A DNA stretch of 64,000 nucleotides, taken from Marsupella aquatica (lineage: Eukaryota > Plantae > Marchantiophyta). The stretch covers positions 6,720,963 through 6,784,962 of the forward strand of contig OZ316893.1 in NCBI GenBank assembly GCA_973895155.1, in the 5' to 3' direction. This document shows, in pieces, positions 1 through 64,000 of the stretch (positions within the stretch are counted from its first letter, which is position 1; every line of letters starts with the position of its first letter). The translations under genes and the position numbers were made by a program. The notes below the pieces were generated by a model. It saw only the letters and a program-made list of their open reading frames with translations. It was not told the DNA's origin and searched no databases.

Positions 1-17
1 AGGGTGTTTATCTCCCT

Positions 18-150
18 GCTTTGCTTATTCACCCAATAATAATATTTGTTATTCCCAAGGCAGCTTTGTTCATCCACCTAATAATAATATTTTGTTTTAT
101 GCCCAAGGCAGCTTTCTTCATCCACCTATTAATAATATTTTGTTTTAGAC
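18..150. repeat. ~50-bp tandem repeat, ~3 degenerate copies
   Basis: Unit like gcttt(g/c)ttcatccacctaataataatattttgttttatgcccaaggca recurs three times. Confidence 0.75.
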
Positions 151-888
151 CTTAAGGACAAGGGAGTTTTTGGCCTTTGCCCTTGGCTCTCCACATGAAA
201 TGCGGCATTGTAATGATATCATAACATCAGTTATTTTGAGGATCACATAACAACAGGTCAATCTCATTTGTGTTTCTATTAGGGCCATCTTGCATGTGAC
301 AAGTCCTTTGTGTTCCGGCCCTAAACTGAACCCGTGGCATTTGTAAATGCAGCGACAGGCCGGCAGTCATGATGGCGGCTTTAGAGGATATGCAAGGGCA
401 AGGGCCGGAAATTTTCCAGCCTTTGAGGTCCCGAACTTCGAACTGTGAATAAAACAAAACCGCAGCGGATCCTGCCCTGTACAATTTGCGGTGCCAAAGA
501 CAAAGAAGTAAATGTGATTGAGTAAGCACGGCACACGTAAGCTCTTCTTGATTGTATTTTGCAGAGATCGGTGGGCTGCTAAGGGTCGCTTTTTTCAGGA
601 CTCTTGCACATGCAAGACAGCCCTTAGGCTTGAATACATGGACACATTGCTTTCCAACTAGATTAAATACATTGGTAATTAAGAAACTTTTCCTGTTTTC
701 CAGACCCTCATGGCAAGCTCCTTCCAAAACCCTTGGAAACATGTGTTGCCACATGAACACTATTAATATGGTTGGTAATAGGCTTGGGCTTGTCTAACAG
801 GGATAGACCAAAAACACTTACTCTGAAAGGGAGTACCCCTAACTCTTCCCTTATGGCACGGGTCAATGCATATCCACCTGCAACCAAT

Positions 889-2053
889 AGGGCGTGTCAA
901 AGGCCCGCCATAACTCAGTTACAGCTTAGGCCATAAAATGTTTATATGGCCTGATCGTAACTTCTTACGGGGTACCTAGAAAGGTGCTACCTAGAAAGGT
1001 GCCCCATAAGGCTTGGACGTCCCAATGTGGATGTCCATAGGGCCGTCCGCTACGGTGTCCGTCCTGAGTCAGCACAACACAACTTCCACGAAACTCCTTT
1101 TGTCTCGTGAAACAACTACTTCCGTTCCCCTCGTGCCTTCCCAGTGATGTGCGTTCGAGTAGTGCAGCAGTGGAGTAGTACTCGAACCGCGACAACGGAA
1201 TTCAGTTTGGCTGGTCGTCGACAGTTCTCTATCTACAGTACAGCTGAAACCATATTGGCAAGTAGTGTAGGATAACTGGATCTCTCAGTTCGCCTGGCTT
1301 GATCGAGCAGCTGAATAAACTGTTGTTAAGCCACTGCCTATGTTTTTCCGTCGTATCAATTAGACCAGAAACACACACGAGAAGACATGTAAACTGCAGT
1401 GTTTGATCTAAAGACTAACATAGCTTCCAATCAATTGGGTCAAATTGAGGTCAGTGTTAGATTCAGCAATCAAGATGTCCCAAGATGTCGGAGAATGCAA
1501 GCTGGACAGTCGAATTACTTTCCAGGTTTTGAGCAAGGAATTCATATCCTTGGCTTGACTTTGATTGTTCCATTACTGTGTGATCAAATTTGCTTATTGC
1601 GAACAGCCCTGGGCACAATCCGTTGTCGAGATTGGAGACATTTCAGATTTTGTAGAGGGTGTGTCTGTCATATGAGTGGATCAGCCCTGATTGATGCCTG
1701 GGCTGATAGTAGCCAAAATTGACGCAGCCATTGTGGGAGGAAAGAAAATGTAAAGGATGGAGAGAGGCAAGCTCATGCTGCTGAGGTGTTCTGAGGGGAG
1801 ACAGACGATCCTTCTTTCTTTCTTCAGCACTGGAGCACACACAAGTCTTCCAGAACACTACTTGCAACCACGACACTACCTGCAAGTGGTGTTTGCGATT
1901 GTCACCGGCTGTAACTCCAATTTCTACCCTGTAGGTAGGTTTTATGGGAGGTGTCAAAACATGTCTTTCTTACCCATAAAGATTCCCATATTGTATTTTA
2001 TGGCTTAATGAGGGACACAAGGCAGGGTGTACGGCCGTGCTTTGACACGCCCT
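889..2053. mobile_element. Non-autonomous TIR element (MITE-like), long copy
   Basis: AGGGCGTGTCAAAG at 889 and its reverse complement CTTTGACACGCCCT ending 2053. AAT flanks both sides (a TA duplication is an alternative reading). The first ~100 bp are similar to the copy at 17279. Confidence 0.7.
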
Positions 2054-3021
2054 AATGGCCCCTAAATTCTGGTCATAAGGTGTTTTATAGGCAAATTCGT
2101 GTCCTATACTTTTCCTTACGGCCCTGCTTTGAGACTCCCTACTATAGACAGAACATTTTGCATGGAATTTACGGAATGTTACATGGACTATATGGAGAAC
2201 CAAGGGAATATTTCACATGGAATATTACCATGAATAATCTTCCTTTGTTTTCATTGAAAATGATCATGTCCTAACTACCTTTGAGACCCATTTCATTCAG
2301 AATCCTCCATTCAATCTTTGCTCTCACCTCCAAATTTAAATCTATTCCAATGTGCAACTCTTTGTTGCTCCAACTAGTTGAATATCATCAAGCTCATATA
2401 ACCCAAGGGGTCATCAAACTAATTGGGATCAAGTGAAGGCCCAAACAGTTTGTAGATATCAGTCCATGCCAAGGACTGGGGCCAAAGAAAATATATTATT
2501 ATCTTGGTCAAGTATTTGTCTTTGAAAGAGTCAGTTTTCTTTTACTGATTCTTGTTGCAGCATTTGTGCGCATCACAATTTCTTCAGATACCAGATTTTT
2601 TATCTATCTTTCTTCAGCCAGATTTTGCTTTTGTATCTTTTATTTGAGAAATCTTTCCAGAGAAGCAAATCCAAAGTGGAGCGCTCAATTTGGTTTAAGC
2701 TCATGTGGAGAAATGTTCCAAAACCTGAGGTTGAAGCAGTGTCCTGAAGTAGTCAACAATGTGAACAAATAGAACCAACATCTACTTTTGCACATTGTTT
2801 TGTCCACAAAAAACTTGGTACAAAGTTGAGAGTTTATATTCCCCATATCTCCTAAAAAGGCATATTACATGAAATCACTCTCCAAAACTCCAGTTAGAAC
2901 AGGTCGCACTCCCCTTTACATGAACTTGGGGCACAATCAAGCAAAACCATTACCAAACCTGGTCACATGTCAGTGGGTCCCTTGTGGGGTCCTTGTTTCT
3001 GCTGATGTGTACATGTCTTTT

Positions 3022-3400
3022 TGTCAAAAACTTAGACCTCATCTTGAGGTGGTCTGAAAACATGGAGCAACGGTTGCTTCTTTGCAGGGAATTGCATTAT
3101 TACTTCTAGACCTAGGTTAGTTATTTGCAGGGAATTGCATTTATTACTTCTAGACCTGACATATCTTGTTGCAGTAGTTTTAACTTTGATGTATGGAAAG
3201 CCATCAGCTTTGCTTTGGATGGAAAGACATTCTACAGGGATTAATAACATTTTATTTACCAAACAAAATTGGTTAGAAACTACCAAAGTCTTAATCCATG
3301 ACGGTTTGTAATCAAGAATGATTATGTGCCATGGCCAGAAGTCATTAGAGGTTAGGGGCTTTACAAGAATGACCAGACTTAAGGTCCTACTTTTCCTAGA
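3022..3400. repeat. Degenerate dispersed repeat, copy 1 (copy 2 at ~5125-5600)
   Basis: tgtcaaaaacttagacctcatcttgaggtggtc and tttgcttt(g)gatggaaa.aca blocks are shared with 5125-5600. Minus-strand translations share VEC(L/I)SIQSK. Boundaries approximate. Confidence 0.55.
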
Positions 3401-5124
3401 CCAAAACAAACAGGCCAGTTTCAGCCTAACTCAAGGTGCGTTTCCAAGTGGATGACAAACAAAGGGGCCTGTGGGGGGAATACAATTAATGCAAAACAAG
3501 AGAATGAGCAGCCAAACTTCAGATCACCTTGCAAGGTGGCTTAAATTTTGGCGATAAAACAATGTACACATCAATACACAGTCACGCAGAGGGACCTACC
3601 AACTGCTATTTAGGCTTGGGCAAAACCTGGGTTGAAGTGGCCACCAAAGTCAAGAAGGACCGATCCCACTAAACTACCAAGTGAGATTAAATCTCACTCT
3701 AAAGTAGTGAAAAGAACTAAGACAACAAAACCTATAAAACCTTGTGTAAAAAAGATTGGGGGATTTATTTGTTCCCAAAAGCCATCACCTCAGGAAGAAA
3801 CTTTTACACCCCGAATAATAGATTTTTGCTCCCAAAAAGAGTATAGTATAGTATATAAATATAGATATATATCTACTAAACGATCCATGGCGATTGCTTT
3901 GCCCGTGCAACTTGGTGAGGTTCAGCCTTCCATATCTGTGAGATTGTCAAAACGAAACGTATTATCAAGATTTTGTCGAATTCGTTATTGGCCTCAGACG
4001 ACGGCGTCAGCGGTCAGACCAGAACAGTAAATGCCAAGATTTCAAGACATTTCATTGGTGGAGCCGATTCCTGATTTTACTGAACGAAAACATGAAATTC
4101 AACTACCAAGATCTCCCTTCGTCAAATGATCACGCATCCGAGGGCGTCGATGGATCATTTCCCCCATTAGATTGTACACTTTTACCCAATCTGAGCCGAC
4201 AGCATTAGTTTATTGCTCCATTGGCAACGTAAAACATATAGAAACCAAAACAGTCCGAACATAATTATGGACGACGTCGGTGCTGTTCGCATACCACAAA
4301 AGGAGTTCCGCCCTCAATTCTCGTTTCGCTGTCGTTTTTCTCCTGTCTTTTTTTCCCCCTTTTTTGTCCTTGAACGAAAGGACGAGCATATTTTTCTGAA
4401 TTTGTTTATTTTATTATTTAATGGATTTTTTTGCTGGTTGTGGATGGGAGGCGTTTTCTTCTCCATTTTGGAATAAGGGAGTGAGGGAATATAAGGGTGG
4501 ATGTGTGTGTGGGGGCGGGGGGTGAGGCTGCTTCTTTCTTAGATGGAGGAGGTGCGAGCATGAAGACTAGAGAAATGTGGCATTTCTCAAATCAGATAAT
4601 CAATAACATCTGGCACACGATTAGGAGGAAATAAATACTAAGAGTTTTCTTGTACTGAAATGTGATTGATGTAATCCTATAAATTCTAGTCCCGCTTGTG
4701 AAGTAAAGCTTTGGAGTGCATTCCCCTTTTCCCCAGAATAAAAAATCCACTTACATGATCAGATATGTTTTGTAAACGCTTTAAATGGCTTTTCAAAATA
4801 GTCAAAGTATTGTTTTGGGGGGGGAAGGGAAAGTGTCCCTAGGAACCTTAGATCACTAAAATTGGGACCTGTTGGGTGGCTTTACAAGCAGTCAGGGCAC
4901 ACGTGACTTTTTTCATCAAAGGAAAGTGGGGGGCTACTTGTGGTTCTAAGGGGGCCTGTCACTGAAATAGGAGGCCAGTGTTTCTGTTTCTATCTAGTCT
5001 GAGATGCAATCCTAGCCATTCAAATCTGTGAATTGCTAGCTTTCACTTTTCATAAACTTGGAGGCACAATCTGGCAAAGCCATCACCTACCCCACGCACC
5101 TCCTCGTGAGCCCCTTGGCTGATT

Positions 5125-5600
5125 TGTCAAAAACTTAGACCTCATCTTGAGGTGGTCCAAAAGAATGGACCAAGGTATCTTTGCATTTATCATCTCCAGA
5201 CCTGACACATTGGGCTCAGTTGAATGAAATTGGGTCTCCTAAACTGGCCCTCCACTTTGCTTTGAATGGAAATACACTCAACTGCAAGTTCTTGTAACGC
5301 CCCCCTAGGCAGACTCCAAACCAATTTCTTTTTGGAAGAAATTTCAATAAATGCAAATTCATTGAATGAAAAAGTCAAAGTTTGGAAATGTTTTCTATCA
5401 CCTTTGAAGGATAATTTAAATTGTAGACAAAGGAAGTACTTCCAATGTGCATTTGCTCGGGCCCAATGCTTGCCATGCCCATTGGTAGACAGTAGACACC
5501 ACACCAAACCTGCTTGGCTCCCAAGCTCTTGTAAAGCCAAGTGTAATCTTGTCCACTCTTTATAAAACTTAATCCAATAATGAATTAATATCAATGTGCC
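5125..5600. repeat. Degenerate dispersed repeat, copy 2
   Basis: Same blocks as 3022-3400. Boundaries approximate. Confidence 0.55.
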
Positions 5601-7875
5601 CCAATACCTTGTAAAGCCACCCTAAATAGAGTGGAACATCTTGGCCTTCCAGGCGCCAAGATGGTGGATTGCAAGCGTTAGGTGGCTGTTCCTGGACTCC
5701 ACAAGTACAGCTCCCATGGTGGATAGTGAGGTTACTCTAATGAGTGTTTCAGGTTCTGAGGAAGGACTTACACAGTTACACGCCTGGGCACACGGCCCAC
5801 GAATTGTGCAAGGTTTCCCTGGTTAAAAGTGGGTTTGGGGACGCCATGTTTGTTGATGACGATCCAATAAGATATAGGCTCGTCTCTAAAGACCTTTCCA
5901 CTGAAATAATTGCACAGGCGTGAATCATGAATATGTATAATGTCACCTACAGCAGAAACGGTCACCACAGCCACAAAATTATTGCACCTACAGAAATCTG
6001 GATAGAAAAGAGTTGCGTGGTGGTCGATTTCTTCGCTCCCTCGTGCGGCGCCGATGCTGGGGACACTTTGCCACTTTGGCCTTTGCAGGAGGCAGATCCC
6101 TGAACTGTCATGTGTCCTCTCGCTCGTGTGCTGATTTTGATGGATTCGATGTGGTGAGACAACAGCATCGGCATCCGTTTGGGAAAGTAGCAGACTAGCA
6201 CCTGCACTGCGCTTTCATCTCGTCGTTGTCTCCTGCCCCCTTTGGGAGAAGGAGATCACAGACTCACAGTCTTCTGTCTGTATTTCAGTAGTTTGGGTGG
6301 GTCCGTCACAGCTCTGCCTCTGCTTGCTTGGCTTCGTTGCTCGCCTCACCACATGTCCTTCATTGTGGGCCAGTGCGGACTGGGCCCCTTTCCCTTTCAA
6401 CTTTTGTCCCCCATCTTGTCTGCCTTCAGCAGTTCAGCAATTCCGTAAGCTACAGTACTAAGTAAAGGCGATGGCCGACAAATAATGACCATCGCCAGAT
6501 CGCCTCATCAGTCGTAAAGTTGCCGGATTCTCACAAGACCGGGAAGAAGCAAAAAGGGAAAGGGGAAGCAGAAGTGGATCGAGTGCTTTACCAGCTGGCC
6601 AACGAAAGGACTGAGAGAGGAAGGAACAACAGCACTACCTAACGCCGGAGTGTTCCTCCTTTTCTTCACTCTTTAAACCGATAGGAGAGTGCGCACCCTG
6701 CCTTTATTATAGTTCTCTCCACTCTACTGGGAGTGTTCTTCTTCTGTTCAGTCTTGAAACCAAGTCACTCCACCCTACCATATTTCTCACCACTCTGTGC
6801 CGTAAAAGAGCTTGAGTTGTACGTCCAGTTTTAGAATTTGAACCGCTACAGTTGGGGTTATCAATGCTCGTCCTCAGCGCTGCAGCCGTGAAAGGATAGG
6901 AGAAGCAATCAAGGTCCGAGAGAGAAGAGGTCGGATTCTGTGACTAGAAATTCCAGAGGAGAGTGTTATTGTTGAGCTGCCGTAGGACAGGAGAGTGGAT
7001 GAGAGGAAGAATCTTGGAAGCGAGAACCCGTAGAGTCTGTACAGACGCTGTTACTGAGACTGTAGTAGTAGTTTTGTTGAGCGGTTCGTGACTTCGTAGA
7101 TTTGAGGTACATCCATCCTGGAGGTCGCTAATCCATAGTTCAGACGGGAGGAGCAGGTTGGAGTTATAGATGTAAGGTGGGCGTAGAGAGCGACCTTAAT
7201 GCGAATATCTGTGTGGAGGCTTTTTTGCGTTGTATAGGCAGCAGCTCCGGGAGGAGTGATCGTTTTCGAGCGAAGTGCTAGTTTACTGGGGGAAAGTTGC
7301 GAAAGTGCGGGAGTCTCATGTGCCTTGCTCGTCCGTATTGCGTTCTCTCTCTGTGCACCGATAGGCGAGTGGTCACCTTTTTGTTATTCAGTGAACGTAC
7401 GTCTCTTCTGGTTCTGTGCAACGAGAAAGACACGTGAGCAACTTGAACAACAGTAAGTTGTGGTTACCATCACGGAACTGTGTGTTGAGTGGGTGGAATG
7501 TTTCCCTTTTTGGCCGTTGTCGGTTGGAGATGCTCGACTGCACTCTACTATTGTACGATTTAGTGCATGGTGCACATTGTGCTTCCGAGTTTAGAACACT
7601 GCTGGATCCATTTTCTTGGGTGTCCTGTGGAGTCCATCGCAGCACAGCAGCTTGTTGGTAGGAAGGAGGAATATATTCACGCGGAGTGGGCATTGTTCCA
7701 GGTACGTAGGTGGTTGTCATACTTTGCAGGTTGATGGGGCTCCCATTGGAGGTAAACGGGCGAGAGGCTTGGAGCAATGTGGTGTTTTGGAATACTATTG
7801 TAGTCATGCCAATGTTCTAGGCAGCAATCGAGTTATTCGAGGCAGGCGGTCAGGCTATTCGCCAGGCAGATCAGC

Positions 7876-10800
7876 ATGGGGAACCCAATGCCGAGGTCTC
7901 AGTCACTCACTCGGCAGAAGTGGAATTCTGGGCAGCAAAAATGGGACTCGACATTGGGCAGCATCTCGAGGCCGAGCACGAGGGCCTCCGGTGCCGCTAT
8001 GTATGGTAGACAGCTCTCCTCTGTGGAGAGAATAGGATCGAGTGGAGAGCTCACTAGTGGCGGTAGACCGGCGAGGATTTTCTACAGCGGAGAGTTCCCA
8101 CGGACAGGTGCAGGTCGCCCTCCATCTCCCATTCCCCTCTACGTGACCGCAGCTGATGCTTCGGCTGCTAACCTTCCTCTCCAAAGGAACACCACTGCCA
8201 CCCGAGATGCTGCGACCAACACGGAGGAACCTCCTGACTCAGCTGGAAGGGAAGGTTTCGCAGCGGGACGCTTACGGTCCAGTGTGAGGGTGAGGAGAGA
8301 GGACCCAGCTTATTTTGTGGGTACGGAAGCAGTCCCCAAACAAGATGACCAATGTTCAGCGGAGCTCAGCAAGGGAGACGTAAACTGTGATTCGGAGGCC
8401 CGGATAAACAGTTCTAACGAGGCTGTTGCGAATGGGTCTGGGACGACCTCAGCTCAGACAGAGAAGGAGGGGAGCTACAGTCGGTTGCTCAGCAGAGGAG
8501 GTGAGTCGTCCAGCTTCAGGGGGAGGCAATTGTCTTCCTCATCTAGGAGAGAGAGTTGTTCCTTCAGGAGGGAGACGGTTTCCAGCTCATTCAGGAAGGA
8601 GGTTGCGATTGGTCCGAGAAGGAAAGAGAGGAACGCAACCAAATCGTTCCAAGATGGGGAAATGTCCAGCATTGCTAGTGAGAGCGCAAGAGGGAGTCCG
8701 TGTAGCATCCATTACAGTGAGGCTCCGTTCTCGAAGAACTGTCAAACTCCCCAAGGTGGAGTTCAATGGACGAGTTCTCCCTCGTCCCCTGATACCGGCT
8801 TTGGGAAGTCTTCTGTTCCTTTCCATTGGGAGGAGGCTCCTGGTAAAGCAAAAACCATTGCAGCAGCAGCGGAGATGGCCCTAGCTCGGAAGCTCGTTCG
8901 GGACGAGTCCCTTAGACGATTGAATGGCGGGTCCCCAAGGAGTAGTATTGACAGTCACGGGTCCTTCCGAGTAGAGAAGAAATCTTCCCCAGTTGTGTCT
9001 CGGCGTATCTCCGGCGAACAGCACTTGCAGCAGCAACTGTCCTCAGCTGCTGCACTCGCTCTGCCCCCGGCTAAGAGGATTTCCCAGGAGTTCGCTCTCC
9101 CTCGGAAGGAGTCCCATTCTTCCCAGCTGATTGAAGACCTCAAAGCTGCAGTTGTGAGAAAGCAGACTGAGGAATGGTCCTGCAAGGCGAAATCCGAGGT
9201 CGACGATGATAGCAGGAGTGTAATATCTGATTACTGTGCTGGCGACACTCATATTGATCTCGTTGCTCCAGCAGCCGCCAAATTTCTGAACAGGGAGGAC
9301 GACGTCCCTACAGTAACCCCTGTCAAGACACCTCTTGCTGCTGTGCCATTCAAATGGGAGGAAGCTCCTGGTAAGCCTAAGGAAAGTGTCTCGTCACCAC
9401 CTCGCTCAGATCCCCCGTCTCTCTCTCTACCGCCTCGACTCCTAGGTGGTTGCCACAATCCCTCCAAGGAGCAGAAAGAAAAAATTCTCCAGACGTACTC
9501 ATCCAATCTGATGGATATGCACTGGTCTTCCAGTGGGAATCCTACACCCCTCTCTCGGTCAAGAGACTCCACACCCTCTAGGCGGGACCGCACACCAACG
9601 AGAAGGGACCGAACTCCCACAAAGAGAGATCTCACACCAGGGAGAAGAGAGCTGACTCCTACGAGGAGGGATTCGACTCCCTCCAGGAGCTACTTTTCAA
9701 CCAGGGTCGTGCCAAAGAGTGGGCCCATCCCCTTCCCAGCTGTGGCAGCCGTAGACTGTGTCCGGGAACACCACAGTGGGCCTCTCCGTAGCAACACCAA
9801 TCCGAACTACCTCAACGTCCCTCCGAGGAACGTATCTCAGGAGTTTGCCCGTGTGACCCAGGATTCCGCTCTCACTGTCCTAACAGAAGAACTCGAGGCT
9901 TCGAATAGGATCATCACCCCTGATACTGGGTCTATTCAACTGCACAGCTATATCTCGAGCCGGAAGGTGTCCCAGGAGCTGCAAATTGTACGATATGATT
10001 CTCCTTGCGATGCAACTTCTAGCAGGAGCACTGAGAATTCGCTCGATCAGAGTGGAGATTCGTCCGAGGAGTGCCGAGCTTTAGTTAAAGTTACACCTCT
10101 TAGTGGTGCTGTGGATCCCTTGTCACCGACGAGTATTCTCTGCGGCCCAGACCTCTCCAGCCAGAGAACTGCCTCCAATCTGTCCACTGCCTACGCAGAG
10201 TCTTCACATTCCCACCACCAGGACGTCATATCTGGTAGCCACACGAAAACCGAGAGCCTCACATCCCTGGAATCGTTCGTTGACGAGACTTACAACATAC
10301 CTCCTCCCTGGAGTGGCAGTGAGACACTAGATTCCCCTTACCGTGATTTGGGGCCCATCGACTTGCAACCAGGAGAAATGATGCAAGGTAACAAATCAAT
10401 GGAGCAAGGAATGAAAGCTATTCTCAGATTTTGCAGGAGAGCGAAGAAATGGAACAAGTCCAAGACCCCCGTACGGAAGAACTCGAACTCTGCTGAACCT
10501 GACATGTGGGCTCCCACTCTTGCCACTTACTTCCAAAAGATAGAGCTGGGTAGCAATATTCTCGGCAAAGTGGGGTCCCAGGTTTTCCCAGAGACCAAGG
10601 AATCGAGGAACATTCATCATTCCGGAATTTTGAGCGTCCCATGTTCTCCGTTGAAGTACATTCCCAGGTCTGGGGAGCTTACCATGACACCTGATCGATT
10701 GGGAGCGAGGAAGCCGCTCGGCAGCATGACTCCGGTGCACGTTATCACCACATGTCGGTCTCCTTCTTACAGAGTCATGGCCACTGATGAGTGCTTCTCT

Positions 10801-11448
10801 GTATTCTCAATTGGAAAGGTGTGGAATGGAACTAAGGCCCGGCAAGCGAAGTGGGGCAGGAAAATGAGAAGGAGCTCGCGTCTCATGGTAAGCATTTCCT
10901 TCGTCAAATCTCGTTGTCTCCCATAGTTGAAGTGTTACGAAATTAAACGTGTCGGGTCGTTTTCCGCGACTCTTGTCACACTTTACAAGCTACTTTTCAT
11001 GGTTCTCTTGAGGTTATTCTGCAGGAAATATACCTGTTCCATATGTGAAAGTGTTCTGGCAGGTGGTCAGTCAAATGCTAACTTTCTTGCTGGTCTTGTG
11101 AACTCGCAGGGAGCAATATTTGCCGCTCTGAAAAGATCTATGTTGATGAAGTGTGGAAGGCAAGGTTTGCCCACCATTCCTTCAGACAAAAACTTGCTTG
11201 ATCGTGATGCGGAGGTGATCTCAAAGGAGTATACTGCCCAATCCCACCAGCAGGCCGTCCACTCGCTATCCGCAGACCACCAGTTCCACAGGGTAAGCTC
11301 TCTTCGACTTTACTGTAAAGTCCTGTTTCTTGCTGTGTTTTTTGGTTGTTTATTTCCTTGTGGATCATGGTACTGTTCTTTGCTATCGGGAAGTAATGTT
11401 ATTTTCGGACGCTGATTTGTTTTGCCGTCTCTCTTGCAGCCACTTTGA
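7876..11448 (+). CDS. Ser/Pro-rich plant protein with two DUF688-type VPFxWEExPGK motifs, ~1067 aa; join(7876..10887,11110..11292,11440..11448)
   Basis: 1016-codon ORF with motifs VPFHWEEAPGKAK and VPFKWEEAPGKPK. Donor ATG|gtaagc at 10887, acceptor cgcag| at 11109, donor AGG|gtaagc at 11292, acceptor ttgcag|CCA CTT TGA at 11439. All splices keep the frame. Confidence 0.8.
9559..9687 (+). repeat. Coding 21-bp tandem repeat: six (R/K/S)R(D/E)xTPx heptads
   Basis: SRDSTPS RRDRTPT RRDRTPT KRDLTPG RRELTPT RRDSTPS. Confidence 0.85.
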
Positions 11449-13849
11449 GGAATCTGACGATGGTGGTTTGAACTTCAACCTAAATTATAACCTGGGGTCC
11501 TCCATCATAGTAAGCTCTTCGTGGGGACAACTATATGCGAGTCTTTCCTCGTACTACAGCGGATTGCAGACGCGTCTGTCCCCTCGGATGCCATTCTGTC
11601 CACAGTACTGTAGTTGTTTATACACACAGTGATATCGATCACGTCTCGTACTTCGCCCCGCGTCAGCTTATTTTTCTGCACGACGAATGAGAGGCGTTAC
11701 AAGAACTGTCTGATGAAGCTTTCCGTGTCGACTAGCTTTGCTCTGAAGGATCGTGGAGATGAGATGTCCTTGGAGAAAACACATGCCAATGTGCCAGCTA
11801 TTGAGATATCATCATATAGAGCTCTTAAGTTTTCACAAGGAAACTTCTGCTGATTGTATTGTGACTATGCTAGTTTGGCCTTGTCCTATACTTTCCAGGA
11901 GATTTGCTCCTGGAATTACTCCAGTTACACGAGCACAACTGATTCCTAGGTGTATTTTGTGATCCACTTCAAAAGAGTGGAAAACTGTTTCCTTTACTTA
12001 TGTCACGACCCTTTGTTGGGTTACCTTCCCTTAACAGTTTTATGCGGTTCGTCTGTACGCTATATTTGAGACATTATGTAAACAGAGCTTTGAATCGACA
12101 AATTGAGTTCTAGCATTTGGTGGAATCTGCTGGATTTGCATTCCCTGTACTCCATCAGAGATCTATATAAAGATGTGCAATCCTTTTGAAATTCTCTTTT
12201 CTCCTGTGGATTGGAGTGTCTTGGAGAGGCCCTTCTTTGTCTGATGTTTGTGGTGGGCCACTCTATCGGTCCCGTCTGTTCCCGTGTCGTGTTCTATGAT
12301 AATGTAGGGCACTTGTCATGAAAGCACTTCAAGATATCTTGTTCTGCAGTAGGAAGTTTTTACTTTTCGGTGAGTGAGTTGGCTCTGTAGGATACGAGCA
12401 CTGATGTCAACCTACTGAGTTTGAAACTAACAACTGAATCTATGTCTTCTAGACTATCCTCGAGAATTGTGATGTACTGGAACGCTTATTTGACAAACAA
12501 AAAAGAACAGATTCGTGAGACAAATCATGGATGGCCTTAGCAGAGCTCTTTTCAGAGCAGTACCGTAGAGTCTCCGTCTCAGGTAAACTTTCCGCTGATT
12601 TATTTGTTTCCGGACCCGGTTGCCCGTCAGATCTCCACTTCTCCAACGTCGTCGTGGCTTCCGACCATTACTTTCGTCCGCTCCTGCCCTAGTATTCTGT
12701 TGTGAGGGTAACGGGACATGGTGCAGGGGTTGCAACTGGGCGAAGCTCAGCCTGATCCGCGAAATTCTAAATCTTGACTGAGACCCAATTTGTGATCGGC
12801 TATGATCGTCATTCGTCGTTCAAATGTGCTTTGCTCCTCGTCGATGCGACTGGGCGAAGCTCATCCTGCTCAGATTCTGAATTATTCCGATACCCAGTCC
12901 GTGATCCTGGTCGATGCAAGCTTCTCTTTGAAGCCGACGTCGGCGACATGTTCATCTGCAACGTTGGTTCCAATATGTCAATTCAGCATCCGTAGCTGAA
13001 GCGTACGTTTCTTCTTCAAGACATATCCGTGGCCCACAGCGCCTTCAATGTGGGGAGTCGGCACATTTTATCAAAATATCGTCACACAACCTTAAAGCCT
13101 CACCTGTGAGGGCCCCCACGTCCAACGTCAAGGTTGAATCCAATGTATGTTTAATGAGCACAACGATGAGCACTACGTCGAGGTTGACTTGATAATTTCC
13201 TGCCCAACTGAGGTTCGTGACTTCGTGTCTATCAATCTTATTAAATGGGGTTACTGATGAACTGCCAACTCTGCCCTTCCTGTAAGTGACCTCACATGGA
13301 ATGGACTGTAGAGTCTGTGCAGCTGTGCAAAGAGTAATTTTTCAAGTTATTTATTTCTCGAACGGTGTGGTTAATGTCACCAATTTTTTAATTTTTTCAT
13401 GTGTGGCTAATGTCATCTACAGTAGTGTGAAGGAGAAGATGCTATTGTAGCAATACTCCTTGTCTCATTTACCTAGATTAATTTGACCCTCTATTTAGTC
13501 ATCTTGTGTGAAAGAAAATGTACTATGAATATTCACTTCCTAAATTCTTAGATTAATTTATGGTCACTGGAAAGAAATTTTAAGAGAGGTGGAATCTAGT
13601 GAATTTTGGCCACTAAGAAAAACTGGTGCTTCAAATCTCTCCTTCATGAAAGAGCAATGAAGTATATTGGACTCTCCTTACCAACATAGGATCACAATCA
13701 GAAGTGGAGTTGGTTTCAGACTACTCTAGAGACAACTTTAGTGACACTTAGAGAATGATGACTTTCAGGTTTTTTTGGGCAGCAGGCAGATGCGGACAGG
13801 CACAAGGTCCAGAAATCATTAATGACTTTCCAGTGAAACACAATCAGGT

Positions 13850-13970
13850 TTCAAACTTTCCTCCACTGGGGAACTGATGGTACAATTGTCCATTCATAAG
13901 AATCACACTATCATCTTTCAAACTTTCCTCCACTGAGGACCTGATGGTACAACTGTCCATTCATAAGAAT
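13850..13970. repeat. ~66-bp tandem duplication
   Basis: tttcaaactttcctccactg.gga.ctgatggtacaa.tgtccattcataagaat occurs twice. Confidence 0.8.
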
Positions 13971-15324
13971 AGGAGTAATTCAGAATACAACTAGTTTCAG
14001 GTTGAAAGAGATATGGTTGTGGTGAGGTGTCATGGTTGGTTGTCTCCTCAAGTCCATCACATCAATCCTGACGTGAGTAAAATGTGAGGGATGTTGGTAC
14101 CTTACTCATAAATTGGTGTTGGTTTTTGATCTATGCTGGAAAGTTCTTTTAACTTGCCTCCAGGCTTTGCAGGTGGCAATTAAAAATTTTCCCACCCAAT
14201 TTTTTCTCACTCTACTTTTTCTTGTATTTTGTTATACCTAGCCAAAGCCATGTGTCATGGTCTATTTCAACAGAAATGAGGGCATTGGCCTTATATAAAG
14301 TTTTTCAGGTTGTCTTGCCTAGAATTTGATTGCCTCTCTATTTCCCCAATTTCTGTCACTTTTTGTGGCTAGAAAAAGGAGTTTGGAATGTCAGATTTTT
14401 GCATTGGGTGCCAGCATTTGTTTATCTTATTGCTTGTTCTCAAACTTAGTCACCATTGTGGTAGTTGAAGGATGTACAGTTGGGAAGGATTATGTTCTTA
14501 AATTAATTGTCGGATAGTTTGAAGGTATATTGGAGGGTTAATGATGGAAACCTCCTTCCAATTGTCAACCACTGTCAGGATTTTTTTTTGCAAATCACTA
14601 TTCCCTGCTTATGGTGCTACTTCATTTCTAGTAAAGAGGATAACAATTGAGAAAGCGAAACTTATTTGGTCTGACTTGGTTGTCAACTCTTCTTAGTAAC
14701 AAGAAATTGGGGGCCCATTCAGGTATGGTGTCTACAAATCCTACATGGCAAGCAGTGGGATGGAAGGTTAACATGGGATGTGCATTTTATCTGGAATTTC
14801 AGACCACCTCCGACAGTGAGCTCATCATTACCAAACTTGCCTCCCTGGAATTTATTGAACCTCACTATAAAACACCATTTCAAAAGTATTTTATCCCTTT
14901 ATTGGGTTGCTTTTCCTTTGAGACCCTGCCTCCCTGTTTGGGGTTTTTGTTTTTGGGTACTGTAATATATATTTTTTGGTATGGAATCATTCAGCAGAAC
15001 CAGAAGTGGGCCTCCAGTTTGCTGTGGTCGAAAGTACACAAGTGCCCCCTACACTTAAAGTCACCCTAAGTCTCAAGTTGAGAATGAGAAAACCTACATG
15101 AACCGTTCTTTTGATTTTGTTTTCTGGGACCCTACAGGAAACACTGAAATCCACTCAAAACTTGCATGACCTTTTTGCCTCGGCCAGTAAAAGAATAAGC
15201 GTCAGTGGATGATGACCTTTGGGTTTTGTGACTGAGCTGTCTGCGTGCTTCCTGGCAAAGAAAATCGATGTCTCTTCCACCTCAGCCACATCCAAGTCAC
15301 CTTGGACTGCCTATGCATACCTTG

Positions 15325-15705
15325 GAGTGCTCTGACATGTCTCAGGTGTACTGGGGGGCTTGAGGGAATCAAGAAGTTTTTATGCATGCACATGATATGA
15401 TGTACACTGGAATTTATTCACCAGACTTGTTCACGATTTTGGTACCTTAATTTTTCTCTTAAGTTACGTTGAGTGCTCTGACATGCCTCGAATTGTACTG
15501 TGGGGCTTGAGGGAAGCAGAAGGTTTTAGGCATGCATAATAATTATAGTGGAATCTATTTACCAGACTTGTTCATAATTTTAGTACCTTAATTTTTCTCT
15601 AAGTTACCCTTAAGTGCTCTGACATGCCCGAGGTGTACTGTGGGACTTGAGGGAATCAGGATTTTTATATGCATGCATAGTATGTGCGTTGGAAACTAAT
15701 CACCA
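15325..15705. repeat. ~143-bp tandem repeat, ~2.7 copies
   Basis: agtgctctgacatg...gtactg.ggg.cttgagggaa...accagacttgttca...gtaccttaatttttctct starts at ~15325, ~15471 and ~15612. Confidence 0.8.
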
Positions 15706-17278
15706 GAGAGGCCATGGAATGACCCAAAGACCAAACCAAACACTCAAACCTGCAAATGGAGTAGCCAACACTCCCACTACACAAGATCAGTCAGGCAAAA
15801 CAAGAGTGGACTCTAAAACTTGAATGCCGGCAGATGAAATGCTCACAACTAGGCTGACGATGGTGAATTGAATTATCAGCCTGAACTGTATCCAAATCTG
15901 GATCAGGTTACCAGCAGGTTACCAGCATTGTTCCAGTCTTCAGAAATTGGAGCAGCTGGCAAAAACCTGTGTCTTCCATGGAACAGGGCTGCTGTCACTA
16001 GGACTGGGGGTGTCAGGCCCCCTCTTCCAGTTTGATTGCATAGAACCACATTTCTGGCTGGGGTTGCACAATGTGGCGCATTTGGGGAGCCAGGAAATGT
16101 CTAAAGTGTCCCGAGTTGCTAATCAGAGATTACAAAAACAGATTAGAGTACTTCCATGCTAGACCACTTATGCAGCTGTTAATCGATCTGAAGACTGTAA
16201 CTGATATGGTGGGTCTGTGGCAATGCCTTCACTTCTACTGTGGCAATGGTCCTTCAACTTCTAAGATTAAAGGCTTCTGGCACTGACAGTTTGTTTATGG
16301 GAAAGTTATTACATGTTTGTTGTTGAATACCGTGGTTGGTATGTTTCAACATATTGTTTGCCTTGTGCAAGAGAGACAATTAATGTTTGGATTATATAAA
16401 TATAAAAATATTCTGTATAAAACCAGGAAGGTTTTCCCAATGTTTTTTTATGTCAAGCCGACCAGCCTTCTAGTGTTTTTTAAGGGGATATCTTCTTCGA
16501 ACAAGCTGCGCAACTACCTTGCAGACAAGAGAAGCACTAATGCATAATTTTTTATGCAACCATTTTTATTGCTGGTCTATGGTAGTAACATGTTTCAACG
16601 AAGCTGAAACAGCTCTCATGTGTACGTAGGATTGACCCATCAAATAATAGCCATTGTACTTCCAGTTTCATTTTATAGTAAAAATGTGAATTTGACTCTA
16701 AAATGAACACACTTTTATGGAGAGTCAAACCACGATGCGGATTTAATATGCTATGGGGCCAATGCTCTACTTTGGCCGTTGGCTGCTTTGGGTTCCTTAC
16801 TTGTAAAATCGTAGGTTTTCCCGCCCAAACCATCCTTCCAGTTGCATGACCATTTCCCTTTTCTTTCTCTAAAAACCAAATCACTGGGAACTTAATTATA
16901 CCCACTTCTCACATGACAGTTACAGTGGACTGTGAAGGGCAGAGGACCAAAACTTTCCTGCCCTTATGCCTGGCAAATGAAGGGGTCCAATTATGAATCT
17001 CTGTGTGTAGAATATGATAAAAGGAGAACAGGACCCAACGACTTGTAAGAATAAAATGAGTTTTTCAGTAACCATAAACCTGAATGTATAGCATAGTTCC
17101 TATAACTGTGTGTCTCAAACCCTTATTAGGGCCCAAAAGATCCTGGCCCAAAAGTACCAGTTTCAGTCTTTGGTCACAAATGATAGGGCAAGCTTTTTGC
17201 GAGTCCGCCACTTTAGTTCCAAGAAATCCTGTGTGACCATCACCCGAAGCAAAACTAAGAAGTTTGAGACGTCCTAAT

Positions 17279-17446
17279 AGGGCGTGTCAATACACAGCTG
17301 TAACTAAGTTACGGCTCAGGACATAAAATGTTTTTACAGCCAAGATAGATTTATTATGGGCTACCAAAATATATACCCCATAAGGGTGGTACCTCCAGAA
17401 AATAAAATAAGCAACAGTTTAGTTAGGGGAGAACTTTGACACGCCT
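17279..17446. mobile_element. MITE-like short copy (~170 bp) of the family at 889-2053
   Basis: aat|AGGGCGTGTCAA ... CTTTGACACGCCT|aat. The internal taact.agttac.gct.agg.cataaaatgttt block is shared with 889-960. Confidence 0.7.
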
Positions 17447-20400
17447 AATGCAAGGCTCCAGAGAAATGGCCAAACCACAAAGAGGGAAGAGATCAGCCTC
17501 GAGGAGTCTCATTGTCCCATGGATGGCCCCACTGAAGTAGTATCCCTCGCTAAACTTGGAGCTGAGGTTATACGGTTTCAGGAAAATACAGTAGCGTACA
17601 ATACGGGAAGGACACTCATCATCCTCAGTACAGTAACGTTGGTCATTCAGCGAGATTTGCGGTGAGTCTTGTCCACTTTGAAATGATTTCGATAAGCCAC
17701 TGATTGTCCTCTTGAGCCCTTGGGCTGTGCTATGCTACAACCCACAAATTACGCTGCTGCCAGAAACATGAATTGGACGGAGGAAAAGATAACAATCTAT
17801 GGTAATCTTACCTTTGACGATACAATTTGTTGTCATTTGCGTGAATATGTCTGCTATGATTCTCTCCTCTCGTCTGATTAGACATCGCGAATGTGTGATT
17901 ACTGAAAATCACGCTGGACTCGTGGTGTCAGGAGGGCATGAACATGTCCCTGAGGTTTGCTTCCTTGTACGCTATCAATTAATGACAAACTCAGAAAGAG
18001 GCAGAGGCACAAAAGCTCCCCACACTTGGATCATCCCAGATGACAGTCATGTGCTCTGTTAGTCCAGATGATGAAAGTTTGTGGCCCAAGCAAAGTGTCC
18101 GGACATGTGGCACCGCGTTTCTTTCCTCCGACTGATGTCATCATAATCATGAGTGAATTGGGAGGGAAGTGCTGCGATTGGAAATTCGAGGCAAGTCTGA
18201 CTTGGCGGGAGCGAGGTACGTAGTGGATTAGCTGATCAGGGCTTGTGCGTTTCAGTACGCTGGAAAGCTCGAGCCTTCGAGCACTATCCAGACTGGTGCG
18301 TTTAGTCAGCTGTCGAGCGTGTGGAGAGGACAGGATCACAGACCAGATCACCAGACTACCAGAGTCATTTAGGCTGCGCCATTTACCTCAGTCTCCCGTA
18401 GCATGTCACATGGTTTGCCATGGGCGTACTGAACATGACAACAGTACCACTGATGTGGTCATGACTCTGGAGTCTTGACCGTCGACATTCAATTTGACTG
18501 GAAAGAAGACTCGAGGAAAATCGAAGTTGAGCAGCGTAGTTAATTAACCATGATGCAGGACTCTTTCGTGTGGGTCTCGGTGTGGTTTTGACTTGAAAAC
18601 GCAACGTGAAGACGCTGGTACTGTAGCCAAATTTTTTTTGTTATTGTCGACATCGAGAGGCAAGTCGTTTACGCAATGCTTCAACGCTAGGCGGTACTAG
18701 GCGTTATGCAAAATTAAACAATCAATCAAACGTATAAAGCCAAGGTCCACTGAAGGTGCATGAGAAAGGTTTCCATGATTGTTGTGGATGCCTTGGAACG
18801 TAAGCGCGTGCATGCCAGTTTTCCCAAGCTGTTTCTCACTACTCCACAACATCACTGCACGAGCTTGCTTTGACTTTGAAACCCCTACAGTAGAATGAAC
18901 TGTTACATTCTCAACTCAGAATCTGCATGGGGCGTTACAAAGTACCTCGAGGACGAAATAGACGATTCTACAGTTCTGACATGAGCATTATACCTTGTAG
19001 TCCAAGCACCGATGCTAGTGCACTTTAAAAGTTCTTCACGTCATTCTCTTGAGGACTCGAAAAGGAGTTTTTGACAGCACATGGAGCTTTTAGAGAAGAA
19101 TCTCCTCGTTTATTTTTCTTTCATTTTCTGCTTAATGCTCCACCAGCTTGGCCATAAGGATTGGATCAGTTCCACCGCATTGGGTAGTGCAACATCCGAG
19201 GCAACAGCTAAGCCTACCTCGCCCAGCTGAACTCCCAACTTCAGCCGCTGGCACGTGAATCTCTCCTTTCATAAGACTAGGTAGATACACCCAAATCGTT
19301 GATAAGCTCGGAGCTGGGTGGAGAATCTGCATCGATATCGGAGAGGATAGCACCTGAGCTTACCCCAGCTGTGTGGGTACAGTGTTCCAAACATTTATCA
19401 ATACCAAACAAACTAGAGCACATGGAGCTCACAGCTTCACTGTCATGGTCCCTGAGGTGGAGTACTCTTGTACTTCATGATCATCTAGCCGGTGATCACC
19501 TCCACAGGTGAACATTGCAACCGATTCGACAGACAGGAGTCCAAGAGACCAGCTTCATCTTTAGGGACCTGCAACTGCTAGCACAACAGCTTTAGCCTAG
19601 CCCGAGCCACAGTTTCATTTTGGTAGGGACCGTAGACTATAAAACAAACTACCTAACAAAATTAGTAGCTTGCTGGTATATTAGCTAGTTCGAATATTTA
19701 GCAACCAGTAGCCCGTACCGGAACTCCACACAGAACCCCTTGTGGCAAGGCAACTATGGTTACACTCTCCTGTACAAAACACCTTCTTCCCATGTTATTT
19801 CTTTAAATCGGTCTTCATTAATCAACTGACAAGTGACTTTACAAGCGCCTTCGGTTTTTTCCCATTGCTGCATTGCTGAAGATTCTAAAGTAATAAGGAG
19901 TATAAATCAGTTTTCACAGTCATGTACTGTGACAAAACAAAGCCTTGAAGGCACTGAGATGCAACTTTTACATATTTCATGTCATCAGCTCATCCCACTT
20001 TCCGCAAAGACCTTCTGGGGCGGTTATGTTGGGGATGACCACTCTCCGTAACCCAGAACTAATTGACCAAAGGAAGCGAACTCGAGCAGTGGTACCTCGT
20101 TGGTATCCCAGGGTAAAATAGCAGTGGAATGTCTTTTGGCTCAAGTGTATCGAAGAGGTAGAAAATATGTAGATAAAGACTACTCGTGCGATCCTAGTGT
20201 GACCAAAAACTCTTTGCCAAGTGCCGTGCGAATCTACTACAAGTTTGAAATTTTATTTCCAGAATTTTTTAAAATTCCCTTTCTTGTATTCCGTCCTGAT
20301 TTTCTGAGCTCCCAGAACTTCAATTCAAAGAAAAGCGAGGGATTACTGTAGCGTCAACAGCTTAGGCTATCAAATGGAGGAAAAAGAGAGCTTAAAGAGG

Positions 20401-23400
20401 AAAAGGGACCAACTCAATAAAAAGGGCCGAACAATGTACATGGAGAAAAAGCAAAAGTGGTCCAGAGAAGGTAAACACCAAAGTCAAAAGAACACCCCAA
20501 AAAACTAGAAAGAGTAAAACTACGAGAGAAAGCTCCGTCACACCGCTGCAACAGTGCGATGAGCTAAAAGTGAAAACTAAAACCTGCTTTTCATCACATG
20601 GAGCATTCGTGGCACAGTTCATAGTTTCGAATTCTCGTGAATTGTAATCAACTTTAGAGCCCCTATTTCCCGCCACTGCACGCATCTCTACGCGAAGAAA
20701 AACCGTCTGCATGAGCGGGTACAACCTCTAGGCGTCATGGTGTGTGCATGACATTCCAGCAAGAGTCAGAAGAATGATCTCCAAGACGTGGCTTCAGCAC
20801 TGTCTTGAAGTGGAGTCCTCTAAGGACTTTCTACTGAGAGGGCCCTGCCTGACATTTTGCCTTCAATTCTGGATGTGTACGATACTTTCACCTGACAACA
20901 ACCATCATGATCAATCCATCCTGCTGCGTCTCCCTGATCTGAGATTCTTATTGAAGTTGGTACTTCAAATTGGAAAGCCGCAGAGCCTGTGTGAATAGGA
21001 TAGCGCTGCATTGGGCAGTGCAGCCGCTCCAGACCGCCACGATGGGTTTGTAGAGAACATTTGCGACCTCCTCGCTCTGCACCGACAATTCGATCGGCTG
21101 CTGCTCCTCCTCCTGATCCCATGAGCCAAGTCAGGCTCAGGCTCAGTAGAGGCTCTCTGCATAATGTTTTTAGTTTATTCTACATCTATATCTATAATAA
21201 CATCTAAAATATGCAATGCAATGCAGCCAAAAATATCCCACGATGTCTTTACCAAATCCAATTTGAACGGGAAGACTTGCTGGCCGTCGATTTCTTTTCC
21301 CTTTTTCTACGGCAGTATGATCCTGCTGCGAGGAGGATGCGAACAATTGGGGAGGGGAGCCAGGAAGGGGAGAGGGGAGTCTGTGGCAAGGAGGAGAGAG
21401 TGGCAGGGAGGGAAACAGAGAGTTGAAGAGAAGGGCAGGGAGGGTCAGGACGTCAGGGGAGAGGAGAGATGGGCGAGACAAGAGCAATAGGGATGAAAGC
21501 ATCCATTTTTTGGTAGGCTAAAATTAGAGAATCACTTACCTAAAAAACAGGCAGGCTAATGATGATACTCAGGCTGAATTTGAAGAAGTCTGTTTCATTA
21601 GCCGTCACCTAATGCACCATGCGGGAGTGTTAGCCAGGAATATTTTACAATAGTCATAAATAAAGTAATGTATAATTGAAGTACAATACTCAATAGCCAA
21701 CCTGTGCCTGTCTGTAGGGTAAAATAGTAGCCACCTTGGCTAATGTTTAAAAACAAGAAAAACAAATGGCTGGGTGACAGGGAGTGAAAGGGAAAGATGA
21801 GGAGAGGGACAGGGTGAGATGGGATGGGATGCGACAGACGGGGCAGAGAGACTGAAGGGAGATGCATGCGAGAGAAGGGAAAGCTAGGGGAAAAAATGGG
21901 AAAAGGTCCTAAAACTTAAAAACCCTCACTGGACCTGCTCCCACATCTTCCTAGCAACAACTGATTTCCACAACAAATGGATTATAGGCAATCAAAATGA
22001 CATCACATTTGCATTAACATCAGGTACAGCTAGAGTGCCTTAACACTTAGTTTCGGCATCTCTGACTCCAACGCCGAGCTCCCTTATGGTCCAGGCCCGG
22101 ATAGACCATCCGGGGAGTACTTAGCATGGGGAAACTTGTGGGCAATGAGACGTGGCACTAACAAAAGCAAGGCGCCAAGCTGGTGACACACACTATGGAC
22201 TTAGACTAGCTGAGTGCTGGTCGGGTCAAGGGGTCGGATTCAAGGTCGACTGTCCGGACCCCCGAACGGACTTTGAGTTCTAAGGGCCTGAATGAGAGCT
22301 CCTTTTGGGCCCAAGGCCAATGAAGTTGACGCTATAGGCAATGGATACTTGGGGCGCGAGTTATGGCCTGATCCGGGTTTCGCCGATCGGGGACCCTGAG
22401 CGGCGATGAGATCTGAGGGCCTAGGCATGAGCACTGGGTCAACCCAATCACAGCGGGCTAAGGCACTCCGCTTGCGGACACCTAACTAGGAAGTTATGGG
22501 CGTTGCCAGTTGGTGGCACGCCCAGACATGCAGGATAGGGTCTGGGTTGGGGACCAAAAGTTTGAGGACCAAAGTTGGTCCGGGGGTGGCAGGTCTCCAG
22601 AAGCATATATGAGGGGAGTGGTGTCTCCCTGGGGGCTAAGGGCGAGCCGAAGTCGTGAGCCGCGACGGTCGCGACACTGAAGGAAAACGTCAAACGGAAA
22701 CGACGATAACTTCTCAACGAGAAGACCGTTGGGGGACTTCTTGGGTGCGTTGGAAAGCTCTCAACGAGGACTACATCCTCTTGAGCTCAGCTGGGTCTGG
22801 GGGTGCCATAGGTTTTCGAGGTTTGCTAGTGTTATCTCGCCCGCTTGCCAAATCCTGTCGAAACAGCAGCCAAGCCGCATTTAGTCTCTCAAGGGAGCTT
22901 GCGTTGGGGAGGCAAGGCCAAGTAGGCATGGAGGATGAGTTCCAAGGGCACTTAGCCCTAGACCATCAGTGCGGCGAGAACCGGGAGTTGCTAAAGTCGG
23001 GGCCGTTCTGGTCCCGACGTGTTGGGACAAGCTTTAGGACAAGCTACGCCAACTGGGCCATGAGCATGTCGTGGGGGCAAGGCGGTCAGTTGGTGATGGA
23101 TAGGTACGAGGGGGAACCCGGGCCTCGCCCAAGGAAGGAGCTGTTCTAGACGAACAGTGAGCGTCGGTTCTGGTTCCAGCTTATGGCATCGGGAGGACCT
23201 ATCACTGACCTACTTACCAATGTCTGTTGAGCTTGAGTTAGGATGCTAGACTTGGGGAGATCTAGATCCTAAAGGGTTACTTACCGAGGCGCTTGGTGGC
23301 TTGTGCAGACAATGAGTACCGTTGAGTAACGGTCGTGTTGGAGAGCAAGTGCGGCTTCGTATGGGAGGGGCCGCTGGTGGTGCAAGGGCACTAGGTTGCT

Positions 23401-23892
23401 TGCTCGAGGTATTCCGTGGAGGCGTTTGGGCACCAGGGGCACTTAGGCGTGGGTGTTGGGTGGCAAGGTCCACCACTACAACTAACCTGGCCAAAATGAC
23501 AAATGATATTAGAACCACAACACCACAGCAATAATGACATGGCCACCCGCATGGCCACAACAACAAATGTGCCACCCATGGGAATGGGCTAGTCTAAACT
23601 TTAATTTGCAAATCAAAGTCTAGCATTCATGACCTACTTTGTAGAGTGAAGTCCTAAGCCATATCTCTCTAGTAATAGCAAATTTAGATATTAAGACTAT
23701 GCTAGTGACTACCTGTGTGAGCAGGAAGAGATGTGGAGGTCCACCTGGCTTCAACTTTGCCAATTATGGTTCAACTAGAACAATCTAAAAGACTGTGTAG
23801 TCTGGATATGATTTTACCCGGAGTATCATGTGAATCTCCTCAAATATTTATTTTTTGGCCAAAAATAGTGAACCTAAGAGTAAAACACCACC

Positions 23893-25023
23893 TGTCACGC
23901 CGAGGGACAATGCCTCTTATGCACATCGGCATGTCCCTCGCCTGCCCGCTAGGTATGTAGTTAGGGCTAGTGTACTACCTGAATTAGCGACATGTTCTTG
24001 TAGCAAGTCTGGGCCGTTCTTGAAGCAAATGTGCTTGTTAGTGTGACGCCAGGACTTTGCTTGCTTAGGGCATGTCTTTCTTTGTGGGTTTTCAGTTCTT
24101 CTTGAATCGTTGTGAGACAGAGTTTTTCAGAGGCTGCTCGTCGGTTCCGTACACGGAATTCACACAGTGATTCGTTAGATGCTCCCGGCCGATCTTGGCA
24201 TCTCGCCGGTTTTTGATTCGATTTCAGTACGTTTGTTTCTATCACGCCTTTTATTCAAGAAGAACTGCCGAGTTAGCGGTGACGAGAAGAAGATTGCTCG
24301 TGGCAATTTCAACAATTTTTGGGGAAGCCATTGCAATTTCTTCGACGGACATCGGAGTGACGAGTTAAAAGTTATGGATTTATGTTGTTATGTGTATACT
24401 TAAGTGTATACACATATCAATGCTCTCGAGGAGGTCCGGGGTTCATTTTCTGGTTGCATCCGCTACCCCTTTGCTCCTTCTTACTGTCACTGCCGCTGAC
24501 TGCCTCGATTGCTTTTGGGGTTGTTTTTGCATTCCCGGCCACGACCGCCGGTGAGTCTACTTTAGTGCCTCAGCTATTGCACGCCGATGCGCATAGGGCC
24601 GTGTGCCCATTTTCTTTTCGACCCTCCTCCTTACATTTTCCAGGCGCTGCGCCTCGCTCGCCTTGGCTTTTATTCCCTTCCTGGCCAATTTGCTCTATTT
24701 CGTCCCCCGACTGTCAGTGCATAGGGCACCGTTTCTTTCCCTACCGGAAGTTGCCAGCATCCCGGCCAGCATTTAAAGCAGAAGGGGATGGGGAGTACAT
24801 TCGACTCCCTCCTCTCGGGAGTTACACTTCTGCCAGGGCACGAGGCCCTATGGCGAATTAAGAGGGGGGGAGGGGAAGCAAAAGCAGGGCACAAGGCCCT
24901 AGGCAGCTTTGAAGCATTCAAGGGGGGGAGAGTACATTCGACTCCTCTCACGGGAGTTGCAGGGCACGAAGCCCTAAGCAGCATTAAAGCAGGGGGAGTT
25001 GAAGGCTTGAAGTGCAAGGAGGG
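23893..25023. mobile_element. Probable LTR-type repeat (outermost member of the nest), interrupted at 25024
   Basis: Starts TGTCACGCC, a typical gypsy LTR start, with an abrupt composition change. It has internal repeated units at 24770-25010. No second LTR or TSD is visible in the window. Confidence 0.35.
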
Positions 25024-28000
25024 TGTGGTGCGTCCCATGGCTCCCTAAACCCCATAAACCCCCCTTCACAAGCCGATTCCCGCGGGTTTTGCGCTTGGCG
25101 AGGTTGTTTCCGTGGCTTAGTGGCATGGGACGCTGCTAACCTCCTTCTACTACTACTATTAACATTTTACACACATATACTGGACAGATCCTTCATCGGG
25201 TCATGAGATACGTAGCCGGCCTAATCTAGGCCTTCCCTTGTCTTCCCCTCCGTCTTGTTAGGTATATTTGGATTCTGCCGTCGGAATGATCCCCAATAGG
25301 CTTGGTTAAGCCGCTAAGACCTCTCTCAGCTCGACACATCCAACTCTCACTCTCTTGCTTACTTTCCTTCCTCTATTAGTTGATGTGGGCACTCTTCACA
25401 CAAGTTAATGCGACACACAAATAGCAAAATGACTCCTTCTGACTGAGCCATACCATGCACTTGCCATACAAACAGTACATCTCATACACAAGCTCTGCGA
25501 ACTAAGCCGTGAGGCCAACTCTATTCAGCTCTTAGGCATGAGGAAACATGAATATACACAAGGGTCACTGTATGACTAACCGAGAGCTTCTCTTACTACT
25601 TGATCCCAGCCCGGCTGGTGCAACTAAAAACTTGCTAAAGAAGAGGCCCTGAGCTCCCTGCTGCCCAGGTACTTATCCTGGTAGTGGATCCGCCTAATTC
25701 TTTGCAGCGTAAGCTTAATCTACCTAGCTGAATCTACCTATGTACAGCGAGGCAGGAGTACAAATGTTGCTCTTACCAGTGGAACCGCAATCCCACTAAG
25801 CTAAGTGTCAGGGCCGCCTCCTGGTCCTGATCCTAATCCTAAACTTAGAGATCTGAGCCCGCCCTGCCCACTCACGCCTCCTCCCTCCACGTCCGCCCTC
25901 CTTGAAAGAAGCGGCCCTCCACCACCGTCATGGCAGCGGTGGCTGTTCTTGAGTGGACGCCCCCAACGCTTCCACCTCAGCCACTGTCGTAGGTTCGTTC
26001 TCTGACAGATTACCTGCCCTTGACTGAGTCAACTCTCCATCGGCCTGACTGGGTCCACCCCCGGCAACGGCATCGGCTTCAACATCAGCCTCGGCTACGC
26101 CCTCAGCCACGGCTACGGCCTCCCTTGCACACTCAAGTGGCGGATTGGGTACCTCGGCTTCATTACCGAGTATCTTGGCCTCGGCTTTGTCATCCCCTTC
26201 TTCTAGGGTAGTTGGATCCTCTGCCGTAACCCTGCCTGAGGTCGGTGCTGGGTTTACCTCCTTGGTCACCACGGCCTATGGAGCCGTATTACTCCCTGAC
26301 CCTAAAGGTTTCCGCTTCTTCTTCTTTTCTGGTTCGGCAGCTGGCCCCTTCCCCTTCCCACTTACTTCCGGCACTAGTGCAAATGGCGCGGCTTGTCCTT
26401 CGGCCAGTACCACTCCTGGTAACTTAGTGGCCTCAATTTGAGTTGGCCCTGATGAAGCCAAGCACTTAAATATTGCGGCTTGTTTCTTCAGCCGCTCCGT
26501 TTGGTTGTCGGCTCGTCGTTGTAAGTTCTCTAGCTTCCGCGTGCTTTCCTCCAACTCTTCCTGCACTTCGTCCAGGTCCTTGCGCGCCTCCTCCAGCTCC
26601 TTTTGGGCTTCCTCCAATTCCTGTTTAAACGCAGCTCTCTCCTCCCGGGTCGCTCTTAACTCCTTGTCGAGCTCTGCAATGATGACAGACTCCATCTGGT
26701 TCATCTTGGCGTAAGTCTGATCGAGCATATTGTCCTTCTCACGCAGGTCGGCCTTGAAGCTGGCCGTCAGGGACGCAAGCTCCTGCTGCAGCGCAATAAT
26801 CCCTTGATAGGATTTCCCTAACTTGGCCTCCTTCTTCTCAAGGGCTCCGCGGATAACCTCGAGCTCCCCATTCAATGCCCTTTCCCTTCTCTGGGTCTCC
26901 GCCCTGGCCCGGTTGTTGGCTGTTATGTGGGCCTCCTCTGCATCCCTCAGCTCTCGCTTCCACTTCTCCCGCTCCTTGATCGCATCGGCCAACTCTTCTT
27001 GGGTTCGAGTCAATTTATTCTCGATAATCTGATTATCAGATTGTGCGGTATCCAATTGGCCCTGCATGATATTTAGCTCATGCCGCTTAATCCGCAGCTC
27101 ATCTTGGGCTTTCTTGGCCGCCCTCAGGTCTTTGATTTCGGCTTCCCTTGCCCTGAGCCGACGGATGACCTCATCCTTCTTGCTTCTTTCCAAAGCCACC
27201 GCTTCTTCTAATTGGCGCTTCTCCAACATCTCCCTTTGAAAAAAGGGTCCTTGCTCCAACTCCTCCCCAAAGATGCTGAGCGCCAGCTCTCCACACATTT
27301 CCCCGTACTCCATGGCTCTATTTTTAGCATAGGTGGAGGAAGTAGAAGTCATCGGCATCATCCACCGCCGCCTGTGCTCCCAAGCCGCCTTGCGGATCTC
27401 TTCTATTGTGGCTGGAGGGATGCTTCATTTTTCTGCAAGCCGCTTGATGTCCTCTGGCCATTCTCCTCCTGGTAAATCTTTTTTCCTAGCCAGGGCTGCC
27501 TCCTCTTCCTCCCTGATTTGCTCCTGAAATTCCTGCGCCGTTTGTTTTATGCCGTCAAAGCTCGGGGGAGCGACATCTGGTGGGGGAGACTCGGGGCTGC
27601 TCTGCTGGCTCGGGTCTCCTCGAACTACTCTTGGGAGCGTGGGGATGAACCGGCCACAGGTCCTTACTCTTGGAACATGATGATCCAACCCGTAGCCAGA
27701 GTCATCATTGCTGTAGTCCTCTACCGCCTCCTCCTCGGCTTGGACTACCGGCTTCTCCCGCTGTTCTCCTGGTTTTGTTGTGAACATGGCTTCACCTCTC
27801 ACCGGTCTTGGTTCCTCCTCCGGCTTCCGTGTTGATCTCTTGTTCTCCTTGTCGTGGCCAGGAGCTACGGCCTGCTTCTCCTCGGCTTCGGGACTTGAGG
27901 CTCCGACATACATCCGGACTCTCGACTCGTGTTCCGGCCTCCTTCTCTCCTTGATTCCAGTAAAGGGGTTTTCCCTTGTAAGCCGGCTTAGGCCCACCTC

Positions 28001-28831
28001 TGGAGCAGTGTCCTGCATTGGTGCCGTTGCCGTTGCCGTTGCCGTTCTCTTTTCCCTCTCCAGCAATTTCAGCAGATTCTGCATGCCTGGTTGCTGCATC
28101 GGCAAGTCCTCCGTCCTTGGCCTAAACACCTACTCGATTGTAGGACTGTCGGGCGGGTTGGGTTTCTCCGTTGCCGGCGTCTACTCCGGGACCTCCTCCG
28201 GTGCTCTTGCCGATAGGGGAAGTACTGGGGCAAAGATTTGACTTCTGGCATACCGGCACAACAACGGCATGTGATAGCCAAGCCGGGACACGCTTCCCAC
28301 GCCGATCACCTGCTGTTCCTCCTTCAAGATCTTCTTCAGTTGGTTGAGGAGGTACCCGTTGTAATCCCGGCTTGGGTCTAGCCTTTCTGCCAGGTAGACC
28401 TGAGCCTTGCCAATCTCTGCCCTCGGCAAGTTACAGTGCATGGTTACCCGCAAGAAATCGATCATCTCTCCGATGTGCGGGTTGGTGCAGGTGTTCCGGA
28501 AGAAGCCATTCTTTGTTGATGGTCCTGGGAACGACCAAAACTCCTTGTCAGGTAAGGTCTTCCTGGTATCAACCTTGGTCTTATTACCCATCGGCAAGCC
28601 AAACACTTCAGCAATCACCCGGGGAGTGAGATAGAAATCCTTCCCATACACCCTTGTGGAATTGGTCTCGGACTCCCATGATCCCACGAATTCTAACAAG
28701 TCTGAGTCCGGCACCTCTGGCTTCAGCCATGGTAATCTTACGAAGGCTTCCAAGCCGGATCCGGCCATGAAGCCTTGGTACTTCTTGGTCTGCATAGCTA
28801 TAAAGCATGCATCCTCCTCCCGTGCAAAGTG
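25024..28831 (-). mobile_element. Family A LTR, copy 1 (3' part; interrupted at 28832 by another family A element)
   Basis: Reverse complement of ~58515-62212; ends ...GGGACGCACCACA at 25024. Confidence 0.9.
25928..28831 (-). pseudogene. LTR-encoded ORF of family A, copy 1 (single frame, point stops only)
   Basis: ORFs 28181..28846, 27425..28129, 26276..27361 and 25928..26272 share one frame and align to 57701-61300. Confidence 0.85.
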
Positions 28832-31257
28832 TGTGGTACGTCCCATGGCTCCCTAAACCCAAGAAACCCCCCAGCGCAAGCCGATTCCTGCAGGTTTCAC
28901 GCTTGGCGAGGTCATTTCTGCGGCTTAGCGGCATGGGACGCTGCTAACCTCCTTCTACTATTACTATTAGCTTTTTACACACATATACTGGACAGATCCT
29001 TCATCGGGTCATGAGATACGTAGCCGGCCTAATCTAGGCCTTCCCTTGTCTTCCTCTCCTTCTGGTTAGGTATGTTTGGATTCCGCCGCCGGAATGATCC
29101 CCAATAGGCTTGGTTAAGCCGCTAAGACCTCTCTCAGCTCGACACATCCAACTCTCACTCCCCTGCTTACTTTCCTTCCTCTGTTGGTTGATGTGGGCAC
29201 TCTTCACACAAGTTAATGCAACACACAAATAGCAAAATGACTCCTTCTGACTGAGTCATACCACTTGCCATACAAACAGTACATCTCATACACAAGCTCT
29301 GCGAACTAAGCCGTGAGGCCAACTCTATTCAGCTCTTAGGCATGAGGAAACATGAATATACACAAGGTCACGGTATGACTAACCGAGAGCTTCTCTTACT
29401 ACTTGATCCCAGCCCGGCTGGTGCAAACTAAAAACTTGCTAAAGAAGAGGCCCTGAGCTCCCCGTTGCCCAGGTACTTATCCTGGTAGTGGATCCGCCTA
29501 ATTCTTTGCAGCGTAAGCCTAATCTACCTAACAGTAATCTACCTGCCCGGATCTACCTATGTACAGCAAGGCAGGAGCACAAGTGTTGCTCCTACCAGTG
29601 GAACCGCAATCCCACTAAGCTAAGTGTCAGGGTCGCTCCTGGTCCTGATCCTAATCCTAAACTTGGAGATCAGTGCCCGCCCTGCCCACTCACGCTTCCT
29701 CGGGTACCCTTACCTGCAGGGAAAGTACTGGGGCAAAGGTCTGACCTCTGGCATACCGGCACAACAACGGCATGTGATAGCCAAGCCGCGACACGCTCCC
29801 CATGCCGATTACCTGCTGCTCCTCCTTTAAGATTTTCTTCAATTGGTTGAGGAGGTACCCGTTGTAGTCCCGGCTTGGGTCTGGCCTCTCTGCCAGATAG
29901 ACCTGTGCCTTGCCGATCTCTGCCCTCGGCAAGTTACAATGCATGGTCACCCGCAAGAACTCGATCATCTCTCCTATGTGCGGGTTGGTGCAGGTGTTCC
30001 GGAAGAAGCCATTCCTCGTTGATGGCCCGGGGAATGACCGGAACTCTTTGTCAGGCAAGTTCTTCCTGGTATCAACCTTGGTCTTATTGCCTATCGGCAA
30101 GCCAAACACTTCGGCAATCACCTTGGGAGTAAGATAGAAATCCTTCCCATATATCCTCGTGCAATTGGTCTTGGGTTCCCATGACCCCACGAATTCTAAT
30201 AGGTCTGAATCCGGTACCTCTGGCTTCAGCCATGGTAATCTTACAAAGGCCTCTAAGCCGGATCCGGCCATGAAGCCTTGGTACTTCTTGGTCTGCATGG
30301 TCATAAAGCATGCATCCTCCTCCCGTGCAAAATGTAGTTGCACCTCCACTGGTAGGGTTGCCGCCCAGCCCTTCCAGGTGTCATCCCTGGTTGGAATGGC
30401 ATTGATGGGATTGACCTCCTCCTCTTCGGCTTCTCCCTGCCTCCTGCTCGGCTGGCTTCTTTGGTGTCGCCGACCTCGTTCTTTTTGCCGGGGTGGCTTC
30501 ATCGTTGGCGGCTCCCTTCCTCTTCATCTTTGCTGCCATGGAGGTTTCTCCTAGCACCGTTGCCTGGGTCCACCTTTCCGTGCTACCCTTCAATTCCCAG
30601 TGTATGTCATTGCAGTTCTTGATGGCCTCTCGAATGCCGATGATTCTGTCTTCGCAAAATAGAAGATCGTCGAGCTGATTGGAAGTAGGAGTCCACAAGA
30701 ACTCGACCTTGATGAGTTCGCCTCCTAAGAAAGCCGTCTTCTACAGCTCCCACAATCGAGCGAGCTCCTGTCGTTCTCGAGCTGCCCTTTCTGATTCTTT
30801 GTCCTCGTAAGTCTTGATGTACTCAGTTGCCCGTTCGAACAAGCATCCCCAGAAATGTGCCGCTTGATTGACGTTGCTCATACCCTCCTTAGGTCGATCA
30901 TCGGTATCTACTCTCTCCCCGAGTGCTTGCCTAAGCAGCTGACAGTAGTTGGCCTCCCGTAGTCGTCTGCCTAGTTTGTGCTCGCAAATGAGCCACCATC
31001 TCCTGCAAGCGCTCCTTACCCCTCTCCTCTTCCGGTCCTTCCTCCCGTTGATCCTTCCTAGCCACCAACGCTTAGCGTGCCCTAACCCTAATCGAGTTTT
31101 CACCCCCAGCGTCCTTACCTCCGGCCTCGGCCCGGGTTCCATAGTCACCCCTAATTGTTTATATTTTCCTTGTTTTGTCCCTATACTAAGGTGTTTCTAG
31201 GGTGCATTCCTGCTTTACCCACTTAACTGGCCGAGTGATTCCTGACTAGGCATCACA
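28832..31257 (-). mobile_element. Family A 3' LTR, copy 2 (2426 bp, ~2.2-kb internal deletion)
   Basis: TGTGATGCCTAG start at 31257 and ...TACCACA end at 28832. The deletion junction at ~29695 joins the equivalents of ~59153 and ~61352 through GAGGA(A/G)GC microhomology. Confidence 0.9.
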
Positions 31258-33213
31258 TAGCTCCCCACTTAATTGTGAAGCGTCCTCGCGAACAACTTCA
31301 TCTTCATCCATATAGTATGTCTTGAGGCGGTCATAATGGATGCGAACTGGATACACTTCTCCCGTAATGTTGGCCAGTTGTACGGAGCCATTGGAGAACT
31401 TCATGGTTACTCTAAAGGGTCCTAACCAGCGAGTGTAAAGCTTACCTGGAAACTTACTATACCTACTATCATAAAGTAATACCAGATCACCGGTGTGAAT
31501 ACTAACTGGTTTCAACTTTTTATCATACTGCTGCTTCATGGTTTTTTGTCTATATTCTATTCTCTCAGCTGAAATCATTCTTGCCTCATCTAAAGCTTCT
31601 AACCTATATTCTCGCTCCTTTAGGCTCTCCTCCGCTGAGGCTCTTTCCTCAATTGTAACTTGAAATGTCGGTATCTCAAGTTGCATGGGTACCAGGGCTT
31701 CTTGTCCAAAGGTTAAGAAGAAGGGTGTATGACCGGTAGTGGATTTATAGGCTAGATTGTAAGCAAAAATAGCAGCAAACAATTTATCATCCCAATCGAG
31801 TTTGTTCTGAGCTACTGTCTTGTTCAATATCTTTCCTATAATTCCGTTTGCTTGTTCTGTCAACCCATTTGCCTTTGGATGGTAGGGAGTAGTAGGCCTA
31901 TGTCTAACTAAATACTGCTCATTTAAACGACTAATTATATCATTCAGAAAATGGGTTCCTCTATCACTAACTAATTCTAGGGGTGCACCATACCTGGTGA
32001 AGATCTGCTCATACATGAATCTAGCCGTAGTAATTGCATCATCCTTCGTGGTCGGTCTGGCCTCTACCCATTTAGTTGCATAATCCGTAGCCAGGATTAT
32101 ATACTTGTTTCATCGGGGGTGGGTCAGTGGTTTCAGAGGTCCGATGTAATCAATACCCCACTTCTTGAATGGTGCCAGAGGTAGAATAGGGTGCAGTGGA
32201 TGTCTGGTGGACGCCCTTGGTCCTCCCGCTCGTTGACAAGGATCGCATTGTTTGATAAACCGATAGACATCCTTGTGCAAGGTGGGCCACCAGTAACCGG
32301 CATTTAATATCTTTTTAGACGTGGTTACTGGGGCAAAATGTCCGTCGGCTTCTTCTCCATGCATAGCCCGTAAGACTCGTTTTACCTCTCCCTTTTCTAA
32401 ACACCTTTGAATAGTGCCGCTGATTCCATACCTGTGTAGTACACCCTTAATGTACTGATACTGTCTGACCTTTCGCAAAAAGACTGCGGCTTGTTCTCGG
32501 CTTAATCCTGGCTGTACTCTGGAAGTGGTGAGAAAATGTAAAATCTCAGGGTACCATGTATCAGCTATTTCCACAACGAATAGCTCCTCGTCGGGGAATC
32601 GATCGTCGATGCAATCCGTGGCAGGTTCACCTGTGATTCTTGAAAAGAAGTCGGCATTGGCGTGTAACTTTCCCGGCTTGATCCTCAGCTCATAGTCAAA
32701 CTCCTGTAATAGCAAAATCCATCTTGCTACTTTGCCTGTAAGGTCCGGCTTCTTGACTAGGTACCTCAAACTTTCATGATCGGTATGAAAGATTACCTTG
32801 TACCCTAGTAAATAATGCCTAAACTTTTTACAGGAATAAACGACTCCTAATGCTTCCCTCTCTGTGGTGGAGTAGTTCCGTTCGGCATCGGCAAGCTGAC
32901 GGCTTGCGAAGTATATGGGATGGTCCCTTCTTTTCTCATCCAACTGACTTAGTACTGAGCCGATACAGAAGCCCGAGACATCTACAAAAACATGAAAATC
33001 TTTGTTCCAGTCCGGTGCTATCATGACTGGGGCCTCTACTAACATCTGCTTCAATTCTACCACTGCCGTTACTCGTTCGGGTGTGGGTTCGAAGTCTGCT
33101 CCTGCCTTGAGCATGTTGGTTAATGGTAAAGCTAGCTTGGCAAATCCTTGATGAACCGGCGATAGTAACCAATGCATCCCAAGAAGGATCTTACATCCTC
33201 TATGTTCTTAGGT
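31246..33213 (-). pseudogene. Ty3/gypsy pol fragment: RT C-terminus, RNase H, integrase (no chromodomain)
   Basis: Motifs VRSFLGCIGYYRRFI, DVSGFCIGSVL, NYSTTEREAL, HTDH, ADFFSR, integrase H..H..CDPC, WGIDYIGP, SDRGTHF, YHPKANGLTE and WLGPF. There is a frameshift near 33145 and an in-frame TGA at 32110. The integrase stop lies inside the 3' LTR. Confidence 0.92.
31261..31270 (-). promoter_or_regulatory. Polypurine tract of family A element
   Basis: Minus strand AAGTGGGGAG-CTA lies immediately before the LTR start TGTGATG. Confidence 0.75.
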
Positions 33214-33240
33214 TGCATGATATCTAGCCATACTGCTAGC

Positions 33241-36111
33241 ATGTCAGCAGAGGAGCCAAGTCGTAGCAGCTCATCACCACCGACACCCAGGTACCACTTG
33301 CGGAGTGATCCACGACCGTTGGTGCCAATTTCATTGGAGTCTCAACAATTTCAACGATGTCAGCAGACAACAGCAGCACCCACACCACGCAATCCTTCTG
33401 CTACATTTGGCGGTCGCTTCACCACTACCCCGAAGCCTGCTATCGCTTCTCTGCCCTTTACTCCTTTTGCATCACTGATTGTTCCAGCTTCACCAACATA
33501 CAGCATGGATGCCAGTCACTCATTTGGCCGCATTGAGCGCTTCAATGGGCGGCCAGGCATTGTTTCTTTGCGTGAGTTCAAATCCACTTTCTACACTGTC
33601 GTTTACAAATTGGAGTTGAAGTATGGCAGCAACTTCACAAATGCTTTTGCATTTAAGCAGCTAGCCAGGTATGTGCACCACGAGGCTTTGGATGTGTATG
33701 AGCATCATTCTCAACGACTGCTTGCTGTCACACAATTGCCTAACCCTGCCTATGCCACTGCAATTGCGGCTGCCTCACAACTGGCATTACATAATGCCAT
33801 TGCAGCCCATGTTGCTGCTCCTACCACTTCCCCTCCTACTCCAGTTCCCACCACTGCACCAGTTACTCTCACTGTCTTGGCACAGGCTACATCAGGCATT
33901 TCTCCCACCATTGATTTCCCTGCCTTTGCTGATCCAGTGGCTGAGTTTTTCCAGGTTCTTGAATTGGAATTCCCAATCAAGAGTGCTGACAAAATCATGC
34001 AGTTGGCCACCTTTGTGAGGCAGCGCGATGAAACATTGAAGATGCTGTATCACCGGCTTCTCAAGCTGAAGGAAGACACCCAGAGCATCACTGACCTAGA
34101 AGCTGCTCATCGCTATCTTCGCGCATTGGAGGGCACACCAGCTCTCCATTCGCAAGTGTTGCAGCAAGTATTCTTAGAGTTTGGAGATAGCTACACCCTG
34201 CTCAATGTCTATGACACTGCTGAGAAACTTGAGTTGGCCCATGCACATTATGAGGCCAGTATTGCGCGTCCACCGCGATCCAGGTACCAGGCTGCTGCCC
34301 CTACACTGACCACCCCTTCCCGTGTGCCACAGTATGGTTCCAAGACCAAGCCAGCACATGCTGCTTTCATGTTGCCATCTTGCAACTACTATGGTAACCC
34401 TTATCACAAGGCTAATGAATGTGATATTGTTGTTGAGGACCTGTCTTGTGATTTTTGCGGGAAAGTGGGCCACTTGGAGGCAGTTTGTTTTGCCAAATTC
34501 CCCGAGAGGAAGCAGCTACGACAGCAGGCCACTCATCCTGCTCCTGTTTCCACTCCCCCACCAGCTAGGAGGGCTCCTACTGCATCAACTGCTCCTCCTT
34601 CCAGTGGCAAAGCATCTAGTGCCAACAAACCGCCCAAGCAGCAACAGAAGCAACCAGCTCAGAAGGAGGCTCACCACGCACAGGCAACTCAACTCCAGTC
34701 TCTGACTCATGAGTTTGAGTCCCTACGTGCCCAACTTGCCAACATCAAAGGCAAGTCAACTGCCTCTACTGGTCCTTCTCAACCGGCTGGTCACGTGCAA
34801 CCCATCCCTGGCCCAGACACCATTGACAGTTCAGCACCTCTACCCCGCTCTTTCTATGGCTTGCCATTTGATGCTCATATGGGTGAGTGTGTGCTGTCCT
34901 CTGCTCCACAGCCTGGCCTTACAGCAGAATTTTCAGATTCATTCTACCCTTCTTATTTTGCTTACCAGCAGGCTAGTGCTGCCTCCCATATTGCTCCCAC
35001 ACGCTGCATTGTACAGGCTGATGGTCTTGATGCTGGTCCTATGACTAGAGCCAGGGGAGCTCGGGCTATCATGCCCCAATCTTTTCAGCCACTCACACTT
35101 GCTGAAGAGCGCACCTTGTTGGCGAGGGGGGAGGGAGCTGCAGCTACATCCATTCCACCACCAGGTGCTGCTGACATTTCACAGGGAGTTGTTTCTCCTG
35201 AGCTGCTTGAGCATTTCACCTCCGGTATGGCACAAAGGATTCTTACAACTCCACTTTTCAGTTGCCATGATTTACAGCTGGATGCTAGAGCTGTCATCAG
35301 AGCGCTAGAGGGTTCACTGCATTCTTCATCAGCCCCTGTGACACCAGTTTTGGAGGTCCAATCTCATGTACATAGTGGACCTTCTTCTTCTCCATTACAT
35401 GTTTCCACTGGTTTGGCTGCCCCAGTACCGATTGCTGCTGATTGTGTGACCAGAGCTACACTTGATTCTGGTCATGCTGCTCCATCTTTCCTGGCTATGT
35501 TGTTGAGTGGAAAGACCGTGGATACTAACTCCCTTCACAAGGTACCTCATCATTTGCCGAGAGTGGTGCCTAGTGATAGGACTTCAGTTTCCACCACCAT
35601 TGCCATTGTTGACAACAGGAATTCAGTGGTCAAGTTGGAGGGTCACACTCCTCAGGTGGTCATGCTAGACACAGGTGCTCAACCAGTGATATTGGGCATT
35701 CAGTTTGCCAAGAAGATGGGATTGTTGACTGATCATTTACAGTAATCCAGGTGGCACATTCAGACTGCTAGTGGCACTGTGGAGGATGTGCTGGGTGAGA
35801 GTTCTACTTTACTCACTCTCACTTTTAATGGAGGTACAGATCAGGAATTGCATTTCCCAGTCAGATGTTTGGTTACCAATGCCACTACGTATGATGTGCT
35901 CATTGGCCAGGAGGCTTTGTTCCCACCAGGTTTTACCATTGACAATTGGCATGAGCATGCATACTACAGAGTTTATTGGCATACGGATGGCTCACACTTG
36001 GGCTACATTCCACTTGATTTGCATGGTGCCCATACACCTATGGCTCACCACTGTGTGTTGAAAGCAGTGCACACAGCTACCTATGTCAACTACCCATTGC
36101 AGGATTGGATT
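33241..36111 (+). pseudogene. Element B gag-protease (one in-frame TAA at 35743)
   Basis: Gag-like IERFNGRPG...LREFKSTF and QRDETLKMLYHRL; zinc knuckles CNYYGNPYHKANEC (degenerate) and CDFCGKVGHLEAVC; aspartic protease LDTGA (35665-35679), with IQTASG and DVLIG in the same frame after the stop. Confidence 0.85.
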
Positions 36112-36144
36112 CACTAGAAGAATCCGAGGTGAACTGAGACCGCA

Positions 36145-36430
36145 ATATATGACTCATTTTGGCTCATGTGACTTCATTGTGACTCAACGTGACTTGACCC
36201 ACGCTGTGACCCTTGGAGTTGCAAAAGTTGAGACCAAAAAATGGAAGTCACTATTGATACTGGGCTTTGCAACTTGCTTGATACCCATTTGTGACTGATC
36301 TGTGACTTTATTGTGGAGTCTAGCCTTGTTTCGACGTGACTACAATATGACTTCAGCGAGTCACATCGTAAGTCACATACATGACTTACCCGCATTCAAC
36401 AATGACTAGCGTGTGACTATTTAGTGTCAC
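36145..36430. repeat. CACTA subterminal repeats ((G/A)TGACT / AGTCA(C/T)), likely TnpA binding sites
   Basis: More than a dozen direct and inverted copies; similar motifs at 55560-55745. Confidence 0.7.
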
Positions 36431-36966
36431 AGGAGAGACCAATGGAGACCCTGGCCCACGTCACACAACAGAACCATTTGGGACTCTATATACTCATGTT
36501 TATAACTAATAAGGTTCACATGCAAGTTATAACCATGACTAATGAACATAGAGGGACAGTTCATAAGGAGAGAGAGCACTCGACATTACAATACATAGAA
36601 ACCTGATGTTCTAACTTTAGAAATATAACACATTGAATACAAGAAATGAACATAGCATGAATGACATCCACATGAAACAAAGCATCATATAAGCAGATCC
36701 TACATAAAACATTCATAAGAATTAAACACAATCACAATCTTGCTAAAAAATGAAGATCATTTGAATTCCAATGGAATAGTTTACAATGTGATCAATGTAA
36801 TTTAGACAAAACAGGAACTCATAATTGATGACTGTAGGATGAGATAACTGAAAGCACATGCATGATACTATGAATCTCCAAGAGGACATGATTCTTGTAC
36901 TGCTTCTTGACATCTAAAATCTACATAACATGACTCACACTACAAACAAATAATGGCATGACATTG

Positions 36967-39900
36967 TTATGGATCCTCTATGAACTTGCTTGGCCATAAT
37001 ACCAAAGAACCTGCAGCATCTCTAAGTGTCTTTTGAGGAGGATCATCATTTGTGTTTGGAATGGGAAGGACAGCTTTAGGTTTCACTAGTAATGTGACTA
37101 ACACTACTGAATAACCTGGGGGAATCCTCTTGCCATGGAACGTTGTGGAACCAACCTGCACTCTGGCAAATCCTACTCGTGTTCCACTCTCATCAACAGC
37201 TAACAAGCCACTTTGTCCCTCAGCATTAGGTGCTTTCCCCACTTCCACCTTAGATCTTTTTGCCAGCACTGTTCTTGGAGGTTTGTATGAAACCTTTGAC
37301 GTGGCTCTGCTCCCACCAGCAGACTTGCTTCATGTGCGCATGCTTTCTCTCTTCACAGTAGTGAAGCTAGGCTCAGTAGGTTCCTCTGTTAGGACTGTCA
37401 CAGTAGCAGGTTCATCACCTGGGAGTGTCATACCAACTAACTCTTTGGTTGGATTTATCTCAACAAGAGGCACACTTGTCATTGAGAATGATACATTCTG
37501 CAAATCATTTATCTCTGCAATGGAGTCAAGATCTACATAGCATGAATCTGGCTCAATGGTATCATTGTCATGCTTGCTGATATCCTCATTTGCCCCAACA
37601 TTGATATCATCCACTCCCTTGCCAATGTCATCCTCATCCAAACATGGTTGACTGCCCTCTGTCAAACAAGTTGCTTGTACAGACTGCAACTTTGTTGCCT
37701 CTAAATTACAGCGAGTATTTGCCAGGTTCTCATACTTCTTCTCTGTAGCACCTGTCTTATTCTCTATGGACACAACAACCACAATATATGTTACTGAAAA
37801 TAACACATTCAACAAACAATGTCAATTCAAACTATACATTTAATAATCATATCCCACATAGTTGTAAAGGCCTTACCTTCAAGCCTACATGTCTTTGGCA
37901 TGCCAGAAGAGTGCATCGACTTTGCCACCTCAAGTGGTGATGGTGGAACTCCTGCAGAATTAGAATCAATTTTATCTCTCACCGACACAACAGCTTCCAT
38001 TAATGTCTTGAAGTTCACATGGAACAAGTCAGTCAATGAATTCAAACGTTCATTGATCTCTGGAAGACATGTTTCGACAGCCTTCAAACAACCACTTATC
38101 TCTGTAAGTGAAGATCCACCTCCCTACATGACACAGGGGTATAGGTTCAATCACTCCATATGAAATGTTGGGCAATATATGCACAATCAATGTTATATAC
38201 AGTGTACACCTGAAATTCAACACAGGTCATTCAATTACCAATCAGAACTCATATAACTTACATGCTTGGAGGATTCAGATGCACCCTCTTGAGCCCGGGT
38301 GTTCACAATTTCAGCCCTCAACTCTTCTTTTGAAGGGCTTTGCCCCAATTGGGCTTTTTGCACATGCATGGCAAACACAAGTTATCGATCAATATTCAGG
38401 AACGTACACTAAAAAACAAAGTTTACATGTATGGGTTTACACTAAAAAATAGTACATAGTGTAACATAAATTACATAGCTAGGCCATTCATTCTTACCAA
38501 ACGTTTAGCTGCCGGTGCAGTGCCGGTCCTTCCTGTCAAATTAGAGTTCTGAACACTCAACCTGGCCTCGGTCATCTGTGAACTCTTCGTTTTTGAAGCA
38601 TCTGTTACAAAATAAGCTACTAACCTTGCCCACACTTTATCATCACAACTGGCTGGTGGAGGCATATCTGGCTTCTCCCCACCTTCCTTCCAAGCCTTAT
38701 GCATTCTCCACCTCTCTTGCTTGATAATTTTACCTGCTGTACTCTCTAGGCAACCTATGTCCACGCCATCATCACTGCCCACATAATTCCATTTGGCAAC
38801 AACATTTTCACATACAGTCTTCCAATCTTTTGGATGTTGTTTTTTAAAATTAATAACACTCACATCTAACCAACGCAATACTTCAGCTTTCAAATCAGCA
38901 TGCCATCGGTTCTTGCGAGGACACTCAGCATCCACCCATTGTCTCTCATTCAACTTTACGTTCCCTTTCTTTGTCACCTCCCCTCGTGCACTGCTCTCGG
39001 TAGTACTGGGCGTTGTATTGGCCACCCCTTCATTCACCCTACCTGGGGTTCTGAAGCCACCTGGGAAAATACAATGCCATTCATGCTTGAGAACTACATA
39101 TAGCAGAATGGATGACGGCAACATTCAATGCTTCACTTCAAGAAAAATTCTTCAAACATACATACCTGTAGCTCTGCCTGTAGATGCCTGTGCAGGGACT
39201 GCACTCTGAAATTGTTGCGACCCTGGACCACCTGTCCAGCCTAGTACAGGGGCCGGATGATGTCACTTTCTAGGTATGTGTGTGCAAACATATGTACTGA
39301 AAACTAAGTACAAACTGTAGGAAAACAACTGAACATTCACCGACATACCTGTCCCCCTTCCGTGCTGCATCTGCATAGGGGCATTAGTGAATACTTGAGT
39401 CGATGGTTTGACTGTCCAACCTGCACACATACATTTTCTATCATTATACATGTGCAGAGTCCCCCCCCCCCCACGTGAATGGACTCCACATATAATGAGT
39501 TCTTCCATTGCTGACAAGATCAGACATTACCTGCTCCTCTTCCAGCGTTTGTAGGTACTGAATTTTGATATCCCTGCCAATTACCTTCACCACCTTCCCA
39601 ACCTTGTTCATTCCATGACCCACCACCATCCTCCCAACCTGGTTCAACCCATGTCTGTCCTTGTGGACATTGGAACTGATCATTACTAGCATTTGCCCAA
39701 TCAGGTTGGGCAGAATCTGCATGCAATGGCAGGTGGACAGAATTTCATGTTGTCTGAATCCAATACATCCCAAACAATGTCAAAAATTGATATGCAGTCT
39801 GAAATTCAGGAGTGCCATGCCTTCACAAAGAACTGGCATATAGATATATACTCACATCCCCATGGTTGAGGTGGACGTCCATACCCACGAGATTGTGGGT

Positions 39901-42581
39901 TTGGACCTGCTCTGCCTCTACCACGGGCATAACCTAGAGCTTGCCCCCTGCCATAGTATTGGGCACCAGCCTGGGATCTACCACTACTACCACCTTGCCA
40001 ACCTTGATCAGAGGTCAGCCCCCCCTGCTGGTATGGTGCATGCACAGGCTTCGAAGGCAAAACAGAACTGGCAGGACGCTGCATCACATCACCAACTACA
40101 ATGTCAGGAACTAAGCAAGGTACATATGTGTAGTACTGAACATATGAAACCTCTAAACAAGAGTTTTTAACTCAAAACCTTGTTGGGAAAACTACTTACA
40201 TGTTTCTTTTGGGGCTGCTCTGCAATGTATTCATCTTCATAACCCCCATCCTCATCCATTTCCTCTGGAAAATACTCATCATCTGCATCTTCTTGTCTAG
40301 TGTCTGCACCCACCTGTGCAGCATCAATGTCATCTCCACATTCTGCCATTGTAGGTACGACCTTCTTGCTCAACCTGTCACTCCGTGTGATGCCTAGACA
40401 GGAATCACTCGGCCGGTTAAGTGGGTAAAGCAGGAAGGCACCCTAGGAACACCTTAGTATAGTGACAAAACAAGGAAAATATAAACAATTAGGGGCAACC
40501 ATGGAACCCGGGCAGAGGCCGGAGGTAAGGCTGAGGGTGAAAACCCGATTAGGGTTAGGGCGCGTTAAGCGTCGGCGGCTAGGAAGGATCAACGGGAAGA
40601 AGGACCGGCAGAGGAGAGGGGTAAGGAGCGCTTGCAGGAGATGGTGGCTCATTTGCGAGCACGAACTAGGCAGACGACTACGGGAGGCCAACTACTGTCA
40701 GCTGCTTAGGCAAGCACTCGGGAGAGAGTAGATACCGACGATCAACCTAAGGAGGGTATGAGCAACGTCAATCAAGCGGCACATTTCTGGGGATGCCTGT
40801 TCGAACGGGCAACTGAGTACATCAAGACTTACGAGGACGAGGAGTCAGAAAGGGCAGCTCGAGAATGGCAGGAGCTCGCTCGATTGTGGGAGCTGCAGAA
40901 GACGGCTTTCTTAGGAGGCGAACTCATCAAGGACGAGTTCCTGTGGACGCCTACTTCCAATCAACTCGACGATCTTCTGTTTTGCAAAGACAGCGTCGTC
41001 GGCATCCGAGAGGCCATCAAGAACTGCAACGACATACACTGGGAATTAAAGGGTAGCACGGAAAGGTGGACCCGGGCCGTGGTGATCAAGGAGGTAGACC
41101 CAGCACCGACCCCAGACAGGGTCACGGCTAAGGATCCAACTACCCTAGGGGAAGGGGAGGCCGAAGCCGTGGGAGTGGCTGAAGCCGAAGCCGTGGGTAT
41201 TACCGAGGCCGGTGTCGAGGCCGAAGCCGAAGGTGGACCCAGTCAGGCCGATGGAGAGTTGACTCGGTCAAGGGCAGGTAATCTGTCAGTAGGCGGGCCA
41301 ACGGCAGTGGCTGAGGAGGAAGTATTGGGGGCGTCCATTGAGGATCCACCACCGGTGTCGTGACGGTGCAAGGGCGCCGTTCCTTTTAGGGAGGGCGGAC
41401 GTGGAGGGAGGAGGCGTGAGTGGGCAGGGCGGGCACGGATCTCCACGTTTAGGATTAGGATCAGAACCAGGAGCGGCCCTGACACTTAGCTTAGTGGGAT
41501 TGCGGTCCCACTGGTAGGAGCAACACTTGTGCTCCTGCCTTGCTGTACATAGGTAGATTCGGGCAAGTAGATTACTGTTAAGTAGATTAGGCTTACGATG
41601 CAAAGAATGGCGGATCCACTACCAGGATAAGTACCTGGGCAGCGGGGAGCTCAGGGCCTCTTCTTTAGCAAGTTTTTAGTTTGCACCAGCCGGGCTGGGA
41701 TCAAGTAGTACGAGAAGCTCTCGGTTAGTCATACAGTGACCCTTGTGTATATTCATGTTTCCTCATGCCTAAGAGCTGAATAGAGTTGGCCTCACGGCTT
41801 AGTTCGCAGAACTTGTGTATGAGATGTACTGTTTGTATGGCAAGTGCATGGTATGACTCAGTCAGAATGAGTCATTTTGCTATTTGTGTGTCGCATTAAC
41901 TTGTGTGAAGAGTGCCCACATCAACAGAAGGAAGGAAAGTAAGCAGGGGAGTGAGAGTTGGATGTGTCGAGCTGAGAGAGGTCTTAGCGGCTTAACCAAG
42001 CCTATTGGGGATCATTCCGGCGGCGGAATCCAAACATACCTAACAAGACGGAGGGGAAGACAGGGGAAGACAAGGGAAGGCCTATATTAGGCCGGCTACG
42101 TATCTCATGACCCGATGAAGGATCTGTCCAGTATATGTGTGTAAAATGTTAATAGTAGTGGTAGAAGGTTAGCAGCGTCCCATGCCGCTAAGCCGCGGAA
42201 ACGGCCTCGCCAAGCACGAAACCTGCGGGAATCGGCTTGAGCTGGGGGGTTTCTTGGGGTTAGGGAGCCATGGGACGCACCACACTCCGACGCACAGGCC
42301 CAGAGATAGTGCTGGTCACCCTTCTTGCGTACTCCTTTTGTTTCTTTGAAAATGCTGTGGCTCTGCGACATTCCAATATGAGAATACAGTCACAATTTCA
42401 GTGCCACATTGAACTATTCATGTCACACAAACTCAGCGGAGGGGTGTAGTTGAGAATCGTTCCCTTACAATTCAGCCACATCCTTTTCCAGATCCAGTTC
42501 TGCGATTTTGGCTTTCACGTATGCTCGTTGTTCCGTAGCTTTCCTTTCATACTCACACATCTCTGTGTCACTCTGTTCCAT
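36967..42581 (-). pseudogene. Multi-exon TnpA-like gene (Ptta/En/Spm-type and TNP1-like C-terminal domains), interrupted by a solo LTR
   Basis: 38471-39124 reads PPASCDDKVWARLVAYF...KSSQMTEAR...TGRTG; 36967-37269 reads FHGKRIPPGYSVVLV...LPIP...TLRDAAGSLVLWP. The exon frame ...GPVRR|SDRLSKK is continuous across the LTR. The exon structure is only partly resolved. Confidence 0.7.
40386..42284 (+). mobile_element. Family A solo LTR (1899 bp, ~2.74-kb in-frame internal deletion)
   Basis: CTCCG|TGTGATGC...GCACCACA|CTCCG, a 5-bp TSD. Otherwise nearly identical to 57586-62212. Confidence 0.95.
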
Positions 42582-42737
42582 CCTACTGGACCACAAAAAC
42601 ATGTCATCTATGGTCACCCCGTATAACACAATGCAACCACAATCACCAGGCATCCATCCAGACATCTGTGTTGCTTCAGAATTACTTTATTACACATCCT
42701 TCCCCTCACTAATGTCCATGCAAACAATTCACATTAC

Positions 42738-45700
42738 TCATGGCACAGGCACACTGTTGGCATCTGCATCTCTGAATTCGCCTCCTTCAGCAAATGCATC
42801 TACCCTTGTCACAGGAATGAAGTCCCCGGTATCATGAACTACAGGCACTTGGTCTGAACGCCGACAATCAAAGGCACTATGAGAGTGTAAATGAAACTCA
42901 AGGTTTGATCCTTCCATCCGACGTTGCCTGGCCTGTTTATGACACACTACACGCCAACCTGGGGAGTCTTCCACATCCAGGAAGAAAGCTTGCTCCACCT
43001 GACTAGGAAACACAAATGGCTCAGACCATTCGGGAAATTTCCCTCTGAAATTGGCCAGCAAGAAACCGTCGTTGTCTCTCTTCATGGTAGCCCTGTTACC
43101 AAGCCAATCCTGCCGCACCCATGAACCTTTCATAAGAATCACAGGACTGGACACCGCCCCATAGTCTAGAGCCCATATGTCAACTAATTCTCCCACATAT
43201 CCCATCTCCATCCAGGCCCTGTCGTGATTGTGGCTCTGTTGCTCAAATACAGCGATGAGCCCGCAGTCATTCGTCACCCTGTAGGCACTGTCACCATCCT
43301 TCACTCGGAAGTGATTCCCATATGCTCTCATCCGTTTGTAAGTCTTCACTTTCAGGCTAGGGGCATTAGACAGTAGGTAAACATCTGCATCCATGTCTGG
43401 GTGGGTCTCGTGATGCTCTCTAATTGCCACTCTGATCCACTCCATGAAACCTGGAAAAGTTGTTCCTGCAGTGGGATGGGCCGCCTTCAATGACTCATAC
43501 TCCCTGAACGAACAACCACACAGCATTAGCTTGGGTAAACATGAACAGGCTGAAGGAGAAAACCACACGAACACAACATTTAAGCTCATGAACTGGATTA
43601 TAGCACATGTATGCACTCACTGTATCCAGGGTTCCATCACCACAGTGTTGTGCAATACAAAGTCATGTGCCAAGTCTCTCATAGATATGGTCAGGTTCTT
43701 TGTGGTTGCAGCCCCTTCCAGTACTTCACCTATCACCCCTTCCTCCTCATCAGAATTCCACACCCTGGTCTTCACATGCTCATATTGTGCTATGTATTCG
43801 GTCAGAAATCTCAGAGTCTCATCCTTGATGTAACCTTTAGCCATGCTTGCTTCAGGTTTGTAATATGTTCTCACGTGACCTTTGAGTAGCTTCATGTACC
43901 GTTCCAAAGGGTACAACCAACGAGCACTCACAGGCCCAAATTGGTGTAGCTCTTCCACAACATGGACAAGTAGGTGGGTCATGACATCAAAAAATGCGGG
44001 AGGAAAATAAATCTCCAGGTCACAGAGCACCTGAGCGACATCTTCTGTCAGTTGTGGGAAGTGTGTTTCATCCCAAACCTTCACACAAATACGATGAAAC
44101 ACATCACTGAGTCGCATGATCACAGTACGAACAGGCTTCTGCAACAGGCCCCTCAGGCATAAAGGCAACACCTGTTGCATCAACATATGGTAGTCATGGC
44201 TTTTCATACTACCAAGCTTTCTAGTCATGATATGCTTCTTGAAAGCACTGCCATAGTTTGAAGGAACCTTCAAAGAACTCAACCTCTGCACAAATAGTTC
44301 CCACTCTGTATCTGTCAGAACATAGGGCGCTTGGTACTTCAAGAGCACATCAGCTCTGTGGGCATGTGGCCTCAACCAAAGATGGGGTTTCATTCCCCTC
44401 TGTTCAAGATCCAATCTCACTGAACCAGTGTCTTTCTCTCCACACAAGAATCTGAGTAGACTCTCACAAATATTCTTTTCAATGTGCATAACATCAATGT
44501 TATGTTTGCTTGGCTCAAACTCCTGCATCGTTGCAATGCAAAAGCGTCAGGAAATGCCTCAAGTTTAGTCTCTCTCTTCGAAATGAATGCACATGCTCTG
44601 AACCAAAACATGTATCCCAATTAGCATCAACTCCAAGAGGCTTACCCTCCAGTACTTGAGCTCCAAGTCCAATATGCTCAGTCTTTTTACACCATATCGC
44701 TTTATTGGATCACTCACTCCATCTTCCCTGCCCCCTCGTTTGATATAGTCATCCCTTAGTGCTCCCCACTGCCTGATCTCCTCTTTGGTCACTCGTGCCG
44801 GGGGTCCACGTTGCTCAATCTCATTGCCAAAGTGTGCAATCAGTGCCTGTCTTTCTCTGTAAGGGTGATCTGCCTTCAGAAAACGATGATGGCCCATGTA
44901 TATCACTTTCTGCAGGGCTCTGGAGTACTCACTGGTGACATTGCGCCCACAGATAGTACAAGCACAATATTCTTTTGTTGTTTGGCTTGATATCATCCCA
45001 TGGGCTGGGTAGTCAGCTATAGTCAGAATGACAATGGCTCTAAGGATGAATGGGTTTAACCTCCCAAGCCTCTGTAGGACATCATATGTGAGAACTCCTT
45101 CCTCCCAAAGCTTTCTCAATTCCTCCACTAGGGGAGCCAGAAACACATCTATGTTGGCAGATACAGCACTGTCTGGCCCTGGTATCAGTAGGACCATCAG
45201 AACAAAAAATCGCTTTGTAATCATCCAAGGAGGAAGGTTATAATTCAAAATAGTTACAGGCCAACACGAAAATTTGTTGTTCTTGTCTCCAAATGGGTTT
45301 ACCCCATCCAATGATAGCCCAAGTCTGACATTCCTTGGCTCAGCAGCAAATTCGGGATACATCTCATCTATGAGTTTCCATTGCCTTGAATCTGCAGCAT
45401 GTCGTTGTAGCCCATCATCACTTTTCTTGTCAGTTGCCCAAGTCATCATCTCCGAGATGGCACGGCTTCTGAACATCCGCTGAAGTCTGGGAATGAGTGG
45501 AAAATGACGAAGTACCTTGGCGGGAACCATAGACTTTCCTGAGTTCCGATACCTGTGCTTCCCACACTTAGGGCATGTCAACGATTCTTTATACTCCTTT
45601 CTGAAAAGAACATGCCCATCAGGACAGGCATGGATCGAATCATAGTTCAATCCAAGATTAGATATGCATCTTTTTGCCTCGTACATGTTCTTGGGCAAAA

Positions 45701-46469
45701 TATTACCATCTGGTAGCACAGTTGTTCGCAAGAATGCCAACAACTCAGAAACCAAAACGTTGGGGACATTGTGGTTGCCGCAAATGTTCAGGAACATGAT
45801 GACAAATCCCAGTTTAGAACATTTGCTACCGGGGTACAAAGACTTCCTGCCTTCCTGTATTTGCAGGGGAGAGCCAAACATCCCATCATGCCCAGGGGTT
45901 TCCTGCCCTATCTCAAACTCATCAAGAGGCTCTTCGACAGGGGGCACACTTGCATCTGCAGCCGTATCCTCTTCGTTGTCCAGCCCATCATGAAATGCAT
46001 CCAAGTCTTGGAAGATGTCTCTCACCATCTCTTCCACATGAATTCCTTTGTCACGTGGTGCTGCCTGAGCACCATCCCGTTGGAGAGCTGACAACCCACA
46101 GAGACCAGCTACAACATTTTCAAATGCACCAGGCAGAACCTCACTTGCCCGTCTTGCAGCATTGGCAGCATCAAATTCTAACCTCCACTCCTCGTCGGAA
46201 GAATCTTCCTCTGCAGGATCATTCCAAACTCGATGTCGTGGATCTCTTCCATGAACCGCGATATGCCGCCAAACCTCATTCAGACCCCTGGTACGGGATC
46301 CTTGGCAGATTGCACAAGGACATCTCATCCTACTGGCTCCTGAAAGTCTGGTTCGTAACCTTTCACGCTGCCAAAGCTTATTATCATGGCGTGATTCCCT
46401 TGTGGGATGATGCAAAGGCAGTGCCTGTGCCCTGGGCTGGGTCTGGGGAGGGTGGTGACCAGGGTGCAT
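42738..46469 (-). CDS. CACTA TnpD-type transposase (Transposase_21/DUF4218/DUF4216-like); join(46469..44646,44522..43621,43503..42738)
   Basis: Motifs CPCAIC, IHACPDGHVLF, FAAEPRNVRLGLSLDGVNPF, NYNLPPW, TIADYPA, HNIDVMHIEKN, MKSHDYH, FFDVMTHLLVH, WLYPLERYM and EPFVFPSQVEQAFF. Two GT-AG introns keep the frame and no stops are seen. The start and last exon are uncertain. Confidence 0.88.
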
Positions 46470-46901
46470 TGTAACAGGCTGGGAGCTCTGCAGTCATGGA
46501 CAGCAGTGAACAAGGATGCCTAATGGTGGTATTTGTGTTCCATATATCCCTGACTGTATCTGCCAAAAGAGTTAACATAACGTGTACTAAATTCTCACAA
46601 ACCCTAAACCACCCCAAAAGAAAAAACAGGTTCGCAAGTAGTGTACCTATTGTCAAGTGAATGACACAAAATTCCTAAATGTTGGAGGGTGTCACCACCT
46701 CCTCCGCTGTCCTCAAATGTACCGCCTCTGCATGTACGTTTACAGTGACACCCCCAGGCAGCAGGAAACAACAATCCGCCAACAGTAAAATAAGCCCAAC
46801 TGCCACCAACCATAACAAGGTACATTAGTTCAAAGATCACATTTATTTCAATGATCTGATTTATACAAAAAAACTTGTGTCCAAACTGATGCTACTACTC
46901 C

Positions 46902-47774
46902 TCACTCTGATTCAGAATCGCTAATGACCCATTCCTCACTTGTTGTCTCATAGTCCTCTCTGTAAGGATCCTGACCCTTCCGTGGCCAGGCCTCAAAAAG
47001 ATCATAGTCCATTGGGTTTTGATGCTTCCCAGCTGCTACTGATTCCACAAGCCAAGCATATGAAACCACAAACACATTATGGGACATGACATAAAAGTGA
47101 ATGTCTCCCTTCCCAAACTTGCGGCAGGCTTTGGGATATGACTTAGTAATGACATGAGTGGTGTCCTCTGTTATATTCTCCTCCACTGTCCCACCTAGGT
47201 CAAGCACTGTGGACTTGTACACTTTGCACTTAACCTCTCCAATTCCCGCCTCCACAAATACCATGCTCAGCCCTTTCAGAATGGGGGTTGGTTGCTTCGT
47301 CTCCTCAGCCAACATACTCTTCAGCCTTGTAGAGCTCTGTCCTTTGTTGAGTACAGGTCCATATTGGAGATCAGCAAGCCGTGCCTTTGTTTCCCAGACT
47401 TCTTGTTCAACCCAAGCTGATGCAGTAGCTTCTTCATCCTCCCACAACTCATATTGCTCAGTATCCTGTACAATCTTATGTGCTATGGAATCTGTGATCC
47501 AAGAGGCCTCAACTACTTTTAGGCCTTGCTTAGTAATTGCAGAATTCATGTAGGACCATGACCACTTCTTTATCACTGATAGCCATGTCCCTGCAACAAC
47601 ATGTGTAGTCTCTGGAGTGATGTCCTGAACTACAGTGCCATGGAGCTCAGAGAATCGTTTCTGTATAGTTGGCCAATGCACTTTGGTCAACCCATGCTGG
47701 CCATGGACCAAAATCGCTCTGACCCCTGTAAACACTGCTGGGTGGTCACACTTTCTATGTTTACCAGGCTCCAT
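46902..47774 (-). CDS. Tandem BRCT-domain protein (~290 aa), CACTA cargo
   Basis: Two repeats: FTGVRAILV...LHGTVVQDITPETTHVV...VVEASWITDS and LKGLSMVFV...LGGTVEENITEDTTHVI...VVSYAWLVES. Intact ORF. Confidence 0.85.
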   Translation of the reverse strand: MEPGKHRKCDHPAVFTGVRAILVHGQHGLTKVHWPTIQKRFSELHGTVVQDITPETTHVVAGTWLSVIKKWSWSYMNSAITKQGLKVVEASWITDSIAHKIVQDTEQYELWEDEEATASAWVEQEVWETKARLADLQYGPVLNKGQSSTRLKSMLAEETKQPTPILKGLSMVFVEAGIGEVKCKVYKSTVLDLGGTVEENITEDTTHVITKSYPKACRKFGKGDIHFYVMSHNVFVVSYAWLVESVAAGKHQNPMDYDLFEAWPRKGQDPYREDYETTSEEWVISDSESE

Positions 47775-48367
47775 GTACACACACCCTACGTGATGACAGT
47801 GAATTTTGGAAGAATGGGTTCACCTGACAATACAAGGACAACAAAATTCCTGCTTTTTGAGTTGATCTGGCCCACTGGTGCTCAGGTCCGATTTTGATAG
47901 GTACAAGGGATATGTGAACAATACGTACTAGGCACCTGCACGGATGCAGGACATTGTTTGAATATATACTACAAAATCCATATCCGTGGTGAAATGAAGT
48001 GCAACCAACTTGTCATGGCACATACATATTTTGTTGTAAAGGAGGATACATTCAAATGACAAACTTATAGGGAAATTTGATTAATTGCATGCCTGATAAT
48101 TTATACGCTTACAACTTAGAAGTCCTGTTTTAATTTAGCAGTCTGATGAAAGTGTTTATGAAAATGACCACTCAGCCTAAATACTTCCAAGAAGGCTTGT
48201 AAGGATAAGTTTGTATAGGCATGTACCCAGCCACTGACGCCAGAGCACAAGATAAGTGCTGCCTATATAAACTCGCCTACCCAACTCCTTTTCAAAATTG
48301 GAATCTCTGCAATCTCAAAAAATAGTACATCCACATCAGGTGCACTGTGCATGTACAATGTTCAGCT

Positions 48368-49048
48368 TCACAGCCAAGATATGTGATCTCTCACAGGAGT
48401 GCGCGAGGTAGGATCAATGGCATGGCGATGACAATAAAATATCCATCGATCAACACCATGTGCAGAGTGATCATAGATTTCTCTGTCACAAGCATAACCC
48501 TTTGCTTGATGATCTTTCAGGCAATGATAGTGCCACATAGTGGGACACCTAGCACAGTGGACTATGTCAGTCCAGTAGTCATCATCATGCTCACCACATG
48601 CCTTGCACCTATGAAGTGGGCAAGCTGTGGCATGAGCAGGCAAACACTCAAAACAGAAAAATCTCACACAAAAACGGTCTAGACATTTCCTAACATTTGC
48701 TGCAGCATCAACAGAGCCCTCATAGGACCCCAACTTCCCACACTGTGCACACTTAGCCTGCTTCTCCAAACAATCAGTGCACATCCAGTCTCCCTGGTGT
48801 GTTGACGGGAGGCCCACCCCTGGACAGTTGTTTTCTGTAGCAAGGTCAGACTCCGGGTTGAGGTGGAAATGCCTCATGCAAGGGCCCTCACAAATGACCA
48901 GGGCCCCACCATCGTCACAAATGGCACAACAATGAGCTGCCTTCTGGAAAATCTGACTTGCAGAGAAGTTAGTAGCATCTGCCCCAAGTACACCTGTGTT
49001 TCTCACCTCTGTCACACGCTTTTTGGCTTGAATTTTAGGCCGTGCCAT
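48368..49048 (-). CDS. EDM2/NSD-like tandem PHD-finger protein (226 aa), CACTA cargo
   Basis: CAICDDGGALVICEGPCMRHFH...CTDC...CAQCGKLG...CPLHRCKAC...CARCPTMWHYHCL...YCHRHAIDPTSRTPVRDHI follows the layout of the plant EDM2 PHD region. Confidence 0.8.
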   Translation of the reverse strand: MARPKIQAKKRVTEVRNTGVLGADATNFSASQIFQKAAHCCAICDDGGALVICEGPCMRHFHLNPESDLATENNCPGVGLPSTHQGDWMCTDCLEKQAKCAQCGKLGSYEGSVDAAANVRKCLDRFCVRFFCFECLPAHATACPLHRCKACGEHDDDYWTDIVHCARCPTMWHYHCLKDHQAKGYACDREIYDHSAHGVDRWIFYCHRHAIDPTSRTPVRDHISWL

Positions 49049-49059
49049 GCCTGCGCATG

Positions 49060-49203
49060 AGATAGACTCTACAATTTAGCAGACTGCACAGAAAGTAAAA
49101 TATATTTAGCATTTAAGGTACAAAGGCATTTAGATAGACTCTACAATTTAGCAGACTGCACAGAAAGTAAAATATATTTAGCATTTAAGGTACAAAGGCA
49201 TTT
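49060..49203. repeat. Perfect 72-bp tandem duplication
   Basis: agatagactctacaatttagc...caaaggcattt occurs twice. Confidence 0.9.
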
Positions 49204-49818
49204 GCTACTGCAATGAATTGGAATGGCCACACAAGGATGCAGAGCACACATACTTTTGGTATGTTGAGTCCACACACAAAACTGATCCCCTAATACAATT
49301 TCTCCACCAACACCTCAATTTTAATTGTGGCTATGATTCACCAAAGGAGATCTGCAACAACATTTCATGCATTTGAATCACATACAATAGTCGTGACATG
49401 TAAAACAGGCATTCTTCGAAGAGGATTGGTATGAAGCAGTGTCATAAGGGTTGAAATTTATACATCCTAAATAGGTTATGATAGTGGCTGAGACAAATAA
49501 GTGAGGCATAAATCATTTTGCATATTATCACATGGCCCATTAATTCATTCAACGTTGCAATGTTCACCAGGTTAAAGCAGTCATGAAAGCAGTCTTTCAA
49601 TAGAGACTTTTATGCGAGTTTGCTAGCCTCTTAAATTAGGATATTTTGCTTAGTGCAGGCATAATAGGATATAAGTTATGTACTGTTGACCCTAAACCCT
49701 GGACCCAAAATTGCTCATACATCAAAATTTTAAGTAAATATCCTCTATGTTGAAGTCAGAGTGTTAAGCTATAGGTCAATGGTATCTGGTCTGTGCATGC
49801 GGTGTGACAAGTGGTCCT

Positions 49819-50283
49819 CTAGAGCATGTGATCCAAACATGTGTAGACACCAAAGTCACCGGTGGTGGGGTCTGGGAGGGCAGGACAAGTGACATCACCA
49901 GGCACACTGCAGGATGGCGAGTGGTTCCAGATGATACATTGTGCTCTGTGCAAAAATCGGCATCCAAGAGAACGGTCATCCAATTCTGGGCCAGAAGCCC
50001 TACAGGCAGGACAGTCATATTGGCAACTGTGTACACACCCTTGGCACCTAATTTGTGGCGGGTCATGTACAAGAGACACAAATACCAAGGATGTCGGGAA
50101 GGGTACTGAAGCAGGTAGAGGCTGGCTGTAGTTGTTCCTGGAAACAACAGGGTACTCAAAGTACCATGCAGACTGGGCTGGAAGGATCCCAAGTCTGACA
50201 TACTCAAGGCGCAACATCTCTGCCTTGCGTGCAAGTCGTACATGTTCAGCGTTGCGGGTCCTCACCATAAGTGTTGCTTTCAT
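49819..50283 (-). CDS. Hypothetical Cys/His-rich protein (154 aa), CACTA cargo
   Basis: ATG-started intact ORF co-oriented with the other CACTA genes; CQGC..CQYDCPAC...C..H..C..H...C pattern. Confidence 0.45.
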   Translation of the reverse strand: MKATLMVRTRNAEHVRLARKAEMLRLEYVRLGILPAQSAWYFEYPVVSRNNYSQPLPASVPFPTSLVFVSLVHDPPQIRCQGCVHSCQYDCPACRASGPELDDRSLGCRFLHRAQCIIWNHSPSCSVPGDVTCPALPDPTTGDFGVYTCLDHML

Positions 50284-51279
50284 TGTGATGTCCTCTGTTC
50301 ACGTCCTTTGATGAGCAAGGTGAGCAGGAGGTCGACTTGCCTCGCCAACAGCAACCACCTAAACTAATCAGTTCCCACTCATTGTCTTGGTTCCAACTAC
50401 AGGTCATAGTATACACATAGCATGAAACGTGCATAGTACATATTTGATTCTGAGTTTATGAGTTTCCTAAGACAAAGAGCTTGGTGATAAACCCATATTC
50501 TCGACGGACATGTATATCAATCATATTAAACTCCTGTTTTTTCATCCAGAAAGACCGAAAGTCTCACCTTGCAGGTTGCAGCAGAGAGAAAATTCACTGG
50601 TTGTCGTGTTGTGCAAGTGAACCTCCACTGATGCCCCGGTGTAGCCCCTCAGATGCAGGTGACACTTACCAACTCCCAAGTTGCCTGGTCTAACAGAAAA
50701 TGCTTAATATATCTTCAGAACTTTATAGAGCAAGTACATGATCACATACTTCTGGATCTATTCATATTTGGAACTCTTGCCAACTACAACTCCCATTATG
50801 CACAAGCTCACATCAACAGAGAAAGATACAGAATGCATACTTACTATGGCTCTAAGCACCTTCACTACCTTGTTGAACCCAGTCCTGAAGTCTTTTCAGC
50901 GTGTTTGTTGTGCTGTCTCCTTTGGCACCCAACACCTTAGTCCTTGATGTAACAGAATGCGATTTTACAAGTTAGATGCTTTGGAACCTTCTATGGTCTT
51001 AGCTGAATTGATGTCATCGTAAGTGGTGAAAGACAAGGAAGACGAAAGCTGGTTGAAGAGCTGTGGACAACACACTAGCATGAAGTGCTTCAACCAATCC
51101 ACTGCCAAACGGAACTCTTACACAGTCACATTCTTTTAGTAAACAAAAACTCAGTCAAACTTCAGAATCAAAGTACAGACTCTGAAGGACCAAAGGAGGA
51201 TGTTGTGAGTTTCTCTGTTGTTTAATGTGTTACCCTTCTAGTTTCGAAGTTAGCAAATGCTGAATAATGTGTCTACCAG

Positions 51280-51622
51280 ATCTTCGAAAAGAAGCCCACC
51301 ACAATTAAGAACTTCGGTATCTGGGTCCACGTATCAGAGTCGTACAGGTTATCACAACATGTACAAGGAATATTGTGATACCACAAGAAACGGAGCTGCA
51401 GAGCAGATGTATGATGAGATGGCTTCTTGTCATAGAGTTCGGTTCCCTTGCATCCAGATCATGAAGACTACGACATTCCCTGTCTCTCTGTGCAAGCGAG
51501 AAAGTACCAAGCAGTTCCATGATTCAAAGATCAAGTTCCCCTTGACGTACTGCAAGATTCAACCTCCATTGCGAAAGCTAAAGACGACTTACAAGGCCAC
51601 CAAGCCCAACACAATTGTTTGA
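51280..51622 (+). pseudogene. RPL18A: Captured last exon of 60S ribosomal protein L18a (eL20), frameshifted
   Basis: After a cag| acceptor it reads [15 protein letters not shown], then a +1 shift, then [38 protein letters not shown]...[18 protein letters not shown]...[11 protein letters not shown]. Confidence 0.9.
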
Positions 51623-52808
51623 GTAGTGCGGGTGCAGGTTCCCAATTTTGAGACAATTTGGCTCATTTTATGTCCCGAGGGAATCCTGGAGTTTATGTAT
51701 TGAGTTTCTAGGTGAAGATGCTTAATATAAGGAAATTCAATTATCACTTCGTTCCCAACTTCTATTAATTGAAAATACACAAGCTGGAAGCAAGAAGACA
51801 AGCCACAATCTAGCATCTTAGCCAAACACAATCGTCCCGACAAAGCAAAACTCAGCTGGACAGAAGTCACTCGGATCCACAAAAAATTGAAGATTCACCT
51901 CCAAGCCGGAGGCTGATCACTTCAGTACAGCAGCTTCTAGACGGAACAAACTCTGCTCAGCCCCACAGAAACACAAATGTTAAGGCTCCAAGTCAGAGCT
52001 CACAAACAGAAACTCAGATAAATAACATTCAAAATCTGTCCAGGTTTGTGCAAAGTGTACATATTCATTCTTCTGGAATGAACACGCAATGCATACATCA
52101 CCTAGACACAGTCATTATAAATCATTGGGCGATTGGGGACCACTAAGCAGGTGTGTTCCTATTTCGAGGCTACAAGAAAGGATAGAGTGACACCAAACTC
52201 AAGAGTACACCAAAAGAAAAACAGCAAGAACCAAAGTCAATCATGTGTGGATAAACTGCACATGGGAAGTTCCCCTGAAGAAGCATCAGTTGCTAACATT
52301 GTCACCCGAACCACACCTAGTTTATTACCTCAATGTCTTCAGCCTCAATATCCAATCCTCAGCCCCCTGGTGCTTCCGTGTTTGTTCTGAAAATTTCTGT
52401 GATGAAATAATTATTCAATACATTCAATAGGAGTTCAGACAATCTGAAGAGGACTTTGGACTTGAATGGGGGACAGCGTGGCCATATAGTTATCCTTGTG
52501 GCCTTCAGCTACGTGTCTCACGCTGAATTTCACTTTCCAGTTTCGAGAGTTGTGAAGGTCTAGTTTTAGTAACTTCCTCCTGACTCGACTTGGGAGCATT
52601 CTCTGTATTTGCTAGCTTGTAGTTAGCTTTGACTCCTTTCAGCTTAGTTGACGACCCTCTTGAGATATTAACAATTAGAACAAACACAAGTTGTCAAGAC
52701 AGATTCCACCGGAGCAAAAAGTCCAAAACCAGGTGAATGAAAACCTAAGGAGAGTCCATAAGAACGAAAGTAGGAAGGCAGGCGCACGGGCCACCGAGAA
52801 AAGTAAAG

Positions 52809-52969
52809 GATGCATGTCATTAGTGGGGAGGGATCTTAGCAAAAGCAGGGGAAAGCAAGGGAACTTGCGGCTAAAATCAGCTGAAAGATGCATGTGATTA
52901 GTGGGAGGGATCTTAGCAAAAACAAGGGAAAGCAAGGGAACTTGCGGCTAAAATCAGCTGAAAGATGCA
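52809..52969. repeat. ~78-bp tandem duplication
   Basis: gatgcatgt.attagtggg(g)agggatcttagcaaaa.ca.gggaaagcaagggaacttgcggctaaaatcagctgaaa occurs twice. Confidence 0.85.
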
Positions 52970-55779
52970 CAGTTCCTAGAAATGTAGTGAACCTTAAGGT
53001 CGTCTGTTCACCCCCCCACCCCATCGCCGGGCACAAGGCATGTTCTGATATAGGGAGGAGCAAAACAATCATGTCAAGCAAGAAGTGTGGAGAGACCAAT
53101 CTGTAAGCAAAAATAGGGGAGAACATACATACATCAGCAGCAACAGGAAACAAGAAAGATGAGTTCAGAAAGCATCTTAGGGTCGGGGACATCACTGCAA
53201 CACCGGGACTTAGGATATGACTTGTTCTTAATCTGTTGATAGCATCCGGTAGGCCGGCAACCCATGGCAAAAGGGCAGAGCAGCAATAACAGTTTGAATC
53301 TGACGGATGAAGCTCCAGGCAAATGAGCTCCAGGCGATTGGGTGCATGATTGAGCAGGCGATTGTAACAGCAGGCACCAGGTAATTTAAAGGAAGCAACA
53401 TTCGGCAATGGACCTAGGCAGCTCACAAATTTTGCTTAGCAGCGATGTCACTAGACCCTAAACACGCAATGCATACATCACCTAGACAACTATACTTGCA
53501 GTCACGAGGTGAGTCCGCGTCGATAGGGGATTGCAGCCTTACCTGTGCCGATGTAGCACCAAGCCGCCCTAACTGAAGCTGCGTAGCAATCCGCAGCAAT
53601 CGCTCAATGCAAAACAAGTCCCCGGTTGGCCTTGCAGCCCGATCATCCACCTTCAACCCTGCCACCAAGCAATGAGCTCTCCGCTGTTGCTCACCCTAAA
53701 CCTTCAACACTCCCGCAAAGTTGTGTCTACCCGCAAGATTGGGTGCGTGATTGATTCGGCGATTGTAACAACAGGCAGCCGCAATCGGTCGCAGGTCATG
53801 GATACACAAGCTCCAATGTGCTCCCTTTAGCTGAAACAATACCAGTTGTCGCTCACCACCAACACTTTCAGCAACAACACATATTTGTTGTAGTCCGCAC
53901 CTTAAACCTTAGCCATGGGGTGGTCAATCAAGTTCCGCAATGCCTAAAACACCGACCACCTGACTTACATGAAATGTGCACACAGCTAAGCTCACCTGCA
54001 GCTCACGCCAACCACATTGGGACAATTGAAGTGAATACTGCCATAGCTGAACTCGACTCCTCGTGACTCTTTCGCGCCTCCGTAGACTGCCTTACTCACA
54101 GTGCCCAACGCAAAAAAAGGCCCGGTCAATGTTGCAGCCACGATGATCCACCTCACGCTAGATAGTTGGCCTTCAAGATCACTCCCCACTTTCTTGCAGC
54201 TCCCCGGCCCTCCACAGCTCCTCGTCCATGGCAGTGCTGCAAATCAATAAGCTCTTGGTTGTAGCTCCTCAGTTGTCGGTCACAGCTGCAACAACAGAAG
54301 CTCGTAACCTTACGATGGAAACCCGGAAAAAGCACCTTCCTGCTTGCCAAAGAGCGACACTGTCAACACTCAACGAACGACACTTTGACTCAGTTTCTCC
54401 GAATAGTTTTGGAAACAATTCGTAGACTGAGAACGAGGAATAGGGTTGTGGTATGCATTGGACAAGAAGTCAGTGAGTGAGGTAGTCGACTCTCGGCCAC
54501 AAAGAGCAGAAGACAAATCAGACGAGCATGAAGACCCCGACAACAATGACATATCCAGACGACGAGCAGGGACTTACGCAATAAAGTCTAGCCTTGATCA
54601 AGCACTGCTATTGCACCTGCCTGCCATCACCATCTCTCAAGCGAGAGTGAAGTCCGTAAAGCTCCTTGCACAAAACCCTTCACAAAACCTTCAGGCACGA
54701 TGAATGTCCCCGGCCGACAGCAGAATGGACAAGCTAGTTTTTCCCTAAACCGAGTTCCCGCGCACATTCAACTCAACTTTGCACTCTGCTGCCGTGTTAA
54801 ACAAAACCCGCGCACCCTAAACTTGTGTCCAAAGGCACACTCACGCACATTGAAGTGGAGACATTGAAAGCACAAAAGAGACACAAAAGTCTATGATTTG
54901 CCTAATTAGTTTTTTCCTTTGAAACCAAAGGACTTACGCAATAGTTATATGTGGGGTGAGTGGTTAGTCACAACTTTGAACCACCCCCTTTGGTGAAAAT
55001 GTGGCCAAATAGTCAGGTATATATGACCCCACATTACCATTATGATAAGTACACTTTTTTAGGGTTGGGGTAGTGAAGAGCTGATCATATATATTTAAGT
55101 TGGACATTTAAGTTGGACTTATATTGAACATGAACCATGCATTGGTTGTCATATATGAAGGGGGCATGGGAAACATGAAGGTTTATGGGGCATGGCAATA
55201 AGTAAACCCAACCTAGCTACATGTGAGGCTGAAATTGGGTGATAATTAAGCACCTTTTTGGCACGACCAGAAGACGGCGATAGAAAAATTAGAGATTGAC
55301 TACAAAAAGCATTAAGTTAGGTTAGCAAGCTTTGACAAATCCTTTGTGCAGTTGAATGGGGCTGGGGCGCGCTTCATGGTGTCTAAATGGGGGCAGGAAT
55401 AATGATGGAATACTCAGTAATGGTTTCAAATGGTATGACCTGACTATAATTAAATCTATGTGGGATGACATATGGTGTATCCAAAATCATATGTATTGGG
55501 TTAGATCCCATACTTTAAGGTTGAAGGGCTCAAATGTTGTGCTCTCATAAGTTGTACTCTAATGTAGAGTCGCTTGTATGACTTCAACCTAATTGCCTTA
55601 ACTGAGTTATAGTTACAACTTCCCTAAAAGTTGTAAACATGACTCCTCAAAACTTCACCAAAACTCAGTCAAGAAGGTGTGACTAACATGACACCAACAA
55701 CTTTGGAGTCGCTGTTTCATGAAGGTCTCGGACAAGTCACGTTCTTTGTGGTCTCAGAAAGGGTGGGTTTCTTCTAGTG

Positions 55780-57585
55780 ATTGAGGAGGATGATGATGAG
55801 GTGGCTACTGCACATGCTGCTGCACGTATAGCAACACTTTCCAGCAACGTGGATCATCAACCAGAGGTGGTACAACGGCTCCAAGCAGCCCATGGACCTT
55901 TGGTGGCTGCATTGCGCAAATTTGAGGATCTTGGGCAGCACAATGGCCAACCAATAGCCCCAATCTTGAGCGCACCAGTTACATGGACTCCTCCTTCAGA
56001 TGGCCTTACATTGCTTGAGCTTTTTGGTGGCATTTCTACAGGCCTGGAAGCTCTCCTACAGTCTGGTATGGTGGTGAAGCAGTACATCTATGTGGATATT
56101 GATCCAGGTGCAAGGCAAGTGTCTGAATCCCGTCTGCTGGAATTTTCAGAGCGATTTCCCCAGCAGTTTCCACACAGTGCATGGAAGTCTGCATTTTCTT
56201 TCTTTCCTCCAGATATCCAGCTTGTCCAGCACCGGCACTTAACCCTTCTTGGCTCCCTTGATTTGATCATAGCTGGTTGGGAATGCCAAGGGTTGTCAGC
56301 TGCTGGTCACGGTGCTGGACTGCATGATTCTCGTTCTGGCCTTTTCACAGCATTGGTTCAGATTCTCACCTGGGCTCAATCCCTTCATCCTGCTATTGGT
56401 TATATCATTGAGAATACTCCATCTCAGTTTGACCAGCGTCCACAGGTCAAAGAGGATTTCAGTGTGGTCCAACACCACTTGGGACCACCCCTTCTCATTG
56501 ATGCCGTGCATTGTGGTTCTTATGCACATCGTCTTCGTAACTTTTGGACTAACCTTGCACCACCTTCCTTGTTGGAGTTAGCTCTTCACCACACATCCAG
56601 GGACACTAACCTCACAGTGGACCAGATTTTGGATCCTGACAGCTCTTGCCAACCAATTACACGGCAAGAGCCAGCACCTTGGTATCCAGCCAATACCATT
56701 GGACAGCCCCGTGCTGCTTGGCCTACATTTGTATCCTTTCCAGGTGCACATGCCTTTCAGGGTGATGGTCCTGGCCTGGTTTATCGACATTCTACCGGTA
56801 CTTGGGATGAACCTAGTCCTGAGGAGAGAGAACGGGCTATGGGCTTCCAATCCGGTACTACAGGTCACACCCAGATCACCAGGCTGGCCAGGAATGCTTT
56901 ACTTGGCAGGGTAATGGATCTTAATGCTCTCACTTGGCTTCTGGTCACTTGCATCCTTTTTCAGATGTACATTCATCCAGCATCTGGAGTTCCAGCTCTA
57001 CCACTCCATGGTGCTGCTACATGGCATCCCGACCAGGTGCACTTACCTCTATTCAACACTCACCGCTTCAGTCCAAGTGTTGGGGGGGAGGAGGTCCCTT
57101 GTAATGTGGCTGATATTATTTCTGAGTTTCATGGTGTGGACCAATCCAGATCAGCAGGTACAACAGGCCTTGGAGAGGCCTCATCACCTTATCAGCAGCA
57201 TGCTAGCAGCTTGGACAGTGGAGAGGCTAGCACTTCTGGCTCTTCAAGTACGAGTACATCAGGTCCTATTCCTAGTGTTGCCAACTACACATTCATCATG
57301 GGCAACCACCTGAGTAAAAGACAGAAGGACCAGCTGCTGAATTTGCTCCTCAAGCATGAGAATGTGTTTGCTTTCTCTATGAAGGACTTGGGTACGTGCA
57401 AGACTATGCAGTTCTCCATTGAGTTGGCTGATGAAACACCTATCTTCAGGCGGAGACACCGTTTGAGTAAGCATGAGTGGTAGCTGGTGGATGAGAGGTG
57501 CCAAGAGTTATATGAAGCTGGCCTTATTTAGCCATCTACATCAGATTTTGCAGCAGCTACAGTGATGCCAGCAAAGAAGGATTCC
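55780..57585 (+). pseudogene. Element B pol continuation: DNMT3-like C5-cytosine methyltransferase domain (~56005-56940) followed by the start of gypsy RT
   Basis: Motif I LELFGGISTG, II YVDID, IV AGWECQGLS, VI IIENT, VIII AHRLRNFWTNL, IX ERERAMGF, X ARNALLGR. Then LLKHENVFA...FSIELADETPIFRRRHRLS..E and AGLI*PSTSDFAAATVMPAKKD, with stops at 57481 and ~57529. Confidence 0.88.
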
Positions 57586-60500
57586 TGTGATGCCTAGACA
57601 GGAATCACTCTTCCGGTTAAGTGGGTAAAGCAGGAAGGCACCCTAGGAACACCTTAGTATAGTGACAAAACAAGGAAAATATAAACAATTAGGGGCAACC
57701 ATGGAACCCGGGCAGAGGCCGGAGGTAAGGCTGAGGGTGAAAACCCGATTAGGGTTAGGGCGCGTTAAGCGTCGGCGGCTAGGAAGGATCAACGGGAAGA
57801 AGGACCGGCAGAGGAGAGGGGTAAGGAGCGCTTGCAGGAGATGGTGGCTCATTTGCGAGCACGAACTAGGCAGACGACTACGGGAGGCCAACTACTGTCA
57901 GCTGCTTAGGCAAGCACTCAGGGAGAGAGTAGATACCGACGATCGACCTAAGGAGGGTATGAGCAACGTCAATCAAGCAGCACATTTCTGGGGATGCCTG
58001 TTCGAACGGGCAACTGAGTACATCAAGACTTACGAGGACGAGGAGTCAGAAAGGGCAGCTCGAGAACGGCAGGAGCTCGCTCGATTGTGGGAGCTGCAGA
58101 AGACGGCTTTCTTAGGAGGCGAACTCATCAAGGACGAGTTCCTGTGGACGCCTACTTCCAATCAACTCGACGATCTTCTGTTTTGCAAAGACAGCGTCGT
58201 CGGCATCCGAGAGGCCATCAAGAACTGCAACGACATACACTGGGAATTAAAGGGTAGCACGGAAAGGTGGACCCAGGCAACGGTGCTAGGAGAAACCTCC
58301 ACGGCAGCAGAGATGAAGAGGAAGGGAGCCGTCAACGATGAAGCCACCCCGGCAAAAAGAACGAGGTCGGCGGCACCAAAGAAGCCAGCCGAGCAGCAGA
58401 GCAGGAGGCAGGGAGAAGCCGAAGAGGAGGAGGTCGATCCCATCAAGGCCATTCCAACCAGGGATGACACCTGGAAGGGCTGGGCGGCAACCCTACCGGT
58501 GGAGGTGCAACTACATTTTTCACGGGAGGAGGATGCATGCTTTACGGCCATGCAGACCAAGAAGTACCAAGGCTTCATGGCCGGATCCGGCTTGGAGGCC
58601 TTTGTAAGATTACCATGGCTGAAGCCGGAGGTACCGGAGTCAGACCTATTAGAATTCGTGGGGTCATGGGAACCCGAGACCAATTGCACGAGGATATATG
58701 GGAAGGATTTCTATCTTACTCCCAAGGTGATTGCCGAAGTGTTTGGCTTGCCGATGGGCAATAAGACCAAAGTTGATACCAGGAAGACCTTGCCTGACAA
58801 GGAGTTCCGGTCGTTCCCCGGGCCATCAACGAAGAATGGCTTCTTCCAGAACACCTGCACCAACCCGCACATAGGAGAGATGATCGACTTCTTGCGGGTG
58901 ACCATGCATTGTAACTTGCCGAGGGCAGAGATCGGCAAGGCACAGGTCTATCTAGCAGAAAGGCCAGACCCAAGCCGGGACTACAACGGGTACCTCCTCA
59001 ACCAATTGAAGAAGATCTTAAAGGAGGAGCAGCAGGTAATCGGCATGGGGAGCGTGTCGCGGCTTGGCTATCACATGCCGCTGTTGTGCCGGTATGCCAG
59101 AGGTCAGACTTTTGCCCCGGTACTTCCCCTGCAGGTAAGGGCACCCGAGGAAGCTCCAACGCCGAGGCCGTTGGCTGAGAAGCCTCAACCACCTGTTAGT
59201 CCTACGATCGAGCAGGTGTTTAGGCCCAGGAAGGAAGACTTGCCGATGCAGCAACCAGGCATGCAGAGTCTGCTGAAACTATTGGAGAAAGAAAAGAAAT
59301 CGGCATCGGCAACAACAACGGCAACGGCAACAATGCAGGACACTACTACAGAGGTAGGCCTACACCGGCTCACAAGAGAAAACCCCTTTGTTGGAGACAA
59401 GGAGAGAATCAGGCCGGAATCCAAGCCAGGTGTTCGAATGTACGTGGGAACCTCAAGCTCCGAATCTGAGGCAGAATTGCCTGAAGCTCCTACCGACGAA
59501 GAGGAGAGGGAGAAGCTGGATGTCCAAGAGGTAGAGGAGGCAGTGGAGGACTGCAGCCATGATAATTCCGGCTATGGGTCGGACCATCACGTTCCAGGAG
59601 TAAGGACCTGTGGCCGGTTTGTCCCCACACTTCCAAGGGTAGTGCGAGGGGACCCCAACCAGCAGAGTAGCCCTGAGTCTCCCCCACCAGATGTTGCTCC
59701 CCCGAGCTTCGACGGCATAAAACAGACGGTGCAGGAATTTCAGGAGTGAATCAAGCAGGAGGAAGAGGCCGCCCTGGCTAAGGAAAAGGATTTACCAGGA
59801 GGAGATTGGCCGGAGGACATCAGGCGGCTAGCCGAAAAAGGAAGCAAACCTCTAGCCACGATTGAAGAGATCCGCAGGACGGCTTGGGAGCAGAGGCCAC
59901 GATGGGCGATGCCGATCACTTCTACTTACTCCACCTACGCTAAGAATAGAGCCATGGAGTATGGTGAGATGTGTGGGGAACTTGCGCTCGGCATCTTTGG
60001 AGAGGAGTTGGAGATAGGACCCTTTTTCCATAGGGAGCAGTTGGAGAAGCACCAATTAGAAGAAGCGGTGGCTTTAGAGAGAAGCAAGAAGGACGAGGTC
60101 ATTCGGCGGCTTAGGAGGATGGGAGCCGAGATTGAAGATCTAAGGGCGGCCAAGAAAGCCCAAGATGAACTGCGGATTAAACGACATGAGCTGAACATCA
60201 TGCAGGGGCAGTTGGACGCCGCGCAGGCTGATAATCAGAATATCAAGGATAAACTGACTCAGACGCAGGAAGAGTTGGCCGACACGATCAAAGAGAGGGA
60301 GAAGTGGAAGCAAGAGCTGAAGAATACAGAGGAGGCCCACATAACAGCCAACAGTCGGGCCATGGCGGAGACCCAAAGAAAGGAATGGGCGTTGAAAGGG
60401 GAGCTCGAGAAAATCCGCGGAGCCCTTGAGCTGAAGGAGGTCGAGTTAGGGAAATCCTATCAAGGGATTATGGCGCTACAGCAGGAGCTTGCGTCCCTGA

Positions 60501-62212
60501 CGGCCAGCTTCAAGGCCGACCTAAGGGAGAAGGACGAGATGCTCGAACAGACTTACGCCAAGATGAACCAGATGGAGTCTGTCATCATTGCAGAGCTCGA
60601 CAAGGAGCTAAGAGCAACCTAGGAGGAGAGGGCTACCTTGAAGAAGGAATTGGAGGAAGCCCACAGGGAGCAGGAGGAGGCCAAAAACGAGCTGGAGGGG
60701 GCACGTAAGGACCTGGATGAAACCCAAGAGGAGTTGGAGGAAATCACGAGGAAGATGGAGAACCTACAGCGGCGGGCCGACAACCAAACAGAGCGGCTGA
60801 AGAAACAAGCCGCAGTATTTAAATGCTTAGCTGCAGCAGGTCCATCTCCCGTTGGGACAAACCAGTTACCAGGGGTGGTAATTGCCGAAGGACAAGCCGC
60901 GTCAACTGCACCAGTGCCGGAAGTAAGTGGGAAGGGGAAGGGACCAGCTGCCGAGCCACCAACGAAGAAGAAGCGGAAACCTCCAGGGTCAAGGAGTAAT
61001 ACGACTTCACAGGCCGTGGTGATCAAGGAGGTAGACCCAGCACCGACCCCAGACAGGGTCACGGCTAAGGATCCAACTACCCTAGGGGAAGGGGAGGCCG
61101 AAGCCGAGGGAGTGGCTGAGGCCAAAGCCGTGGGTATTGCCGAGGCCGGTGTCGAGGCTGAAGCCGAAGGTGGACCCAGTCAGGCCGATGGAGAGTTGAC
61201 TCGGTCAAGGGCAGGTAATCTGTCAGTAGGCGGGCCAACGGCAGTGGCTGAGGAGGAAGTGTTGGGGGCGTCCATTGAGGATCCACCACCGGTGTCGTGA
61301 CGGTGCAAGGGCGCCGTTCCTTTTAGGGAGGGCGGACGTGGAGGGAGGAGGCGTGAGTGGGCAGGGCGGGCGCGGATCTCCACGTTTAGGATTAGGATCA
61401 GAACCAGGAGCGGCCCTGACACTTAGCTTAGTGGGATTGCGGTCCCACTGGTAGGAGCAACACTTGTGCTCCTGCCTTGCTGTACATAGGTAGATTTGGG
61501 CAAGTAGATTACTGTTAAGTAGATTAGGCTTACGATGCAAAGAATGGCGGATCCACTACCAGGATAAGTACCTGGGCAGCGGGGAGCTCAGGGCCTCTTC
61601 TTTAGCAAGTTTTTAGTTTGCACCAGCCGGGCTGGGATCAAGTAGTACGAGAAGCTCTCGGTTAGTCATACAGTGACCCTTGTGTATATTCATGTTTCCT
61701 CATGCCTAAGAGCTGAATAGAGTTGGCCTCACGGCTTAGTTCGCAGAACTTGTGTATGAGATGTACTGTTTGTATGACAAGTGCATGGTATGACTCAGTC
61801 AGAATGAGTCATTTTGCTATTTGTGTGTCGCATTAACTTGTGTGAAGAGTGCCCACATCAACAGAAGGAAGGAAAGTAAGCAGGGGAGTGAGAGTTGGAT
61901 GTGTCGAGCTGAGAGAGGTCTTAGCGGCTTAACCAAGCCTATTGGGGATCATTCCGGCGGCGGAATCCAAACATACCTAACAGGAAGACAGGGGAAGACA
62001 GGGGAAGGCCTATATTAGGCCGGCTACGTATCTCATGACCCGATGAAGGATCTGTCCAGTATATGTGTGTAAAATGTTAATAGTAGTAGTAGAAGGTTAG
62101 CAGCGTCCCATGCCGCTAAGCCGCGGAAACGGCCTCGCCAAGCACGAAACCTGCAGGAATCGGCTTGAGCTGGGGGGTTTCTTGGGTTTAGGGAGCCATG
62201 GGACGCACCACA
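57586..62212 (+). mobile_element. Family A 5' LTR, full length (4627 bp)
   Basis: TGTGATGC...GCACCACA, the same termini as the TSD-flanked solo LTR, followed by PBS and gag. Confidence 0.93.
57701..61300 (+). pseudogene. LTR-encoded ~1199-aa accessory protein (two in-frame stops in this copy)
   Basis: ORFs 57662..59749, 59909..60622 and 60638..61300 share one frame; start context gcaaccATGG. It has a central LEF...RIYGKDFYLTPKVIAEVFGLP segment, a long coiled coil and an NLS-like KKKRK. Confidence 0.85.
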
Positions 62213-62216
62213 TTTT

Positions 62217-62234
62217 TGGCGCTAGATGGAGGGG
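62217..62234 (+). promoter_or_regulatory. Primer binding site complementary to tRNA-Asn 3' end
   Basis: TGGCGCTAGATGGAGGGG, 4 nt after the LTR, is one mismatch from the complement of the plant tRNA-Asn end (CCCCTCCTTCTAGCGCCA). Confidence 0.8.
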
Positions 62235-62281
62235 GCATTTCTTAAGCCGTGAGATATGAAGTTAGAACGGAAGCGTAGGTA

Positions 62282-64000
62282 ATGACTGACCTTACGCCGA
62301 GGGAAGAAAGAGTGATTCAACGGGAGAGAGCTCGACTGCAGCAGCTCGCCGGGTGGCATGATACACAGCGACTGAGAGGGGCAGAAAGAGCTGGTAGCTC
62401 CGAAACTGGAAGTGGCATCGAAGAAGACATACCAGAAGAAGAGTCGGTAAGGAGAAGTGAGTCTCCAACCGACATGGGGGAACCAGAGGCACGGCCAGAC
62501 GAGAGGCCAGGGACCAGATTGAGCCAGCGGTCGCGCATACATTACAAGGCATTTCATGGGAGAGGAGATGAGGATCCGGACGAATGGTTGGATGATTTCG
62601 AGGGAACCGCTGCAGCAAATGGAGAATCGGCCATCAAGATGCAGATTCTTCCCGGCCTGTTCAAGGGTGAGGCTAGGCCTTGGTACAGAGCATTAGATGT
62701 GGAAGATCAAGCCATCTGGGATATCTTCAAAACACTCTTTGTTAAGGAGTTTCGACCCATTGGAACTTCAGAACTAGCAGTGCTGAAGTTGGGACAACTT
62801 CGGTTCAAGGAGAACAAATCCTTCAGGAAGTTCTTGCAACGCTTTCAGAAACTGGTAAGACGTACAAAGACCAATGCATCTGAAGGTATGCAACTTCAAT
62901 GGTTGGTGAATGCTTTGCCACAGAAGATGAGTTTTGCAATTAGGAAGGAGAACCCGGAGACTTTAGCCGAAGCAATTAAGGATATTCAATTATACATTAA
63001 TGCAGATATCACAAGCCGGAAGAAACAGCTTAAGTCTGAGAGTTCCTCATCAGAGGAGGGATCACCCCATAAGAAAAAAGATAAGAAGAAGAAACATTCC
63101 AAGAAGTCTAGAAGTGATAAGTCAAGCTCGGATAGTGGGAGTAGCAAGAGTGAGTCATCTTCTAGTTCTGAAGAAGAAAAAACTAGGAAAAGGAAGGGCA
63201 GAAGGAGAGGGAAGACGAAAGTCAAGATGGAGGCTAAGCCACCAGATAACATCGTAGCCCTTACCGAGCAACTTAAGGCTATCATTGCAGAGGTAAAACC
63301 AAAGAAGAAGGTAGTACAGGAGGATAGCTCTGTATGGTGTGCCTTATGTTATAAAACCGGACACCATAAAGATGCGTGTCCTAAGCTTAATACTAATCAT
63401 GTTCGGCATGTGGCCGAGATCAGACCATGTCAGGGAGAAGTAGAGTACTTTTTGGGAGATGCCGCTGATAGTGTTTTCGGCATCAGTGAGACTGGAGCAC
63501 GAGACCTATCCAACAGACCTGCATCTCTGTGGTCAGGGTTAAGGAACAATCCAGGAGAGATGTATCCTCGGATTATTCAGAACCCGTCAGTACCTCCTAG
63601 GCCGAATGTGCAAAGATTTGCGGCGTGCTATAATTGTGGTCAACCTGGCCATTTTGCTAGAGAATGCCCGAATGCACGCAAACAGGGTGATGGACAACCA
63701 GCTTAGCTATGTATGGGATGCCGACAGGAAGGTCATATGCTAGGGCAATGTCCTACTTGGTTGGCAGGCCTGGCCGCAAATCATAAACTTTTGTCGGTCA
63801 AGATCTTACCGCCAGGTACTACCCCCGGAGGAGTTCAAATCAACCACATCGAACTAGGATGGCAAGAGGATGCCGAGGCAGAGTTCGTACCATCTGATGA
63901 TGAGGCCGAAGCCCTATCAACCTTCTCAGAGGAGGATTTAGATCATGATTGCTACCGGGTCTCTACTCGATCTACCAGAAGGAAGGAAAGGTGGGATGGG
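62282..64000 (+). CDS. Family A gag (runs off window; in-frame TAG at 63704)
   Basis: FHGRGDEDPDEWLDDFE...LFKGEARPWY...; CCHC knuckles CALCYKTGHHKDAC and CYNCGQPGHFAREC, plus CMGCRQEGHMLGQC after the TAG. The frame stays open to 64000. Confidence 0.9.

Follow-up and report, generated by a model that had tools for sequence, protein, structure and literature searches.

A dead, interrupted copy of a Ty3/Gypsy-type retrotransposon family with a DNMT3-like methyltransferase in the liverwort Marsupella aquatica

The window analysed here, a 64,000-nucleotide stretch of Marsupella aquatica contig OZ316893.1, contains one copy, dead and interrupted three times, of a multi-copy family of Ty3/Gypsy type that carries a DNMT3-like methyltransferase. 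The order of the family is Gag, protease, DNMT3-like methyltransferase, reverse transcriptase (RT), RNase H, integrase and PHD, framed by A-body-B-A-B repeats. The reading that best explains the sequence evidence as a whole is that the methyltransferase probably methylates the element's own new cDNA. In addition, the unusual split repeats at its ends point to an element that is likely self-priming and that is likely opened at an internal junction when it inserts.

Structure of the copy in the window

A sequence-only reading of this DNA had placed the start of the element at 33241, but its true 5' end lies 9.3 kb upstream, at 23893, where repeat A (23893..24254, + strand) begins with TG. This stretch aligned to repeat A of the relative L003 with a score of 182, cf. 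a mean of 92.7 and a maximum of 165.5 for 300 random stretches of the window, and immediately before 23893 contigs from four runs split into unlike flanks. Directly 3' of A, in the position seen in relatives, is a primer-binding site of the self-complementary type (24255..24266, +), which is complementary at 12 of 12 positions to a 12-nt self-primer within A (24094..24105, +), where transcription, and with it the RNA, is predicted to begin. Relative to L003, two positions were changed on both sides of this pairing, i.e., there were two compensatory changes. The 5' untranslated leader (24267..24555, +), delimited by contig joints, is followed by the first interrupting block (24556..33237, − strand), which consists mostly of nested fragments of E2, a Gypsy family unrelated to this element, including LTR pieces, integrase and RNase H according to self-comparison and Pfam. 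The edges of this block were marked by a contig joint running from 24555 to 33238 with 8682 bases omitted (one contig in each of three of the four runs) and by a loose end at 33240.

The translated Gag (33241..35574, +) starts where the Gag of relatives starts and matched protein P0001 at 58%. Its CCHC assignment stands for the second knuckle (34447-34488), which is intact, but not for the first (34381-34422), in which Tyr replaces the second Cys. The aspartic protease and spacer (35575..36111, +) have DTGA at 35668; the Pfam match to Asp_protease_2 (E 0.0076) was below the cut-off, and the protease part was 72% identical to that of P0070. A CACTA transposon (36112..55779, −) then interrupts the polyprotein gene, with TnpD-type domains inside, a perfect terminal inverted repeat of 11 bp (74% over 35 nt; no inverted pair in 36000-55900 is longer) and an ATT target duplication (36109-36111 and 55780-55782). 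As had been proposed, this 19.7-kb insertion splits a single gene: both halves are in the same codon phase, and independent proteins read through the break without a gap, with residues 1-882 of P0001 corresponding to 33505-36114 and residues 881-1214 to 55780-56784. The same gap-free crossing was seen in P0036 and P0070 (Calypogeia fissa).

Excision of the CACTA element restores the proposed order of Gag, protease, methyltransferase and RT start but not a fully open frame, as stops are present in the protease (TAA at 35743) and RT (TAG at 57481 and 57529). The methyltransferase block itself (55780-57480) is free of stops, as claimed. RT does follow the methyltransferase (57280..57585, +; residues 1336-1439 of P0002 aligned to 57268-57585 at 51%, E 2.5e-24), but only its first ~100 codons are present, being cut at 57586 by the LTR of an unrelated E2 Gypsy inserted in RT (57586..62212, +); the protein match ends at 57585 and E2 Gag follows in the ORF at 62279-63706. 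Within the window the element retains Gag, protease, methyltransferase and RT start only, and its remainder would lie beyond the window end.

The family and its known counterparts

Protein searches returned 68 related proteins and a scan found at least 495 related DNA stretches. The 26 pattern matches in viral contigs included no relative. None of the 20 sequencing runs listed for the element was an RNA run, which has no bearing on expression. The window copy is closer to Calypogeia entries (67%) than to those of Sphagnum (54–61%) or Marchantia (38%), the last forming a separate lineage; named relatives in these three genera confirm that such elements occur in land plants. No named Klebsormidium sequence was among the related proteins. 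Two relatives, P0002 and P0004, are unbroken polyproteins of 2,350 aa with protease, methylase, RT, RNase H and integrase in that order. A PHD is present in P0002, and P0004 has neither PHD nor chromodomain. In 80 loci, which were picked by their methyltransferase, a protease was found upstream in 75, RT downstream in 63, and the integrase-PHD was reached in 36. Relatives thus have the Ty3/Gypsy order of protease, RT, RNase H and integrase with a DDE integrase; the best RT match was Ty3, and P0002 and P0004 contain rve and no tyrosine recombinase family.

A search with RT, blind to the methyltransferase, gave 16 proteins (49–56% identity), 15 of which contained PF00145 and the 16th a weak match to it. 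All 32 of the methyltransferase-bearing RTs fell into one clade (0.95) relative to 13 outgroups. That this copy alone is a one-off chimera, or captured a fragment of a host DNMT3, is accordingly so improbable as to be negligible: no supporting point was found, and the related proteins and stretches, the single RT clade and the absence of introns from the translated domain all oppose it. The dN/dS check pointed to purifying selection on the methyltransferase domain (~0.10), with a value of 0.145 for the protease, although dS was near saturation and 79 of the 80 loci are decayed. In a methyltransferase tree built by a quick method, a second clade has the domain between RNase H and integrase.

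This kind of element is not new, because in the available text of PMC5890265 KnitGypsy-Dnmt3 of Klebsormidium nitens already carries such a domain within Pol, with repeats arranged in the same way (A-coding-B-A-B). The further features of that element, namely an intronless Dnmt3-like domain and purifying selection, are also found here. Compared by description rather than by sequence or domain order, the present family differs in that its close relatives are in land plants (Calypogeia and Sphagnum, with Marchantia separate), and the available text on KnitGypsy-Dnmt3 is silent on priming signals, target duplications, a PHD and any model of integration. The same source describes SymbioDIRS-Dnmt3 of Symbiodinium, whose Pol likewise contains a Dnmt3-like domain, whose repeats follow the A-coding-B-A-B order, and for which de novo CG methylation was shown in yeast; it uses a tyrosine recombinase, whereas a DDE integrase and 4-bp target duplications characterise the present family. 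EpiLTRs of Cymbomonas and Euglena (bioRxiv 10.64898/2026.05.21.726589, available text) are further LTR elements in which a cytosine methyltransferase is joined by a domain that reads chromatin, but their enzyme is sister to DNMT4 and is accompanied by DAM and a chromodomain; that preprint counts 'streptophytes (Gypsy-DNMT3)' as a separate, known case. Our literature search returned, among the papers listed, no land-plant report of such an element and no terminal mechanism beyond those in the papers cited. Many bryophyte and algal 'DNMT3' gene models (e.g., entries from Calypogeia, Marchantia and Sphagnum) are transposon pieces.

The methyltransferase domain and its possible target

The methyltransferase domain (55960..56970, +), assigned from profile, PDB sequence matches and predicted fold, contains C5-methyltransferase motifs I-X in order, with motif I at 56023, the catalytic Cys at 56284, ENT at 56410 and AHRLRNFW at 56524. 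The profile check reached PF00145 (24.1 bits vs a curated cut-off of 22, E 2.9e-5), the four DNMT3 motif parallels named from the sequence were present in the alignment, and all 26 PDB sequence matches were DNMT3A/B/C. A structure model of the domain had a pLDDT of 95.7 (an earlier model from an 11-sequence alignment, with a pLDDT of 46, was left out of the fold search). Its best fold matches were DNMT3A (E 3e-19) and DNMT3B (Z 29.4, rmsd 2.6, 277 aligned), followed by M.MpeI (Z 25.0), M.HhaI (Z 23.4) and DNMT3L (Z 11.1). The family profile also matched DNMT3A (E 1e-26) more strongly than entry 4onj, a DRM domain (E 8e-15). Judged from sequence and the predicted structure, the domain is a C5 cytosine methyltransferase fold, DNMT3-like by its closest sequence and fold. 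Its origin may be phage-related, as marine phage methylases also matched the domain (nine records, best E 4e-8). Atlas matches, which were left out of the question of origin, were to PF00145 clusters only, one of them streptophyte and two phage-rich.

The canonical catalytic dipeptide of C5-methyltransferases is Pro-Cys. The motif in the window is GWECQ, with Glu before the catalytic Cys, as in 75 of the 80 loci, and other relatives have Pro-Cys. This EC in place of PC, in the window clade and in many algal-type relatives, is one of the points in favour of a domain kept for binding or structure rather than catalysis; such a domain would act as DNMT3L does, by binding cDNA or RNA or by organising the replication complex. 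A second is that the KnitGypsy-Dnmt3 domain gave no methylation in yeast, a result that its authors call inconclusive, in an assay where DNMT3B failed too (PMC5890265, available text), and a third is that no CpG footprint exceeded host levels. However, motif I (SAM binding), the Glu-Asn of motif VI and the two Arg of motif VIII are undamaged in the window and for the most part retained in decayed relatives, 79 of 80 loci have the catalytic Cys, C109, Q110 and E151 are at least 90% conserved across 55 diverse sequences, and the fold is far nearer to active DNMT3 than to DNMT3L. We therefore consider a binding-only role unlikely.

The CpG observed/expected ratio was 0.23–0.29 in the window copy, 0.56–0.67 in E2 and 0.27–0.42 in the CACTA element. 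Among relatives the coding part (0.39) was less depleted than the flanks (0.25), and thus no self-methylation footprint was discernible. CpG depletion was set aside as a sign of self-methylation, as it is confounded by age and host methylation and is also low in the CACTA element.

If the domain is active, the methyltransferase would be made together with RT, freed by the protease, and would place 5mC on the cDNA before insertion, so that the cDNA would resemble methylated host DNA; the integrase PHD would read histone tails at the target. We regard this sequence of events as evenly balanced between true and false. An active enzyme might instead work on nuclear chromatin, carried there with the integrase-PHD; its substrate would then be the insertion site or the integrated copy (self-silencing) and not free cDNA. 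The fusion of PHD to integrase in 36 of the 80 loci, with best PDB matches among the chromatin readers CHD4, KDM5, KMT2 and UHRF1, would suit such a role, as would the placement of the domain in the second clade. It is nevertheless quite improbable, since in the window clade the domain lies at least 900 residues from the integrase, flanked by spacers next to protease and RT, and the many copies and CpG-rich leader (0.88) fit poorly with immediate self-silencing. Cytosine methylation silences plant transposons, and a land-plant family with a de novo-type methyltransferase under purifying selection is therefore a tractable test of whether such elements put marks on the cDNA that they make.

Split repeats, priming and integration

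Intact copies with ordinary LTRs had been anticipated; instead, copies of the family end in TG..CA and have A-body-B-A-B repeats, or A-body-B, without two full direct flanking LTRs. A 4-bp target duplication was exact at 10 of 13 distinct sites, had one mismatch at two and was absent at one (L008). A G-tract preceded B1 in 28 of 29 cases, and a CA-nn-TG junction lies between B1 and A2. The primer-site complement was matched at 11 or more of 12 positions in 12 of 27 copies, cf. 0 of 675 control 12-mers. In 27 of 31 rows of relatives a TATA-like box lies 32–34 nt upstream of the primer site; the window copy lacks it, which counts against the overall reading. In contigs of the window family, the B-nn-A junction was present in one of four runs and the A-B junction in three.

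From these signals, the RNA would start inside A1, its first 12 nt would prime reverse transcription in the style of Tf1, and the plus strand would be primed at the G-tract, giving a B.A-body-B.A cDNA, i.e., an LTR with permuted halves. Taken jointly, these events are likely. Tf1/sushi and plant Tcn1 are likewise described with a primer site that pairs with the 5' end of the element's own RNA instead of with a tRNA (PMC4600332 and PMC6317226, available text). Those elements have ordinary LTRs and Tcn1 is a chromovirus, whereas here the repeats are split and permuted, a PHD follows the integrase and a methyltransferase is present; no chromodomain follows the integrase in P0002 or P0004. The words PHD and methyltransferase were absent from the available text of the plant survey among these sources.

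For integration, the attachment sites would be at the internal CA-nn-TG junction of the LTR and not at the cDNA ends. The DDE integrase would cleave the junction on the left and integrate the two ends so made, and ligation of the original cDNA ends (A2|B2) would generate A-body-B-A-B. This proposal sits midway between likely and unlikely. Cutting of the joined cDNA at either junction should also yield A-B-A-body-B, and B was upstream in 0 of 32 distinct 5' ends, so the proposal needs an asymmetry, which we likewise infer.

Templated strand transfers have been proposed for DIRS-type split repeats. Here, transfers from an RNA running into B2 would produce a circle with one usable junction and no end-joining, an account that concerns the ends only. 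It would explain the single orientation, and the A2|B2 joint, exact in 10 of 13 rows, also speaks for it. We find it rather unlikely, given that the two priming signals, the primer site that follows A1 and the G-tract that precedes B1, place the ends of the cDNA precisely at the A2|B2 joint. Moreover, as expected of end-joining, that joint was imprecise in three of 13 rows, two of which had lost a shared dinucleotide, and in a further copy, L015, A2 is connected to the B tail. In addition, the polyproteins have a DDE integrase without a tyrosine recombinase, together with 4-bp duplications.

The proposed cutting at the internal junction by the DDE integrase has a precedent in foamy virus (PMC1180852, available text), the integrase of which cuts a palindromic internal LTR-LTR junction into processed ends; that junction arises from circularised normal ends, whereas here it is fixed and inherited in the element. 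If the internal-junction model holds, this would be an integration route for which the sole precedent in the literature found is a retroviral side reaction. It is possible, though we lean slightly against it, that this clade, which spans green algae, liverworts and mosses, has a replication type of its own among Gypsy elements, combining self-priming, a permuted LTR, internal-junction cutting and cDNA methylation. If true, this would account for the DIRS-like repeats of KnitGypsy-Dnmt3, which were reported with no mechanism.

The full copy L016 and the short copy L027 share one insertion site, and therefore at least some A-body-B copies stem from recombination after insertion or from collapse in the assembly; for this reason such copies were not assigned as integration products. 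Identities within seven copies (A1/A2, 86–92%; B1/B2, 88–95%) overlapped those between copies (means of 84 for A and 90 for B) and thus date nothing firmly. This family will be missed by LTR finders.

The DNMT3-like domain and the broken window copy

The Gypsy-type element in the window is interrupted by a CACTA transposon (36112–55779; 11-bp perfect terminal inverted repeat, ATT duplication, TnpD-type domains), and translation showed one codon phase common to both flanks. In protein alignments, residues 1–882 of the related protein P0001 corresponded to window positions 33505–36114 and residues 881–1214 to 55780–56784, and P0036 and P0070 (from Calypogeia fissa, of a leafy liverwort genus) likewise spanned the break. 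Because each of these three proteins matches both sides, the join is supported beyond coordinate arithmetic. The sequence-only reading of a single frame across the excised CACTA thus agreed with both phase and relatives, but had missed an in-frame stop in the protease part (35743). Since the RT start contains two further stops (57481 and 57529) and RT is cut at 57586 by E2, an unrelated nested Gypsy family, the window copy is unable to make the polyprotein.

Positions 55960–56970 passed the PF00145 cut-off in a Pfam profile search, as expected of the proposed C5-methyltransferase. PDB sequence matches were exclusively DNMT3A, DNMT3B or DNMT3C (26 of 26), and the four DNMT3 motif parallels proposed earlier were all visible in the alignment. 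A structure predicted from a 55-sequence alignment (pLDDT 95.7) had DNMT3A as its top Foldseek match (E 3.4e-19) and, among 48,161 chains, DNMT3B as its top match (Z 29.4, rmsd 2.6, 277 aligned), with M.MpeI (Z 25.0) and M.HhaI (Z 23.4) ranking behind. The catalytic Cys and the motif VI and VIII residues were all preserved; Glu precedes this Cys, a clade trait present in 75 of 80 related loci, and Pro occupies the position in other relatives. The domain is DNMT3-like by likeness, a label that does not itself imply descent from a host DNMT3. Bearing on its origin, weak matches occurred in 9 phage records (best E 4e-8), and Vibrio, Pelagibacter and Croceibacter phage methylases (L081, L082) matched at E 4e-8 to 9e-5.

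Range, domain order and selection in the family

Two protein searches returned 33 longer and 35 similar-length relatives, with named entries from Calypogeia, Sphagnum, Marchantia, Closterium and Monoraphidium, and a scan of 40 of 64 metagenome parts gave 495 related stretches. The best 80 of these 495, chosen by their methyltransferase, were closest to Sphagnum entries (median 76–81%); when tallied, protease lay upstream of the methyltransferase in 75 and RT downstream in 63, and integrase plus a C-terminal PHD was reached in 36, most remaining loci stopping at contig ends. P0002 and P0004 are unbroken polyproteins of 2,350 aa. The C5-methyltransferase match and the presence of the domain in other copies, on both of which the sequence-only reading had been made to depend, were thus found.

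Because the 80 loci had been picked by methyltransferase, a separate search was run with RT–RNase H only. Among its 117 matches, all 16 at 49–56% identity carried the domain (15 by Pfam, 1 by a weak match), and those at ≤44% were without it. In an RT tree with 13 outgroups hand-picked from 99 domain-free rows, the domain-bearing RTs (32 of 32) formed a single clade (support 0.95). The same methyltransferase is placed between RNase H and integrase in a subclade of P0031 and 13 other proteins; the domain seems to have changed place within a single RT clade. P0031, from Monoraphidium, additionally carries PHD and Tudor domains. In P0091, from Closterium, a copia-type Gag domain is fused to this methyltransferase; the protein could reflect either a gene-model artefact or a second host element.

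With dS near saturation and all pairs sharing the window's branch, dN/dS between window and loci was ~0.10 for the methyltransferase domain (60 of 80 pairs usable) and 0.145 for protease (44 of 44); Gag gave 0.10 (9 of 22) and the RT start 0.07 (7 of 59). A stop fell inside the matched stretch in 79 of 80 loci.

KnitGypsy-Dnmt3 has a Dnmt3-like domain in Pol and DIRS-like repeats, and its domain is under purifying selection and showed no activity in yeast, as described in the available text of de Mendoza et al. 2018 (PMC5890265). The window's family is like it in the Pol-borne domain, split repeats and purifying selection. A 2026 preprint names 'streptophytes (Gypsy-DNMT3)' (bioRxiv 10.64898/2026.05.21.726589), a phrase whose coverage of land plants is ambiguous in the portion available. 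A literature search covering few subscription papers found no publication on a land-plant member or on the end mechanism. The window element is well supported as a genuine, though dead, member of an already described Gypsy-Dnmt3 kind; what makes it of interest is the land-plant range, together with a replication model of the split ends that can be tested.

Split terminal repeats and a proposed replication route

Ordinary paired LTRs were absent from the relatives, which instead read A-body-B-A-B or A-body-B (A, ~290 bp; B, ~176 bp). Counting same-site duplicates, 34 3' ends comprised 13 B-A-B, 19 B only and 2 B-A. Both ends were reached in 15 of 19 rows, all 15 starting with TG and 14 finishing with CA; at the 13 distinct target sites (two same-site duplicates removed), the duplication was an exact 4 bp at 10, had one mismatch at 2 and was absent at 1. 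The first B and second A were exactly 2 nt apart in 15 of 15 rows, so that the junction reads CA-nn-TG. Of 13 rows, 10 had an exact joint between second A and second B and 3 an imprecise one, with a deletion there in one further copy. A G-tract directly preceded the first B in 28 of 29 distinct copies. The 12 nt after the first A are complementary to a site within A of the same element (≥11/12 in 12 of 27 distinct copies vs 0 of 675 control 12-mers), with a TATA-like box 32–34 nt before that site in 27 of 31 rows.

This self-complementary primer signal pointed to 23893 as the 5' start of the window element. The stretch from there opens with TG, aligns to A of the related locus L003 more closely than did any of 300 random stretches, and holds a fully complementary pair (24094–24105 with 24255–24266, 12/12). 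Compared with the moss-type pair, two positions of this pair are altered, each on both sides; a TATA-like box is absent from the window's repeat A. The start was confirmed by public contigs: in 3 of 4 runs, one contig per run connects 24555 with 33238, adjoining the Gag start, and flanks before 23893 are mutually unlike (agreement 0.42–0.54), as with many insertion sites. The 3' part falls outside the window; judged from loose contig ends, which resemble the relatives' B end plus two bases before A (1 of 4 runs) and open like B after A (3 of 4), the window's family shares the relatives' A/B plan.

A primer site directly following A and a purine tract directly preceding B match an ordinary LTR element whose LTR would read B-nn-A. 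Reverse transcription, self-primed as in Tf1 and Tcn1 (PMC4600332, PMC6317226), would yield a B.A-body-B.A cDNA whose ends lack the TG..CA pair, located instead at the internal junction. If the left junction were cut, its two new ends inserted and the old cDNA ends ligated, exactly A-body-B-A-B with a 4-bp duplication would result; cleavage of a junction by the foamy virus DDE integrase, reported in the available text of PMC1180852, is a precedent. If the other junction were cut, A-B-A-body-B copies would be expected; this order was present at 0 of 32 distinct 5' ends (30 with room for it), which counts against a simple version of junction cutting. A possible account is that the left junction would be both completed and captured before the other.

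CpG composition and other features in the window

The methyltransferase would be made together with RT and positioned beside new cDNA, and its likeliest use would be self-methylation of that cDNA, a role that de Mendoza and colleagues put forward for DIRS elements (PMC5890265). Observed/expected CpG was 0.23–0.29 in the window copy, 0.56–0.67 in E2 and 0.27–0.42 in the CACTA; in relatives it was 0.39 in coding parts vs 0.25 in flanks. These values fit both the presence and the absence of self-methylation. The 5' leader (L003 5958–6899 and 13 other loci) retains CpG (0.88).

Elsewhere, an open frame of 1040 codons (7804–10926, + strand) matched DUF688 alone, weakly and below cut-off. The 4.6-kb E2 LTR (57586–62212 and 25026–31257) contains long reading frames, unusual for an LTR (57647–59749 and 59750–61300), with no Pfam match except coiled-coil noise. 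Upstream of TnpD, the CACTA encodes two BRCT domains (46902–49075, − strand; E 1.6e-14) and, in the same interval, NSD-like PHD fingers (E 3e-5, below cut-off), which amount to cargo of a chromatin or repair type carried by a DNA transposon. It also holds an internally deleted solo E2 LTR (40386–42285) with a 5-bp duplication and 98–99% identity to the LTR at 57586.

What the first reader, a model, noticed from the sequence alone, without database searches (positions are those of the whole stretch)
48368..49048. CACTA transposon carries a stand-alone EDM2-like PHD module
Seen: an intact, intronless 226-aa ORF with the Cys/His ligand pattern of several PHD-like fingers, ending TPVRDHI, co-oriented with the transposase. 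Known: Arabidopsis EDM2 reads H3K9me2 through this region and, with ASI1/AIPP1, promotes full-length transcription through heterochromatin. Inference: a captured and streamlined heterochromatin reader, used for anti-silencing, as a decoy, or to target insertion into heterochromatin. This copy did land inside a TE nest. It is diverged but unbroken, unlike the decaying RPL18A capture nearby.
Basis: partly seen in the sequence, partly recalled or inferred. Interest (0 to 1): 0.78.

Follow-up and report, generated by a model that had tools for sequence, protein, structure and literature searches.

The report
Plant transposon carrying EDM2-type chromatin reader
A 19.7-kb plant cut-and-paste transposon carries two small extra genes, a three-finger zinc module related to the plant chromatin protein EDM2 and a BRCT protein; the zinc-finger gene belongs to an old, conserved family and likely binds chromatin to help the element stay active, but neither binding nor expression has been shown.

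Summary
The ORF is real: 226 aa, minus strand, all 24 zinc ligands of three PHD-type fingers. It lies inside a complete CACTA element (36112-55779; CACTA ends, ATT target duplication), co-oriented with an intact transposase and a second, unreported cargo gene, a 290-aa tandem BRCT protein. It belongs to a distinct clade of ~220-aa stand-alone proteins (full-length relatives 38-81% identical), none annotated where checked, 13 of 21 partial or broken, as expected of transposon cargo. Selection shows at family level: synonymous sites saturated against a relative with dN 0.6, ligands conserved, no common indels, and a modest synonymous excess (10 of 23 variants). This copy's intactness proves little: it is young (about 1% from the family majority). 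An EDM2-specific C-terminal motif supports EDM2 ancestry; the tree cannot name the donor or reject an NSD-side position. H3K9me2 reading, expression and function are untested, and the acidic patch before EDM2's first finger is gone, replaced by a conserved H3-like MARxK start. Linkage to transposons is shown only for this close family. No description found in ten literature searches. New variant of a known kind (compare KIU/VANC).

The parts
36109..36111 (.). 3-bp target-site duplication ATT, left
36112..36145 (+). Terminal inverted repeat starting CACTAGAAGAA (3' end of the element relative to its genes); 10 AGTCAC-type subterminal repeats in the next 400 bp
36970..42686 (-). Multi-exon second gene region (TnpA-like, inferred); weak Transposase_24 hit in exon 38471-39124
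   Evidence: (E 0.0016, under cut-off); exon structure not resolved
40386..42284 (+). Internally deleted retroelement copy inserted into the CACTA, 98-99% identical to 57586-58278 and 61012-62212
42738..46469 (-). CACTA transposase, three predicted exons (46469-44646, 44522-43621, 43503-42738), about 1163 aa, in frame
   Evidence: Transposase_21 E 1.6e-68, DUF4218, DUF4216; first splice join translated, second read from the printed sequence
46902..47774 (-). 290-aa tandem BRCT ORF, second cargo gene
   Evidence: Pfam BRCT E 1.4e-14, two stretches; two same-length relatives at 54-59%
48368..49048 (-). 226-aa EDM2-type triple PHD ORF (the finding)
49060..49203 (.). Exact 72-bp tandem duplication just upstream of the ATG
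51250..51622 (+). Frameshifted RPL18A fragment, opposite orientation (passive capture)
   Evidence: Ribosomal_L18A E 1e-17; frames
55746..55779 (-). Terminal inverted repeat (5' end of the element relative to its genes)
55780..55782 (.). 3-bp target-site duplication ATT, right

Best explanation
The ORF is a conserved extra gene inside a complete CACTA transposon, likely cut down long ago from an EDM2-family gene, and its protein likely binds chromatin to help the element stay expressed. Steps. Shown: it lies between the TIRs, is shared by the close family, and is under purifying selection. Inferred: a shared 5' promoter feeds four co-oriented genes (PHD, BRCT, transposase, TnpA-like), each of the first three behind an acceptor-like AG, so reaching the transposase needs read-through past upstream ends inside a silenced element. 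Inferred: the protein has no catalytic domain and is not fused to the transposase, so it would act as an adaptor or competitor. It would dock on H3 tails of the element and either recruit or displace the host ASI1-AIPP1-EDM2 machinery, which in Arabidopsis promotes distal polyadenylation through heterochromatin. The mark it reads may differ from EDM2's. This copy is probably dead (retroelement insertion in its second gene) and now drifts.
For: Element boundaries and TSD. Contigs of runs X1, X3, X5 and X7 have depth in 30 of 30 bins from transposase to upstream of the ORF, including spacers and an unspliced intron. 0 of the 12 best-supported indels fall in coding sequence, which is 65% of the stretch (P about 4e-6). 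No indel at 15% share or more in the ORF in 4 runs. Variants segregating among subfamilies: 10 synonymous, 13 non-synonymous, no stop, no ligand change; pN/pS about 0.35-0.48, P 0.013-0.065. Against L001: 44% aa identity, codon positions 59/60/34% identical, pS 0.76 (saturated), dN 0.61. Short family monophyletic, 100/100. An EDM2 C-terminal profile built without short proteins scores them 17-37 bits (9 of 13) against at most -1.3 for 4 full-length NSD-type controls. Model pLDDT 69.5 with PZP and NSD PHD hits. EDM2 background: PMC7472560, PMC7529245, PMC6208443 (passages).
Against: No expression or binding data. The acidic patch before finger 1 is lost, and about 20-30 residues of finger 2 are deleted with a His-to-Cys swap, so EDM2's specificity and partners may not be kept. 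No distant relative was seen next to a transposase: L001 is 1.9 kb with none and no DNA was available for the others. The indel test for the PHD neighbourhood alone is weak (P 0.04, 0.09 after merging close pairs). The synonymous excess loses significance at kappa 4. Two low-depth X3 contigs do carry gaps in the ORF (table 8). PHD-only EDM2-like proteins also exist as annotated host genes in grasses and Marchantia. EDM2 itself can silence a DNA transposon (Mu1; PMC3632883 passages).
Confidence: 0.45

Rival explanations
1. Insertion-targeting subunit: the PHD protein binds the transposase (possibly with the BRCT protein) and steers integration to a chosen chromatin state, as RAG2's PHD or chromovirus chromodomains do (both recalled).
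For: Two reader-type modules sit directly upstream of the transposase; this copy is inserted in a retroelement within a TE nest.
Against: One insertion only. No fusion to the transposase. In run X3 extra high-depth variants cover the PHD ORF and upstream DNA but not the BRCT or transposase (bins 27,114-40,512 versus 4,233-14,777), so the ORF seems to travel with more than this transposase; the tool warns depth is no copy number.
Confidence: 0.2
2. Histone mimic or self-gated reader: after Met removal the conserved N-terminal ARxK imitates H3 A1-R2-x-K4 and either plugs the protein's own finger 1 or titrates host H3 readers and writers.
For: MARxK in 8 of 19 relatives with an N-terminus although the next 20 residues vary; one relative has MARTK. 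Among 203 other fetched proteins only 3 begin so, all PHD-only EDM2-like proteins of a separate clade. The H3 N-terminus is as in the loci.
Against: Noticed after the fact; relatives share it by descent; a basic tail may be a nuclear-localisation signal or DNA-binding arm; the tail is disordered in the model (pLDDT 28-47 for residues 1-30); one subfamily lacks it.
Confidence: 0.12
3. Passenger: a host gene family of some unannotated plant lineage, captured recently by this CACTA family and amplified without benefit to it; deep conservation reflects host function.
For: The element does capture host DNA passively (RPL18A). PHD-only EDM2-like host genes exist. Transposon linkage is not shown for distant members.
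Against: Single-exon module, whereas EDM2 genes are intron-rich (recalled); 13 of 21 relatives partial or broken and L001 has an in-frame stop; none of 7 looked up has an NCBI or UniRef record; gap-free variants 12-14% different occur at depth 2,600-2,900 in X3; in X7 diverged high-depth contigs align on the PHD motifs and the transposase but not the spacer.
Confidence: 0.15
4. Not EDM2-derived: an independent offshoot of NSD-type PHD arrays.
For: AU test does not reject short family plus NSD-type (p 0.505); the whole-module EDM2 profile scores NSD-type controls as high as some short proteins (81-114 versus 82-136 bits).
Against: C-terminal motif test; only longer hit by sequence search is an EDM2-architecture protein, 28% over 210 columns; Atlas top hit is a streptophyte PHD_NSD cluster at 0.92.
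Confidence: 0.08

Closest known systems
EDM2 and EDM2-like proteins (Arabidopsis EDM2/ELP1; Spirodela P0007; Marchantia Mp2g00350, Mp1g03210, Mp4g03050; grass PHD-only forms such as Os03g0266600)
   Same: Same three-finger order and the same C-terminal YC-x2-H-x-I-x5-TP-x-R-D-H-I motif; 28% identity to P0007 residues 237-444.
   Different: No RFD, acidic patch, methyltransferase-like or proline-rich parts; finger 2 shortened with Cys for His; long separate branch; inside a transposon; basic MARxK start.
KIU/Ulp1 and VANC accessory genes of VANDAL Mutator-like elements (PMC13317346, passages)
   Same: Host-derived domain kept by selection in an autonomous plant DNA transposon; VANC acts in anti-silencing.
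   Different: Different superfamily and domain; VANC recognises DNA motifs, this would read histones; function here untested. That review has 0 occurrences of PHD or BRCT.
Pack-CACTA gene capture (PMC13317346, passages)
   Same: CACTA ends with captured host DNA; the RPL18A fragment fits this.
   Different: Pack-CACTA cargo is typically fragmentary in non-autonomous elements; here two whole conserved ORFs sit in an element with an intact transposase.
Transposon-borne chromatin readers: RAG2/RAG2L PHD, Academ PHD, chromovirus chromodomain (all recalled, not read here)
   Same: Mobile element carrying a histone-reader fold.
   Different: Other element classes and finger types; chromodomains are fused to the integrase.
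NSD1-3 PHD1-PHD3 array (PDB 29hg, 7cro)
   Same: Homologous finger types (Pfam PHD-1st_NSD, PHD_NSD, PHDvar_NSD).
   Different: NSD-type controls lack the C-terminal EDM2 motif; no SET or PWWP domain here.

Membership tests
CACTA/EnSpm transposon | TIRs starting CACTA/G | tested here: met
   CACTAGAAGAA at 36112 and 55779; 35-nt arms 74% complementary
CACTA/EnSpm transposon | 3-bp target-site duplication | tested here: met
   ATT both sides; host frame continuous across the site
CACTA/EnSpm transposon | TnpD-type transposase (Transposase_21, DUF4218, DUF4216) | tested here: met
CACTA/EnSpm transposon | Second gene (TnpA-like) and subterminal repeats | tested here: inconclusive
   Transposase_24 E 0.0016 under cut-off; repeats clear at one end only (10 versus 2)
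EDM2-type PHD module | Three NSD-type fingers in order with complete ligands | tested here: met
EDM2-type PHD module | EDM2-specific C-terminal motif | tested here: met
   35.3 bits versus at most -1.3 for 4 NSD-type controls
EDM2-type PHD module | Phylogenetic nesting within EDM2 family | tested here: inconclusive
   Best tree separates NSD-type 95/93 but AU tests reject neither NSD-side nor liverwort-paralog placement
EDM2 protein family (full) | RFD and methyltransferase-like (ELP) domains | tested here: not met
   226 aa, PHD only; no such domain in 56 upstream frames
EDM2 protein family (full) | Acidic stretch and Asp/Glu before finger 1 | tested here: not met
   0 of 18 short proteins versus 36 of 50 EDM2-like
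EDM2 protein family (full) | Binds H3K9me2; joins ASI1-AIPP1 complex | not testable with these tools
   needs peptide binding and co-purification
Selected transposon accessory gene (KIU/VANC kind) | Present across copies and under purifying selection | tested here: met
   modest within the close family, strong across distant relatives
Selected transposon accessory gene (KIU/VANC kind) | Linked to transposons in distant relatives | tested here: inconclusive
   only L001 (1.9 kb) had DNA; indirect depth pattern in X7
Selected transposon accessory gene (KIU/VANC kind) | Expressed and affects silencing or transposition | not testable with these tools
   no run on record as RNA

The most novel reading that the evidence does not exclude
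An ancient plant CACTA lineage carries its own chromatin toolkit: a stolen EDM2 reader with an H3-mimic tail that hijacks the host's heterochromatin read-through complex so the silenced element still makes transposase, plus a tandem BRCT protein that manages the DNA-damage response at its breaks.
Probability: 0.2. Interest if true: 0.85.

Novelty: new variant of a known kind. Interest (0 to 1): 0.62.

Why it matters
Few plant transposon counter-silencing genes are known, and the best studied (VANC) recognises DNA motifs. A histone-reading accessory gene taken from the host's own heterochromatin read-through factor would be a second route, in a different superfamily. The minimal 220-aa module is also a natural truncation series for asking which parts of EDM2 read H3K9me2, and the paired BRCT gene suggests transposons may engage DNA repair signalling directly.

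Tried and rejected
No whole genome was held, so full copies could not be aligned. No RNA holder listed: no evidence either way on expression; no spliced joint at either transposase intron among the 15 of 28 joints shown. Complex prediction with an unmodified H3 tail gave no answer (score 0.02, alignment not used): not evidence. Viral contigs: 0 of 90 candidate stretches related. Metagenome scan: 1 of 147. L001 shows no blastn match to the window. 64 other frames in the element gave only RPL18A as a real Pfam hit; the 154- and 155-aa ORFs at 49776-50283 match nothing. Rfam: 0 hits in 36000-56000. The first C-terminal motif control used NSD slices I had cut short; it was redone with full-length proteins. 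My note that this copy's changes are mostly C-to-T was wrong: 4 of 8. The 71-row tree is a quick tree; the careful tree used 29 rows picked by me, with only amoebozoan/oomycete-like NSD-type outgroups and no animal NSD. A liverwort-paralog donor looked attractive from the N-terminal match but is neither supported nor rejected (p-AU 0.60). Runs X8 and X9 gave only 2 and 1 contigs.

Full report
Observation. The minus strand of 48368-49048 gives a 226-aa protein without internal stop, ending TPVRDHISWL. Pfam finds PHD-1st_NSD, PHD_NSD and PHDvar_NSD in order, each under its curated cut-off. The 24 ligand positions are all present and nearly invariant in 11 aligned relatives. An AlphaFold2 model has mean pLDDT 69.5, with residues 1-26 under 50; Foldseek's best hits are JADE1 and BRPF1 PZP domains (E 6e-5 to 2e-4, low TM-scores) and NSD PHD tandems.

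The element. A scan for CACT-type ends with a duplicated target found CACTAGAAGAA at 36112 and its reverse complement ending at 55779, with ATT on both sides; this is also the longest inverted repeat in 33000-57600. Without the element the flanking frame runs through, from a protease-like region into a C5 DNA-methylase region of a retroelement, so the 19,668-bp boundaries are firm. From the 5' end the minus strand holds the PHD ORF, a 290-aa tandem BRCT ORF (BRCT E 1.4e-14), a three-exon transposase of about 1163 aa, and a TnpA-like region interrupted by a deleted retroelement copy (40386-42284). A frameshifted RPL18A piece lies on the other strand. Each of the first three ATGs has an acceptor-like AG 2, 11 and 18 bases upstream; a shared leader with alternative splicing is my inference.

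The family. Sequence search gave 5 relatives of 217-245 aa at 37-81% identity among 129 candidates and one longer hit among 365, a Spirodela protein with EDM2 architecture (28% over 210 columns, E 3e-25). A profile search returned 568 hits; from the best 150, plus cluster members, I aligned 21 short relatives. Eight are full length; 13 are partial or run out of frame, some perhaps at contig ends. None of 7 looked up has an NCBI or UniRef record. One relative with DNA, L001, is single-exon, has an in-frame stop before the module and no transposase in 1.9 kb. The BRCT protein has 2 same-length relatives at 54-59% among 1243 candidates. The host lineage was not determined beyond a plant (weak DUF688 hit at 7876-10926).

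Presence across copies. Ten of 12 listed runs hold the stretch, from 8 studies and 7 organisms, five with half or more of the words. Contigs of X1, X3, X5 and X7 have depth in 30 of 30 bins of 42600-50400, including spacers and an unspliced intron; no piece spans the whole. In X3 summed depth over the PHD ORF is 27,114-40,512 against 4,233-14,777 over transposase and BRCT; in X7 it is 1,104-3,885 on the ORF, about 1 in the spacer and up to 5,475 on the transposase. Summed contig depth is not copy number, so I read this only as: further variant families carry the ORF, and a diverged family in another organism matches on coding motifs only.

Selection. All 12 best-supported indels (37 more not shown) lie outside coding sequence, which is 65% of the stretch (P about 4e-6; for the PHD neighbourhood alone 0.04-0.09). 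On the ORF no indel reaches 15% in 4 runs, though two low-depth contigs have gaps. Of 34 listed differences, 23 segregate among subfamilies (10 synonymous, 13 not; pN/pS 0.35-0.48; P 0.013-0.065), 8 separate this copy from the X3 majority (1 synonymous, 7 not) and 3 are from a single X9 contig (all non-synonymous). No stop and no ligand change occurs. So this copy is young and drifting, and its open frame alone proves little (74% by chance). Against L001 synonymous sites are saturated while dN is 0.61: long-term purifying selection is clear.

Origin. The short proteins form one clade (99 in a 71-row quick tree; 100/100 in a 29-row careful tree) on a long stem in an unresolved base of the EDM2 group. 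AU tests reject neither a position beside NSD-type fingers (p 0.505) nor beside liverwort EDM2-like paralogs (p 0.60). The better evidence is the C-terminal motif: a profile from 55 EDM2-like proteins scores 9 of 13 short proteins at 17-37 bits and 4 full-length NSD-type controls at -1.3 or less; the other 4 short proteins are divergent or broken there. PHD-only EDM2-like host genes in grasses and Marchantia fall in other clades, so truncation happened more than once and being stand-alone is not itself new.

What changed. Finger 2 has lost about 20-30 residues and has Cys for His. The acidic stretch before finger 1 (median net charge -5; D/E at position -3 in 36 of 50) is absent in 18 of 18 short proteins scored. 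The N-terminus keeps MARxK in 8 of 19, like H3's ARTK; 3 of 203 other proteins start so, all PHD-only EDM2-like forms of another clade. This was noticed after the fact.

Mechanism. EDM2's fingers bind H3K9me2, and the ASI1-AIPP1-EDM2 complex promotes distal polyadenylation through heterochromatin (PMC7472560, PMC7529245, passages); EDM2 came down with H3K9me1-3 but not unmodified H3 peptides (PMC6208443, passage). It also acts both ways on transposons, repressing Mu1 and relieving COPIA4 (PMC3632883, passages). With no catalytic part and no fusion to the transposase, an adaptor or competitor that keeps the element's long transcript going is the most economical reading (0.45), ahead of insertion targeting (0.2), passenger (0.15), histone mimicry (0.12) and non-EDM2 origin (0.08). 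None of these functions is shown.

Literature. Ten full-text searches found no report of a CACTA-borne EDM2-type PHD or BRCT gene: CACTA+BRCT+transposase 0 papers, EDM2+EnSpm 0, CACTA+PHD finger+EDM2 1 (uses CACTA1 only as a tested locus). A 2026 review of gene capture describes Ulp1/KIU and VANC and has no occurrence of PHD or BRCT (PMC13317346, passages). I saw passages only for these papers and for PMC5751038 and bioRxiv 10.1101/2022.09.21.507229, and the abstract of PMC5890265; no supplements were read. Subscription journals, Repbase and Dfam were not searchable, so earlier annotation is possible. RAG2, Academ and chromovirus parallels are recalled.

Verdict. Observation confirmed; interpretation partly supported. 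A real, selected, apparently undescribed accessory gene pair in a plant CACTA lineage, function untested. New variant of a known kind; interest 0.62.

Noticed in passing
window 46902-47774 (-): 290-aa tandem BRCT ORF between the PHD ORF and the transposase, with two same-length unannotated relatives at 54-59%; a second conserved cargo gene, not found in print.
   Followed up: partly
window 33172-36111 and 55780-57585 (+): The host retroelement carries a C5 DNA-methylase-like region (Pfam E 2.7e-5) after a protease-like region; retrotransposon DNMTs are described for dinoflagellates and charophytes (PMC5890265, abstract). Occurrence in this plant may be worth checking.
   Followed up: partly
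window 49776-50400: Highest summed depth of the laid stretch in X1 and X3, with two overlapping 154-155 aa ORFs that match no Pfam family; possibly a conserved leader exon or promoter.
   Followed up: partly
proteins P0033, P0041, P0059: PHD-only EDM2-like proteins of a separate clade (P0033 from Eleusine) also begin MARxK, apparently independently.
   Followed up: no
window 49060-49203: Exact 72-bp tandem duplication immediately upstream of the PHD ATG, duplicating a pyrimidine-rich acceptor-like site.
   Followed up: no
window 25020-33177, 40386-42284, 57586-64000: Several related LTR-retroelement copies with long extra ORFs (682, 361, 270 aa); the 682-aa ORF has no Pfam match.
   Followed up: no
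window 15318-15686: Three diverged copies of a 141-146 bp repeat unit.
   Followed up: no
window 7876-10926 (+): 1016-aa ORF with weak DUF688 matches; probably a host gene.
   Followed up: no

Follow-up and report, generated by a model that had tools for sequence, protein, structure and literature searches.

A Ty3/gypsy LTR in Marsupella aquatica carries a long accessory gene with a signature of purifying selection

Introduction

Can the LTR of a plant retrotransposon be the address of a gene? In plants, LTRs are taken to be non-coding, and extra open reading frames (extra ORFs) are classed in surveys only as lying 5' or 3' of gag-pol. During reverse transcription, any genomic-RNA sequence that lies between the purine tract (PPT) and R ends up in both LTRs, and a solo LTR keeps it. 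We analysed a 64,000-nt stretch of Marsupella aquatica DNA (contig OZ316893.1, positions 6,720,963-6,784,962, forward strand; hereafter the window), in which the original prediction had placed a giant LTR containing a complete gene of about 1,200 codons.

Results

The main LTR copy spans 57586-62212 on the forward strand (4,627 bp, TG...CA, inverted repeat at 7 of 8 terminal bases), and the internal part of its element leaves the window. It (57586), a solo LTR (40386) and a minus-strand LTR, copy 2 (31257), begin at the identical base with unrelated DNA upstream. On the right, main (62212), solo (42284), copy 2 (28832) and copy 1 (25024) share their last base and diverge beyond it, and the TG...CA ends are common to independent insertions at three left and four right edges. 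The solo LTR (40386-42284, forward strand; 99.0% identity to the main copy, with a deletion inside) is flanked on both sides by the 5-bp target-site duplication (TSD) CTCCG. Four T past the main LTR end begins a PBS with a TGG start (62217-62234, forward strand), which may be of the tRNA-Asn type; a search for its tRNA via viral tRNAs covered 12 loci and returned no tRNA. Copy 2 is a 3' LTR (28832-31257, minus strand; 95.6% identity to the main copy), and a purine tract lies 3 nt ahead of its edge at 31257, directly behind an RNase H-integrase frame. This PPT (31261-31270) and the 21-nt motif preceding it (both within 31258-31300, minus strand) recur in L001, an outside relative with 60% integrase identity, whose likeness continues through LTR base 5 and then ends. 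L001 and the distant L002 were the 2 of 96 candidates confirmed in a metagenome scan with the integrase; scans with the pre-PPT motif gave no viral match and two bacterial chance matches without a retroelement protein. Because of the shared edges with unrelated flanks, the TSD, the PBS, the PPT and L001, the predicted limits are confirmed, and 57586-62212 is the 5' LTR of a non-chromovirus Ty3/gypsy element. Its giant size by itself is not new: the 4,627 bp stand, and the same retrotransposon group has known LTRs that measure about 5 kb (PMC6317226). The oldest LTR copy, copy 1 (25024-28831, minus strand; 87.6% identity), is split by the copy-2 element. The 5' and 3' LTRs seen are separate insertions, and the window holds no complete two-LTR element, both elements leaving it or being interrupted. 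An Rfam search of the sequence gave no matches.

Behind the main LTR lies gag (capsid and zinc knuckles; 62279-64000, forward strand, ending at the window end), with profile matches to PF03732 (E 4.5e-10) and PF00098 (E 6.8e-9). The copy-2 element retains the RT end, RNase H and integrase (31246-33227, minus strand), and the RT-RH-INT order with no chromodomain behind the integrase is that of a non-chromovirus Ty3/gypsy element. The stop codon of the RNase H-integrase frame is LTR bases 10-12; pol reaches the PPT, and there is therefore no 3' internal room for an extra gene. Athila-clade elements have a 5-bp TSD, no extra RNase H and a tRNA-Asp/Asn PBS (Neumann 2019). Here the TSD is of 5 bp and no extra RNase H lies between RNase H and integrase; the region before RT lies outside the window. 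Membership in Ogre or Retand failed, as RNase H runs straight into the integrase zinc finger in a single frame, and Phygy or Selgy were rejected on the 5-bp TSD of the sole solo copy, against 4 bp for those groups.

As predicted, about 78% of the LTR is one sense frame: from its first ATG the ORF covers 57701-61300 on the forward strand, with 1,199 codons and 3,600 of 4,627 bp (77.8%). It has two internal stops (59747 and 60620; codons 683 and 974), and base shuffles of the LTR always contained at least 19 stops per 1,199 codons (mean 29; n = 200). Copy 1, which spans codons 272-1199 and the non-coding end, keeps the frame with stops elsewhere (codons 488, 505, 714 and 1104), as had been expected, and closes on the same TGA (25928-25930). 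The gene is found whole in the 5' LTR and as codons 1-484 in the 3' LTR of copy 2, from different insertions. What had been called a complete gene is a full-length frame that is nowhere intact, since all four copies in the window are broken (0 of 4 with an intact ORF).

Two of the four copies are short, as would also be seen if the true LTR were about 1.9-2.4 kb long and the gene a later insertion, or if the arrangement were an assembly or nesting artefact. The solo copy lacks main 58274-61009 (2,736 bp lost internally) with 5-bp microhomology at the join, and copy 2 lacks main 59153-61350 (2,198 bp) at an 8-bp microhomology with one mismatch. The two short copies therefore miss different intervals, each keeping pieces of the gene; there is no duplication around an insert, the long copy has no internal repeat, and copy 1 is of the long form. 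Judged by these joins, the short copies arose from the long form by deletion at microhomologies, and not the other way round, which refutes the later-insertion reading inside the window and leaves it extremely improbable. The expectation that every undeleted solo LTR leaves a gene copy behind needs a limit in time: both other copies with a visible left edge lost most of the gene (2 of 2), so a solo LTR leaves a gene only until such deletions occur.

We compared the main copy with copy 1 over 903 codons. The ratio dN/dS was 0.26 (dS 0.385, dN 0.101; bootstrap 0.21-0.33), not near 1 and far below the 0.71 of a neutral simulation using the observed substitution spectrum (minimum 0.52; 0 of 500 runs as low as 0.26). 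The ratio fell to 0.087 in the core domain and 0.19 in the coiled coil, and was near or above 1 at codons 1-90 and 1046-1199. All six indels in the ORF were multiples of 3, whereas in the non-coding tail this held for just 3 of 7. Selection between main and copy 2 was borderline (ratio 0.38; 24 of 500 neutral runs equally low). Taken together, the substitution pattern confirms purifying selection on the LTR-borne gene. Were the gene instead a captured passenger, functional elsewhere, copied into the LTR and decaying since, one would see broken copies, and all four are broken, two having lost most of the gene. However, the breaks are copy-specific, as expected following insertion, the selection signal lies between two LTR-resident copies (dS 0.39), and the final stop is preserved among diverged bases; with the neutral simulation already weakening it, we regard this account as very unlikely.

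The start of the selected gene may lie downstream of the first ATG. Codons 1-86 carry no selection signal (2 synonymous and 10 non-synonymous changes between main and copy 2) and may be a leader, and a conserved N-terminal domain (aa 87-210; 57959-58330, forward strand) is matched by three outside homologs, P0006, P0008 and P0010, of which P0008 starts at the corresponding Met. The frame of about 1,200 codons stands, and with Met87 as the putative true start the gene proper would have about 1,113 codons, or 72% of the LTR.

The predicted protein continues with a core globular domain (aa 244-475; 58430-59125), an SMC-like coiled coil (aa 783-1035; 60047-60805) and a basic NLS-like patch, KKKRK (aa 1089-1093; 60965-60979), all on the forward strand. 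The coil is 44% E/K/Q/R, its heptad signal is weak (p 0.05-0.10), and its TIGR02168 match (E 6e-6) is far below the model's cut-off. A transmembrane helix is absent across the whole protein, and an env-like identity was rejected on this ground (maximum Kyte-Doolittle hydropathy 0.84 over 19 residues). A homolog search of 1.84 billion representatives gave 21 matches at E<=0.001 (best 41% identity, E 1e-48); for 2 of the 10 looked up, CAM6090539.1 and CAM6122807.1, the liverwort Calypogeia fissa is named as source. A distant homolog, P0028, likewise has the core and then an SMC-like coil. Alignment A1 (20 members) combines 17 of the 21 matches with P0028 and two window copies, leaving out three N-terminal matches and P0013, which was spurious (bacterial Ig repeats). 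Word-index searches of region 240-480 against shorter proteins and of A1 against longer ones found nothing, and A1 against proteins of 45-1378 aa found only P0018, already a member. Exact look-up in the protein collection found none of six window proteins, a metagenome scan with the core domain confirmed 0 of 46 candidates, and PDB sequence searches gave no matches.

What might the core be? Pfam has no family for the protein, and the core is without a match in the query or any of the 20 A1 members, including to the PF10536 (PMD) and PF09331 (DUF1985) profiles at E<=5. Among ESM Atlas neighbours, DUF1985 occurs in 82% of one cluster and PMD in 14% of another, at scores of 0.87-0.88; no neighbour with a family reaches 0.9, and 134-146 of 256 features are common, where true family members typically share 170. 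Structural likeness has been reported between PMD and VANC's DUF1985 domain, VANC being an anti-silencer (bioRxiv 10.1101/2024.09.27.615353; PMC13547354), and extra ORFs of the Tat lineage combine PMD with a coiled coil (PMC4408406). The Atlas neighbours thus offer a lead to a VANC-like, PMD/DUF1985-type core, and we lean slightly towards its belonging to that group. The predicted structure is weak (pLDDT 53.6 for the A1 model, 34 for a single-sequence model); the A1 model gave no match to viral structures or the PDB with Foldseek, nor with VIA-align (best Z 4.5, one helix pair), results that from so weak a model say nothing on fold.

The non-coding LTR end (61301-62212, forward strand; 912 bp) is a candidate for the genomic promoter, R and U5, and contains no over-represented 7-9-mers or repeated target-like motif. 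Between main and copy 1, 74 of 324 four-fold sites differ within the gene, but only 46 of 866 sites after 61330. The divergence falls sharply at about 61327 (61320-61386), beyond which copies 1 and 2 have indels in common. Such a step is what a mosaic would show in which one co-packaged RNA had supplied U3 and another R-U5; it could also stem from strong conservation, or from template switching wherever that took place. Genomic RNA would start in the last ~890 bp of the LTR; with such a start the gene would lie in U3 and be carried once per RNA, 3' of pol, an arrangement that we consider probable.

At the other end, the LTR's sole TATAAA (57680), tandem telobox-like hexamers (57749-57760) and GT donor-like sites (57724 and 57820) mark a putative promoter and leader (57680-57958, forward strand). 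The TATAAA and hexamers at the LTR start are kept in 3 of 3 copies; the hexamer count is a lead only, because the hexamer was picked after being noticed. If a promoter within the first 100-370 bp served it, together with the LTR's own 3' end signals, the gene would make each LTR a self-contained transcription unit, by analogy with MMTV sag and its U3 promoter; we find this about evenly balanced.

The same TATAAA, being the LTR's only one, could also be the sole promoter, with gag-pol made from spliced RNA through the GT sites downstream of it. The gene would then be the first cistron, an Ogre-like 5' extra ORF upstream of the PBS. Copies 1 and 2 do not keep a TATA-like word seen at 62011, and in maize it is common for long, spliced transcripts to be contained in LTRs (PMC13192763), both in keeping with such a long R. 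That model, however, requires a minus strong-stop DNA of about 4.5 kb and read-through past the 5' LTR's 3' end signals; the step at 61327 better matches a U3/R border, and GC-box-like and tandem telobox-like words also occur at 61330-61400. We think it improbable.

A U3 gene might also lack a promoter of its own and be expressed, env- or nef-like, from a spliced subgenomic RNA via the 3' LTR only, its protein having a part in replication (in the particle, in nuclear import or in the targeting of integration) instead of in silencing, with the 5' LTR and solo copies as silent passengers. The first ATG lies 115 bp inside the LTR, about 100 nt past the pol stop, long coiled coils are common among structural proteins, and splicing is reported to express sense 3' extra ORFs (PMC7264820). 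The conserved TATAAA and hexamers at the LTR start count against this, as do the absent transmembrane helix, the NLS-like patch and the PMD/DUF1985 leads, which suggest chromatin; we regard it as unlikely.

Discussion

Our preferred reading, to which we give a little less than even weight, is an LTR with a selected accessory gene, likely in U3, that likely encodes a nuclear, oligomeric, PMD/VANC-like anti-silencing protein acting in trans. The coiled coil would oligomerise the protein and the basic patch would import it into the nucleus, where it would keep the family's LTRs unsilenced; a role against silencing by DNA methylation or Polycomb is the more tentative part.

MMTV sag, a membrane superantigen gene of a retrovirus, encodes about 320 aa, about a quarter of the present gene's length. 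Like Naf, it resembles our gene in lying whole in both LTRs, and PMC9412291 gives it a U3 promoter, P2; a relation in sequence is not expected. The selected LTR gene of 3.3-3.6 kb would bring the sag-type trick to a plant retrotransposon, several-fold larger.

Plant OTA extra ORFs (Ogre/Tat PMD plus coiled coil, the Athila 3' ORF, Retand TRP28 plus SMC) likewise sit in non-chromovirus Ty3/gypsy hosts, and they are alike in layout (globular domain, then SMC-like coiled coil, and NLS) and in purifying selection weaker than on the core enzymes. TIGR02168 matches 19 known eORFs (PMC6317226 Additional file 4). The present protein has no match to PF10536, PF04195, PF03078 or PF20167, and no eORFs were found in moss and lycophyte Tat elements (Ustyantsev 2015; PMC4408406). 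Known OTA extra ORFs are internal, 5' or 3' of gag-pol, whereas this gene is on the far side of the PPT, within the LTR. Rice Tekay elements (Retrosat2, RIRE3, RIRE8) combine LTRs of more than 3 kb with a selected extra ORF; they are chromoviruses, and the excerpted text of PMC3485330 describes ORF0 as separate and upstream of gag-pol, without mention of an LTR location. In the literature searched, we found no plant retrotransposon with an accessory gene inside its LTR. The domain layout is already known, and the new element is the gene's address.

VANC of VANDAL elements and host MAIN/MAIL PMD proteins share a globular domain and coiled coil, with core likeness at the level of a lead. VANC is likewise a transposon-encoded accessory factor, of a type that binds short motifs of its own element and lifts silencing, but comes from DNA transposons of eudicots, and a target motif array was not found in the non-coding end of our LTR. 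VANC is a DNA-binding anti-silencer, and MAIL proteins counter Polycomb (PMC13547354; bioRxiv 10.1101/2024.09.27.615353).

A solo LTR of this kind would be a gene instead of a scar. A gene within the LTR offers one possible reason for giant LTRs, and the long-open question of plant extra ORF function becomes testable on a 4.6-kb unit with candidate promoter, gene and likely target. More speculatively, and we think improbably, each LTR could be a complete, self-promoted anti-silencing gene. If so, LTR-LTR recombination, the host's usual means of retrotransposon removal, would leave each solo LTR with an active counter-silencer, and subfamilies would exchange the U3 gene module through strand transfer between co-packaged RNAs, a swap of which copy 1 looks like an instance. 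An old class of accessory genes in non-seed plant retrotransposons would then have been overlooked, because pipelines seek extra ORFs only between LTRs.

On how the gene came to lie in the LTR, we weighed the idea that an older PPT lay behind the stop codon and later gave way to one ahead of the gene. With just 72 bp beyond its integrase match, L001 is too short to settle this; its PPT shows the position beside integrase to be old, which favours direct entry of the gene into the LTR.

Limits and history of the LTR copies

Self-comparison of the window revealed a long repeat present in four copies: the main LTR (57586–62212, + strand), used as the reference for identities, a solo LTR (40386–42284, +; 99.0% identity), copy 2 (31257–28832, −; 95.6%) and copy 1 (28831–25024, −; 87.6%), the oldest. 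The copy-2 element interrupts copy 1, and its RT is cut at ~33227 by a retroelement that bears a methyltransferase. A CACTA element (36112–55779) containing the solo copy splits this retroelement in turn, and the main element entered it at 57585/6. The age order read from this nesting fits the copy identities.

Three copies share the same first base and all four the same last base, each with unrelated flanks, and the solo copy is bounded by a 5-bp duplication. A TGG-led primer site begins four bases 3′ of the main LTR, with gag next. Copy 2 is preceded by RNase H, integrase and a purine tract, and the frame that encodes the integrase of this copy-2 element stops within the first 12 LTR bases, so no 3′ internal space is left after pol. 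L001, an outside relative with 60% integrase identity to this element, matches copy 2 over a 21-base motif and the purine tract and, within the LTR, over its first five bases, beyond which the two diverge. Shared edges, solo duplication, primer site, purine tract and L001 all agree with the LTR limits of the original prediction; the limits of the four-copy repeat are those of the LTR. The 21-base motif before the purine tract (31270–31295, −; L001 897–917) is identical despite an integrase likeness of only 60%; in copy 2 the last part of the integrase frame overlaps this motif, but in L001 the motif comes after the stop.

The solo copy lacks main 58274–61009 and copy 2 lacks main 59153–61350, both joined at short microhomology. 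Had the gene been a secondary insertion into a shorter true LTR, the short copies would have one junction in common. Because the two gaps instead differ in their ends, are joined at microhomology and leave gene pieces in both copies, and because the long form is already present in the oldest copy, copy 1, the long LTR is the original. That the gene lies within the LTR we hold with high confidence.

The LTR frame as a gene

The sense frame at 57701–61300 contains two internal stops, where each of 200 shuffles gave at least 19. Between the main LTR and copy 1 (903 codons) dS was 0.385 and dN 0.101, a ratio of 0.26 (0.21–0.33). A neutral simulation built on the observed substitution spectrum, with CpG sites separate, gave 0.71 and never fell below 0.52 in 500 runs, so that the ratio, rather than approaching 1, lay below every neutral run. 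Four of the five other frames gave 1.0–1.4, and the antisense frame sharing third positions with the gene gave 0.32. As had been proposed, copy 1 keeps the frame with stops elsewhere: indels between main and copy 1 in the gene are all in frame (6/6), internal stops differ by copy, and the final stop is common to both. The main–copy 2 ratio (0.38) was borderline (24 of 500 neutral runs equally low), the solo ratio was uninformative (0.48; 0.1–1.85), and the gene tail (codons 1046–1199) had a ratio near 1.09. Judged from its sequence, the frame is a gene.

The prediction of a complete ~1200-codon gene held for the frame and less well for completeness, as none of the four copies in the window is intact (copy 2 and the solo copy carry one frameshift each) and the protein may comprise ~1,113 residues, starting at Met87. 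This start is suggested by the changes between main and copy 2, 2 synonymous and 10 non-synonymous in codons 1–86 against 23 and 25 in codons 87–484 (Fisher p 0.058), and by P0008, an outside homolog that starts at a Met equivalent to Met87. A possible leader intron (57724–57910, +), with a donor-like GT at 57724 and an AG at ~57910, would excise a 22-codon upstream ORF at 57841, making Met87 first.

HMMER searches of 1.84 billion representatives with residues 46–475 returned 21 matches at E≤0.001 (best 41% identity), one of them spurious. Two of the ten looked up were named, both from the liverwort Calypogeia fissa, which makes a non-seed plant the likely source of the window. Homologs delimit an N-terminal domain (87–210) and a core (244–475), for neither of which was a family found in Pfam. 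In the ESM Atlas, our single source here, plant clusters were recovered: unnamed ones at 0.89–0.90, then DUF1985 (82% of members) and PMD (14%), both at 0.87–0.88, a lead under the Atlas's own threshold for anything more. The predicted model (20 sequences, pLDDT 53.6) combines helices with a beta hairpin, and one helix terminates in the VFGLP motif; we take this arrangement to resemble the PMD/DUF1985/Transposase_32 pattern. We lean slightly towards a PMD/VANC-like core. Residues 783–1035 weakly match SMC coiled coils, as does the distant homolog P0028; the protein carries the patch KKKRK and lacks a membrane helix.

Position within the LTR

Copy 1 differs from main at 74/324 four-fold sites in the gene (23%) versus 46/866 sites after 61330 (5%), with a step at main 61327 (61320–61386). 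Copy 1 has four stops where 11 are expected at full divergence if neutral, which implies a post-insertion decay of a few per cent. Because decay of this size explains the bulk of the divergence in the non-coding end (61301–62212 in main), copy 1 (25024–28831, −) looks like a recombinant, its gene from another, diverged subfamily and its non-coding end almost identical to that of the young copies. When first-strand transfer takes place between two packaged RNAs, the U3 of one becomes joined to the R-U5 of the other; if the step stems from such a transfer, the U3/R border would lie just 3′ of the gene. A template switch at another point is a possible source of the same mosaic. Overall, the gene probably lies in U3. 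There are two promoter-like zones, one at the LTR start (the LTR's only TATAAA plus tandem telobox-like hexamers) and one at 61330–61400 (GC-rich, with tandem telobox-like words); the tandem telobox-like words of the window all fall within LTR copies (7/7), a pattern chosen after the fact.

On the most likely reading, the gene would be carried in U3, be expressed from its own promoter and yield a nuclear, protective oligomer. It would ride genomic RNA and be duplicated by reverse transcription into both LTRs, as is established for U3 content; a putative promoter of its own would transcribe it, and the product may shield the element family from silencing. This last role, which we offer tentatively, is drawn by analogy with VANC and MAIL1/MAIN: VANC is a DNA-binding anti-silencer, its DUF1985 domain is described as structurally like the MAIL1/MAIN PMD, and the MAIL1/MAIN proteins act against Polycomb at promoters that contain a telobox (bioRxiv 10.1101/2024.09.27.615353; PMC13547354).

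Comparison with known elements

The element fits a non-chromovirus Ty3/gypsy element. Its 5-bp TSD and the lack of an extra RNase H after RH agree with Athila and the liverwort 'Tat Z2' group as candidate lineages, and disagree with Ogre, Retand, Phygy and Selgy (PMC6317226; PMC13468544). Both extra ORFs that combine PMD or Tr28 with a coiled coil (PMC4408406; PMC11963269; PMC11728184) and LTRs of ~5 kb (PMC6317226) have been described before. Extra ORFs are assigned to the internal region only in a review (PMC7264820) and in the available part of the Neumann survey (PMC6317226). A gene that lies in U3 and has its own promoter finds its precedent in MMTV sag (PMC9412291). In the literature covered, which includes few subscription papers, we found no gene inside a retrotransposon LTR, and one may yet be in print; two phrase matches proved false on inspection. 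The original observation held, and so did most of its interpretation; U3 placement, expression and two gene copies per full element stand as predictions. The protein type is familiar, the LTR address is known mainly from a mouse retrovirus, and the size is unusual.

Other features of the window

The window is plant DNA, with a DUF688-like gene (7804–10926) and a stack of nested transposons. This intronless host gene of 1,040 codons (+; weak DUF688 match, E 8e-4) has a stop followed by 162 further open codons in frame, the whole run covering 7804–11415. The methyltransferase-bearing retroelement (33229–36111 and 55780–57585, +) carries gag, protease, a C5 cytosine methyltransferase domain (PF00145, E 2.9e-5) and the RT start in one pol-like run; its gag begins ~15 bp past the copy-2 element junction, with no LTR visible ahead of it. 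Such retroelements are described from dinoflagellates and the charophyte Klebsormidium (PMC5890265), whereas the present example is in an apparent land plant. The CACTA element (−; 19.7 kb, 3-bp duplication) has Tnp2 and Ptta transposase genes and, as chromatin-reader cargo, a twin-BRCT ORF (46905–47819) and an NSD-like PHD-finger ORF (48371–49075). Short tandem duplications of 66–146 bp occur at 13838–13970, 15318–15707, 49060–49203 and 52806–52969.
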